Shown one piece after another: positions 1 through 26,236 of a stretch of 26,236 bases of DNA. The stretch lies in assembly GCA_015521535.1 (NCBI GenBank), contig WAOA01000018.1:1-26236 (forward strand), given 5' to 3'. This DNA is from Candidatus Aenigmatarchaeota archaeon. GTDB lineage: Archaea; Aenigmatarchaeota; Aenigmatarchaeia; Aenigmatarchaeales; SZUA-1535. The position numbers were made by a program, and so were the translations under genes. The notes beneath the pieces were generated by a model. It made no database searches. It had not been told where the DNA came from and saw only the letters and a list, made by a program, of their open reading frames with translations. Positions within the stretch are counted from its first letter, which is position 1. Every line of letters starts with the position of its first letter.

Positions 1-179
1 ATTACTGCAGAGAGTAAGGGAGAAAGGGATTTTTTAGGGTGAATTAAGGAACTGCTCTCTCTATGGGACATTGCCATGAAATAGATATGGCATGATTATA
101 TAATAAAAGTTTTTGGTATAAAAAGGTTTTTTATTGGAAACTGGAGCCGAGAAACCGGAACCGATGGATTTTGATAATG

Positions 180-187
180 TTTATAAG
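180..187 (+). promoter_or_regulatory. Probable TATA box (TTTATAAG) for the rpoF operon
   Basis: TTTATAAG lies about 34 nt upstream of the ATG at 221, with an SD-like GGGTG at 210-214. Confidence 0.45.
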
Positions 188-220
188 TATTTGAAAAAAG
201 AATTTAAAAGGGTGTTGAAT

Positions 221-547
221 ATGAAGGTCGGTGAAGCAAAACCCGTGCCCATGGCTATTGCAAGGGATATCCTTTCGAAAAGAGAAAAGGAAGGTGAATT
301 GTTATATGAACAAAAACTTGCTCTGGAACATCTTAAAAAGTTCACAAAACTCTCGCCGAAAAAGGCTGAAAGCCTGATAAAGGAAATTTCAGAAGTTGTG
401 AAACTTAGCGATGAAGTGCTTATTCAAATAGTCGATATACTACCAAAAACACCAGAAGAGCTGAGAACGATACTTTCAATTGAAAAATTTTCTTTAAGAG
501 AGGATGAAATCAAGAAAATACTTGAAATAATTAAAAAATATGTGTAA
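221..547 (+). CDS. rpoF: DNA-directed RNA polymerase subunit F (Rpo4)
   Basis: MKVGEAKPVPMAIARDIL...LLYEQKLALEHLKKF...QIVDILPKTPEELRTIL matches RpoF and lies directly upstream of DUF655 and rsmA, the conserved archaeal order. Start moved from the TTG at 134 to the ATG at 221 on SD, TATA and typical length (about 108 aa). Confidence 0.85.
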   Translation: MKVGEAKPVPMAIARDILSKREKEGELLYEQKLALEHLKKFTKLSPKKAESLIKEISEVVKLSDEVLIQIVDILPKTPEELRTILSIEKFSLREDEIKKILEIIKKYV

Positions 548-561
548 AAGGCGGTGAAGCG

Positions 562-1113
562 ATGAAGGATGAATATGCGATAGTTCTGGATTTCCTTCCT
601 AAAGGACACGGTTTCGGTAAACCAGAGCCTATAGCACAAGTTATAGGTACTACTTTTTTCTCGCTTTTGGAAGTTGTACCAAGGCAAAATGTTACGCTAA
701 AGCCGGGAGATAAAGTTTATATAGGCTCTGGTAAGCGCGAGGAAATAAGAAGTATAAAAAGAAGGATAGACTATGAAAAACTCACTGCCTTTGCGAAATC
801 TGAAATAGAGAATGCTGTACAAAGAATAGTCGATGAAAACGAGCAAAGATTCGTGGATTTTTTTAATAAGGCCCAACCCATAAATGTTAGGCTTCACCAA
901 TTAGAACTCTTACCAGGGGTAGGTAAAAAACACATGCAAGAAATAATCGAAGAAAGGAAAAAGGAGGCGTTTAAAAACTTTGAAGACATAAAAAACAGGG
1001 TAAAACTCATTCCTGACCCGAAGAAATTGATAATAAAGAGAATTCTCATGGAAATAAAAGGAAAGGAAGATAGATACAATCTTTTCGTTCGCGGTACAAA
1101 GAGTTTTAGATAA
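562..1113 (+). CDS. DUF655 family putative nucleic-acid-binding protein (helix-hairpin-helix)
   Basis: MKDEYAIVLDFLPKGH...AQVIGTTFFSLLEV...RLHQLELLPGVGKK; SD GGCGGTGA upstream; conserved position between rpoF and rsmA. Confidence 0.85.
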   Translation: MKDEYAIVLDFLPKGHGFGKPEPIAQVIGTTFFSLLEVVPRQNVTLKPGDKVYIGSGKREEIRSIKRRIDYEKLTAFAKSEIENAVQRIVDENEQRFVDFFNKAQPINVRLHQLELLPGVGKKHMQEIIEERKKEAFKNFEDIKNRVKLIPDPKKLIIKRILMEIKGKEDRYNLFVRGTKSFR

Positions 1114-1148
1114 AAATATTTAGTAATTATCTGCACAATCATAAAACT

Positions 1149-1889
1149 ATGTTCTCAACTAAGCGTAGAAAAAGAAAAATGTTAGGACAGCATTTTATAA
1201 TAGATAACTCTATTTTTGAAAGAGAATGCAGATACGCTAATTTGTGTAAGGATGATATTGTTTTAGAAATAGGAACGGGTGACGGAAGATTAACAAAAGT
1301 GATATCAAAATACGCTAAAAAAGTAATAGGTATAGAAAAAGACCCGATATTGGCAGAAATAGCGAGAGAAAACACAGGAGAAAACGTTGAAATAATAGAA
1401 GGTGATGCTCTTAAAATAGATTTTCCTGAATTTAATAAAATAATTTCAAACATCCCGTATAGTATTTCTTCGAAAATTATCGAGAAAATTTTCAAATACA
1501 AATGGGAAGTAGCGGTATTAACATTTCAAAAAGAGTTCGCGTTGCGCTTTTTCGCCAGGGCGGGAGAAAGAAATTACTCGAGAATAACCGTGCTGGTAAA
1601 CTACTATTCAAAGCCGGAATTCTTAGAAACTATTCCGAAAAGTATGTTTCACCCTAAGCCAAGAGTGGATTCTGCTATGATAAGATTAAAGCGTAAAGAT
1701 GTGGAAGAATTGCCGAAAAACTTTTGGAATATTGTTAGAATGTTATTCACACATAAGAAAAAATTGGTTAAAAATGCGCTGAGTGATGCGGGTATCGAAG
1801 CTAGCATTCCGCATGAACTTGCGAGAAAACGGGTTTTTCAATGTACATTGCATGATCTAATTAAAATTTACGAGTTTATAGATTTTTAA
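1149..1889 (+). CDS. rsmA: 16S rRNA adenine dimethyltransferase (KsgA/Dim1)
   Basis: LGQHF, LEIGTGDGRLT (SAM-binding), IEKD, GDALK, ISNIPYSIS, FHPKPRVDS motifs. Confidence 0.93.
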   Translation: MFSTKRRKRKMLGQHFIIDNSIFERECRYANLCKDDIVLEIGTGDGRLTKVISKYAKKVIGIEKDPILAEIARENTGENVEIIEGDALKIDFPEFNKIISNIPYSISSKIIEKIFKYKWEVAVLTFQKEFALRFFARAGERNYSRITVLVNYYSKPEFLETIPKSMFHPKPRVDSAMIRLKRKDVEELPKNFWNIVRMLFTHKKKLVKNALSDAGIEASIPHELARKRVFQCTLHDLIKIYEFIDF

Positions 1890-1902
1890 AATTACCAAAT
1901 AT

Positions 1903-2586
1903 ATGTTATTTATAATGACCAAAACGATTATAGAATGCAAGAACATATGGAAAATTTATAAAGAAGGTAGAGTCCAAGCCCTGTGCGGAGTTTCACTGAA
2001 AATAAGAAAGGGTGAAACTCTCGCTATTCTCGGTCCTTCAGGTTCGGGTAAAAGCACGCTTATGCATATACTCGGTTGTTTGGATAGGCCGAGCAAGGGA
2101 AAGGTTTTAATAAAGGGAAGGGATGTTTCAAAATTAAGCGATGATGAACTCGCTAAAATAAGAGCAAAAACCATAGGATTTGTTTTTCAATTCTTCTACC
2201 TTGTTCCTTATCTTACCGCTTTAGAAAACGTTATGCTTCCGATGATTTTCGTTGGCGAAAAAAACACTGAAAAATGCAAAGAACTGCTTAAAATTGTAGG
2301 TTTGGAAAAAAGAGCAAACCACTTGCCAATGCAACTTTCTGGCGGTGAAAGACAGCGCGTAGCGATAGCGCGCGCACTTGCGAATAATCCAGAGATAATA
2401 CTTGCAGACGAACCAACCGGCAATTTAGACAGCAAAACAGGAGAAGAAATAATTAAACTCTTGTTAGATTTGAATAAGAAACACGGAAAAACCGTAGTTG
2501 TGGTAACGCACGATTCGCAACTCGCGAAAAGGATGAAAAGAATAATACATATAAAAGATGGAAAGATAATAAAAGCGGGTGGATAG
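1903..2586 (+). CDS. ABC transporter ATP-binding protein, LolD/FtsE/MacB (type VII) family
   Basis: Walker A GPSGSGKST, signature LSGGERQRVAIARAL, Walker B ILADEPTGNLD, H-loop VVTHD. The start could be the ATG at 1915. Confidence 0.93.
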   Translation: MLFIMTKTIIECKNIWKIYKEGRVQALCGVSLKIRKGETLAILGPSGSGKSTLMHILGCLDRPSKGKVLIKGRDVSKLSDDELAKIRAKTIGFVFQFFYLVPYLTALENVMLPMIFVGEKNTEKCKELLKIVGLEKRANHLPMQLSGGERQRVAIARALANNPEIILADEPTGNLDSKTGEEIIKLLLDLNKKHGKTVVVVTHDSQLAKRMKRIIHIKDGKIIKAGG

Positions 2587-2587
2587 T

Positions 2588-3700
2588 ATGAGAAAAATCG
2601 CGTTCATTTATATGGTTTTGTTTCTTACAACTATAACTTATGTAAACTCCGCTTCATACGGCGGGCTTGTGCTTTCGTATACATTAGAAAAGGATTTTTA
2701 CAGACCCGGAGAAAGTGGAGAAGTGTTTTTAACAATTTCTAATCCAACTTCTTATCCGCTTGGAAGCATGGACGTTGAAATCTCGGCGGACGGTTTCTTA
2801 AATGTAAAGGAGGGAACTTTTTCTCTTGACAATTTACCAGCAGGTGCTATGCAGCAAATTGGAATTGTTTTTGAAGTTAATTCTTCTGCTTTACCGGAAA
2901 TCTCTTACATAAAAGTTCACGTAAAATATAAGGATTACAACGATAATCAAAAGGAAAACGACCTTATAATTCCGATAAAAATTTTAAACGAACCGATACT
3001 CAAAGTTTATGCTTCTAAAATACCGGAATTAAAAATAGGTAAATCGGAAAAAATTTGTTTCAACGTGATCAATTACGGAGGTGAGAGTAAGGATATTACT
3101 TTAGCGTTGAGTTCTGAGCAATTTTCAATTTCTCCGCCTGAAAAGTTTTTGAAATCTTTAAAAGGTAGTACCGAGGTGTGTTTTGATATAACTCCTATAA
3201 CCACGAACACAGGAAATTATCCTTTAGAGATGACACTAACTTATAGAGACGCGCTTTACGAAAGTACTTATACGGATACTTTCACATTCTGGGTAAACCT
3301 TTCCGGAAAGGTAGAACTTAAGGTTTATACAGAAAGTTATTCCGAAAAGGAAAACGCGATAAATATAGTGTTTTCAAATTCCGGAAATGAAAATATAAAG
3401 GCGCTTTACGTAATTCTCTCTTCGGATATAGAAATTTCTCCGAATGAAATATACATAGGCGATTTGGACAGAGATGACTATGATTCCGAAAAGGTTTTCC
3501 TTTCACCAGTACAAGGAGAGCATGTAATAAATATTACAGCAAAATTTAGAGATACGTTTGAAAGAGAATACGAAAAAACATACTCGGTCACCGTTATGAT
3601 TCCGGAAAAGAAAAGTGAAAATAATACTAACTACTTTTACTTTCTTATTATTCTAATAGGTATTTTTGCATTTATCTATTTTAAGAAGAAAGTAAAATAA
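2588..3700 (+). CDS. Secreted, C-terminally anchored S-layer-domain-like protein (COG1361-like, tandem Ig/CARDB-type folds)
   Basis: Signal peptide MRKIAFIYMVLFLTTITYVNS; repeated beta-sandwich units (PGESGEVFLTISN, FNVINYGGE, IVFSNSGNE); C-terminal TM plus KKKVK; sits between ABC ATPase and permease. Confidence 0.68.
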   Translation: MRKIAFIYMVLFLTTITYVNSASYGGLVLSYTLEKDFYRPGESGEVFLTISNPTSYPLGSMDVEISADGFLNVKEGTFSLDNLPAGAMQQIGIVFEVNSSALPEISYIKVHVKYKDYNDNQKENDLIIPIKILNEPILKVYASKIPELKIGKSEKICFNVINYGGESKDITLALSSEQFSISPPEKFLKSLKGSTEVCFDITPITTNTGNYPLEMTLTYRDALYESTYTDTFTFWVNLSGKVELKVYTESYSEKENAINIVFSNSGNENIKALYVILSSDIEISPNEIYIGDLDRDDYDSEKVFLSPVQGEHVINITAKFRDTFEREYEKTYSVTVMIPEKKSENNTNYFYFLIILIGIFAFIYFKKKVK

Positions 3701-3708
3701 GTGGTAAA

Positions 3709-4944
3709 ATGATTTTAGAAATTGTTTCGTTATCTCTGAAACATCTTATGCATAGAAAGTTAAGAACTTTTTTAACGGTTCTTGGTGTTGTTATAGGTGT
3801 TGCTGCAATTACAGGCATGGTATCTGCTACGCAGGCTATTAGTAATGTTATCACAGAAGAGATAGAGAAATTTCAGGTTAACGTTATAGAAGTAATACCT
3901 GGTGAGTTTAAACTCGGTTTTTCGTTGTTCGGAGGAGAGACTATGAAAGCAACTCTGACAGAAAAAGACGCTGATATTATAAGAAGTATAGGCGGTGTAG
4001 ATGTTGTTTCTGCAGGTATTTACAGATATGGTGAAATCTCCAAGGGTAAAGAAAGATATTACCTCAATATCATGGGTATAGATGAATATTTCGATGAGAT
4101 AAATACCATAGGTATTTATAAAGGTAGATACCCGAGAAAGGGAAAAGAAGTCCTTGTAGGTTATTCTGTAGCATACGATTTATTCGATAAACCTTTAGCG
4201 GTTAAAGAAAAAATAACTATTGAAGGGGAAGAGTTTAAAATAGTAGGGATAATGAATAAAGCAGGTGGGCTTTTTAAAAGCATAGATTCAATGGTATACA
4301 TTCCGAAAGAAACGCTTAGAGAATTAAAGGATATTGATAAAAATACGGTAGATTTGATAGATATTAAGGTTAAGGATAATGTCGATCCGGAAATAGTGGC
4401 GAAGGAAATTGAATATAAACTCGCAAAGGCTCATAAGGTTTCTGTGGATGAAAAAGATTTCACGATTTTTTCACCCGAGTTTTCAAAAAAGATAGCATCG
4501 CAAATCACTGGAATACTTCAAATACTTTTAGGGAGCATAGCGAGTATTTCCTTTCTTATCGGCGCGATAGGAATAGCGAATATGATGTTCACTTCTGTTC
4601 TCGAAAGGACGAGAGAAATAGGTATTTTAAAGGCAATCGGTGCAACTGATAGACAAATAATGATGATGTTTTTGATAGAATCCGGGATAATAGGGTTAAT
4701 AGGCGGTATAATAGGGATATTTTTCGGCTATGGCTTAGGACAGGGATTCTTGATACTAAGGCAGTATATGCTTTCTAAGATAAGTATGTTCGAAACCGTA
4801 GTACAAGCACCGAGTATAGAAATAAATTTCGGATTATCGGTAACCGCCTTGTTTGTGTCTTTCATAATAGGAATTTTAGCAGGATTGATTCCTGCAAGAA
4901 AGGCAGCAAAATTGCCGCCTGTTGAAGCACTGCGCTACGAATGA
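3709..4944 (+). CDS. ABC transporter permease, MacB/FtsX family
   Basis: HRKLRTFLTVLGVVIGVAAI first TM, large extracellular domain, then IGIANMMFTSVLERTREIGILKAIGA and PARKAAKLPPVEALRYE. Confidence 0.92.
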   Translation: MILEIVSLSLKHLMHRKLRTFLTVLGVVIGVAAITGMVSATQAISNVITEEIEKFQVNVIEVIPGEFKLGFSLFGGETMKATLTEKDADIIRSIGGVDVVSAGIYRYGEISKGKERYYLNIMGIDEYFDEINTIGIYKGRYPRKGKEVLVGYSVAYDLFDKPLAVKEKITIEGEEFKIVGIMNKAGGLFKSIDSMVYIPKETLRELKDIDKNTVDLIDIKVKDNVDPEIVAKEIEYKLAKAHKVSVDEKDFTIFSPEFSKKIASQITGILQILLGSIASISFLIGAIGIANMMFTSVLERTREIGILKAIGATDRQIMMMFLIESGIIGLIGGIIGIFFGYGLGQGFLILRQYMLSKISMFETVVQAPSIEINFGLSVTALFVSFIIGILAGLIPARKAAKLPPVEALRYE

Positions 4945-5153
4945 GCACGCTCCTCTTCTTCCGTAAGATACATTGCAGCGGAAATCCAGAACATTCCGCC
5001 CAAGAGTATAAGGATAAATGAAATCGTGTAAGAAAGTATAACCCCGCCTGTGGTTGCACCTAATGCAGAAGGATCTACGCTTCCTGCTATTAAACTTCCG
5101 AGAAATATTAGTACAGAACCTAATATCCAAAAGATTATAATTCTGGTATCCAT
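4935..5153 (-). CDS. Small two-TM membrane protein, hypothetical
   Basis: 72 aa with two hydrophobic segments and an acidic tail; own TATA (TTTATATA on minus, 5184-5177) 24 nt upstream; 10-bp convergent overlap with the permease. Confidence 0.62.
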   Translation of the reverse strand: MDTRIIIFWILGSVLIFLGSLIAGSVDPSALGATTGGVILSYTISFILILLGGMFWISAAMYLTEEEERAHS

Positions 5154-5176
5154 ACGAATAATTTAGTTGGTTTGAA

Positions 5177-5184
5177 TATATAAA
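5177..5184 (-). promoter_or_regulatory. TATA box (TTTATATA) for the small membrane protein gene
   Basis: Consensus archaeal TATA 24 nt upstream of the ATG at 5153. Confidence 0.5.
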
Positions 5185-5226
5185 TTTATGTCACATTATA
5201 CTATTCGTATGCCGTTTAGCGCCTTT

Positions 5227-5943
5227 TTACTTTCCGAACCTTCTTTCTCTTTGCGAATATTCTTTAAGTATTCTTACAAAATCCTCCTTTTCGAATTCGG
5301 GCCACATTTTTTTAACGAAGAAAAATTCTGCATACGCTCCCTGCCAAAGAAGAAAATTGCTTACCCTGTTTTCTCCGCCCGTCCTTATAATCAAGTCTAC
5401 AGGCGGTTGGCCGTTAGTATACAAATGTTCCTCCACAAATTTTTCCTTTATGTCACGAACCTTAACCTTGCCGTTCAAAGCCTTTCTCACTATTTTTTTA
5501 ACAGCATCCGTAATCTCCTGTTTTCCGCCGTATGCTATTGCAAAATTCAGAAAATAGTTTTTATAATTTCTTGTTGCCTTTTCAACCTCTTTAAATATTT
5601 TCTGTAATTTTTTCGGAAGTAAGTAAGTCCTACCTATTATACGTATTCTTACTCCGTATTTGTGCACCTCGTGCTTGGGATTAAGAATTTTTGAGAATTC
5701 TTTTTCGAATAATTTCAGAATATGATTCAATTCCTTTTTCGGGCGCTTTTTCAGGTTTTCCAGAGAAAGAGAATATAGCGTCGCATACCTTATTCCGTAT
5801 TCTTTAAGCCAGTTCAGAAGTTCCTTCACTTTTTTAGCGCCCCATCTATGCCCATACCACGGTTGCTTCATAAGTCGTTTCGCGAACCTTCTGTTACCGT
5901 CGAGAATTATTCCTATATGTAAAGGTAATTTTGCTGTTTCCAT
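5227..5943 (-). CDS. uppS: cis-prenyltransferase (polycis-prenyl diphosphate synthase)
   Basis: HIGIILDGNRRFA, YSLSLEN..RP, AIAYGGKQEI, DLIIRTGGENRVSNFLLWQGAYAE, C-terminal RRFG. ATG 5943 preferred over GTG 5952 because GGGTGG is positioned as its SD. Confidence 0.95.
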   Translation of the reverse strand: METAKLPLHIGIILDGNRRFAKRLMKQPWYGHRWGAKKVKELLNWLKEYGIRYATLYSLSLENLKKRPKKELNHILKLFEKEFSKILNPKHEVHKYGVRIRIIGRTYLLPKKLQKIFKEVEKATRNYKNYFLNFAIAYGGKQEITDAVKKIVRKALNGKVKVRDIKEKFVEEHLYTNGQPPVDLIIRTGGENRVSNFLLWQGAYAEFFFVKKMWPEFEKEDFVRILKEYSQRERRFGK

Positions 5944-5965
5944 TCCATCCACCCGCTACTACTAT

Positions 5966-6931
5966 TTATATTTTGTTTTTTAAAAATTTTTTCAATCTCT
6001 GTATGAAAATATTAATTTTATCTCCTTCTATTCTTGCGCCGGCAGCAACGCTATGGCCGCCGCCTCTTCCTATGCCCTGTGAAGATTTGAAAAATATTCT
6101 TCCTATATCATAGTTTCTGCTTCTGCCTGAAATCTTGAAAAAACCGTCTTTAAAAGAATAAACTATTACCGTGCTTTTCGGGTATTTATCGAATATCTCG
6201 TTTGCGACTCTCGAGGTTATAGAATAAGGACTTTCTACTTCAAGTATAATTATATCTTTAGAACCGCTTCTTTTACCTGCTTTTTCAACCCATGTTCTTA
6301 CCTCTTCATTAACCTTTTCCGCTAATTTTGCGTACTCTTTTATTTTTAAAAATTCTTCTATATTTTTACACTTTGAAAGTTTTTCAACCGCTTCCTTTAA
6401 CGCGTTATCGCCTTTAACAGATTTAACAGCATCTATATATTCTGCGGCGAGAATTTCTTTTTTAGTACCCTTTATACTCCTGTCTCCGACAGCCCCTATT
6501 CGCTTTATCCATAGAATATCCTTTACACCTAGTTTTTTGCATATGCCGTAAACAACTTCGCTGGCAGATACGTATTTTTCAAAGTTATAAAACCTCGGAT
6601 TAATGTGCACCGTTCCTATTTCGTTCAAATTTTTGAAAGGAGGGTGATGATCTATAATTGCGATAACTTCGCTTTTAACAAAATTCAGATAAGAGGAATG
6701 CTGGTCAACGGGTATATCTAGAATTAAGCAAAGTTCTGTATGCTCTTTAATTTTCATAAACGTAGTTTTTTCCAATTCGCCTGAAGCAAGACGCGTTGCT
6801 ATGCCTTTGCTGCGAAGATATTTCAAAATCTGCGCCGCAGAGCAAGCTCCATCGGCATCGCAGTGAAATATAATTCCGACTTTTCCGTATATATTTTTTA
6901 ACATCTCGATTATTCTGTTAACTTCTTTCAT
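5966..6931 (-). CDS. DHH/DHHA1 family phosphoesterase (RecJ/NrnA-like)
   Basis: HCDADG (motif I), ILD (II), IIDHH (III), GAVGD (IV), ISGRS and GGGHSVAAG (DHHA1). Confidence 0.88.
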   Translation of the reverse strand: MKEVNRIIEMLKNIYGKVGIIFHCDADGACSAAQILKYLRSKGIATRLASGELEKTTFMKIKEHTELCLILDIPVDQHSSYLNFVKSEVIAIIDHHPPFKNLNEIGTVHINPRFYNFEKYVSASEVVYGICKKLGVKDILWIKRIGAVGDRSIKGTKKEILAAEYIDAVKSVKGDNALKEAVEKLSKCKNIEEFLKIKEYAKLAEKVNEEVRTWVEKAGKRSGSKDIIILEVESPYSITSRVANEIFDKYPKSTVIVYSFKDGFFKISGRSRNYDIGRIFFKSSQGIGRGGGHSVAAGARIEGDKINIFIQRLKKFLKNKI

Positions 6932-6940
6932 GCGGAACCC

Positions 6941-7519
6941 TTACAATTCTTCTTCTGGAAAGAGAATAATCTTGGTTTCATTTCCTTTAACCATGGAATC
7001 AAACGCCGAATCCAAAACATCGGCGTAAAACACTATAAGTGCTTCTATTGTTTTCGGCCTCGCCGCAACCTGACCGAGATCACCGCCGTGAGATTCGACG
7101 ATATGAATAACCTCTTCAGGAAAGCCGCGAGCGTATAATTCGCAGGCAGTAAGTACGGCGTGGTCTATAGTACAGCCTGAAAATCCCCAAGTACCGGCGT
7201 TTTTTTTATAGATGTATATTTTCATCCAGTCATGCAGTAAAGCGCCCGCTATGAGATGATCGTAATTTATTTTAACTTCATACATTTTTTCGAAATGCTC
7301 AGCGATTTTCATCGCAAGTTCGGTAACAGATACCGTATGCTCGACATGGCCGCCTTCTTTTGAGTGATGCGAACCCAGAGATGAAGGTGTTTTTTCCGGA
7401 TCTGAGTGCGGATAGATTATTTCCGGATTCGATAGTTTCGTATCTTTAAGGAACTCGATAACTTTTTCTCTTAGTCCTTCGTCTTCTATTTTCTTTGCCA
7501 ACTCGAATAATTTCTTCAT
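6941..7519 (-). CDS. HD-domain phosphohydrolase (YhaM/MptB-like)
   Basis: HHSKEGGHVEHT, ALLHDWMK, DH, ESHGG, ADVLDS. The N-terminus KKLFELAKKIEDEGLREKVIEFL recalls archaeal MptB-like proteins. Start at 7519 chosen from TATA spacing (alternatives 7525, 7543). Confidence 0.8.
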   Translation of the reverse strand: MKKLFELAKKIEDEGLREKVIEFLKDTKLSNPEIIYPHSDPEKTPSSLGSHHSKEGGHVEHTVSVTELAMKIAEHFEKMYEVKINYDHLIAGALLHDWMKIYIYKKNAGTWGFSGCTIDHAVLTACELYARGFPEEVIHIVESHGGDLGQVAARPKTIEALIVFYADVLDSAFDSMVKGNETKIILFPEEEL

Positions 7520-7540
7520 TTTCATAAGTAATTTTATAGG

Positions 7541-7560
7541 CATATAAAAATATTTAAAAA
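7541..7560. promoter_or_regulatory. Compact back-to-back divergent promoters
   Basis: TTTAAAAA (+, 7553-7560) is 23 nt before ATG 7583; TTTATATG (-, 7548-7541) is 22 nt before ATG 7519. Confidence 0.45.
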
Positions 7561-7582
7561 CCTCTTAATCCCTGTATTGTGT

Positions 7583-9274
7583 ATGAGGATTTATCTTGCG
7601 GTGTTCATAACTTTCCTGTTTATGCTTCCGTCGGCAAGCGCAGATGTAATAGTAAATTCTCAGGACTGGAGAGATGTTTATCTTGTAATGCTTTACGCCA
7701 AATTCAAGGGAGATGATGTTCATTATATTCTGAATTTAGGTGAAACGGATATACTTCTCAAGACGTTAACAAAAAATGAAACCCATATAATTTTCGAGAG
7801 CGCAAAAAAACCTGTTATAAAAAATCTTAAACAATTCTTGCGAAATTACGGTTTTTCAATAGTCTCGGAATCTGTATTCAACGACTACAACGACTTACAG
7901 ATTTCACTTTATAACGAGATAAAGGATAAAATAAAAGGCTTTGTAGTAATAAATCCTGATTTTGGATACGACGCCATTTCCGTATTTCCGCTCGCGGTTA
8001 CCGAGAACAGATGGGTGCTCTTCTATAACAAAAATTACGAGACAAGGATAATAAATCTTTTGAAAAACGAGGTAAAAAAGGATGTTGTGTTCTACGGCGA
8101 ATTTCTTTCTCAACCGTGGAAGAAAATTCCGAATTTCTATGAAATAATCTATGAACCGCCGTTCGAAAGAAATAAAATAATAGTTGAAAGAGTCTGGAAT
8201 AAGGTTAACGGCTGGATTTCATTATCGGACGGACAATATATAGAAAAAGGCTTTCTTCTCCAGGGAAAGCCCATACTTCTTATAAGGGATTCTCCGCAAG
8301 CGATCACGGATTTTCTTAAAAAACTCAAAGTAAAGGTAGTTGAAATAATAGGCCCTGAGAATGTTGATTTCGGATATCAGATAAGAGACCTTTCTAACAG
8401 AACCATAGGCGTGGTTGCAAAAATAGGAAGAACTTTTACAGGCGATCCAGAACTGAGAGGAAAGTTCTACACGCTTCCGGAAAAGTCTGTAGATATAGAG
8501 ATACATGACCTGCGGTTAGAAAAAATCCTATGGAATAATAGGGAAGTGATTTTGGTGCTGAAAAATTACGGGAATGTAAAAGAATTCTTTAAAATAAGCG
8601 CGTTACGACTCATAGGGAAGGAGGAATATCCTGTTACAGACGATAAACTTCATGTTATCAAACCGGGGGAAACCGTTTCAATACCTTTTTACGGAAATTT
8701 CTCCTCTTTGAGAGAAGGTGAGGTTTTTATAGTATACGGAAGTGAAAAATTAGTTTTCAGAGTTAAGAACCAAACCACAGGAAAATACTTCTTTTCAACA
8801 CAGTTTTATCCCGCTCCTGAACTTAAAAAACCTGAAGTTGAGGGTATATTTTATGACGATACCATTGAAAAACTCTGGATAAAGATCAGAAATCCTAATA
8901 ATCAACCTTTGTGGATTAGAGCGGAAGTCCATAATTTTACTTTCCTCAACAAAAGCATAATACTTTCTTCTCCAACGGTAAAAATACAAGAAGAAGGTTA
9001 TATACCTATTTCGGTGTATATGGGTAGGGAAGATATAGATGTCAATAAGAATCTAACTGTATTGATATTCTACGGTGAAAATGAAGATATTCTATCTGAA
9101 ATATATATATATTCTCAAAAAAAACCTATTAAACCTCAAAGAATAGATAATACCTTATTTATAATAGTTATAGTAACGGCAGTATTTGTTTTTATAGTAA
9201 TCGTTTTAATTTTTACCAAAAAAGGTATTATCTCCTTGGAATTCCTTAAAAATATTTATATAAGAAAAAAATAA
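7583..9274 (+). CDS. Membrane-anchored surface protein with three degenerate cell-wall-binding-2 (CWB2)-like repeats and two Ig-like domains; paralog of 16064-17770
   Basis: Signal peptide; NSQDWRDVYLVMLYA, DFGYDAISVFPLAVTENRWVLF, KPILLIRDSPQAITDFLKKLKVKVVEIIGP; C-terminal TM plus basic tail. Confidence 0.65.
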   Translation: MRIYLAVFITFLFMLPSASADVIVNSQDWRDVYLVMLYAKFKGDDVHYILNLGETDILLKTLTKNETHIIFESAKKPVIKNLKQFLRNYGFSIVSESVFNDYNDLQISLYNEIKDKIKGFVVINPDFGYDAISVFPLAVTENRWVLFYNKNYETRIINLLKNEVKKDVVFYGEFLSQPWKKIPNFYEIIYEPPFERNKIIVERVWNKVNGWISLSDGQYIEKGFLLQGKPILLIRDSPQAITDFLKKLKVKVVEIIGPENVDFGYQIRDLSNRTIGVVAKIGRTFTGDPELRGKFYTLPEKSVDIEIHDLRLEKILWNNREVILVLKNYGNVKEFFKISALRLIGKEEYPVTDDKLHVIKPGETVSIPFYGNFSSLREGEVFIVYGSEKLVFRVKNQTTGKYFFSTQFYPAPELKKPEVEGIFYDDTIEKLWIKIRNPNNQPLWIRAEVHNFTFLNKSIILSSPTVKIQEEGYIPISVYMGREDIDVNKNLTVLIFYGENEDILSEIYIYSQKKPIKPQRIDNTLFIIVIVTAVFVFIVIVLIFTKKGIISLEFLKNIYIRKK

Positions 9275-9330
9275 TAACGTTCCGAAAGACTGTTTTTCTA
9301 ATTCTAGAATTTCTTAAAAAAATTTATTAA

Positions 9331-10986
9331 ATGGTTCTGCTCAAAAATATAAGTGTGAAAAAAAGAAATCTGCTTTGGATTATAGGTATAGTAGGAATAG
9401 TTATTAGTATAGCGTATGCTCAGAACATTAGCGTTAAAGCAGGGTATATTACAAAAGCGAATCTTTATTCTGAAATCTCTACATGGAGATGGGGGGGGAT
9501 AATAGGGTATGTAACCCCAGGTACGCTTCCCGAATCTCCGGATCCTTTTCTTCAGCATAGTATAACAGCGGGAGTAATAGATATGATAAACGTCTCGGCA
9601 TCAAATCTCAAAGACGGCAAACACTATTTTGCCGCACTACCTTATGACACCGCTCTCACTATAAATGTGAGTAAGATGCGGAATATTACAGAGAATGATT
9701 TAGAAGAATTCGGAATTTTCAACGCCACCAATTTTCCGATATTTCATCCGAACTATTATCAGAACAGCGATAACCCGAAAACCACTTTTTGTTGTTATAA
9801 TGAAACGATTCTGATTTCTGGCAAGCCCTTTACGGCTTTCAGGATAGTGCTTAAAAATAATGTGAGATACTATCTCTTGAAATACCAGTTTAACGACTCT
9901 TATGCTCTTCCTCTTTTCCTTGTAAATATCTCCGATTATACATGCTACGACTCCACTACATGTCAGTTCGAATTCATGCTTCCTGCAGATAAAACTTATC
10001 AACTGTATGTGCTTTCGAAAGAGCCGGCGTATGACATAAAAGTTTTCGTAGATGGGGTGGAAACTACTGATATACCGAATACGGGATTACCTTATAATAT
10101 TACTACGGTAGTGTACGATATATATACACAAATACCTGTACCTAACAAGACTATTGTAGTATTCGAAGATAACGGTAATAATATATTTTCACCTTTACCG
10201 ATTATTTCGACCACATCAAGAGTTATGGCTTATACCGAATCCGACTCTAAAGGCAGGGTACAGTTTATAATATCTCCTACACCTACATTTCAAGAAGCAG
10301 GAATTTATTCATTAAAAGTAGGTATCTTGAGCACTAAAGATATAATCACAAATCAAAAAACGCTAAACATTCTGGATATGGAACTTAAAGGCGGTAAAAA
10401 ATATATATCGCCTACAGAACTTTTGGACAATTCGAAAGCCACGGTAGTTTACATGATACAGTTAGAGGATAGTGTGTATAACTGGGCTCAGCAGAGAAAG
10501 GCTAACAAGTATACAATTTTTGTCGACACTTCCGGAAGTTACACTATAAGAAATGAGTCGGACGGATTATATTATTCATCAGCATCCATACAAACAGGCG
10601 CAGTGAATTATATCAGCGTAATACTTCGCTCCGGCGGGGTGGATGTTCCGGGATATGTTGTACCAGAAGAAACAGCAGGATTTATAGTAATGAATCCCAC
10701 TTATAATCCGCCTGTCGTCGGTCCTAAAAACCACACCCATAAAGTTTTTTATATCCCGACAGGTACAGGATTTGTTATAGCGCCTACAAAAATGGGTCCT
10801 GCAAACAGCGAGGTAAAGTTATATGTGTATGATTCAAATTATTATCTCGTTGCCACGATACCTTTATACATAGATAAATCCACAACTATTACAGGCAATG
10901 CTGTATTTTACCAAAACGATGACATGCAGGCAAAGATAGTAAAAACCATACAGGTGATAAACACTCTGTACTACGCCTATTGGTGA
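9331..10986 (+). CDS. Secreted protein: N-terminal domain A (homologous to 18211) plus domain B (homologous to the C-terminus of 10991); putative adaptor/base subunit
   Basis: Signal peptide to AYA|Q; SVKAGYITKANLYSEISTWRWGGIIG aligns with TVQAGYIRLANVSTEMSTYHWAGIYG; no TM anchor. ORF is confident, function is inferred. Confidence 0.6.
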   Translation: MVLLKNISVKKRNLLWIIGIVGIVISIAYAQNISVKAGYITKANLYSEISTWRWGGIIGYVTPGTLPESPDPFLQHSITAGVIDMINVSASNLKDGKHYFAALPYDTALTINVSKMRNITENDLEEFGIFNATNFPIFHPNYYQNSDNPKTTFCCYNETILISGKPFTAFRIVLKNNVRYYLLKYQFNDSYALPLFLVNISDYTCYDSTTCQFEFMLPADKTYQLYVLSKEPAYDIKVFVDGVETTDIPNTGLPYNITTVVYDIYTQIPVPNKTIVVFEDNGNNIFSPLPIISTTSRVMAYTESDSKGRVQFIISPTPTFQEAGIYSLKVGILSTKDIITNQKTLNILDMELKGGKKYISPTELLDNSKATVVYMIQLEDSVYNWAQQRKANKYTIFVDTSGSYTIRNESDGLYYSSASIQTGAVNYISVILRSGGVDVPGYVVPEETAGFIVMNPTYNPPVVGPKNHTHKVFYIPTGTGFVIAPTKMGPANSEVKLYVYDSNYYLVATIPLYIDKSTTITGNAVFYQNDDMQAKIVKTIQVINTLYYAYW

Positions 10987-10990
10987 TGAA

Positions 10991-12793
10991 ATGAAGAAAG
11001 AGATATATTTAATATATTTCATTGTACTATCTGCGTTTTTAATAACCCCTGTTTTAGGAGTCACGGCAAGCATAAAAGATTCAAGTTTCAATACCGTAAA
11101 TCTTTACTATACCGGCTCTTCTTCTTCTGATCCTGGTCAGTATTATTTTGATGGCGTACCGAGCAAAGGAAATCCTAATGTAGGCATAGAACTTTGCGAT
11201 GCTGGGCAGGCATATGTTGGCGCTGCGTACGCTATAAATGTAGGCGGTAGTTGGCAATACGCTTTAATAACGTACGCCTCATCTTCAGAAGCACTTTCAT
11301 ATACTTCACAATCCGGCTCTGCAGCAGGCTGTTACTTTACACCAATAGATTTCCTTACCTTCAGCCCGTATCTTTACACAACCCCGAATCCGGATGTTTA
11401 CGTTGCTGCTTTTCCCGGAAGGCTTTACGTTGCCTATGAGACAAGCGCTAATCCCGGGACGCTGAGTAATTTTGTGTTTGTCGGAAACAACGGCTATCTT
11501 CGTGGCAGTTATACCGTGCCCAGAAGCTTCGATGAAAGCACATGTACAATAAGCATCTCTGAACCCACAATTTCCTTTCAGTATTACGGCGGTAGTTTTT
11601 CTGCCGGAGCGAGCGACTCCAATGTAGGAATTTCTAATGAGAGAAGAATGGTAATAGGTGTTTGTACAGACGATCAAGGAAGTGCCTGCAATGACGGAAC
11701 AGTTCTAAGCTCTGCTACATTTCCTTTGACACTCGGTACAGGGCTCACGGGCTCGCCGTGTGTTAATGATCAAGCCACACCTATAGATAGATATGTGGTG
11801 ATAAACGGTCTCGGAAACTATATCTGCATAGGCCCCAACCTTAAAGTTTCGATAACACAACTTTCTCCGAATCCTGTGTATTATAACCAGACTCTGACCA
11901 TAAGTTACAGAATCACAAACCCGAGAGATACGCCTTACGAGACGCAGGGAGGGAATGTAAGGGTCACGACGGATTTTACGGTTAGAGTTTCGATTTTCAA
12001 CGCTTCAAATCCCTCGCAGATCGTGTATGAAAATGTAGAAACCATAACGGATGACATTCCTGTCAACGGTGCTGTTGACAGAACTCTCTACTGGCGCGCC
12101 GCTGTACACAGCGGAACGTATACGGTAAAAGTAGAAGTTGATTACGGCTCTGCAATAGGAGAGTGTAACGAAGGTGATAATTCAGCACAACAGAATTTCG
12201 AAGTTAAACCTGTTGTAATTCCGGAAATATGGATAAACGGAAATAAAACAGATACCTTTCCCTATCCCGGCAGACCTTACAACTTCTCGCTCTATCTGAG
12301 AAATTCCGACAACGAAACCTTGAGAAACGCTTATGTAAAAATTGTGGAAAAGAACGGACTCTCGCTTTTCACACCCACGCAGATATGGGATAAGATTCAC
12401 GACCAATACGGAAACAAAACAAAAAATGCAACAATAGTTACTTCTATAACAGAAGTTTACACAGATTATTACGGATGGGTTAATATTACTTTAATTCCCA
12501 CCGGCAATAGATTATTCGCTCCTGAATATGCCTATACAAACGCTTCGCAGGTACTCGGAAACTATTCTTTATACCTTACAGGAAGATATCTCAAAGGTAA
12601 TATATGGGAAGATTTCAAATTCGTTATAAACGATCAACTTCTTGACAACTACCCTCTCAACATCCAAAATCCGTATACATACAAAGGTTACGATAAAGAA
12701 ATCGCATTCCATAATCAGAAAAACTTTGTCGAGGTAGTTATGGATTTCGTTTACACAGTATTCGCAAATTTCTGGAAAGCGATTGTAAAGTGA
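10991..12793 (+). CDS. Secreted protein: domain C + CARDB + domain B; putative adaptor
   Basis: Signal peptide; CARDB-like PNLKVSITQLSPNPVYYNQTLTISYRITN...YTVKVEVDYGSAIGECNEGDN; SD GGTGA; N- and C-terminal domains shared with 12800 and 9331 respectively. Confidence 0.6.
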   Translation: MKKEIYLIYFIVLSAFLITPVLGVTASIKDSSFNTVNLYYTGSSSSDPGQYYFDGVPSKGNPNVGIELCDAGQAYVGAAYAINVGGSWQYALITYASSSEALSYTSQSGSAAGCYFTPIDFLTFSPYLYTTPNPDVYVAAFPGRLYVAYETSANPGTLSNFVFVGNNGYLRGSYTVPRSFDESTCTISISEPTISFQYYGGSFSAGASDSNVGISNERRMVIGVCTDDQGSACNDGTVLSSATFPLTLGTGLTGSPCVNDQATPIDRYVVINGLGNYICIGPNLKVSITQLSPNPVYYNQTLTISYRITNPRDTPYETQGGNVRVTTDFTVRVSIFNASNPSQIVYENVETITDDIPVNGAVDRTLYWRAAVHSGTYTVKVEVDYGSAIGECNEGDNSAQQNFEVKPVVIPEIWINGNKTDTFPYPGRPYNFSLYLRNSDNETLRNAYVKIVEKNGLSLFTPTQIWDKIHDQYGNKTKNATIVTSITEVYTDYYGWVNITLIPTGNRLFAPEYAYTNASQVLGNYSLYLTGRYLKGNIWEDFKFVINDQLLDNYPLNIQNPYTYKGYDKEIAFHNQKNFVEVVMDFVYTVFANFWKAIVK

Positions 12794-12799
12794 TGGGAA

Positions 12800-15121
12800 A
12801 TGAAAAAATATATTTTAATGGCTGGAATAATGCTACTTGTAATAAATGTCTCCGTAGCCATGACGGTAAATCTTACGGACTATTACGGCAATGCCACATC
12901 GCTTTTATACGATTACGATAACGTTACGCAATACACTTCATGGTCGTATAAAGATTCTTCTTTAAGAAATCCGAATGTGTTTATGAGGCTGTGTAATCTT
13001 ACAAACGATTTCTACAACGTTTTTCTTGACTTAAGATATGCTACAGAATCAGGAAACCTTTCGGAATCATTGCTTTCTCTTCTACCTCTCGTCAATCTCA
13101 CGAATCTTTCCTCTTCATGTAAGTTTATAGATATAGATATCTCTAGCTTCAAAGCCCTTTATCCAGCATATCCGTTTTTCTATCTTCTGAATTCTTCAGC
13201 GAATTCAAGCGTTATCGCGAAATTTAAACTTTCAGAAAGTTTCAACGGCTCCTACAAGGTGGGAATAGATGTAGATAATGTGGATAAAATTACCTATATT
13301 ACTATAACCGAAATATACGATGATAGGGGAAGATTGATCAATACTTCGTATCCAAAACTTTACATTACAATTTTAAAAAACAATACTCCTGTTGCTGAAG
13401 GAAAAACTGCTCCCAGATCGCCTTTGCCGTTCAATTACACTTTTGTTGATGAAGAAGAAATATATGTAAACGGAATTCTTTCGCTGAAAGTAAAAACCTT
13501 CGAGCCGTGCGGAGTTATAAACGAATCCGGGTATTATATCCTGAACGCTTCTGCATGGAATGTTAACGATACCTGTATAGTAATAGAAAATATTTCAAAT
13601 ACGTTTCTTAATTTTGCAAATCTCACCATTGATGGTGATTACAGCGTAAACGGCTCTTTGCGTGAAGATGTCTGCGGCATACTGATAAGAAATTCGGAAA
13701 ACGTTTCTATCTATGATATGCGCGTCGAACATTTCGGAAGAGGTGTATGCGTAAAAAATTCTCGTGGAGTAAAAATTTACGGAACACATGCAAGCGAGAA
13801 TCTTAAAGGCATTTATCTTGAAAACTCCTCAGTGGAAATTTCAAATATAAAGTTGAACACGGTTAAAGAAGAAATCTTTGCAACCAAGAATTCCTATGTA
13901 AAGGTTAATCGGGTGGAACTTCCAGAAGAAACCAAAGTTTCTTTTGAAGCATCTGACATAGCGCTACGAGACGTTCCTGATCCGCCTCCCGATAGAGAAG
14001 GTTACAAAAACATAAAACAATTCGCTAATATCAGCAAAACCGAAGGCGATGCATGGGTTTATAAAATAACATTTCACTATACGTATCCGCTGCCTAACAA
14101 TGTCACGCATGTAGTTTACATCACAAAAGTAGACGGAATATATCTTAACGGAACATGGGCAAATCTTACATATCAAGATTTTCAAGCAAATAAACAGGAT
14201 TTTTCGGATAAAACCGGAAAAATTACTCACGGTTATGCATGGATAGAAGAAAATTTCACGGATTTCTCTATTTTCATACCTTACGGTTTGAACATAACGG
14301 CTCCGCAACCGGTTCCGCAGCCTCAACCGAGGCCGACTCCAACACCATCTCGGATAATAGGCAAGGTTGAAGAAATAGTACCGCCGAATCTTAATTTAAC
14401 CTTACATACATATGAAATAACAATCCAACAGGGAGAAATTAAAGAAATAGGTTTTAATCTATCAAATGAAGGAGATGTAGATGTATACAATGCCGTGGTT
14501 CTCGCTTTGGTTAGAAAGGGCTGGCTAACCGCAGGTGTAAATTTCGATGTGGTTAGAGCAGGAGAAACGAAAATAAGTAAGTTTTACCTTAAAGTATATG
14601 AAAATGAGATTCCGGGAGTATATTATATACCTGTAAAGGCTATACTCAAAGAAAACAATGTTACGGTAGATGTTGAGATATTAAAAGTAAGGGTTGTACC
14701 GAGACAGAGGATTGCTAAAATAGATATTCTGGAAATTCTCCCGTATCTTTCTTTACCCGAGCATTCCAAGGTACCCATCTCGGTTTTGGTAGAAAACACA
14801 GGAGATTATGATCTCCAAAATATTAGACTTTCTATAGAAGGTGCGGAAAAATGTATAGAAAAAATCGAAGGTAAGTATGATCTCAAAAGAGGTGAAAAGA
14901 AAAGTTTGACGTTTATCGTTTATACGAAAAATGCAGGGAATAAATGCACAGGTGTATACGTCTTCAGATCAAAAGAAGGAATAGTCGGAATGTATCCGGT
15001 AATAATAAAGATAAGACCGAAGACGCTGGTAGAGATAATAAAAATATTCCCGATAATATACATTATATGGACGCTCTTCACGATATATATAATTTACAGG
15101 AGGTTGAAAAAACGTGGCTGA
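12800..15121 (+). CDS. Membrane-anchored surface protein: domain C, right-handed beta-helix (NosD/pectin-lyase-like), PGF-pre-PGF-like domain, Pro-rich linker, two NEW3/CARDB-like domains, C-terminal TM
   Basis: PCGVINESGYYILN...GILIRNSENVSIYD..VEHFGRGVCVKNS; APQPVPQPQPRPTPTPS; FNLSNEGDVD and VLVENTGDYDL; TM IFPIIYIIWTLFTIYII plus RRLKKRG. Confidence 0.7.
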   Translation: MKKYILMAGIMLLVINVSVAMTVNLTDYYGNATSLLYDYDNVTQYTSWSYKDSSLRNPNVFMRLCNLTNDFYNVFLDLRYATESGNLSESLLSLLPLVNLTNLSSSCKFIDIDISSFKALYPAYPFFYLLNSSANSSVIAKFKLSESFNGSYKVGIDVDNVDKITYITITEIYDDRGRLINTSYPKLYITILKNNTPVAEGKTAPRSPLPFNYTFVDEEEIYVNGILSLKVKTFEPCGVINESGYYILNASAWNVNDTCIVIENISNTFLNFANLTIDGDYSVNGSLREDVCGILIRNSENVSIYDMRVEHFGRGVCVKNSRGVKIYGTHASENLKGIYLENSSVEISNIKLNTVKEEIFATKNSYVKVNRVELPEETKVSFEASDIALRDVPDPPPDREGYKNIKQFANISKTEGDAWVYKITFHYTYPLPNNVTHVVYITKVDGIYLNGTWANLTYQDFQANKQDFSDKTGKITHGYAWIEENFTDFSIFIPYGLNITAPQPVPQPQPRPTPTPSRIIGKVEEIVPPNLNLTLHTYEITIQQGEIKEIGFNLSNEGDVDVYNAVVLALVRKGWLTAGVNFDVVRAGETKISKFYLKVYENEIPGVYYIPVKAILKENNVTVDVEILKVRVVPRQRIAKIDILEILPYLSLPEHSKVPISVLVENTGDYDLQNIRLSIEGAEKCIEKIEGKYDLKRGEKKSLTFIVYTKNAGNKCTGVYVFRSKEGIVGMYPVIIKIRPKTLVEIIKIFPIIYIIWTLFTIYIIYRRLKKRG
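14300..14350 (+). repeat. Pro/Gln/Thr low-complexity linker (in-frame)
   Basis: Encodes APQPVPQPQPRPTPTPS; imperfect CCG-CAA/CAG/ACT codon repeats. Confidence 0.7.
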
Positions 15122-15368
15122 AAAAGATGAGAAAAAAGAAGAGGAATTTGATTTTATTACACCGTATCTTGAAAAAATAGGTCTGGAAGAAAAGAAAGAG
15201 AAAAAAAAGCACGAGGAACGTCATCTGGAAATTCACGGTGGAGAAATAGTAAATGATATTATAGAACTCGCAAAGAAGGAAAGAAAAATAACTCTTACGC
15301 TTGGGATAGAAATAGTTTTAACGGTTATATTAATACTTATGCTCCTAGGAGTGATTCCGTTTTTCTGA
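15114..15368 (+). CDS. Small tail-anchored membrane protein, hypothetical
   Basis: GTG start overlapping the upstream stop with SD GGAGGT; charged N-terminus and a single C-terminal TM; no signal peptide. Confidence 0.62.
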   Translation: MAEKDEKKEEEFDFITPYLEKIGLEEKKEKKKHEERHLEIHGGEIVNDIIELAKKERKITLTLGIEIVLTVILILMLLGVIPFF

Positions 15369-15575
15369 CCAAAACTGAAAATATATTTAGACCGTTCGGA
15401 TAAAAGCCCACCTCCTTAAAAATATACATCTGCACATAAGGAAAGTACATCCTGTCGTGATAAGAACTGGGAAGAGGGTTGAAAATGAATCGCCTATATA
15501 GATTTTTCTGTGCGCGATAATCGCCGCATGCATGAACTTTCGCCCGCTCGCAATATCTTTTATCTCAATTCTTGA

Positions 15576-16031
15576 TTATCCGGATGTTCCCATTTTTCTG
15601 AGCATGGTTATTATATTTTTCTTTATTTTTTCCTTTCTCCTCGGAGGAATCGGTTTGGAAGAATATTCTATGTAAATCATATTTTCCAGGAATTCTATAA
15701 CATCTTCCTTTTCATCTTCCGGAATGCTATCTAACTCTTCTATTCTTTTTTTCATCTCCATGTAAGTCGTAACACCCTTAATGTTGTATTTCCTTTTAAG
15801 AAATTCAAAAATCCTGTCTCCCAAATCGATGAGCTTTTTTCTCATGGTTTCAGAAGATGAAGCATCAAGAATTTTATCCAGCGTTAAATCAAATGAAATT
15901 TTGTTTAATACCGCTCTAAGTTTTTTAATCTCGTTTTCTGTTTCTTCGAACCTTTTTTTAAAATAATAAAACTGAAAACCTGCTATACCGAGCGCTAAAA
16001 CCAATACAACAACTAAAGCGAGTTCTATCAT
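15576..16031 (-). CDS. Single-pass membrane protein with coiled coil and helical cytoplasmic domain, hypothetical
   Basis: N-terminal TM, FEETENEIKKLRAVL coiled coil, then TTYMEM...FLENMIYIEYS, loosely reminiscent of DUF4129-type domains found near MoxR/DUF58 loci (weak). Confidence 0.62.
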   Translation of the reverse strand: MIELALVVVLVLALGIAGFQFYYFKKRFEETENEIKKLRAVLNKISFDLTLDKILDASSSETMRKKLIDLGDRIFEFLKRKYNIKGVTTYMEMKKRIEELDSIPEDEKEDVIEFLENMIYIEYSSKPIPPRRKEKIKKNIITMLRKMGTSG

Positions 16032-16063
16032 GGTTTATTTTTTGACAAAAGGAGATTATAAAT

Positions 16064-17770
16064 TTATCTCTTGTAGCGATATCTGTAATGTTTCGGCTTT
16101 CTTTTAGAGAGTATGAATAGTATCACTATACCTATACCTACAATCACAGGAATTATTAATATCATCGGAATTCCAGAAGCAACTTCTACCGGAAGCGTTA
16201 CCACGGCTGATTTTACAACAGCATCTTTCCTTTCTCCGTAATCCGCTTCTATTTTTATCTTAGAATTTTCCTGAATATCTATTTCATCAAGTTCGGCAGG
16301 AATATATATTTCCTTTACTTCTCCCGGTTTAAGTTCTACAATACCCGAACTCAAAGAATCAGTAATGCCTTTAATTTTAACATCGAGGAGTTTTATTATA
16401 ACAACCGCCTTAACATCGCCTATATTTTTAACCTTAATACCGAATCTTTTAGAGCCCTTATAGTATTTCGCTTCGAGAATCTCTATCTTCGATCGATCCT
16501 TTATTTCAGAGATTTTTAATGGTAGTGAAAACGGCGGGCCAAACTTGCCTGCCTGCGTTAGATACGAATCAAGGTTTTTCGGAGATTCACCGTATGAGGT
16601 ATAGAACTCTACTGTTATATTTCCTGTCAACTCGGTAAGAAAAACATCGTAACTTCGCCATACGCTTTCACCCGCTCCTATGAAAACCGCTTCGCTATCT
16701 CCGCCACTCGCAATTTCTTGACCGTTTTTCAGAACTCTGAAAGTGGTGAACTCGTACACCCCTGTTTGCCCTTCATTCGAAAACTGGATCATTAACTTTT
16801 TGTTTTCAGGATCGTAAACCGCTGAAAGTATGTTTAATTTTAATTCGAGCTTCGGGAGGGGAAACATAGAAAGAGCGTAAATCTGACCGCTTATTCCAGG
16901 TGTGGATTGACCGAATTTTATGAACACGGATACTTTTTTGTTGGTCTTTTCTCTTATTCTTTCTCCGACATAAGTGAGTTGCGGGCCTATTGCTATTACC
17001 GTTTTTATTCCGTTCGAGTTTATAAAATCGAGAACTTCGTCAGGAAGTAGATTTGTTCCCACAAGAAGAACGGGAGAAGCGCCTTTAAGAATTTCAAGTT
17101 CTATATAATTTCCTTCCGTGATAATCGCCTGTGAAGTTTTTTTCACTTTAAGGAACTCTTCACCCAGTTTAGCGCTTATTTCAAATTTTGAGTTTCCTGT
17201 TATTCTTTTATCGAAGTACTGGGAAATTGTATTTTCTATGGATCTTTTGAAATTACCTATTCCTACTACTTTCTGAGCGTTTGCAAGCATACTTGCTATG
17301 TCGTTTGCATTGTTATCGTTAACTATTAAGACCCATGCTCTGTTTGCCATTGCAAGCGCTCCTGCAGGAAGAGAGAGATAGGGAAAATCTTCTTCCACAA
17401 CGTAATAAGAATTTGCTTCTTCCGGCTTGAGGTCTCTGTAAGAATTCGTTACGGTGATTTTTTGTACTATATTATAACCGCGCAATCTTATCTGGCTTTC
17501 GAGATTCGGAATGTATCTGTCGCCGGATTCTATAAGAATTACGGGCTGCTTAGGAAGAACGTTAAAAAGTCCTGCAGGATTAGGAGAATTCGCGAAATAC
17601 ACAGGATAGTTGTTGTAATTCGCGTAAAGCACGCCGTAATAAACATCTTTCCAGTCCTTGGAATTTATCACAACAACTTCTCCGTGAACAACAGGGAGAA
17701 GCATAAAAAAGACTCCGATAGAAACTACAAGGTATCGGTATGAATTTCTCGTGCCTAGTTTCGTCATCAC
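16064..17770 (-). CDS. Membrane-anchored surface protein with three CWB2-like repeats and two Ig-like domains; paralog of 7583-9274
   Basis: NSKDWKDVYYGVLYA, DFPYLSLPAGALAMANRAWVLIV, KRITGNSKFEISAKLGEEF, PVLLVGTNLLPDEVLDFINSNGIKTVIAIGP; C-terminal TM plus KRKPK. TATA TTTATAAA at 17800-17793. Confidence 0.68.
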   Translation of the reverse strand: MMTKLGTRNSYRYLVVSIGVFFMLLPVVHGEVVVINSKDWKDVYYGVLYANYNNYPVYFANSPNPAGLFNVLPKQPVILIESGDRYIPNLESQIRLRGYNIVQKITVTNSYRDLKPEEANSYYVVEEDFPYLSLPAGALAMANRAWVLIVNDNNANDIASMLANAQKVVGIGNFKRSIENTISQYFDKRITGNSKFEISAKLGEEFLKVKKTSQAIITEGNYIELEILKGASPVLLVGTNLLPDEVLDFINSNGIKTVIAIGPQLTYVGERIREKTNKKVSVFIKFGQSTPGISGQIYALSMFPLPKLELKLNILSAVYDPENKKLMIQFSNEGQTGVYEFTTFRVLKNGQEIASGGDSEAVFIGAGESVWRSYDVFLTELTGNITVEFYTSYGESPKNLDSYLTQAGKFGPPFSLPLKISEIKDRSKIEILEAKYYKGSKRFGIKVKNIGDVKAVVIIKLLDVKIKGITDSLSSGIVELKPGEVKEIYIPAELDEIDIQENSKIKIEADYGERKDAVVKSAVVTLPVEVASGIPMILIIPVIVGIGIVILFILSKRKPKHYRYRYKR

Positions 17771-17818
17771 AATTTATTTGTTATAAGATATATTTATAAA
17801 TTACTCTATATAACGATA

Positions 17819-18166
17819 ATTAAATACTCTAACAATGTAAAAGTTTCGCGAAAATTACAAAAATTACGAGAACTATGCTGAGAAAGGTTATTTCATGGTT
17901 AATTGTTTTTATATCGTGATTTCGCGCTTATTATAACGTATTTATTGATCAATTCAATCAATATCATAGTTTATCATAAGTTTATGATCTTTTTATTTAA
18001 TCGAATAAAGCACAAAGAAAACTGATTTCGCGATTAATCATTTTAAATTATCTTTTTACTATTATCATAAGAATTTCATTATAAATCTGGAATTAAAAAT
18101 TTATTATAGAAAAGGGAGAATTTTTAATAAAAATTTCATTCTCGAGAAACCGATTAAATACTCTAA
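17819..18166. repeat. 14-bp direct repeat ATTAAATACTCTAA (17819-17832 and 18153-18166)
   Basis: Two exact copies, each just upstream of one of the two divergent TATA boxes; a degenerate third copy near 17796-17809. Confidence 0.55.
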
Positions 18167-18178
18167 AGTATAGATAAT

Positions 18179-18186
18179 TTTATATA
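18179..18186 (+). promoter_or_regulatory. TATA box (TTTATATA) of the major secreted subunit gene
   Basis: Consensus TATA 25 nt upstream of ATG 18211, implying a leaderless mRNA. Confidence 0.55.
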
Positions 18187-18210
18187 TCGGTTCTTATAAA
18201 AAATTAAACC

Positions 18211-18918
18211 ATGAAAGACGCATTTTTGAAGATTTGGGTAGCAATAACATCGTTTCTAGTAGCGGCAGTTCCGATAGCAATGGCAGCAACTCCGGGGCCT
18301 GCAGAAGTAACAGATATAGCGCAAAAAGGACCGTACTCATATACACCCACAACTCCGTCAACAACAGTCCAAGCAGGTTATATCAGATTAGCGAATGTCT
18401 CTACTGAGATGTCAACATATCACTGGGCAGGTATCTACGGTAATGCATCAGGTACGCTTGTATTGGGAGATGCTTCAGGTAGTAAAATGTATACCTGGAC
18501 GGCGACAGCAACTTATGTTTTCTTCGATGACGATAATACAATAAACTGGGGTACGATTGATAACGCCACATGTACAGATATAGGAACCAGTTTCAGTTTT
18601 ATAGCAGATTCCACGGGCGCTAGCGATAGTTGTTCTAATACATTTACCAATTCAGGTCCTACAAACTTCAAGTCAATAGGAAATGTGTTGAGCACGGCTT
18701 ACGCATTAACATACGACAACACCCAAACTCCAACTTGGAAGACATATGCCGTAAAAGATACCACACAGGGAGATGTATTCTTTGCAGCAGAAACAATTAC
18801 CACACCGGGAACTGCTTTTGATGGTTCACCCGCAAACTATCAAGCAATACTACCAGAAAACGGCGAGAATGCAGATACAACAACCCAGACATACTATATA
18901 TGGATAGAACTATTCTAA
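18211..18918 (+). CDS. Secreted 235-aa Thr-rich stand-alone domain A protein; candidate major structural subunit (filament or lattice)
   Basis: Sec-type signal MKDAFLKIWVAITSFLVAAVPIAMA; QAGYIRLANV, WAGIYGN.SGTLVLGD.SG..MY.W, AFDG...YQAILP, YYIWIELF; monocistronic with own promoter and terminator; ACA/GCA-biased codons unlike its neighbours. Confidence 0.7.
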   Translation: MKDAFLKIWVAITSFLVAAVPIAMAATPGPAEVTDIAQKGPYSYTPTTPSTTVQAGYIRLANVSTEMSTYHWAGIYGNASGTLVLGDASGSKMYTWTATATYVFFDDDNTINWGTIDNATCTDIGTSFSFIADSTGASDSCSNTFTNSGPTNFKSIGNVLSTAYALTYDNTQTPTWKTYAVKDTTQGDVFFAAETITTPGTAFDGSPANYQAILPENGENADTTTQTYYIWIELF

Positions 18919-18920
18919 AA

Positions 18921-18955
18921 CTTCTTGTCTTCTTTTTCTTCTTTTTTATAATTTT
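18921..18955 (+). terminator. Pyrimidine/oligo-T archaeal terminator
   Basis: CTTCTTGTCTTCTTTTTCTTCTTTTTTATAATTTT immediately after the stop at 18918. Confidence 0.65.
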
Positions 18956-18956
18956 A

Positions 18957-19101
18957 CGGGTCGTGTCCGGATAACCGCGAATTACGCGATAGAGCACATG
19001 TACTCGGCGAGACCCGGGAAATATCGAAGTATTTCCGTGTAAAAGTTCATGTTCTATAGTTAATTCTTTTGTGAATCGCGAGAAACGCTTATCCGGACCC
19101 G
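18957..19101. other. Nested imperfect hairpin of about 145 nt; candidate structured RNA or cis element
   Basis: GTCCGGATAA (18965-74) pairs with TTATCCGGAC (19089-98); CGCGAATTAC with GTGAATCGCG; ATAGA..ACATG with CATGTTCTAT; inner GGAAATAT-CGAA-GTATTTCC. Confidence 0.45.
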
Positions 19102-19196
19102 GTAGATATTATAACGGTGTTAGAGAACTTCGTAAAGAAATTGCTCGAATTCTGTGAAAAAACAGGAATAGATCCGTAACAAAGTTGGGTATTACT

Positions 19197-20189
19197 CTAA
19201 ACAGCCCCGAATTTCGAGAATAACAGCAACTCAAGTGCTATTAAAATCGAGATGAACAGAAGCACGTAATAGTCAGAGTTCAGCGGTATTCTTTCATTCT
19301 TCACAACTATGTTTTTCATGGATTCCTCAAAAGCGGTTTCATTAGTCACAAAGAAGAATTTTCCACCCGTTTCCTGAGAAATTTTCCGCAAATTTCTATC
19401 ATCCAATTTAGGGAACGAGAATTTAATTCCTTTCTTCTTCGCAACTTTCTCCAGTTCGCTAATCAACTCTCTCGTTTCATTTGTCACACCTATGCCTATT
19501 GTATAGATAACTATTTTTTTATCTCTGGCCTCTTTAAGCGCGAGAGTAAGGTTTCTTCCTGCATTATTTTCGCCGTCCGTAATTATAATTAAAAACCTCT
19601 GCTTATCGGAATCCGCAAGAACGCTCGCTCCCGCGAAAATCGCTTCTCCTATGGCGGTACCGCTACTATTACTTTCAACTTTCAGCGATAAAATTTTGTT
19701 TTTTATTTCAAACGTATTCAGAGTTAAGGAAGTTAACGGAGCAGCCCTTTCGGAAAATTTTATCACACATAGCTTGGAAGCCCCAGGCAAAGAGTCCATC
19801 CAGTCCAGAATAGTTTGTTTAGCAAACTCTATTCTGTTTGGCTCGTAATCAGGAAGAAGCATTGTCTGAGAAACATCTACCGCTATGCAGAAATCTGTGT
19901 TTGCAACTGGTTTTACAAGACTAACCTGTATTGATTCTGTTGCAACGAGAAAAAGCAGGGTTACCGTAATTAACTTTACCGCAAGCAGCCAGGGACTCGG
20001 CACTATGGATTTGTATCCGTGAACTTTTTTAAGCGTATGAAAATTCGCGAATTTTAAAATTCTATTCTTTCTCATTTTCGTCATTAAGATATAGGAAATT
20101 GTAACTATTGCTAACAGCAGCAATAGCATTCCTATGCTTCTCCAGGGAAGCATAATCACAACCTTTATTCCTAAAAATTCTATTTCCAT
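19197..20189 (-). CDS. Membrane-anchored von Willebrand factor A protein, BatA-like
   Basis: Two N-terminal TMs with ILKFANFHTL between them; MIDAS-like AVDVSQTM, GTAIGEAI, IITDGENN, IYTIGIG, ISQETGGKFF; C-terminal TM. Confidence 0.9.
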   Translation of the reverse strand: MEIEFLGIKVVIMLPWRSIGMLLLLLAIVTISYILMTKMRKNRILKFANFHTLKKVHGYKSIVPSPWLLAVKLITVTLLFLVATESIQVSLVKPVANTDFCIAVDVSQTMLLPDYEPNRIEFAKQTILDWMDSLPGASKLCVIKFSERAAPLTSLTLNTFEIKNKILSLKVESNSSGTAIGEAIFAGASVLADSDKQRFLIIITDGENNAGRNLTLALKEARDKKIVIYTIGIGVTNETRELISELEKVAKKKGIKFSFPKLDDRNLRKISQETGGKFFFVTNETAFEESMKNIVVKNERIPLNSDYYVLLFISILIALELLLFSKFGAV

Positions 20190-21076
20190 ATCCTTTCACC
20201 GAAAAGATTTACTATCATTTTAACCATATTCTTTTCCGTAGTATAGACCTTTGCGAAAAGCGCTCCCGCTTGTGTGAATTTATTCTTTATCTCCTCTTCT
20301 TCTCTCCTTGCGTTTTCGTTGAATTCATCTCTTATCTTATCGGCATCAACAAGATTTATTTCTCCTGTAGCAGGGTCCTGAATGTAAATCTTGCCAACAC
20401 CTTCCGGAATGTAACTGTCGAAAGGATCTCTTATCATAATTCCGGCCACTCCTTCAAATTTGTTTGAAGCTTTCAAAACAAAGTCGTAAAGTTCCTCTTT
20501 CGGGCCTATGAAGTCGGAGAGAATGAAAACAAAAGAATCGGGTCCAAAAGTTTCGAGAACGGCGGGAGTAATTATACCCCATCTTTTTTCCCCGCCGTAA
20601 ATATTTTTATCCGTTAAAACTTTTGCTATTTGGAGGACCGTATCTATGCTTACCGAAGGGTCTATAAACACTTTTATCTCGTCGGAAAACCCGATCATGC
20701 ACACTCTATCTCCAAGAGTATGCGAAACAAGAGCAAGGGTTGTGGCTAGAATTGAAGCATATTCGTTTTTCACGAGTTCGGTTGTGCCAAGCGTCATGGT
20801 TGTGGAAAGGTCTACTATATAAATTATATCCAACTTTCTCTCTTCCTTGAAAACCTTAACATGCGGCTTTCCTGTTCTTGCATAGGAGTTCCAGTCGATA
20901 AACCTGGCATCGTCCGCTTCCGTATATTCTCGCAACCTATCAAATTCAATACCTCTTGAAGTAATCACCTTATAATAAATGAACTGAAATTTCAGAAGTT
21001 CCACCAGTTTCCACACGTTTATAATACTTCTCTTCCATAAATCGTTAAATTCTAAAGTTGAGACGTTTACCTTCAC
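20180..21076 (-). CDS. DUF58 family protein (MoxR-associated, vWA-like)
   Basis: GIEFDRLREYTEADDARFIDWNSYART...VKVFKEER, VDLSTTM, LSDF; GTGA start/stop overlap with moxR. Confidence 0.9.
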   Translation of the reverse strand: MKVNVSTLEFNDLWKRSIINVWKLVELLKFQFIYYKVITSRGIEFDRLREYTEADDARFIDWNSYARTGKPHVKVFKEERKLDIIYIVDLSTTMTLGTTELVKNEYASILATTLALVSHTLGDRVCMIGFSDEIKVFIDPSVSIDTVLQIAKVLTDKNIYGGEKRWGIITPAVLETFGPDSFVFILSDFIGPKEELYDFVLKASNKFEGVAGIMIRDPFDSYIPEGVGKIYIQDPATGEINLVDADKIRDEFNENARREEEEIKNKFTQAGALFAKVYTTEKNMVKMIVNLFGERIWK

Positions 21077-22083
21077 GGAACTTCTACCCCTTCGAGAATC
21101 TCGTCTATAATTTCATCCGTGCTTATGCCGGCTGCTTTACCTTCATAGTTAAGGATTATTCTATGTCTTAGTACAGGATGCGCTACAAGTTTTACATCGC
21201 CTGGGGTAACAAAATCCCTTCCATCCATCAGAGCCACGGCTCTTGCCGCTAAAGCAAGAGAAATACTACCTCTCGGAGAGGCACCGTATCTTATATATTT
21301 CGAATATTTTATTTTCTCGTCTTTCGTTCGTGTAGCGGTGATTATCCTTAAAATGTACTCTTTCACCGGCCTTGAAACGTAAATTTTTCTAACATCTCTT
21401 TGAATGTTAAGAATCGTTTCTCTGTCCATCACGGATTTTACCGGATCGAAAATATTATATCTTACAAGTGTATTCCTATCTATAATCTCTAATTCCTCAT
21501 CCCATTTCGGATAATCGACAAGAATTTTCATGAAAAATCTATCAACTACCGCCTCTGGCAGCGGATAAACACCCTGCTGCTCCAAAGGATTCTGCGTGGC
21601 AAGCACAAGAAAGGGCTTCTCCAATATAAACTCTTCTTTATGGATGTTAACCTTCCTTTCCTGCATCGCTTCCATCATCGCTGCCTGCGTTTTCGGAGGC
21701 GCTCTGTTTATCTCGTCTGCCAGTATAAAATTAGCGAAGATAGGGCCCTTTATGATATAGAAATCGCCTTTTACGGGATTGAAAGCATTAACTCCTATAA
21801 TATCCGAAGGAAGCATATCCGGTACGAACTGTATTCTTCTGAAAGTTGTTCCTACTATGCATCTTGAAAGCGTTTCGACGAGTAAGGATTTAGCTAGTCC
21901 CGGTACGCCTTCCAAAAGCGCGTGAGCATCGCAAATCAAACAGATTAGCACGTGCTCTATTACCTCATTCTGACCCACAACAACTTTTTGAATTTCTTTT
22001 TTCATTTTTTTGAGAATATTCTGATAGTTTTTTATGGTCTTTTCAGGAAGGCTGCTTTCCTTTCCAGGAAGATATCTTTTCAT
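21073..22083 (-). CDS. moxR: MoxR family AAA+ ATPase
   Basis: LLEGVPGLAKS, RIQFVPDMLPSDIIG, LADEINRAPPKTQAAMMEAMQER, ATQNPLEQQGVYPLPEAVVDRF, GASPRGS. Confidence 0.95.
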   Translation of the reverse strand: MKRYLPGKESSLPEKTIKNYQNILKKMKKEIQKVVVGQNEVIEHVLICLICDAHALLEGVPGLAKSLLVETLSRCIVGTTFRRIQFVPDMLPSDIIGVNAFNPVKGDFYIIKGPIFANFILADEINRAPPKTQAAMMEAMQERKVNIHKEEFILEKPFLVLATQNPLEQQGVYPLPEAVVDRFFMKILVDYPKWDEELEIIDRNTLVRYNIFDPVKSVMDRETILNIQRDVRKIYVSRPVKEYILRIITATRTKDEKIKYSKYIRYGASPRGSISLALAARAVALMDGRDFVTPGDVKLVAHPVLRHRIILNYEGKAAGISTDEIIDEILEGVEVP

Positions 22084-22309
22084 AGGTTTTATAATGTAAT
22101 TTGAAATTAATAAAAGTTAAGAGATATTCAGAACTGTCCGGATAACAACGCTTAAATGGTTTTCGATCCTATACTCAAATTTTTGAGATTTATTAACACG
22201 AAATGTCCTAAAAAAGACGCGATGTTTAAATATAGCAACGACAAGTCTTTCACGCCTCGCAGAATATTTCGCGGTTAATGATCTTTTCGTTAATTAAGGT
22301 ATTCTCATA

Positions 22310-22332
22310 ACCGAATTCGGTAAGTTTATATA
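22310..22332 (+). promoter_or_regulatory. 12-bp palindrome ACCGAATTCGGT abutting the TATA box TTTATATA of the 22357 gene
   Basis: Perfect palindrome at 22310-22321; TATA at 22325-22332, 25 nt upstream of the ATG. Confidence 0.45.
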
Positions 22333-22356
22333 ATGTAGCGCTATCTATTTTAAATT

Positions 22357-22740
22357 ATGAAAAATAATACAAAAATCAAAATGATCGTAACGGTAATTAT
22401 ATTAACAGCATTTCTGTTTTTATTTGCCTTAGCCCCTTGGTTGAACGATAAGGAAATTCGAAATAGAATATTAAAGGAAAGAGGGTTGAAGGACGGATCT
22501 GTTGTTCCTGTAGAGTATTATAAAAAACATGTAAACATAACTGAAGATCTTCTGCAAAAAATGATAGAGGAAAGTAAAAAGAAGGGAGTAGAAAACGGGA
22601 TATTAATTTGTGATTATAATGTAATGTGGGCCCCTTTCGGAAGGTGGGTTGTGAGCTGCGAAGGAGGATACTATGTAACCTTTTGGGGCGAGCCTATTTA
22701 TCCGCCTTCCGGCAGAGGGGGAATAATTTTAAATAAATAA
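22357..22740 (+). CDS. Small N-terminally anchored protein with a Cys pair, hypothetical
   Basis: N-terminal TM or signal; CDYNVMWAPFGRWVVSCEGGYYVTFWG; own TATA. Confidence 0.6.
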   Translation: MKNNTKIKMIVTVIILTAFLFLFALAPWLNDKEIRNRILKERGLKDGSVVPVEYYKKHVNITEDLLQKMIEESKKKGVENGILICDYNVMWAPFGRWVVSCEGGYYVTFWGEPIYPPSGRGGIILNK

Positions 22741-22742
22741 AA

Positions 22743-25700
22743 TTATTTAACTTCCATGAAGATTTTTATCAAATCGTTTGTTCCTTTAAGATCTCTTAAT
22801 AATGCAGGAATTCTTGCTTCGTAATCATATGTTCCGTAAGTTCCCTGAGCGTCGGAATTAATTTTTGTGATGAATATCAAATCCTGTGTACCATTATACT
22901 CTGTTCCTCCGTCACCGGAATCCCATAAAATACCTGTGATGAAATTACCGTTATTACTGTCTGTTGAATTTATCACGGGGACATCGCAAACCGTACGCGA
23001 GCCTATTTCAAAGCACGCTGTAGTATCTGCTACACCATCGTTGTTTTTATCGTAAAGCGCTTCTACCGAATCACTGAATCCTGTCATGTTAAGGGCCTGA
23101 TCAGCCTCGGTAAAATCATTTGTGCCGTTAAGCGGCATTAAATCAGCGAAAGCGTAATCCGAGTCGTAATCAGCAAAGTATAAATTACCTTGCTGCGTCA
23201 TCGGAATCCATACACTAAAGTTATTTCCTGCACTGTCTTTTATAGCTATCCATCCGTTTGTATGTCCGTAATAAATCGCCCATCCGCTCACATTGTAAGT
23301 AGTGCTGTTAAAGTTATTACTTTCATTCGTTTCGGATATCGTGTTTGCGGGATCTACAGTAACAGAGAAATTCCATGTTCCAGGTTTTGCAATCCATGTA
23401 AAGTTCACGAGTTCATAGGTGTTTGCAGTTATGTTAACCACGCTCTCGTTTGTTTGCTTAAGTATCCATACGGTTCCGTTAAAGCTGTAAATATCGAGTT
23501 GTACTGTTACATTTGTGGCATCTACACCGGCTTCTTCAGAGACATTTGCCGTAATCATCAGTACTTGATTTTCTACAATATTTTCCTGTGAAATATTGAA
23601 CATTATATTGTTCGCAACTAAATCAGGTTGCGTGCTCGCTCCAGTGAATGCTTCAAAACTCGTGACGTTAAACCAGATATGCGTGGCATTTTCTCCGTAA
23701 CCTTCAAGATTTGCAGGATCTATGAACTCCCATTGCGAACAATTTGCATTAACAAAGTCCCATGCTATGCAGTGGAGCACATTCTGAACGGTTACACCGT
23801 TTTTCGGAATAACAAGTTTTGCCTTTTCAAAAGCCAAACCTGTATCGTTTAGCGCGTATATTGGAGTGATAGCAGAAACGTTGCTCGGTAAAAAGCCCGC
23901 ATAGTTTTCAACGACCTGCTCTTCTATTTTTAAGTTCATTTTAGAAATATTTAGATTATAAATTCTTGATCCCAATCCGTCACTTACAGGCGTAAAACTC
24001 TTATAGGTATAATTTTCGTAAATTTCTAAAGATGCCGTAATGCTTCCGTATCCGCTTGCCACAAGATTATTATTTTTATCGTAAATTTCTATCCGTGTAT
24101 TAGGATTCACGTGATAACTTGAATTGTATGAATTTACAACTATAGGCGTGGAGATATTCCAGGTAATGTTTATATTATATACTTCAGGTCCGTTCAGTGC
24201 TGTTTTGGTAAACAAACCTATTTTCACGTATATGGAATCCGAAGTAATTCCGGAGAGATCACAGTTCGAAGGTGAAGATGTACAGTTAACGAGGAATACA
24301 TTATTCCAGTTATAAACTTCATAGGTGATATTTCCGTTATTAAGTATATGATCCGCGGAGAATTTTTCCCATTTACCGAGTTTAAGCGGTTTAATGAGAA
24401 TTGTTTTTACCCACGCATTATGCTTTCTGCTTTCTTCAACTTCTTCGAAAACTTTATCCACATAACCCTGTTTTCTTATTTCAGCCGAGAGATTCGTTCT
24501 AAAGTAGTAATAAAATCCGCAGGTCGCAGGGTCAGCGTTAACCTTACTGTTAACCTGCGGAGTTACCGTAAATGAAGTTTTTCCTCTGATATCTTGGCTA
24601 ACATCCTTTGGCCATGTGCTTATATGGGTTAGTGTACACCCGTCTATTCCAGGCGAGTAAACCCCGTAACACGAACCTTCTACCGTGACGTTAAATCTCT
24701 CGTATGTTTCTCCTGCAGCACAGGTAGTATTATCTGCATACGAACCGCCAAAGCCGAGATCGCCCGCTGCTTCTAAGTCGACACTACCTGAGTAAAACTC
24801 GTATCCGGCAGGTGCGTTGAACGCCATCGGACAACTACCGCCTGTAGTAGAGCCGGAACATGTCTGGCTCGCGGAATAAGAATCGAAAACACTACTTGAG
24901 TTGCTTTCGCTTTCCACAAGCATGTTTCCGTAATACATGTAAACCGTTGTATTGCCTGCGCTTATTTCAGGCAGTCTTATCCAGATTTTTGTTTGTGTGG
25001 TATTACAATTACCTTCTAAGTAGTACGGAATCTCTTTTTCTTCACCGTTAGTCATATTTATCCATGTAAATCTAATATCTTTACACGTAGAATTCATTTT
25101 ACTCGCGGATATTAAATTCTGTGTATCGACAGTAAGATTAACCTGGAAATCGGTTAGTGTTTGAGAATTGTTTATTATCATGGGTTTTCTGTAAAGATAA
25201 CATTTTCCTTCGATATACCAACAGAAATCTATACTTAATTTATTACTAACACTAGCATTTTCACTCTGATTTATTCCGGATTTTGTTGCAAAATAATCTT
25301 GCCATAGCGTTGCGTTTACAGTAAAACTTATGCTGCTCCATCCTATCCTTCCCGCGGTGTCATTGGCATAAACATAAAGTTCATTTGTTCCTGGCTTTGC
25401 TGCTATGCTTGTGTTTGGTGTGAACGTTTCATTCGCCTTACCGTTTATCGAGAACCACCATGTATCAATTGGTTTATTCGAAACAACTTCCAAAGGTATG
25501 TAGTTTGTAGTGCTATAAGTCTTTGATTGAGGTGAGAGTATATCTATGACAGGAGCCGTAGTAGATATTCTCACACTTCTTAATCCACTCGCGCTCCAAT
25601 GGTTATAGGAATCGTTAGCATATACGCGATAATAGTAAGTTCCGTCATTTAAGTCTGTCACATTAAACCAGAAACTTCTCGATGTTAATGTGTTCATAGT

Positions 25701-26236
25701 GTAGTTTACTACCGTGCCATTAGTATAATTCCATTCAAGAAAAGCAATACTTGTGTCTTCATTTGTTGTAATATTAACATAAGTCCAGTTGTAGTCGAGA
25801 GCCTGGTTATCATCAGGTGTAGGTGAAACGAATGTTATTACCGGTCCTTGGGTATCTATTGTAAATAATACACCGGAAGAATTGACATTGTTTCCAGTAT
25901 CGTTAGCGTAAATAACCAGAGAATGCGTTCCGTCAACAAGATTTACGAGCGTGAAGTTTTCGCAGTTTGTAAGATACACATTTTCTCCGCCATCGAGTTT
26001 ATACCAGCATGTATCCACACCTAAATTATCTGTGACTGTGTAATTAACATTTATCGTATTTGTTAGATATGTAGCACCATCCTCTGGCGAAACTATAGTT
26101 ATCACCGGCGCCTGCGTATCAACGGTAAAGAATTGCTCCGCATAGCCTACATTTCCCGCGCTGTCGTTAGCGTAAACCCTAACCTTGTGGGAACCATCGC
26201 TAAGCGATGTCAAAGTTGTGTTTTCGCAGTTCGGTA
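22743..26236 (-). CDS. Giant surface adhesin-like protein, 5'-truncated by the window edge: at least 4 Ig-like repeats, DUF2341, Cys-rich insert, PGF-pre-PGF-like, CARDB, C-terminal domain A
   Basis: The frame stays open to the window end (PNCENTTLTSLSDG, so the TTG at 26213 is not a true start); YAND..G..DT..PVI repeats; CKDIRF...IPYYLE...KIWIRLP...YMYYGN; PDLVANNI...VDPANTISETNESNN; no TM anchor. Confidence 0.8.
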   Translation of the reverse strand, partial: PNCENTTLTSLSDGSHKVRVYANDSAGNVGYAEQFFTVDTQAPVITIVSPEDGATYLTNTINVNYTVTDNLGVDTCWYKLDGGENVYLTNCENFTLVNLVDGTHSLVIYANDTGNNVNSSGVLFTIDTQGPVITFVSPTPDDNQALDYNWTYVNITTNEDTSIAFLEWNYTNGTVVNYTMNTLTSRSFWFNVTDLNDGTYYYRVYANDSYNHWSASGLRSVRISTTAPVIDILSPQSKTYSTTNYIPLEVVSNKPIDTWWFSINGKANETFTPNTSIAAKPGTNELYVYANDTAGRIGWSSISFTVNATLWQDYFATKSGINQSENASVSNKLSIDFCWYIEGKCYLYRKPMIINNSQTLTDFQVNLTVDTQNLISASKMNSTCKDIRFTWINMTNGEEKEIPYYLEGNCNTTQTKIWIRLPEISAGNTTVYMYYGNMLVESESNSSSVFDSYSASQTCSGSTTGGSCPMAFNAPAGYEFYSGSVDLEAAGDLGFGGSYADNTTCAAGETYERFNVTVEGSCYGVYSPGIDGCTLTHISTWPKDVSQDIRGKTSFTVTPQVNSKVNADPATCGFYYYFRTNLSAEIRKQGYVDKVFEEVEESRKHNAWVKTILIKPLKLGKWEKFSADHILNNGNITYEVYNWNNVFLVNCTSSPSNCDLSGITSDSIYVKIGLFTKTALNGPEVYNINITWNISTPIVVNSYNSSYHVNPNTRIEIYDKNNNLVASGYGSITASLEIYENYTYKSFTPVSDGLGSRIYNLNISKMNLKIEEQVVENYAGFLPSNVSAITPIYALNDTGLAFEKAKLVIPKNGVTVQNVLHCIAWDFVNANCSQWEFIDPANLEGYGENATHIWFNVTSFEAFTGASTQPDLVANNIMFNISQENIVENQVLMITANVSEEAGVDATNVTVQLDIYSFNGTVWILKQTNESVVNITANTYELVNFTWIAKPGTWNFSVTVDPANTISETNESNNFNSTTYNVSGWAIYYGHTNGWIAIKDSAGNNFSVWIPMTQQGNLYFADYDSDYAFADLMPLNGTNDFTEADQALNMTGFSDSVEALYDKNNDGVADTTACFEIGSRTVCDVPVINSTDSNNGNFITGILWDSGDGGTEYNGTQDLIFITKINSDAQGTYGTYDYEARIPALLRDLKGTNDLIKIFMEVK

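Follow-up and report, generated by a model that had tools for sequence, protein, structure and literature searches.

Sequence comparison identifies in DPANN archaea a conserved, unnamed and wholly unannotated gene set that appears to direct the assembly of a surface structure. It was delineated in a contig of 26,236 nucleotides from Candidatus Aenigmatarchaeota archaeon (WAOA01000018.1; the whole contig is referred to as the window), where it occupies positions 7577-26236 on both strands and combines secreted or anchored beta-rich proteins with common domains, a pair of anchor paralogs and a MoxR-DUF58-vWA operon. Its probable product is a fibre or layer on the cell surface, tethered to the membrane and bearing a giant sticky protein, and the module is a good candidate for how DPANN cells hold their hosts. 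Neither an S-layer protein nor an attachment protein has so far been determined for DPANN archaea, and host attachment and recognition by DPANN archaea are an open question (10.1101/2023.10.27.564410). The module is widespread, its small subunit A forming a family of ~1,066 representative clusters at 50% identity, and it offers clonable targets for structural and cell-biological work, namely the 210-aa subunit, one anchor and the giant adhesin.

Exported proteins and subunit A

Rechecking the window ORFs bore out the genes and coordinates of the preliminary description. A signal-like hydrophobic N-terminal segment is present in six proteins (7577, 9331, 10991, 12800, 16064 and 18211, each named by its first position), a C-terminal TM helix ends 7577, 16064 and 12800, and the seventh long protein, 22743-26236, is incomplete because the contig end is reached. 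Plain BLASTP among the window proteins returned only the 7577/16064 pair and a 33-aa match in A, and profile methods were needed for the rest. With these, two of the domains described as common to the secreted proteins were recovered, A (18211, 9331 and 22743) and B (9331 and 10991), and the third, C (10991 and 12800), was weakly indicated. Scanning the window against Rfam and for tRNAs gave no hits.

Subunit A (18211..18918, + strand) comprises a Sec signal, an N-terminal extension and a beta-sandwich core, as delineated by family alignments and an AF2 model. The signal is of the ordinary Sec type rather than class III, ends in an Ala-x-Ala cleavage site and is predicted to be cleaved after residue 25; the conserved extension spans ~45 residues, and the core displays two conserved Cys and acidic motifs. 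The gene is preceded by a divergent, AT-rich intergenic region of 440 bp (17771..18210), in which a candidate TATA-like element could be read from the sequence ~25-30 nt before the start codon of A. Searches of the window ORFs against Pfam and NCBIfam revealed none of the T2SSE ATPase, T2SSF platform or A24 prepilin peptidase families, in agreement with the earlier statement that type IV machinery is missing from the window. A type IV pilus or archaellum was rejected for this locus on the Sec signal of A and this lack of type IV families in the window. PilB-type T2SSE ATPases are present on other contigs of the same genome.

The A family has no match in Pfam, NCBIfam or solved structures. The A model yielded a best E of 1.4 against the PDB by Foldseek and a best Z of 3.5 across 48,161 chains by VIA, its fold being unrelated by both methods to known donor-strand pilins, threads, AbpA/TasA bundling pili and CanA cannulae, and searches of AFDB and the ESM Atlas returned unnamed archaeal proteins only. 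An enzyme function for A was rejected, and by Pfam, NCBIfam, Foldseek and VIA A matches no characterised enzyme family or known S-layer family, as the preliminary description had presumed. In another DPANN order, A genes form tandem arrays with up to 12 per genome and the anchor is usually single-copy, a pattern typical of pilin families.

The AF2 monomer of A is confident in the core and leaves residues 19-68 below pLDDT 50, that is, unplaced. This extension nevertheless holds G56, one of 4 invariant columns among 52 diverse members, which suggests that it matters. When three copies of A were modelled together, the self-interface score was 0.75 against 0.00 for the best control, on a scale whose interface mark was reached by 20/30 solved homodimers and 1/23 monomers and was calibrated on pairs and other alignments. 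Residues 39-70 of one copy touch residues 68-99 and 225-235 of another, so that the extension of one copy is predicted to rest on the sheet edge of the next, and the arrangement is open, with no ring. A confident self-interface through the N-terminal extension is thus predicted, consistent with the polymer that the preliminary description had envisaged; the contact between A copies is a property of the model.

Membrane anchors, adaptor-like proteins and the giant adhesin-like protein

Anchor paralog 1 (7577..9274, + strand; alternative start at the ATG at 7583) is a protein of 565 aa with a signal peptide, three CWB2-like alpha/beta repeats, two beta-sandwich domains and a C-terminal TM helix at residues 522-557, and its orthologs come after A genes in three related loci (L008, L023 and L030). 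Anchor paralog 2 (16064..17770, - strand), in divergent orientation to the A gene, has the same order of a triple CWB2 head, two beta-sandwich domains and a TM helix, and shares 28% identity with 7577 over 377 aa (E 8e-26). The AF2 model of 16064 (pLDDT 88.7, pTM 0.82) allowed a structural comparison by VIA, in which residues 25-279 matched Cwp8, SlpA-HMW and Cwp6 at Z 18.8, 18.1 and 18.0, respectively, with the next match at 10.3. The modelled heads of the anchors are therefore assigned as true triple CWB2 modules, with three tandem repeats arranged as a pseudo-trimeric prism. PF04122 was matched in Pfam by 4/12 anchor family members (best E 1.6e-5), with 7577 and 16064 of the window below threshold. 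Two membrane-anchored CWB2-like paralogs, as originally described, are hence confirmed by their sequence pair match, by Pfam in family members and by fold. Foldseek of 16064 against the PDB returned only tandem beta-sandwich look-alikes (transglutaminase C-terminal domains and, weakly for the stalk, RbmA), the CWB2 likeness emerging only via VIA; the stalk also matched one domain of YadV at Z 7.2, which lies within background. The anchor has 0.2 sequons per 100 aa, the outer proteins 4-5. Our literature search for CWB2 in archaea found no description of such a system, and the anchors would extend CWB2 anchoring modules to archaea.

Three further secreted proteins are encoded in series downstream of 7577. 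The adaptor-like 9331 (9331..10986, + strand) lacks a TM anchor and carries an N-terminal A domain with the extension motif, followed by domain B; the A2 profile matches residues 29-62 and 132-224, and alignment of its A domain with 18211 by hhalign gave a probability of 90% (E 1.6e-6, 160 columns). The secreted 10991 (10991..12793, + strand) consists of domain C, a CARDB-like domain (E 1.2e-4) and domain B, the last shared with 9331 (residues 412-513 versus 237-326; hhalign probability 92%, E 5.5e-7). The membrane-anchored, sequon-rich 12800 (12800..15121, + strand) combines domain C, a NosD-like beta-helix (E 1.5e-4), a Pro-rich linker, beta-sandwich domains and a C-terminal TM helix (residues 742-765), and bears 31 sequons. 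The N-termini of 10991 and 12800 aligned at a probability of 93% with their signal peptides and at 60% (E 8.5e-5) when trimmed, which hints at a common domain C. Orthologs were located for 9331 (L008, L009, L023, L030, L034 and L035), 10991 (L008, L009, L022, L030 and L034) and 12800 (L008, L009, L022, L030, L034 and L038), and Atlas feature searches with 10991 and 9331 gave no usable match. Two small TM proteins follow. One (15114..15368, + strand; 84 aa, C-terminal TM) is kept after the 12800-type gene, with orthologs in L009 and L022 and same-size genes at this position in L034 (82 aa) and L038 (90 aa). The other (15576..16031, - strand; 151 aa) has an N-terminal TM segment (residues 1-24) and a charged helical tail, and its family HMM matches proteins at the same position in L034 (E 4e-9) and L038 (E 3e-11).

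The giant adhesin-like protein (22743..26236, - strand) is represented by its C-terminal 1,163 residues, the N-terminus lying beyond the contig end; this portion contains 57 sequons and Big/OmpL47-like, DUF2341 and CARDB domains by Pfam. It ends in an A domain (~22803-23300) recognised by independent HMMER (E 1.2e-8), by hhalign (probability 95.7%, E 9e-9, 145 columns) and by phmmer against family members (E 2e-9); hmmsearch with the 52-sequence profile missed this domain, and a profile of six giant C-termini reached only E 0.08. A family-wide listing places the A domain at the very C-terminal end of giants that range from 974 to 3,167 aa, and orthologous giants of 5,053 aa (L034) and 1,262 aa (L038) adjoin A genes. 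In the lineage of the window, the A domain of the giant begins at profile position 63-67 and thus has no N-terminal extension, as would be anticipated for a chain-end subunit, which speaks for the earlier proposal of 22743 as the tip. The giants of other lineages, however, keep the extension region, and a tip devoid of a donor strand does not appear, from these alignments, to be a general rule across lineages.

Conservation of the module and the MoxR-DUF58-vWA operon

Comparison of loci demonstrated that synteny of the module genes extends from close to distant relatives, as the preliminary description had supposed. The order giant, A, (A'), anchor, 9331, 10991, 12800 and small TM genes recurs in L008, L030, L034, L035, L038 and L039, whose A proteins are only 27-50% identical; a locus search with a narrow alignment retrieved genus-level relatives only. 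A adjoins the anchor in 9/10 loci, and the 16064-type anchor adjoins A in the window and in L008, L009, L019, L022, L027, L034, L035, L038 and L039; in genome G002 the two genes are separated. Among 121 genomes of another DPANN order, all 48 anchor-positive genomes fall within the 51 A-positive ones, and among 301 genomes sampled from the phylum of the window, full-length anchors occur only in the 5 that carry A. The module was not found in the other 296 of these 301 genomes, including same-order relatives at least 90% complete. Its distribution is patchy (2/151 genera in the own-phylum sample, 42% of genomes in the other order), which suits an accessory appendage, and it is retained in genomes of 0.6-0.7 Mb.

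The coupled operon of the preliminary description was recovered in full, with all three families matched. It encodes a MoxR-type AAA+ ATPase (21073..22083, - strand; AAA_3 E 2e-55, AAA_lid_2 E 1e-23), a DUF58 protein (20180..21076, - strand; PF01882 E 5e-35) and a BatA-like vWA protein (19197..20189, - strand; VWA E 1e-14), the genes overlapping by 4 and 10 bases. The vWA protein has two N-terminal and one C-terminal TM segments, and its vWA domain would face outside, as judged from the Lys/Arg-rich loop between TM1 and TM2. The operon had been proposed as an assembly chaperone of the surface structure, a role that in its strict form would be dedicated and obligatory, and it does adjoin the module in three divergent lineages (the window with L009; L034; L038 in genome G307) and also in G368. 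Several placements argue against this proposal: in G003, of the same genus, the operon sits in housekeeping surroundings between a metallophosphoesterase/PCNA pair and EF-2/Lhr, and on several complete contigs it is remote from the module, with distances of tens to hundreds of kb in G386, G393 and G405. Moreover, within the order of 121 genomes MoxR occurs in 51/70 (73%) A-negative versus 47/51 A-positive genomes, and four A-positive genomes had no MoxR found. The linkage is recurrent and not obligatory, so that MoxR as an obligatory component was rejected on its placement and on the A-negative genomes, and a dedicated chaperone is unlikely. MoxR-DUF58-vWA is better regarded as a general module, frequently a neighbour and perhaps an aid to assembly, than as a fixed component.

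Assembly models and comparison with known systems

Of the readings considered, we favour a membrane-tethered fibre with a giant adhesin, joined by donor-strand-like contacts without a type IV machine, to which we give somewhat less than an even chance. Sec-exported A (18211) would most likely polymerise head to tail, with the extension of each copy lying along the C-terminal strand and sheet edge of its successor, in a manner like donor-strand complementation and with no type IV machinery taking part. A-domain proteins would join the same chain. The giant 22743, whose A domain lacks the extension, could only accept a strand and is therefore placed at one end of the chain, as the distal tip; 9331, whose A domain has the extension, would act as an adaptor, and domains B and C would join it with 10991 and with 12800, which is anchored in the membrane. 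At the membrane, the whole would be tethered or organised by 7577 and 16064, two single-pass anchors that each present a CWB2 triplet on a stalk of two domains, and the product would be a short adhesive fibre, plausibly for host-cell attachment. For the non-type-IV appendage of the preliminary description (shaft 18211, tip 22743, base 9331-10991-12800), the synteny, the predicted self-interface and the novelty of the A family are favourable; how the parts are ordered, what shape the fibre takes and what it does are inferred, as are the shaft, tip and base roles. Several points stand against the fibre: A has no known donor-strand fold, PapD, usher or related families matched no window ORF in Pfam or NCBIfam, domain C is weak, A lies apart in G002 and other giants keep the extension.

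The combination of a CWB2-triplet anchor and a small protein exposed at the surface also recalls an S-layer of two components. In such an envelope, CWB2-Ig-Ig-TM stalks would tile through their triangular heads or bind glycan, A would form a small exposed canopy as a 2-D lattice by strand swapping, and the giant and 9331 would be inserted, much as C. difficile presents Cwp proteins in its S-layer. The anchor head matches the HMW subunit of SlpA and Cwp6/8 (Z 18-19), no part of the module is better conserved than the A-anchor pair, and the near absence of sequons from the anchor fits a buried stalk; a lattice or S-layer had also been named as the alternative in the preliminary description, and no S-layer protein of DPANN archaea has yet been determined (10.1101/2023.10.27.564410). 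Nevertheless, a gene set not found in 296/301 own-phylum genomes yet recognisable across DPANN phyla looks more like an accessory than a core envelope, up to 12 tandem A paralogs per genome and an open chain instead of a closed ring in the three-copy model sit poorly with a lattice, and A, at ~210 aa, is small for an archaeal canopy protein; the lattice is less likely than the fibre but keeps an appreciable probability. Less probable again is a display without any polymer, in which the A domain, as a dockerin-like docking module, would bind the CWB2-TM anchors or their glycans 1:1 and so hold free A, 9331 and the giant on the surface. The tight co-occurrence and adjacency of A and anchor, the terminal position of the A domain on otherwise unrelated giants and the known use of CWB2 triplets as attachment modules in C. 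difficile (PMC8881574) are in its favour, but the self-interface of A is confidently predicted and the many stand-alone A proteins with no other domain would be left without a role.

The fibre reading may be carried further, to a new chaperone/usher-free DPANN fibre with a new beta-sandwich subunit, a giant-adhesin cap and CWB2-stalk roots, which would serve many Woesearchaeota-like and Aenigmatarchaeota-like symbionts as their organelle of host attachment. In some lineages its assembly would be energised or checked by MoxR-DUF58-vWA, the cytoplasmic MoxR ATPase acting across the membrane through DUF58 and the TM-tethered outward vWA. As a whole, this extended version is a long shot. Our literature searches covering DPANN archaea with MoxR/vWA and Aenigmatarchaeota surface proteins yielded no description of such a system, and in the ARM-1 cryo-ET paper the nanotubes are attributed to the host, with no proteins of this kind named.

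Among known polymers, Sulfolobus threads (Saci_0406), TasA-like AbpA bundling pili and Pyrodictium CanA cannulae are Sec-dependent and type-IV-free, with small beta-rich subunits that assemble through donor-strand complementation (PMC9715654; 10.1101/2024.12.30.630787). A is likewise small, beta-rich, Sec-exported and without a type IV machine; unlike theirs, its fold has no match (Foldseek E 1.4, VIA Z 3.5), and the module has CWB2 anchors and giant subunit-fusion adhesins, both of which those systems lack. Since there was no fold or Pfam match, with no Peptidase_M73/TasA hit in the window, membership in TasA/AbpA, threads or cannulae was rejected. In the C. difficile S-layer/Cwp proteins (PF04122; PDB 5J6Q, 5J72 and 7ACZ), ~250 residues superpose on residues 25-279 of 16064 at Z 18-18.8, and here too the module is paired with a small exposed partner encoded alongside. 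The triplet here differs in that it belongs to an archaeon and is carried by a stalk of two domains that has a TM helix. We know of no wall polymer in the archaeon that hosts the module. The modelled stalk architecture of the anchors would also be compatible with the SlaA/SlaB-like logic of an archaeal two-component S-layer. With chaperone-usher pili (Fim/Pap) the module would share the logic of a two-part tip adhesin with an extension-free pilin-like domain, a major subunit with an extension and an adaptor, whereas it has no outer membrane, no usher or PapD-like chaperone by Pfam/NCBIfam and a different subunit fold. The operon resembles Bat-like MoxR-DUF58-BatA operons in its three families, their order and their overlapping genes, and differs from them in having no BatB-E or TPR partners in the window and in lying recurrently, not always, beside the surface module.

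A precedent for the fibre is the Pam pilus, reported to be exclusive to CPR bacteria. It is a Sec-dependent donor-strand pilus with TM-anchored helpers, comprising PamA/B pilins, a PamT tip, TM-anchored PamC/D and the RbmA-like TM anchor PamR (bioRxiv 10.64898/2026.03.03.709456, PMC13278184). By description, the two systems are alike in belonging to ultrasmall episymbionts with a single membrane, in parts that are all Sec-exported without a trans-envelope machine, in subunits joined by strand donation (predicted in A), in helpers or anchors built of two beta-sandwich domains and a C-terminal TM helix, and in one subunit without a donated strand, proposed as the tip; the 16064 stalk matches RbmA weakly by Foldseek. 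They differ in that A has one beta-sandwich preceded by its extension whereas the Pam pilin has two domains, and in that the module's anchors bear a triple CWB2 head, its giants carry the subunit domain and no PapD-like chaperone fold is seen. The module would give an archaeal counterpart to the CPR Pam pilus, and would thereby point to convergent solutions in two ultrasmall symbiont radiations.

Proteins of the locus and their shared domains

The window is an entire contig of a genome bin of 0.42 Mb (70% complete), has a GC content of ~37% and carries archaeal housekeeping genes encoding Rpo4/RpoF-like, DUF655, KsgA, cis-prenyl transferase and DHH phosphoesterase proteins. Genomes of relatives measure 0.6-0.7 Mb, and the source organism is a DPANN-type archaeon. 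The genes match those given in the preliminary description. Signal-like hydrophobic N-terminal segments were found in the two anchors (7577, + strand; 16064, - strand), the adaptor-like protein 9331, 10991, 12800 and the small secreted subunit A (18211-18918, + strand), and a C-terminal TM helix in both anchors and 12800. The adhesin-like giant (22743-26236, - strand) is cut by the contig end, which leaves its C-terminal 1,163 residues; orthologs reach 5,053 aa. Per 100 aa, the giant has 4.9 sequons, 12800 has 4.0 and 16064 has 0.2. Upstream of the surface module lies a MacB-type ABC system (1903-4944) composed of an ATPase, a protein of 373 aa that matches CARDB weakly and has a TM segment at its C-terminus, and a MacB_PCD/FtsX permease.

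Detecting the domain sharing required profiles of orthologs from related loci. Profile-profile comparison bore out the proposed sharing of domain A between 18211 and 9331 (probability 90%, E 1.6e-6, 160 columns) and of domain B between 9331 and 10991 (probability 92%, E 5.5e-7); domain C, proposed for 10991 and 12800, is the weak link, with a probability of 93% when the signal peptides are included and of 60% (E 8.5e-5) when they are left out. The A domain claimed for the C-terminus of the giant was missed by the initial searches but is confirmed by three later ones: an hhalign comparison with an alignment of 52 members (probability 95.7%, E 9e-9, 145 columns), phmmer (E 2e-9) and a genome profile search (22803-23300, E 1.2e-8, profile positions 63-213). 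A CARDB domain directly precedes it and the first ~45 residues of mature A are missing, as is the case for the giants of two other genomes (G001 and G292).

The anchors are indeed paralogs (E 8e-26). The model of 16064, built from a 12-member alignment (pLDDT 88.7, pTM 0.82), consists of three alpha/beta units that span residues 30-290, a pair of beta-sandwiches and a TM helix. The only Foldseek hits were look-alikes with tandem beta-sandwiches, among them RbmA, whereas an independent search placed C. difficile Cwp8 (Z 18.8), the SlpA HMW subunit (18.1) and Cwp6 (18.0) on top, with matches spanning ~250 residues and the next best at Z 10.3. Since Pfam CW_binding_2 also matches 4 of the 12 anchor family members, the anchors were correctly called CWB2-like. 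A CWB2 module is unusual in an archaeon, and we found no description of one in DPANN in the literature.

The A family and its predicted self-association

A word-seeded search yielded only 14 close proteins, while an exhaustive profile search revealed 1,066 representative clusters (715 with E <=1e-10), and the family has no match in Pfam or NCBIfam. Its members are mostly stand-alone proteins of 215-270 aa; some sit at the very C-terminal end of giants measuring 974-3,167 aa. The AF2 monomer model of A (pLDDT 71.8, pTM 0.70) contains a beta-sandwich core, confident from about residue 70, which is without a match among solved structures (best E 1.4 with Foldseek, best Z 3.5 with VIA) and, in AFDB and ESM Atlas, resembles only unnamed archaeal models (labelled as Woesearchaeota, Nanobdellota and Microcaldota). 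Although residues 19-68 are unplaced in this model, the N-terminal stretch is conserved: G56, in the motif A-G-x-I-x-x-A-N-V, is one of only four invariant columns among 52 A sequences with a mean identity of 29%.

Three copies of mature A were modelled with the family alignment against three controls, giving a score of 0.75 (runs 0.76, 0.75 and 0.70) compared with 0.00 for the best control; of proteins with solved structures, 20 of 30 homodimers and 1 of 23 monomers score this high, in a calibration made on pairs with the tool's own alignments, whereas the A run used three copies and the family alignment. Chain pLDDT rose to 84-88. Residues 39-44 and 48-70 of one copy confidently contact residues 68-99 and 225-235 of a partner copy, which the third copy barely contacts. 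In the predicted arrangement the conserved extension links copies head to tail into an open chain, with no closed ring, and the model supports donor-strand-type self-association of A, short of demonstrating it.

In another DPANN order, four to seven or more A paralogs follow one another in long tandem arrays (G407:C16:11131-21951, G386:C6:160925-168155 and G399:C30:5-3843), which suggests subunit diversification, as variants or minor subunits. A GC-rich nested hairpin between the A and vWA genes (18957-19101; MFE -52.4 kcal/mol, z -2.3 versus shuffles) has no Rfam or tRNA match and is not kept in the near-collinear locus L009, where a Polbeta/HepT toxin-antitoxin pair stands instead and only the last ~79 nt, beside vWA, are shared.

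Conservation of the module and the MoxR operon

L009, whose A is 75% identical, keeps every gene, the MoxR-DUF58-vWA operon included. Between MoxR and the giant gene, the window has an ORF of 127 aa (22357-22740) that bears a TM segment at its N-terminus; it has no counterpart in L009, where the gap is 44 nt, and is probably a lineage-specific insertion or a non-gene. L008 (A 50% identical) is arranged as anchor(-), the second A-type gene A'(-), A(+), anchor, 9331-type, 10991-type and 12800-type. Far more distant loci, annotated by family HMMs, contain the same gene set (L034, L038 and L035) or subsets of it (L030, L027 and L039). L034 reads giant, A, A', anchor, 9331, 10991, 12800, an 82-aa gene, a gene of the type of the small TM protein 15576 (-) and MoxR; L038 reads 12800-type, a 90-aa gene, 15576-type(-), vWA(-), DUF58(-), MoxR(-), a giant with a C-terminal A domain, A, A' and anchor; and L035 reads giant(-), A, anchor, an A-domain protein and a 710-aa protein. 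The exception is genome G002, whose anchor maps to a different contig from A. At locus L024 (G002:C19, 3605-9284), A of this genome is flanked by four tandem archaeal ATPase_2 + DUF234 + wHTH paralogs, and farther along comes a 1,414-aa giant bearing PKD.

Among 301 genomes sampled in the phylum, A and full-length anchors occur in the same five only, belonging to the genus of the window and one other. In the order of L038's genome, 51 of 121 genomes carry A, with as many as 12 copies that are often arranged in tandem, and 48 carry the anchor, usually in one copy; all 48 are among the 51, a complete nesting counted over related, non-independent genomes.

MoxR, DUF58 and vWA (19197-22083, - strand) gave clear Pfam matches and are encoded by overlapping genes. 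The preliminary description rightly noted their adjacency to the module, which recurs in L009, L034, L038 (genome G307) and G368, but overstated the coupling: in G003, a genome of the window's genus, the operon is flanked by a metallophosphoesterase/PCNA pair and EF-2/Lhr, in G386, G393 and G405 it is 27 to >300 kb away from the module, and AAA_3 is found in 51 of 70 A-negative genomes versus 47 of 51 A-positive ones. We read it as a general system, recurrently but not obligatorily beside the module, and consider it unlikely to be a dedicated chaperone. Lys and Arg are very abundant in the loop that joins the first two TM segments of the vWA protein (19197-20189), so that, judged from sequence by the positive-inside rule, the vWA/MIDAS domain would face the cell exterior.

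Fibre, lattice or docking

The analysis shows the domain sharing, the folds, the synteny and the co-occurrence within what is a genuine DPANN surface module, conserved and not previously described; its A-A interface is predicted, and we infer the order of its parts and its geometry. A fibre is our tentative choice, as the best joint account of a small subunit whose N-terminal extension is conserved yet otherwise unstructured, the open chain predicted for A, tandem A paralog arrays against a single anchor, the subunit domain fused to the C-terminus of giants (in this lineage without the extension) and to the N-terminus of an adaptor, and a patchy, accessory-like distribution. The SlpA-like anchor head, the constant pairing of A with the anchor and the sequon-poor stalk would instead suit an S-layer-like lattice, which we regard as rather less probable, and a simple docking system is less probable still. 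The filament first proposed stands as the leading hypothesis, with its MoxR part overstated.

As the preliminary description held, a Pfam-type search found no type IV pilus family among the window genes; PilB-type ATPases are on other contigs of the genome. In L041 (G292:C10, 11774-15175), from the only other genus with the module in the phylum sample, two small class-III-like signal peptide proteins and a PilB3-type ATPase adjoin anchor and A, and the next neighbour is an HD-domain gene, as in the window (6941-7543). Membership of the module in the Pam, chaperone-usher, thread, bundling pilus, cannula or type IV families was unsupported by Pfam/NCBIfam, Foldseek and VIA. Its closest analogue is the Pam pilus of CPR bacteria, which is Sec-exported, relies on strand exchange, and has TM-anchored two-domain helpers, a TM-anchored terminator and a tip subunit without a donated strand (PMC13278184).

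Follow-up and report, generated by a model that had tools for sequence, protein, structure and literature searches.

Whether three adjacent genes whose products have modules in common also encode parts of one structure is the question raised by genes 9331, 10991 and 12800 of a tiny hydrothermal-vent DPANN archaeon, which lie within the 26,236-nucleotide stretch of DNA analysed here (the window) and specify secreted surface proteins, named P0002 (P2), P0003 (P3) and P0004 (P4) respectively. P0002 (551 aa; 9331..10986, + strand) comprises a Sec signal at aa 1-29, an A domain and two units of a B sandwich plus helix; its sole hydrophobic segment is N-terminal and it has no membrane anchor. P0003 (600 aa; 10991..12793, + strand), which also lacks an anchor, is built of a Sec signal, a C domain, a CARDB domain and a B' plus helix unit, and P0004 (773 aa; 12800..15121, + strand) of a Sec signal, a C' domain, a beta-helix-like region, a Pro/Thr-rich linker, two Ig-like domains, a TM helix and a basic tail. 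The C-terminal TM helix of P0004 (aa 746-764) is the only one among the three proteins, as the first-pass annotation of the window had said, and the same protein has 31 N-X-S/T sequons. Signal peptides are present on P0001 as well as on P0002, P0003 and P0004. The P0003 start lies 4 nt past the P0002 stop, the gap between P0003 and P0004 is 6 nt, and an overlap of 8 nt joins the P0004 stop to the gene of P0005 (15114..15368, + strand), a small protein, charged in its N-terminal part and with a TM segment at the C-terminus, a homologue of which adjoins P4 in related loci where similar small genes follow P4. One tightly packed transcription unit would be the source of all three surface proteins; a search of sequencing runs returned hydrothermal-vent metagenome DNA runs only and no transcript data.

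The recurrence of two modules among these proteins was proposed from motifs and coordinates that are correct (B at aa 233-350 of P0002, 10027-10380; B' at aa 409-560 of P0003, 12215-12670; C at aa 24-280 and C' at aa 21-233). BLASTP within the window leaves both pairs short of significance (B/B' 22% identity, E 0.077; C/C' 22% identity, E 0.37) and gives no match between P0002 and P0004. However, the homology of B with B' and of C with C' is clear because the family profiles, rather than pairwise BLASTP, reach significance when aligned by hhalign; homologues gathered for these profiles numbered 56, 18 and 28, with 28 in the P0002 family.

Module B is a beta-sandwich plus helix unit of about 160 aa, present in three copies, two in P0002 and one in P0003. 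That the two proteins have B in common had been recognised, although the third copy and the helix directly after each sandwich had been missed. Unit 1 of P0002 (10027..10506, + strand) consists of sandwich B at aa 233-352 and helix h1 at aa 353-392, unit 2 (10507..10983, + strand) of the diverged sandwich B2 at aa 393-525 and the C-terminal helix at aa 526-551, and the B' unit of P0003 (12206..12790, + strand) of a sandwich at aa 406-560 and a C-terminal amphipathic helix modelled at aa 576-599. B aligns with B' at a probability of 97.8% (E 8.9e-13) with whole-protein family profiles and of 99.0% (E 3.3e-18) with the domains alone, and unit 1 including its helix aligns with the B' unit over 150 columns (E 2.6e-17). 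Within P0002, B and B2 align at 96.1% (E 3.2e-9), units 1 and 2 at 98.5% (E 1.7e-15, 146 columns) and helix h1 and the tail helix at 96.8% (E 2.4e-10); judged from these alignments, unit 2 is an internal tandem duplicate of unit 1. Compared by itself with the helices of P0002, the tail helix of P0003 gives no significant alignment (2-8%), and it aligns only within the whole B plus helix unit.

A profile made from the P3 B' and tail alone picks up P0002 B at 10030-10503 in its own genome (E 4.3e-6) and matches exactly two genes per genome, these being P3 and either P2 or the giant protein described below. With matches restricted in this way, B is no generic spacer spread across numerous proteins, and a role of B plus helix as a general C-terminal anchor of many proteins is excluded by the same restriction. 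The macroglobulin-type family PF17789 (MG4) is matched by P0003 406-600 at E 0.06, one orthologue has a precomputed MG4 match, and whole-chain fold matches to C3/C5 and to transglutaminase barrels are of low TM. The B and tail fragments give no WxL match in Pfam at E<=5.

Module C is a two-lobed N-terminal module of about 210-260 aa found in P0003 and P0004. In P0003 (aa 24-282; 11060..11836, + strand) it forms two packed beta-sandwich lobes with conserved Cys residues, and its paralogue C' occupies aa 21-232 of P0004 (12860..13495, + strand). With an Neff of about 3.5 the profiles here are shallow, and the probability for C/C' ranges from 68 to 95% depending on the alignment, being 94.7% (E 6.1e-8) with signal peptides and 87.7% (E 3.4e-6), or 67.7-74.6% (E 3-5e-5), without them. 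Decoys and a relative lend further support to the relationship: when an HMM built from domain C of P3 was run on 17 genuine C' domains and 357 decoys (shuffled or reversed sequences), 14 of the former outscored every decoy, the window C' reaching 14.9 bits and the best decoy 8.7, and the mature C and C' domains of one relative match by BLASTP over 253 aa (E 3.7e-9). The two conserved Cys residues noted earlier are borne out in both families, C69 and C114 of P0003 being at least 90% conserved and C65 and C107 of P0004 invariant, with the pairs aligned, and a disulfide between Cys69 and Cys114 is predicted; in a permissive alignment of C with C', INGL stands opposite VNGI. The model of domain C is of high confidence (pLDDT 97) and has no close match among solved structures or in the AlphaFold DB. 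Searched against 1.84 billion representatives, the C profile finds 68 clusters only, nearly all of them orthologues of P3 in which C is N-terminal.

The A domain of P0002 (aa 30-232; 9418..10026, + strand) is homologous to the whole mature protein of gene 18211 (P6), aligning over 171 columns with a 5-sequence P6 alignment (hhalign probability 97.8%, E 9.2e-13), and the P2 HMM finds P6 at E 2.7e-9. The middle domain of P0003 (aa 283-405; 11837..12205, + strand) is a CARDB domain scoring 22.6 bits with Pfam PF07705, where the gathering cut-off is 22.7; the P3 orthologue of genome G006 scores 56.7 bits, and precomputed PF07705 matches are present in many orthologues. In the model it adopts the same beta-sandwich as the solved CARDB domain, PF1109 of Pyrococcus furiosus (PDB 3idu). 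CARDB is the middle domain only and is neither of the shared modules (hhalign 0.5% with B, 0.2% with C). In P0004 a NosD or right-handed beta-helix-like region is tentatively placed at aa 233-395 (13496..13984, + strand), the families considered being PF05048 and PF13229, with PF05048 matched at E 1.5e-4 and 21.7 bits, under its cut-off of 23.6; the Ig region has weak NEW3- and CARDB-like matches. The AF2 model of P0003 as a whole is confident (pLDDT 94.1, pTM 0.78).

As controls, the P0002 family aligns with the P0004 family at a probability of 0.7%, and about 60 other domain pairs reach 21% at most, apart from pairs in which the second B copy of P0002 takes part and the two Ig domains of P0004 (57%). 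P0002 has no Pfam family at E<=1 and P0003 has CARDB only; profile searches with all three families against PDB sequences also find CARDB alone. NCBIfam gives no match, Pfam at E up to 10 gives nothing relevant for the A-domain proteins and P0007, and whole-chain fold searches with P0003 return only generic multi-Ig proteins at a TM of about 0.2. Surface proteins of DPANN archaea and Nanoarchaeota were also searched for in the literature, with no description of these families found. B plus helix and C are two new domain families, unnamed in current libraries.

The chain-like sharing of modules among three adjacent genes that had been noticed from their sequences is upheld by hhalign and is one link longer than noted, running from the giant or 18211 protein through A to P0002, through B to P0003 and through C to P0004. 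In each of the 10 other loci examined, P2, P3 and P4 follow one another in this order and the trio is never split; these include G003 and G001, six loci from varied metagenomes or MAGs in which the intergenic gaps run from -10 to 55 nt, and a genome of another family. This is so despite 30-50% sequence divergence. Identity is even along all domains, at 34-51% mean pairwise and with no hypervariable head, as is expected for parts of one structure. Within the phylum the trio was found in 6 of 371 genomes, and its similarity across families exceeds that inside the genus. In G006 the P2 position, directly upstream of P3-P4, is held by a giant protein (at least 2313 aa, Beta_helix/NosD x10) the last approximately 300 aa of which align collinearly with the entire B-h1-B2 cassette (P2 HMM, E 4.5e-21), and a search of G006 with P0006 revealed no A-type protein, an argument from one lineage and one query. 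Both the fixed gene order in every locus examined and the giant carrying the B cassette upstream of P3-P4 support a common function. Synteny and co-occurrence show shared function, not contact.

Among known systems the Csc/WxL clusters of the Lactobacillales and Bacillales are operons of Sec-secreted surface proteins only, with one C-terminal module common to small and large members and one member anchored, and a non-covalent surface complex has been proposed for them (Siezen et al. 2006, PMC1534035). The trio locus likewise encodes only Sec-secreted surface proteins with one anchored member, but here two different modules are placed in series and none is common to all members. Pfam finds no WxL, DUF916 or DUF3324 match in any protein here, and the CscA-type anchor (DUF916/DUF3324 plus TM) is absent from P0004, P0001 and P0007. 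The known WxL ligand is peptidoglycan, which the host archaeon does not have. Chaperone-usher pili offer a proposed likeness of another kind, in that a series of homologous modules encoded by adjacent genes links a polymer to a functional end. FimF and FimG are adaptors linking the FimA rod to FimH, the subunits being joined by donor-strand complementation with the need for a chaperone and an usher. Chaperone and usher Pfam families were not found in the window ORFs scanned, and here three module types would make one link each, in a chain ending in a TM protein.

A third comparison is with the Sulfolobales, where anchorless, beta-rich SlaA is held by SlaB, a partner with N-terminal beta-sandwiches and a C-terminal TM, both being heavily N-glycosylated (Gambelli et al. 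2024, PMC10903991). A stalk-type layout like that of SlaB is present at the locus, with the beta-sandwich region and C-terminal TM of P0004 next to anchorless, beta-rich P0002 and P0003. Sequence comparison found no relationship of SlaA or SlaB with these proteins. To our knowledge SlaA and SlaB have no paralogous module in common. SlaB trimerises via a long coiled coil. Here there are three proteins, of rare and patchy distribution. It is very unlikely that the trio is a multi-component S-layer-type lattice, with P0004 as a SlaB-like stalk and P0002 and P0003 as an outer canopy, instead of an attachment device. Anchorless beta-rich secreted proteins next to a TM beta-sandwich protein, as in SlaA/SlaB (PMC10903991), would fit such a lattice, as would the many sequons, the even conservation lacking a variable head, and the finding of no known S-layer family in these genes, one sub-threshold S_layer_N match lying elsewhere, on another contig of the 70%-complete genome. 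However, presence in 6 of 371 genomes of the phylum and a closer likeness across families than inside the genus would be unusual in a core envelope component, and P0004 has a Pro/Thr-rich linker with no coiled coil apparent from its sequence.

Somewhat unlikely, although less so than a lattice, is that the shared modules reflect history only, the three being independent surface proteins (adhesins or carriers of enzymes, for example) whose common modules arose by duplication or recombination of neighbouring genes. Tandem duplication and domain shuffling are common among adjacent surface-protein genes and beta-sandwich modules are frequent spacers, but neither P0002 nor P0003 has its own anchor, the trio stays unsplit in the loci examined in the face of its divergence, B is confined to two neighbours per genome, and the G006 giant has gained exactly the B cassette at exactly the P2 position. 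A strict chain, which is a sub-case of a single assembly and in which A:A, B:B' and C:C' pairing would connect a distal fibre or adhesin in linear fashion with the membrane, as the first-pass annotation had suggested, is unlikely. Each consecutive pair does have exactly one module in common and the series ends at the sole TM protein, paralogues of a self-associating ancestor often remain partners, and G006 looks as if one link had been skipped. Yet simple one-to-one pairing is not the sole possible geometry, because B is present three times and each copy has its helix; the three copies fit a 2+1 arrangement or intramolecular packing equally, and the Ig-like sandwich, often a passive spacer, is the fold of both B and the C-terminal lobe of C. 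A complex prediction for P0002 30-551 with P0003 283-600 (ipSAE 0.15, mark 0.32), a single pair run without controls, counts neither way.

The reading that we tentatively prefer is that P0002, P0003 and P0004 may form one membrane-tethered surface assembly with P4 as its anchor. The analysis establishes the homology, the module architecture, the constant synteny, the topology and the confident fold models, whereas contact between the proteins, and its location, is inferred. Two modules restricted to the lineage would have been duplicated and shuffled in the distant past to give three Sec-secreted, beta-sandwich-rich and probably N-glycosylated surface proteins, which would most likely come together in one structure on the cell surface, tethered to the membrane by the TM helix of P0004 and with anchorless P0002 and P0003 retained on it. 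The cassette that closes P0002, B-helix-B-helix, may behave as a portable docking end, the payload of which would be the A domain common to the 18211 protein here and the giant beta-helix protein in G006. An unlikely extension of this single-assembly reading is a new kind of archaeal surface organelle, in which the link from a fibre or giant adhesin to P0002 would be made by A, that from P0002 to P0003 by B plus helix and that from P0003 to the membrane protein P0004 by the new-fold C, with cassette moves swapping payloads as in the G006 giant. DPANN archaea live attached to other cells, and the proteins of their contact structures are largely uncharacterised. Compact and strictly conserved, the trio has confident fold models, includes a domain of 260 residues that has no close solved or predicted match as well as a portable cassette of docking type, and is open to recombinant tests of how anchorless surface proteins stay on an archaeal membrane. 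If true, the organelle proposal would explain, in concrete and testable terms, how the attachment apparatus of some DPANN cells is held.

Three co-directional genes encode the secreted proteins P0002 (9331-10986, 551 aa), P0003 (10991-12793, 600 aa) and P0004 (12800-15121, 773 aa), with gaps of 4 nt between the first pair and 6 nt between the second. Each protein has a Sec-type signal at its N-terminus, and N-X-S/T sequons number 13, 10 and 31 respectively. P0004 had been taken as the only TM-anchored member of the three, and so it proves, being the sole protein with a second hydrophobic segment (aa 746-764, then a basic tail). Its stop is overlapped by 8 nt by the gene for P0005 (15114-15368, + strand), a small protein that is charged in its N-terminal part and has its TM at the C-terminus. 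Either side of the operon, and also in the related locus L021, lie diverged paralogues (7577-9274, +, and 16064-17770, −; 28% identity, E 2e-25), both of which carry a signal peptide and a strong TM at the C-terminus, conserve the motif NS.DW.DVY in their N-terminal part and match no Pfam or NCBIfam family. Further upstream, at 1903-4944 (+), the ATPase and MacB_PCD/FtsX permease genes of a MacB-type ABC exporter, in that order, are separated by the gene for a 373-aa CARDB-like protein.

Sharing of modules B and C across these genes is confirmed by comparison of family profiles, built from gathered and aligned homologues of P0002 (n=28), P0003 (n=56) and P0004 (n=18). The motif strings and coordinates quoted in the first-pass annotation are exact; pairwise BLASTP confined to the window falls short of significance for B (E 0.077) and for C (E 0.37), and gives no match at all between P0002 and P0004. 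By profile, B is common to P0002 and P0003 with an hhalign probability of 97.8% (E 8.9e-13) for whole proteins and 99.0% (E 3.3e-18) for the domains alone, and C is common to P0003 and P0004 (the latter copy being C') at 94.7% (E 6.1e-8) with signal peptides and 87.7% (E 3.4e-6) without, or 67.7-74.6% (E 3-5e-5) when the domains are independently re-aligned. As a negative control the P0002 and P0004 families score 0.7%, and the remaining domain pairs reach at most 21%, except pairs with a second B copy and the two Ig domains of P0004. Independent lines of evidence point the same way. In scoring by an HMM of domain C made without the signal peptide, 14 of 17 real C' domains come out above every one of 357 shuffled or reversed decoys, BLASTP of mature C against C' in relatives gives E 3.7e-9 and 7e-9, and a profile from the P0003-type B' and tail alone matches 10030-10503, inside P0002, at E 4.3e-6; cross-family HMM matches recur in other loci. 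The two cysteines singled out earlier are conserved and aligned between the C and C' families, and a permissive alignment spans the whole domain, INGL aligned with VNGI, where P0003 has an additional insert of about 35 residues that includes Cys.

Further profile alignments show B to be more than a sandwich. P0002 has a second, more diverged B at aa 393-525 (probability 96.1%, E 3.2e-9 against the first), and the helix after the first B shares a motif with the C-terminal helix (hhalign 96.8%, E 2.4e-10). Unit 1 and unit 2 of P0002, each B plus helix, align over 146 columns (98.5%, E 1.7e-15), and the corresponding part of P0003 aligns with unit 1 over 150 columns (E 2.6e-17), so that the module is a sandwich-plus-helix unit of about 160 aa in three copies over two genes, one being an internal tandem duplicate detected by hhalign at 10507-10983 (P0002 aa 393-551). 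Domain A of P0002 (aa 30-232) is in turn homologous to the entire mature protein of gene 18211 (97.8%, E 9.2e-13), and in the giant CARDB proteins of these loci a conserved stretch of 260 aa at the C-terminus matches that protein from its residue 63 on (hhalign 93.4%, E 2.4e-7), thus without the N-terminal segment common to P0002 and the 18211 protein. This giant C-terminal domain, with the motif YG.YDYE.R.P, lies at 22743-23522 (−) and recurs in giants of L019, L023 and L025. Together these homologies give a pattern of sharing in series, A between the giant and 18211 proteins and P0002, B between P0002 and P0003, and C between P0003 and the anchored P0004. One distant locus has three tandem paralogues of the 18211-type protein (221-225 aa; L024:14329-16842) downstream of P4.

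A, B and C are undescribed families, covered by no Pfam, NCBIfam or PDB-sequence family searched, and B finds only a faint MG4 match in Pfam. The sole part of P0003 in a named family is its middle domain, CARDB. The AlphaFold2 model of P0003 (56-sequence alignment; pLDDT 94.1, pTM 0.78) is all-beta with a C-terminal helix (aa 576-599), its CARDB and B' superposing loosely on the paired C-terminal barrels of transglutaminase and on complement MG domains. Modelled alone, domain C forms two packed sandwich lobes (pLDDT 96.9, pTM 0.93) and is without a close structural match, the best Foldseek hits having E 5.5e-3 (PDB) and 3.6e-3 (AlphaFold DB clusters), with TM below 0.3. In a metagenomic P3 variant, P0150 (760 aa), C and CARDB precede a segment that weakly resembles MAM (E 1.6e-5, 25.3 bits, just below the cut-off of 26.4), which shows that what follows CARDB is open to other modules.

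Two same-genus genomes, one genome of another family and six diverse loci (30-50% identity, gaps of −10 to 55 nt) all preserve the order P2-P3-P4, and sequence conservation varies little from domain to domain. Next to P4, all seven loci checked have a gene for a small tail-anchored TM protein, on the same strand in six; in L021 (14045-14323, −) it is inverted and joined to a 151-aa/P7 unit, and hence not strictly coupled to P4. Common neighbours are P1/P7-type anchored proteins, A-type small proteins, giant CARDB proteins and a MoxR-DUF58-VWA trio. The source genome (422 kb, 70% complete, 42 contigs) has the archaeal information genes Rpb4/RpoF, DUF655 and KsgA flanking the region; hydrothermal-vent metagenomes contain near-identical DNA, with no RNA runs among the sequencing runs found for it. 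Homologues come from MAGs labelled Nanoarchaeota, Woesearchaeota or Aenigmatarchaeota, which makes the source an archaeon of DPANN type. Among 1.84 billion representatives the C profile finds only 68 clusters, nearly all P3 orthologues and nearly all with C directly after the signal peptide, and few species representatives have the trio, which is patchily distributed (4/42 genomes of the order, 6/371 of the phylum). Two genomes of other families in the class (G156 and G227; locus L027) score 356-357 bits with the C profile versus 259 bits in one same-genus genome, a pattern that hints at the cluster having moved laterally or at faulty binning of MAGs.

What is observed, then, is two module families shared in series by one anchored and two anchorless secreted proteins, in a fixed, tightly packed gene block with a portable cassette. 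Tentatively, at somewhat under even odds, the three proteins would make up a single surface assembly that P0004 anchors to the membrane. That they are independent proteins sharing only a history is unlikely, and is weakened by a synteny that is never split, by P0002 and P0003 having no anchors and by the confinement of B to two neighbours. The best indirect argument for a docking role of the cassette comes from a single lineage, G006, a 90%-complete genome of a different family with P3 and P4. Directly upstream of these orthologues (L015:10827-17999, −) it encodes a giant right-handed beta-helix protein, at least 2313 aa long when read from the first start codon in the retrieved sequence (stop-free frame 6379 aa according to the search tool), with ten Beta_helix/NosD matches (Beta_helix E 5e-108), whose last ~300 residues match the whole P0002 B-h1-B2 cassette collinearly (E 4.5e-21). 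No A-type protein was found in G006 with the P0006 (18211 protein) query, so it is the cassette and not the A domain that stays next to P3-P4, and the cassette can carry a very different payload.

Such a fusion is also coherent, as is the pattern of sharing, with the first-pass proposal that each module would bind its paralogue at each link, a special case of the single assembly. This pairing seems improbable. Three B units permit other geometries, such as a 2+1 arrangement or packing within P0002. Complex prediction of P0002 (30-551) with P0003 (283-600) gave a score of 0.15, under the mark of 0.32, which weighs on neither side. Less probable still is a lattice of the S-layer type in which P0004 would serve as a stalk like SlaB; the rare, patchy distribution weakens this reading.

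Its logic is like that of the Csc/WxL clusters of Firmicutes, which are Sec-only operons with one anchored member and a module common to small and large members (PMC1534035), of the SlaA/SlaB pair of Sulfolobales (PMC10903991) and of pilus adaptor chains. The locus belongs to none of these, and searches for WxL, DUF916/DUF3324, S-layer, chaperone or usher families found none. Its general type, conserved operons that encode multi-protein complexes of the cell surface, is a known one. The first-pass interpretation is supported in part, in that P0002, P0003 and P0004 are likely a functional unit.

Follow-up and report, generated by a model that had tools for sequence, protein, structure and literature searches.

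A secreted beta-rich protein of a DPANN archaeon as a candidate subunit of a Sec-dependent, non-type-IV surface polymer

Introduction

Among the filament subunits of Archaea, the type IV pilins and archaellins carry a short, charged class III leader with a [KR]-[GA] cleavage site and retain a hydrophobic helix of about 20 residues in the mature protein; they are abundant, N-glycosylated, and often encoded by tandem paralogs, and genes for an assembly ATPase, a platform protein, and a prepilin peptidase accompany those of the subunits. The thread subunit Saci_0406 of Sulfolobus acidocaldarius is a Sec-exported, non-type-IV, small beta-rich glycoprotein; in the threads, an N-terminal strand is donated to the next subunit, head-to-tail, and the locus lacks dedicated ATPase machinery (PMC9715654). 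The CanA cannulae of Pyrodictium (PMC12518558), the AbpA bundling pili, and the haloarchaeal Tafi (PMC12337348, PMC11821415) are TasA-like strand-donation filaments. All three are chaperone-free polymers of secreted subunits that have extracellular matrix or adhesion roles and are co-encoded with minor partner proteins (PMC12518558, PMC12337348, PMC11821415). Among bacteria, chaperone-usher pili (Fim/Pap) are built from one major repeating subunit with accessory proteins, and the Pam pili of the CPR demonstrate that ultra-small episymbionts use fibres of this organization with no outer-membrane usher (PMC13278184). DPANN archaea live attached to host cells. Where the two meet, filaments, tubes, and attachment organelles have been seen by cryo-tomography, and most of the proteins that form them await identification (PMC11420986, PMC11329633).

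Here, we report a comparative analysis of a gene for a small secreted protein, referred to as the A protein, in a DPANN archaeon. The window, i.e., the whole stretch of DNA that was analysed (26,236 nt), is one whole contig of an assembly of 422 kb in 42 contigs, about 70% complete and with 36% GC. Congeneric genomes have been deposited as Aenigmatarchaeota or Nanoarchaeota MAGs. In a search of sequencing runs, DNA of the locus was found only in hydrothermal-vent metagenome runs, with no RNA run among the matches.

The A protein has points in common with each of these systems. Like Saci_0406, it carries a Sec-type signal, is beta-rich, and has an arm that may connect subunits head-to-tail, the polymer being here a prediction; unlike in Saci_0406, the arm is about 45 residues long and confidently packed even in the monomer, and neither a sequence-profile nor a structural match surfaced in the PDB. 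It resembles CanA, AbpA, and Tafi as a secreted protein encoded together with partner proteins, and may likewise polymerise by chaperone-free strand donation, but it has no Pfam match and no Tat signal. Moreover, giant adhesin-like proteins carry the A module at their ends, an arrangement that has not been described for those filaments. With the Fim/Pap and Pam pili it would share an organization in which a major repeating subunit is encoded in a single locus with its adaptor, anchor, and tip proteins, all having a common interaction module, whereas the organism is an archaeon, the partner genes are different, and an Ig-like incomplete fold, a chaperone, and an usher were not recognised. Judged from the models, the A protein probably works like the Sec-dependent strand-mediated filament subunits, yet by sequence it falls into none of their families.

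Results

The A gene and its product

The following features of the gene and protein were delineated, based on composition, family membership, alignment, and structural models.

18211..18918, + strand: A gene (ORF, composition, and family membership)
18211..18285, + strand: Sec/SPase-I-type signal peptide, residues 1-25 (sequence reading, alignment, and hydropathy)
18286..18423, + strand: N-terminal arm, residues 26-71 (three-copy model and comparison with the nearest relative)
18373..18465, + strand: residues 55-85, where conservation within the family is strongest (AG-I--AN strand followed by the ST-HWAG-YGN--G-L-L hairpin)
18886..18915, + strand: C-terminal strand QTYYIWIELF (family consensus phi-[WY]-phi-E-L-x; part of the predicted acceptor surface)

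The ORF starts with ATG and encodes a stand-alone A-module protein of 235 aa. Its leader, read by eye, consists of the n-region MKDAFLK, a hydrophobic core, and A-M-A followed by A, which is of the SPase I type, and we infer cleavage after A-M-A. The mature protein (about 210 aa, 22.5 kDa, pI about 4.05) is rich in Thr (17%) and Ala (12%) and poor in Lys and Arg (3.4% together), begins with the polar sequence ATPGPAEV, and forms no N-terminal helix in the post-cleavage model. By reading of the protein sequence, no class III site ([KR]-[GA] before a hydrophobic residue), Tat motif, or C-terminal sorting motif was found, and no hydrophobic segment exists beyond residue 30 (maximum KD19 0.5). Cysteines are at positions 121 and 141, and the sequons are NVS62, NAS78, and NAT118. 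Thus, the protein is as the first-pass annotation had described it, with a Sec signal and no class III motif, no TM anchor, two cysteines, and three N-X-S/T sequons. AglB (STT3) is absent from the incomplete source assembly; since it is present in all three congeners (3/3), N-glycosylation of the A protein is plausible.

Membership among type IV pilins or archaellins was rejected given the SPase-I-type leader, the missing N-terminal helix, and the lack of a co-encoded T2SSE. Domains of the T2SSE type or related ones were found neither in the window nor in the syntenic loci. Four T2SSE homologs (type-IV-pilus/archaellum-type ATPases) reside on other contigs (C15, C42, C7, and C16), and their presence in a very small genome indicates that type IV filaments are probably also made.

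A family of A-module proteins

Scans of the A protein against Pfam (0 families at E<=0.1), NCBIfam, and PHROGs assigned it to no family; a 144-member family profile compared with all PDB sequences gave 0 matches at E<=10, and the named clusters of a protein-language-model atlas contained no usable match. On the same grounds (no Pfam family, no PDB profile match), membership in the TasA/AbpA/camelysin-like families was rejected at the sequence level. In the literature, no paper describing the A-module family was found.

Relatives are nevertheless numerous. A word-indexed search retrieved 13 unnamed homologs with 49-75% identity and lengths of 231-257 aa, and an exhaustive search yielded 594 cluster representatives at E<=1e-3, including 155 at E<=1e-10. 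The motif family that the first reading had named for DPANN genomes is therefore real. Nearly all representatives are 215-250 aa long, with the alignment running to the very last residue, and the A protein matches the 155-member profile with E 8e-76. Typical members have about 230 aa, a signal peptide, an AG-I--(A)N strand, a T--W-G-YGN--G-I-L hairpin, conserved W96, D139, and T144, and a C-terminal signature phi-[WY]-phi-E-L-x, or [FILV][WY][IVL]-E-L-x. The final residue of this signature is variable. The aromatic-ending final strand noted earlier is present in the A protein, whose C-terminus is YYIWIELF, but its aromatic end is a trait of the subfamily.

The members are acidic, with a mean net charge of -18, and each contains 2-10 sequons; Thr, Ala, Ser, and Gly are abundant in them and Lys and Arg are scarce, a composition typical of exported archaeal surface proteins. 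A Cys pair occurs in about half of the members. None of the 155 members (0/155) has a C-terminal TM segment or anchor, as judged by hydrophobic runs of at least 15 residues within the last 40, and hence anchoring by archaeosortase/PGF-CTERM or a C-terminal TM segment was also rejected.

Only 3 of the 158 genera of the phylum contain the family. Every genome of the genus has it (4/4), none of the 24 other genera of the order does, and further members come from MAGs labelled as several DPANN phyla. This patchy distribution marks an accessory locus, possibly one exchanged between lineages.

Genomic context and reuse of the module

The A gene is surrounded by genes for large surface proteins, two of which contain A modules of their own.

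7577..15121, + strand: genes for four large proteins of 565, 551, 600, and 773 aa, secreted or anchored, with orthologs immediately beside the A gene of relatives
16064..17770, - strand: 568-aa secreted protein with a C-terminal anchor, paralogous to the 565-aa protein; its gene is transcribed divergently from the A gene and is also syntenic in relatives
9418..10008, + strand: second A module, residues 30-226 of the 551-aa secreted protein, directly after its signal peptide
22800..23303, - strand: third A module, residues 971-1138 of a 1156-aa giant surface protein, at its C-terminal end

Gene order is the same as in the window in the near-identical genome L003. In L004 and L005, whose A proteins are 48-50% identical to that of the window, the A gene immediately precedes, in the same orientation, the orthologs of the 565-, 551-, 600-, and 773-aa genes (36-49% identity); the other flank of the L004 gene contains a second A paralog and a 568-type gene. 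In the more distant L018 (25-30% identity), orthologs of the 151-, 551-, 600-, and 773-type, with no 565 type among them, precede three tandem A paralogs, and in L017 tandem A paralogs adjoin 568- and 565-type genes. Judged from gene order, the A gene is linked to large surface-protein orthologs down to 25% identity, and this synteny is the strongest evidence that the A protein may work with them.

Two or three tandem stand-alone A paralogs occur in other lineages (L017, 70-3610; L018, 9001-11388), compared with one stand-alone gene in the source genome. Such arrays resemble the multi-copy genes of archaellins and pilins.

The two additional module copies were identified with the 155-member profile; both are on the window contig, with none elsewhere in the genome. 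The conserved block of residues 55-85 recurs at the N-terminus of ORF 9331. The module of the giant protein aligns only from profile position 62, i.e., past the AG-I--AN strand. Complete A modules, arm included, are found elsewhere at the C-terminal ends of proteins that are about 3,100 aa or 343-785 aa long.

This apparently incomplete module could be read as a docking site. The A protein would then be a non-polymerising adaptor or cap, bound 1:1 to the A modules of the giant (C-terminal) and 551-aa (N-terminal) proteins, perhaps completing or shielding their interface instead of building a shaft: the former module, apparently without the arm strand, would leave a site for the arm of the small protein, and the interface elements are common to all three A-module proteins. 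We regard such a cap as quite unlikely, for four reasons. Firstly, other giant proteins possess the complete arm-bearing module, and so no cap is needed. Secondly, arrays of two or three stand-alone paralogs exist elsewhere. Thirdly, a separate promoter and terminator suggest stoichiometric excess. Finally, the homotypic model described below passes strongly by itself.

Promoter, terminator, and flanking spacers

18136..18210, + strand: conserved core promoter, TATA box TTTTATATAT and upstream ATTAAATACTCTAAAGTATAGATA block
18933..18955, + strand: terminator signal of archaeal type, made up of the oligo-T tracts T5, T6, and T4 and lying within 40 nt of the stop codon

With a divergent gene upstream (16064..17770) and a convergent one downstream (19197..20189), the A gene is monocistronic by geometry, as first annotated. 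The TATA-like sequence TTTTATATAT occupies 18178-18187 and starts at position -32/-33 relative to the ATG; the gene is not preceded by an SD-like 4-mer. Hence, a consensus TATA at leaderless spacing is indeed present. This spacing is ordinary leaderless geometry and not specific to the gene, as TATA-like motifs peak genome-wide at -32..-27 from start codons (67 ORFs among 370 ORF upstream regions). An SD-like word occurs in only 112 of these 370 regions, and leaderless transcripts appear to be common in this archaeon. A TATA box at about -33 recurs upstream of the A genes in L003, L006, and L008.

The spacer upstream of the A gene (17771-18210) had been presented as a 440-bp AT-rich regulatory region. 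Its length and composition are real (21.4% GC vs. 36% in the genome; the 7th longest among 61 divergent spacers), but the length is not conserved: the spacer of L003 measures 173 bp. The proximal part of about 75 nt is about 92% identical to L003, despite a coding dS of about 1, and no alignment to L003 was obtained farther upstream. The distal part of about 270 bp (window 17771-18100) has no counterpart in L003, is not repeated in the genome, and holds a 40-codon ORF.

The strong oligo-T terminator of the original description consists of the three tracts listed above. Oligo-T tracts likewise follow the A-gene stop codon in L003, L004, and L005, even where same-strand partner genes begin 86-88 nt downstream. 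A bacterial promoter and hairpin-terminator scan, uninformative for this archaeal region, returned no hairpin terminator around the A gene, as expected, and Rfam gave no match at E<=1 over 17700-19250.

Immediately downstream, a 145-nt nested hairpin (window 18957-19101) proved to be a dispersed element whose terminal inverted repeats are GTCCGGATAA...TTATCCGGAC. It has copies on C35 (96% identity over 138 nt), C42, C38, C21, C41, and C37, and end fragments of about 20 nt are found near several contig ends. A dedicated RNA gene was considered and rejected, as the element is MITE-like, with a fold z of only -1.9 and no Rfam match. In L003, the corresponding position (8759-9582, equivalent to window ~18956-19103) is occupied by a Polbeta (MNT)/HepT toxin-antitoxin pair in place of the repeat. 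As the spacer flanks align to those of L003 at about 90%, the downstream spacer of the A gene is an insertion hot spot.

Codon usage and expression

The codon preference of the A gene for ACA and GCA, by which it had been set apart from its neighbors, is borne out by comparison with the genome: ACA 0.53 vs. 0.38, GCA 0.64 vs. 0.38, and TCA 0.44 vs. 0.17, with GTA also preferred. The A-ending fraction of four-fold codons is 0.52 vs. 0.30 +/- 0.07, ranking 4th among 385 ORFs; the EF-1alpha, thermosome, and FtsZ genes are also high. The bias recurs in the A genes of relatives when compared with their own neighbors (0.64 vs. 0.27; 0.55 vs. 0.33; 0.70 and 0.64 vs. 0.47), though only weakly in L004 and L018. 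It characterises the family and may reflect translation or the structure or stability of the mRNA.

High expression had been argued from this bias, and this argument did not stand. The CAI of the A gene relative to ribosomal-protein genes is 0.737 (z=1.1; rank 39/385), the highest on the contig yet unremarkable. The 25 genes of the ribosomal-protein cluster (contig C4, 1715-12756) have an A-ending fraction of 0.316 vs. 0.309 in the genome; with no codon bias of their own, they render CAI-type arguments weak in this organism. High expression of the A protein is nonetheless plausible from the gene layout, and a promoter and terminator placed ahead of the partner genes fit a subunit made in excess.

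Divergence from the nearest relative

In comparison with L003, the A gene has dN 0.171, dS 1.01, and dN/dS 0.17, each the highest of nine genes; dN of the other genes is 0.004-0.07. Synonymous divergence varies strongly along the locus (window 10991-26138): dS rises from 0.08 (vWA and DUF58 genes) through 0.2-0.4 (600-aa, MoxR, and giant-protein genes) and 0.6-0.7 (773-, 151-, and 568-aa genes) to 1.0 in the A gene. Positive selection on the A gene was rejected, as a dN/dS of 0.17 is still purifying. A dS of about 1 that is uneven across the locus fits recombination better than simple positive selection, and suggests a mosaic, recombining locus, or allele replacement around the A gene. Nearly one-half of the differences in the mature protein (27/57) are within residues 30-67, i.e., in the arm. 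The A gene is the fastest-evolving gene of the locus, as expected of an exposed repetitive surface antigen.

Predicted fold

A model of the A protein from 14 sequences was mediocre (pLDDT 72), whereas the mature protein modelled with 144 sequences reached pLDDT 96.2 and pTM 0.89; the latter model is mostly beta, with two short helices. For neither did a search bring up a matching experimental structure. The best Foldseek matches in the PDB had E 0.34 (first model) and 0.95 (pLDDT-96 model), and the best VIA-align scores were Z 3.5 and 2.6, respectively, the latter over 48,161 representatives, where unmatched models usually still reach Z 7-8. Viral structures in BFVD gave no match (best E 0.23). 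Searches of AlphaFold DB clusters and the ESM Atlas revealed only uncharacterised archaeal relatives of the fold, including three ESM Atlas clusters of archaeal hypothetical proteins with Microcaldota and Woesearchaeota labels (TM 0.83-0.87).

None of the known filament-subunit families (thread, cannula, TasA/Abp, Tafi) surfaced in the PDB fold searches, a result still compatible with distant relationship; the Natrinema Tafi chain appeared at noise level only (Foldseek, E 2.6). The subunit fold sought for these families was a jelly-roll or Ig-like sandwich to which a neighbor contributes the completing strand. As modelled, the A fold bears at least no recognisable similarity to these subunits, although a missing match is no proof of newness.

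The faint, non-significant likeness to jelly-roll and carbohydrate-binding modules (Z<=3.5), together with the lack of an anchor and the fast divergence between strains, would suit a monomeric soluble secreted binding protein, lectin-like or acting as a host-surface ligand, for which the self-association model would be an artefact. This appears very improbable: the matches in question are at noise level, conserved residues are concentrated in strands and hairpins instead of lining a pocket, and both the tight synteny with anchored structural proteins and the presence of the module at the ends of giant proteins fit assembly better. The three-copy prediction, which scored 0.80 vs. 0.00 for the best control, also argues against it.

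Predicted self-association

The first-pass annotation had named a monomeric or enzymatic fold in structure prediction as the outcome that would speak against a structural subunit. What prediction yielded is head-to-tail self-association. Three mature copies modelled together gave an ipSAE of 0.80, a mark reached by 20 of the 30 proteins solved as same-chain pairs and by 1 of the 23 solved as single chains; these counts are only a rough guide for the A protein, as its prediction relied on a custom alignment and on three copies. Between runs, at least 96% of contacts agreed, with partner pLDDT of at least 78. As the PDB holds no sequence relative, it is unlikely that the model recalls a solved complex.

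One interface was reported for the three-copy model. In it, residues 14-49 of the scored copy (39-74 of the full-length protein, including the AG-I--AN strand) contact residues 43-74 and 200-210 of the neighbor, and the bodies also pack; arm residues 33-47 of one copy run along strands 49-60 and 205-207 of the next. The acceptor elements of the scored copy itself are uncontacted, and this free acceptor surface fits an open chain and not a ring.

Conservation in the family peaks in the elements that make these contacts, at residues 56-105, 136-145, 206-215, and 226-235. It averages 2.05 over the predicted interface and 1.53 over all other positions (p=2e-4), and 8 of the 10 nearly invariant positions belong to the interface, while a depletion of substitutions at the interface relative to the nearest relative was not significant (Fisher p=0.52). 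The A protein is thus predicted to self-associate head-to-tail. The arm need not be exchanged between subunits in such a chain: it is placed confidently in the monomer as well (pLDDT about 90), and in the fused proteins arm and body belong to one chain, so that the arm could simply pack within its own subunit.

Self-association may also produce a layer. Archaeal S-layers cover the cell as an unbroken paracrystalline envelope and are as a rule found throughout a lineage; their proteins are usually far larger than 22 kDa. A subunit of a two-dimensional S-layer-like lattice or sheath, in which the same homotypic contacts would tile the cell surface and the giant A-ended proteins would be inserted, would be secreted, acidic, sequon-rich, and self-associating, as the A protein is observed or predicted to be; it could well be the fastest-evolving product of its locus, expressed from a strong-looking promoter of its own, with membrane-anchored partners encoded nearby. 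We consider it unlikely, nevertheless, that the A protein forms such a lattice. A size of 22 kDa is very small for an archaeal S-layer protein, a family found in only 3/158 genera of the phylum and 0/24 other genera of the order is far from universal, and tandem paralog arrays are present in other genomes. In addition, the modelled contact is single and directional and leaves the acceptor end free.

Discussion

From the models and the locus taken together, the A protein is probably the unit that is repeated along a new surface polymer, one that is Sec-dependent and not of type IV. More specifically, we propose that it is a free-standing homotypic association module of DPANN archaea, a polymer subunit joined to large surface proteins, and assign this reading a probability of about 0.5. 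The original claim of a major structural subunit is retained insofar as it relies on a secreted anchor-less module, predicted self-association, and a conserved surface locus; its codon-based expression component is not.

The proposed sequence of events is as follows. After Sec export and cleavage of the signal peptide, the mature protein would be a beta-rich domain of about 22 kDa that binds the next copy head-to-tail. The 45-residue arm with its AG-I--AN strand would lie against the HWAG-YGN--G-L-L hairpin and the phi-W-phi-E-L strand of the neighbor, and the three-copy model may be read as an open extendable chain, i.e., a fibre shaft or a similar polymer. Domain sharing and synteny suggest two further roles for the interface: through its N-terminal A module, the 551-aa protein would connect the polymer with the 600- and 773-aa proteins and thereby with the membrane, and the giant A-ended surface proteins would be mounted on the polymer via the same contacts. 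Transcription from its own promoter, with a terminator before the partner genes, may supply the A protein in excess over the other parts.

A more far-reaching possibility, which we put forward tentatively, is a chaperone-free DPANN attachment fibre with a new fold. Its shaft would be made of A protein, adhesins of about 3,000 aa would be clipped on, and module-sharing proteins would tether it to the membrane; the locus would be exchanged horizontally among DPANN phyla, with the exposed subunit diversifying rapidly. If this is true, it would provide a molecular identity for tethers between DPANN cells and their hosts.

For the family, these results bring a proposed role to about 600 sequence clusters that are without annotation. 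The A protein is a concrete candidate for a component of the DPANN contact-site structures, and its 22-kDa secreted domain can be directly expressed and imaged. If confirmed, the polymer would constitute a new structural class of Sec-dependent, non-type-IV archaeal filaments, beside threads, cannulae, and bundling pili, and would explain how genome-reduced symbionts display very large adhesins on their surface without dedicated assembly machines.

Follow-up and report, generated by a model that had tools for sequence, protein, structure and literature searches.

The C-terminal domain of a giant DPANN surface protein is a homologue of small secreted proteins without their N-terminal strand motif and may serve as a strand-accepting docking end

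A giant, adhesin-like protein encoded at one end of a contig from a Candidatus Aenigmatarchaeota archaeon terminates in an unnamed, beta-rich domain, here called the A domain, that is fused directly to a CARDB domain. Comparison of sequence profiles confirmed that this A domain is a true homologue of the core of a small secreted protein encoded in the same window, and that it systematically comes without the N-terminal motif of the small proteins. With a probability of about one half, we consider the CARDB-A module to be a docking end that accepts a strand donated in trans by such a protein. The window, meaning the whole stretch of 26,236 nucleotides that was analysed, is an entire 26.2-kb contig of a 0.42-Mb MAG estimated to be 70% complete. 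In public data, its nearest relatives came from metagenomes of hydrothermal vents and bore the labels of Nanoarchaeota and further DPANN archaea, and the public runs containing the window sequence were DNA runs only, likewise from hydrothermal-vent metagenomes.

The giant-protein frame spans positions 22743-26234 on the minus strand and is cut by the contig end, leaving 1163 residues (P0001) within the window, and on a longer, 53.8-kb ENA contig carrying the same locus the giant product is 6806 aa long. The features used in this study, with the evidence for each, were as follows.

22746..23282, minus strand: C-terminal A domain of the giant protein (P0001 residues 985-1163, 179 residues); hhalign, HMMER and AF2
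23283..23639, minus strand: CARDB domain fused directly to the A domain; Pfam PF07705 and VIA-align
23640..26234, minus strand: remainder of the giant protein in the window, with Ig-like Big_13/Big_7 repeats and DUF2341; Pfam matches
18211..18918, plus strand: P0002, a 235-aa secreted stand-alone A-domain protein; family alignments A1 and A5, and AF2
18352..18420, plus strand: N-terminal segment of P0002 (residues 48-70, including V53-S64, VQAGYIRLANVS), a candidate donated strand; complex prediction and conservation
9331..10986, plus strand: P0003, a 551-aa secreted protein with an N-terminal A domain, a second possible strand donor; BLASTP to P0002 and synteny
7577..22083, no strand assigned: conserved neighbour gene set; phmmer searches of related loci with the window proteins, Pfam and hydrophobic segments

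At the C-terminus of the giant protein, positions 22743-22745 are the stop codon and 22746-23288 encode P0001 residues 983-1163, the A domain proper starting from W985 (window position 23282). The CARDB domain (P0001 residues 870-976) scored 26.3 bits against PF07705, above the cut-off of 22.7, which assigns it to that family, and its fold was confirmed by VIA-align with Z 14.8 and an rmsd of 1.8 Å to 3idu_A over model residues 3-120. The last CARDB strand, F975-V982, leads directly into W985. Both the coordinates and the alignment thus agree with an earlier note on this DNA, made from the sequence alone, according to which the A domain of the giant protein begins right after CARDB and is devoid of the AG-x-I..AN segment. 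Pfam contained no matching family for the last 180 residues of P0001 or for the proteins encoded at 18211 and 9331, and the A domain of the giant protein gave no match to Por_Secre_tail or a similar Pfam sorting domain. Full-length relatives of the giant protein had a single N-terminal signal or hydrophobic segment and no further transmembrane (TM) segment.

We searched 1.84 billion representatives with the full HMMER procedure using the A domain of P0001 and obtained 680 cluster representatives with a C-terminal A domain, which was always located at the extreme C-terminus of proteins ranging from 130 to 6971 aa. Pairwise BLASTP of this domain against P0002 returned a single 33-aa patch with an E-value of 0.004; pairwise BLASTP against the 18211 and 9331 proteins was rejected as too weak a proof of homology, and the claim is therefore carried by profiles. 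These were built from the 14 members of the P0002 family (alignment A1), from 61 C-terminal A domains (A2) and, as deeper profiles, in alignments A4 and A5. The comparison of A2 with A1 by hhalign gave a probability of 96.5% and an E-value of 9.9e-10, and that of A4 with A5, the C-terminal against the small-protein family, gave 99.0% and 3.6e-18 over 178 columns. The similarity ran through the entire core, starting at W..YG and reaching the final strand ..E-L/I, which places the C-terminal domain in the A-domain family. All seven motif pairs that the earlier note had drawn between the giant protein and the 18211 protein were aligned columns in the profile-profile comparisons, so that the proposed alignment throughout the domain was borne out. 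Furthermore, the A2 HMM matched the 18211 gene directly (E 1.9e-6), and the small-protein HMM matched 41 of the 150 listed proteins with a C-terminal A domain.

The AG-x-I..AN motif was absent from all 150 listed C-terminal A-domain representatives. In each of the 137 aligned proteins, the A domain adjoined the last strand of an Ig-like domain with no linker, and at least 109 of these 137 preceding domains carried the CARDB signature E-x-N-E-x-N-N. The absence seen in the window, which the earlier note had proposed to check in homologous giant proteins, is thus systematic. In a linear alignment, the CARDB loop E-x-N-E-x-N-N corresponded to A55-A61 of P0002 and the last CARDB strand, F975-V982, corresponded to N62-T69, with equal spacing to the conserved Trp. 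The position is therefore occupied by CARDB and not empty, and the last CARDB strand, standing at the linear place of P0002 residues 62-69, may for that reason substitute in cis.

An explanation without any strand exchange, which we regard as unlikely, would draw on this correspondence. The N-terminal segment of the small proteins would then act in cis, as what remains of the closing strands of a preceding Ig-like domain or as their equivalent, and CARDB would fill this role in the giant protein; the families would share a locus on account of some different role, such as anchoring that depends on calcium or the binding of a ligand by the conserved acidic patch, and the predicted complex (see below) would be an artefact of likeness between homologous domains. 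That the N-terminal extension and the end of CARDB are linear equivalents at constant spacing (HMM posterior 6-9) fits this explanation, as does the relative P0132, in which an Ig-domain end with ..VGNI.. is found at the same place. It fits less easily with the strong conservation of the motif at the mature N-terminus in three architectures, which are described below.

P0002 consists of a Sec signal, a Pro/Thr linker, the conserved N-terminal strand segment and the A core. Its family was far larger than an initial word-based search had indicated. The consensus of the segment, taken over 64 small proteins that belong to several phyla, was roughly (A/G)-G-N-(I/V)-(T/S)-x-(L/V)-x-(L/I/V), in which G56 was conserved at about 90% and its distance to W72 was constant. 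Within the small family, conservation peaked in the strand itself, in the first hairpin and in the final strand, these being the counterparts of the acceptor site predicted in the giant protein (see below). In P0003, the motif SVKAGYITKANL is encoded at window positions 9430-9465, immediately after the signal peptide, and the motif regions of P0002 and P0003 were 52% identical over 33 aa (BLASTP E 4e-6), in accordance with the earlier proposal that the two proteins share the strand. In relatives of the 9331 type, the motif lies at the mature N-terminus. The same was found for a protein of 1392 aa in another locus (L046), in which an external A domain and four CarboxypepD_reg domains are joined to a HerA/DUF87 ATPase; no such HerA-fused A-domain protein was found in the window's own genome (70% complete). 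By analogy with known donor strands, this placement of the motif at the mature N-terminus in the 9331-type and HerA-fused relatives would favour docking.

We then asked how the two types of A-domain protein are distributed. Small strand-bearing paralogues were present in 41 of the 43 genomes holding a C-terminal A-domain protein, with 1-14 full-length small proteins in each of the 41 genomes (230-280 aa, with the A core accompanied by a signal peptide and the N-terminal segment). Among 50 fetched loci, many of the remainder of which stop at a contig edge, 22 had a strand-bearing A gene detected by HMM within 10 kb of the giant gene, and six additional loci had a 9331-like gene detected by phmmer (L015, L019, L022, L023, L052 and L053). 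The small paralogues often stood in tandem arrays of two to six, mostly just downstream of the giant gene on the same strand, and full-length relatives of the 9331 protein likewise followed just downstream of giant A-domain genes (L015, L018, L019, L022, L023, L052 and L053). Strand-bearing paralogues were encoded beside the C-terminal type across DPANN phyla, and the C-terminal A domain was found also in Nanohaloarchaeota MAGs (L027 and L028). In other lineages, the neighbour carrying the strand was a multidomain protein of 550 aa or a HerA-type ATPase of the membrane whose A domain is external. In a sample of 201 genomes from the window's own phylum, the C-terminal type occurred in three and the small type in four, essentially in the window's genus alone, and this near confinement of both families to the same genus indicates that they travel together.

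The neighbour gene set was also conserved among related loci. It includes the genes at 7577 and 16064, each encoding a protein with a signal and a C-terminal TM segment, those at 10991 (secreted), 12800 (TM-anchored) and 15576, and a MoxR-DUF58-vWA operon at 19197-22083. By phmmer, proteins like those of 7577 and 16064 were found in 22 related loci, 10991-like proteins in 7, 12800-like proteins in 8, and MoxR, DUF58 and vWA in 5 each. Pfam scans of 18 window ORFs, which fully covered the conserved gene set, identified neither a PapD-like chaperone nor an usher at the locus, and no signal peptidase of the TasA type or machinery of the type IV kind either.

In the AF2 monomer model of P0002, the core (residues 70-235) was confident, and the N-terminal segment had no confident placement on its own core because residues 19-68 had pLDDT values below 50. 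The CARDB and A domains together (P0001 residues 864-1163, 56-row alignment) were modelled with a mean pLDDT of 94.9 and a pTM of 0.87 as a rigid two-domain unit with no weak region. The earlier note had expected an open groove in the A domain by itself, and the confident fold of the CARDB-A unit on its own would formally speak against that expectation. Such confidence in the predicted CARDB-A unit counts against docking and is what the explanation without exchange would anticipate; the same explanation is less compatible with the missing cis placement of the segment in the P0002 model.

We predicted the complex of the CARDB-A unit (P0001 residues 864-1163) with mature P0002 from unpaired alignments in three runs with three controls. 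The ipSAE values were 0.69, 0.68 and 0.70 against 0.00-0.01 for the controls, where the value of 0.69 is to be read in view of the unpaired alignments and of the possibility that homologous domains score by likeness; among 80 solved complexes, 58 attain this ipSAE mark, and among 110 mismatched pairs, 2 do. The confident predicted interface comprised every residue from 48 to 70 on the P0002 side and, on the giant side, model residues 119-148 and 291-300 (P0001 982-1011 and 1154-1163). The former stretch is the CARDB-A junction plus the first three A strands, and the latter is the last strand. A few CARDB residues (model 23-26 and 87-88) took part. The model supports binding of P0002 by the CARDB-A unit as a prediction and not as a demonstration, with contact predicted to run through P0002 residues 48-70. 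The docking check proposed in the earlier note, carried out in this stricter version with CARDB and mature P0002, therefore passed its controls, while the last CARDB strand stands at part of the position that the note had taken to be missing. With CARDB included in chain 1 and the strand segment at the core of the predicted interface, this outcome also weighs against the absence of any exchange.

The conservation of the interface was less favourable. The idea that the interface is enriched in conserved residues was rejected, as the A-domain residues in the predicted interface averaged 1.87 bits against 2.38 bits in the rest of the domain, so that it was less conserved than the remaining A domain. 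This difference counts against docking and suits the explanation without exchange, the best-conserved parts of the A domain being the acidic motifs D-x-D-S, N-D-F-x-E-A-D, W-D-x-x-D-G-G-x-E-Y and Y-D-Y-E. The conserved acidic motifs suggest a candidate site for calcium or a ligand, and a calcium-loop-like motif, DKNNDGVAD, lies at P0001 residues 1062-1070.

Such motifs could also belong to a distal binding head, in which case the giant protein would be anchored by its N-terminal signal segment, its C-terminal A domain would bind a host or glycan ligand, and the small A proteins would be soluble or coat relatives. The presence of only an N-terminal hydrophobic segment in giant relatives is compatible with this arrangement, and the P0002 model bears a weak resemblance to carbohydrate-binding modules, but with Z at most 3.5, below any useful threshold. 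A ligand-binding tip would, however, not be expected to be the sole invariant module on passengers of 300-7000 aa while always being fused to CARDB, nor to co-occur so strictly with strand-bearing paralogues, and we consider a binding head very improbable. Other searches for structural relatives were negative: PDB sequence-profile searches with A1 and A5 returned nothing or an unrelated enzyme at E 1.1; the P0002 model compared with the PDB by Foldseek and with 48,161 chains by VIA-align reached a best Z of 3.5 with none at or above 5; the matches that VIA-align gave for the CARDB-A model were all to CARDB or Ig domains and fell within its residues 3-120, the CARDB part; AFDB clusters contained unnamed family members only; and searches of the Atlas by shape and by feature yielded nothing informative.

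The preferred reading, docking by an accepted strand, would assemble these observations as follows. Sec-exported surface proteins of whatever size, in this case an adhesin-like protein of 6806 aa, share CARDB-A as their C-terminal module. Beyond the signal or hydrophobic segment at their N-terminus, which may be cleaved, these proteins have no membrane anchor. The giant protein's A domain would receive, in trans, the segment at the mature N-terminus of an 18211- or 9331-type protein, with this segment placed against the first three and the last A strands at the CARDB junction. A joint of the donor-strand-complementation type would then tie the giant protein to a stalk, a polymer or a membrane-anchored partner made of strand-bearing A proteins. 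Insertion of the strand would go a step beyond the predicted contact, and the partner in the cell might be the product of either 18211 or 9331.

The earlier note went further and placed the giant protein at the tip of a filament, in which the 18211 protein would polymerise head to tail by strand donation and the giant protein, with a groove and no strand of its own, would sit at the distal end in the manner of FimH or PapG. This arrangement shares the homology, co-occurrence, synteny and complex prediction with docking in general; in addition, the tandem arrays of two to six small paralogues per locus recall major and minor pilins, and the small family is most conserved at the strand and at the strands equivalent to the acceptor. 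Nevertheless, the locus has none of the accessory genes searched for above, the searches above tied the A domain to known filament subunits by neither fold nor sequence, and the 550-aa or membrane-ATPase-fused neighbours of other lineages suit one-to-one docking, so that any filament, and a tip position on it, appears doubtful. Of the strand-acceptor interpretation in the earlier note, the homology, the nearby strand-bearing paralogues and the predicted contact stood, while the confident lone fold told against it and one-to-one docking fitted equally well. On a broader scale, we tentatively suggest a horizontally spread and undescribed surface-assembly system in several DPANN phyla, in which Sec-exported adhesins of any size would be plugged via CARDB-A onto strand-donating A proteins and the resulting stalk or fibre would be anchored by TM partners or, in some lineages, a HerA-type membrane ATPase; this is possible rather than probable. 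Such a system would amount to donor-strand assembly in a new fold that needs neither chaperone nor usher, and would be a candidate basis of host attachment.

We compared the proposed joint with known systems. The tip adhesins of chaperone-usher pili, FimH and PapG, have an N-terminal binding part and a C-terminal joining domain that is homologous to the shaft subunits and is without their N-terminal extension. The giant protein resembles them in its N-terminal variable part, in a joining domain without the extension at its C-terminus (the motif being absent from the 150 listed proteins and present in the small paralogues) and in the predicted contact with the N-terminal strand of a partner. 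It differs from them in that fold searches matched the A domain to no pilins (best PDB Z 3.5 for the A core) and the CARDB-A module is modelled confidently without a donated strand, in that neither a PapD-like chaperone nor an usher is encoded at the locus, and in that the cell is that of an archaeon with a single membrane.

Donor strand complementation is also used by the filaments of TasA, AbpA (7UEG), the Sulfolobus thread subunit (7PNB) and the cannulae protein CanA, where filaments of the TasA superfamily assemble without chaperones and calcium is involved at the interfaces of cannulae (PMC12518558). Proteins of the P0002 type are similar to these in being Sec-exported beta-sandwich proteins, about 200-250 aa long and furnished with a conserved strand at the mature N-terminus, but the A domain had no profile or fold match to Peptidase_M73, 7UEG or 7PNB, and the same source describes no TasA-type system with a giant adhesin that ends in a strand-less copy of the subunit domain. 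Another comparison is offered by the Pam pili of CPR bacteria, fibres of ultrasmall episymbionts for which donor strand exchange without an outer-membrane usher has been proposed (bioRxiv 10.64898/2026.03.03.709456, PMC13278184). Their dedicated tip and terminator subunits are encoded in one operon, and their pilins are Ig-like and have membrane-anchored PapD-like chaperones, with support from cryo-EM (PMC13278184), whereas the present locus is archaeal, involves another domain family and has no such chaperones, and its proposed joint is a predicted one. Membership of the A system in the FimH/PapG, TasA-type or Pam families was accordingly rejected, as it fails on sequence, fold or accessory genes.

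Like C-terminal sorting or anchoring domains such as the T9SS CTD, the A domain closes proteins of every size that leave the cell by Sec, standing at their extreme C-terminus, but there was no sequence membership and no matching machinery, and the resemblance is one of logic alone. Our literature search found no description of the A domain, of a CARDB-A end with small partners or of the locus.

In the question of how DPANN archaea attach to their hosts, giant surface proteins are the usual suspects. The CARDB-A unit of about 300 aa, together with a linked strand-bearing partner or peptide, offers a directly testable handle on how such proteins, with an N-terminal signal segment as their sole anchor, stay on the cell. 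If the preferred reading is true, huge adhesins could be mounted on DPANN cells via CARDB-A, and donor-strand-type assembly would extend to a new domain family and a new group of organisms. A parallel in the kind of protein concerned may be the SPEARE proteins of Nanohaloarchaeota, which are giant DPANN surface proteins (PMC6642349); like them, the proteins ending in CARDB-A include multi-thousand-residue secreted proteins of host-dependent nano-archaea, thought to mediate contact with the host.

The gene order of window positions 7577-22083 was found to be kept beside genes for giant proteins carrying the unnamed beta-rich A domain in other DPANN MAGs (loci L015, L018, L019, L022, L023, L052 and L053), and this neighbourhood has the appearance of a surface system of several genes that is conserved as a unit. 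The recurring members are as follows.

Window 7577-22083: 7577/16064-like anchored proteins; 9331-, 10991-, 12800- and 15576-like proteins; MoxR-DUF58-vWA

A 235-aa protein identical to that of the window was also detected on a contig of another assembly (GCA_027051615.1, locus L005), where the gene is followed downstream by a PP2C phosphatase gene in the place of the vWA-DUF58-MoxR operon of the window, a difference that could be due to a rearrangement or an assembly join.

Two large genes, each ending in a C-terminal A domain, were often adjacent (L016, L029-L031, L033, L036, L037, L040, L041, L043, L049 and L052), and one genome would therefore present several different passengers on the same putative docking end. 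The conservation of the C-terminal A family peaked at acidic motifs, which lie outside the interface predicted by the modelled complex of the CARDB-A region with the mature 18211 protein.

Window 22806-23189, minus strand: most conserved acidic motifs of the C-terminal A family, P0001 (giant surface protein) residues 1016-1143

These motifs were GN-x-Y-x-x-D-x-D-S, N-D-F-x-E-A-D, W-D-x-x-D-G-G-x-E-Y-x-G-x-Q-D and Y-D-Y-E, with, in P0001, a DKNNDGVAD loop (residues 1062-1070), and they may form a calcium or ligand site.

Two features were conserved near the N-terminus of the small secreted A proteins. An A-x-P-G-G-A-like motif following the signal peptide (window 18286-18303; family alignments A1 and A5), of which P28 was invariant in A1 and almost so in the deeper A5, may be a processing site. 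In most members of A5, the conserved N-terminal segment includes an N-x-S/T sequon (G-N-I/V-T/S), while that of the window's own protein is N-V-S, a few residues further on (window 18367-18402); the candidate donated strand of these proteins may be N-glycosylated.

An A domain was also found at the N-terminus of an ATPase fusion, with a donor-type motif directly after the signal segment.

L046:11926-16101, plus strand: 1392-aa protein with, in order, a signal segment, an A domain, four CarboxypepD_reg domains and a HerA/DUF87-type ATPase

This gene adjoins that of a giant protein ending in an A domain (L046:2-10576). Similar frames of 1300-1400 aa were present in other genomes, and no such A-domain/HerA fusion was detected in the window's own genome, which is incomplete.

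Among 201 genomes sampled from the phylum of the window, both A-domain families were found in only 3-4, which belong essentially to the window's own genus. They were frequent in MAGs that carry the labels Woese-, Pace-, Undin-, Aenigmat-, Alti-, Nanohalo- and Micrarchaeota (L007-L056). This patchy distribution suggests that the A-domain locus has spread laterally.
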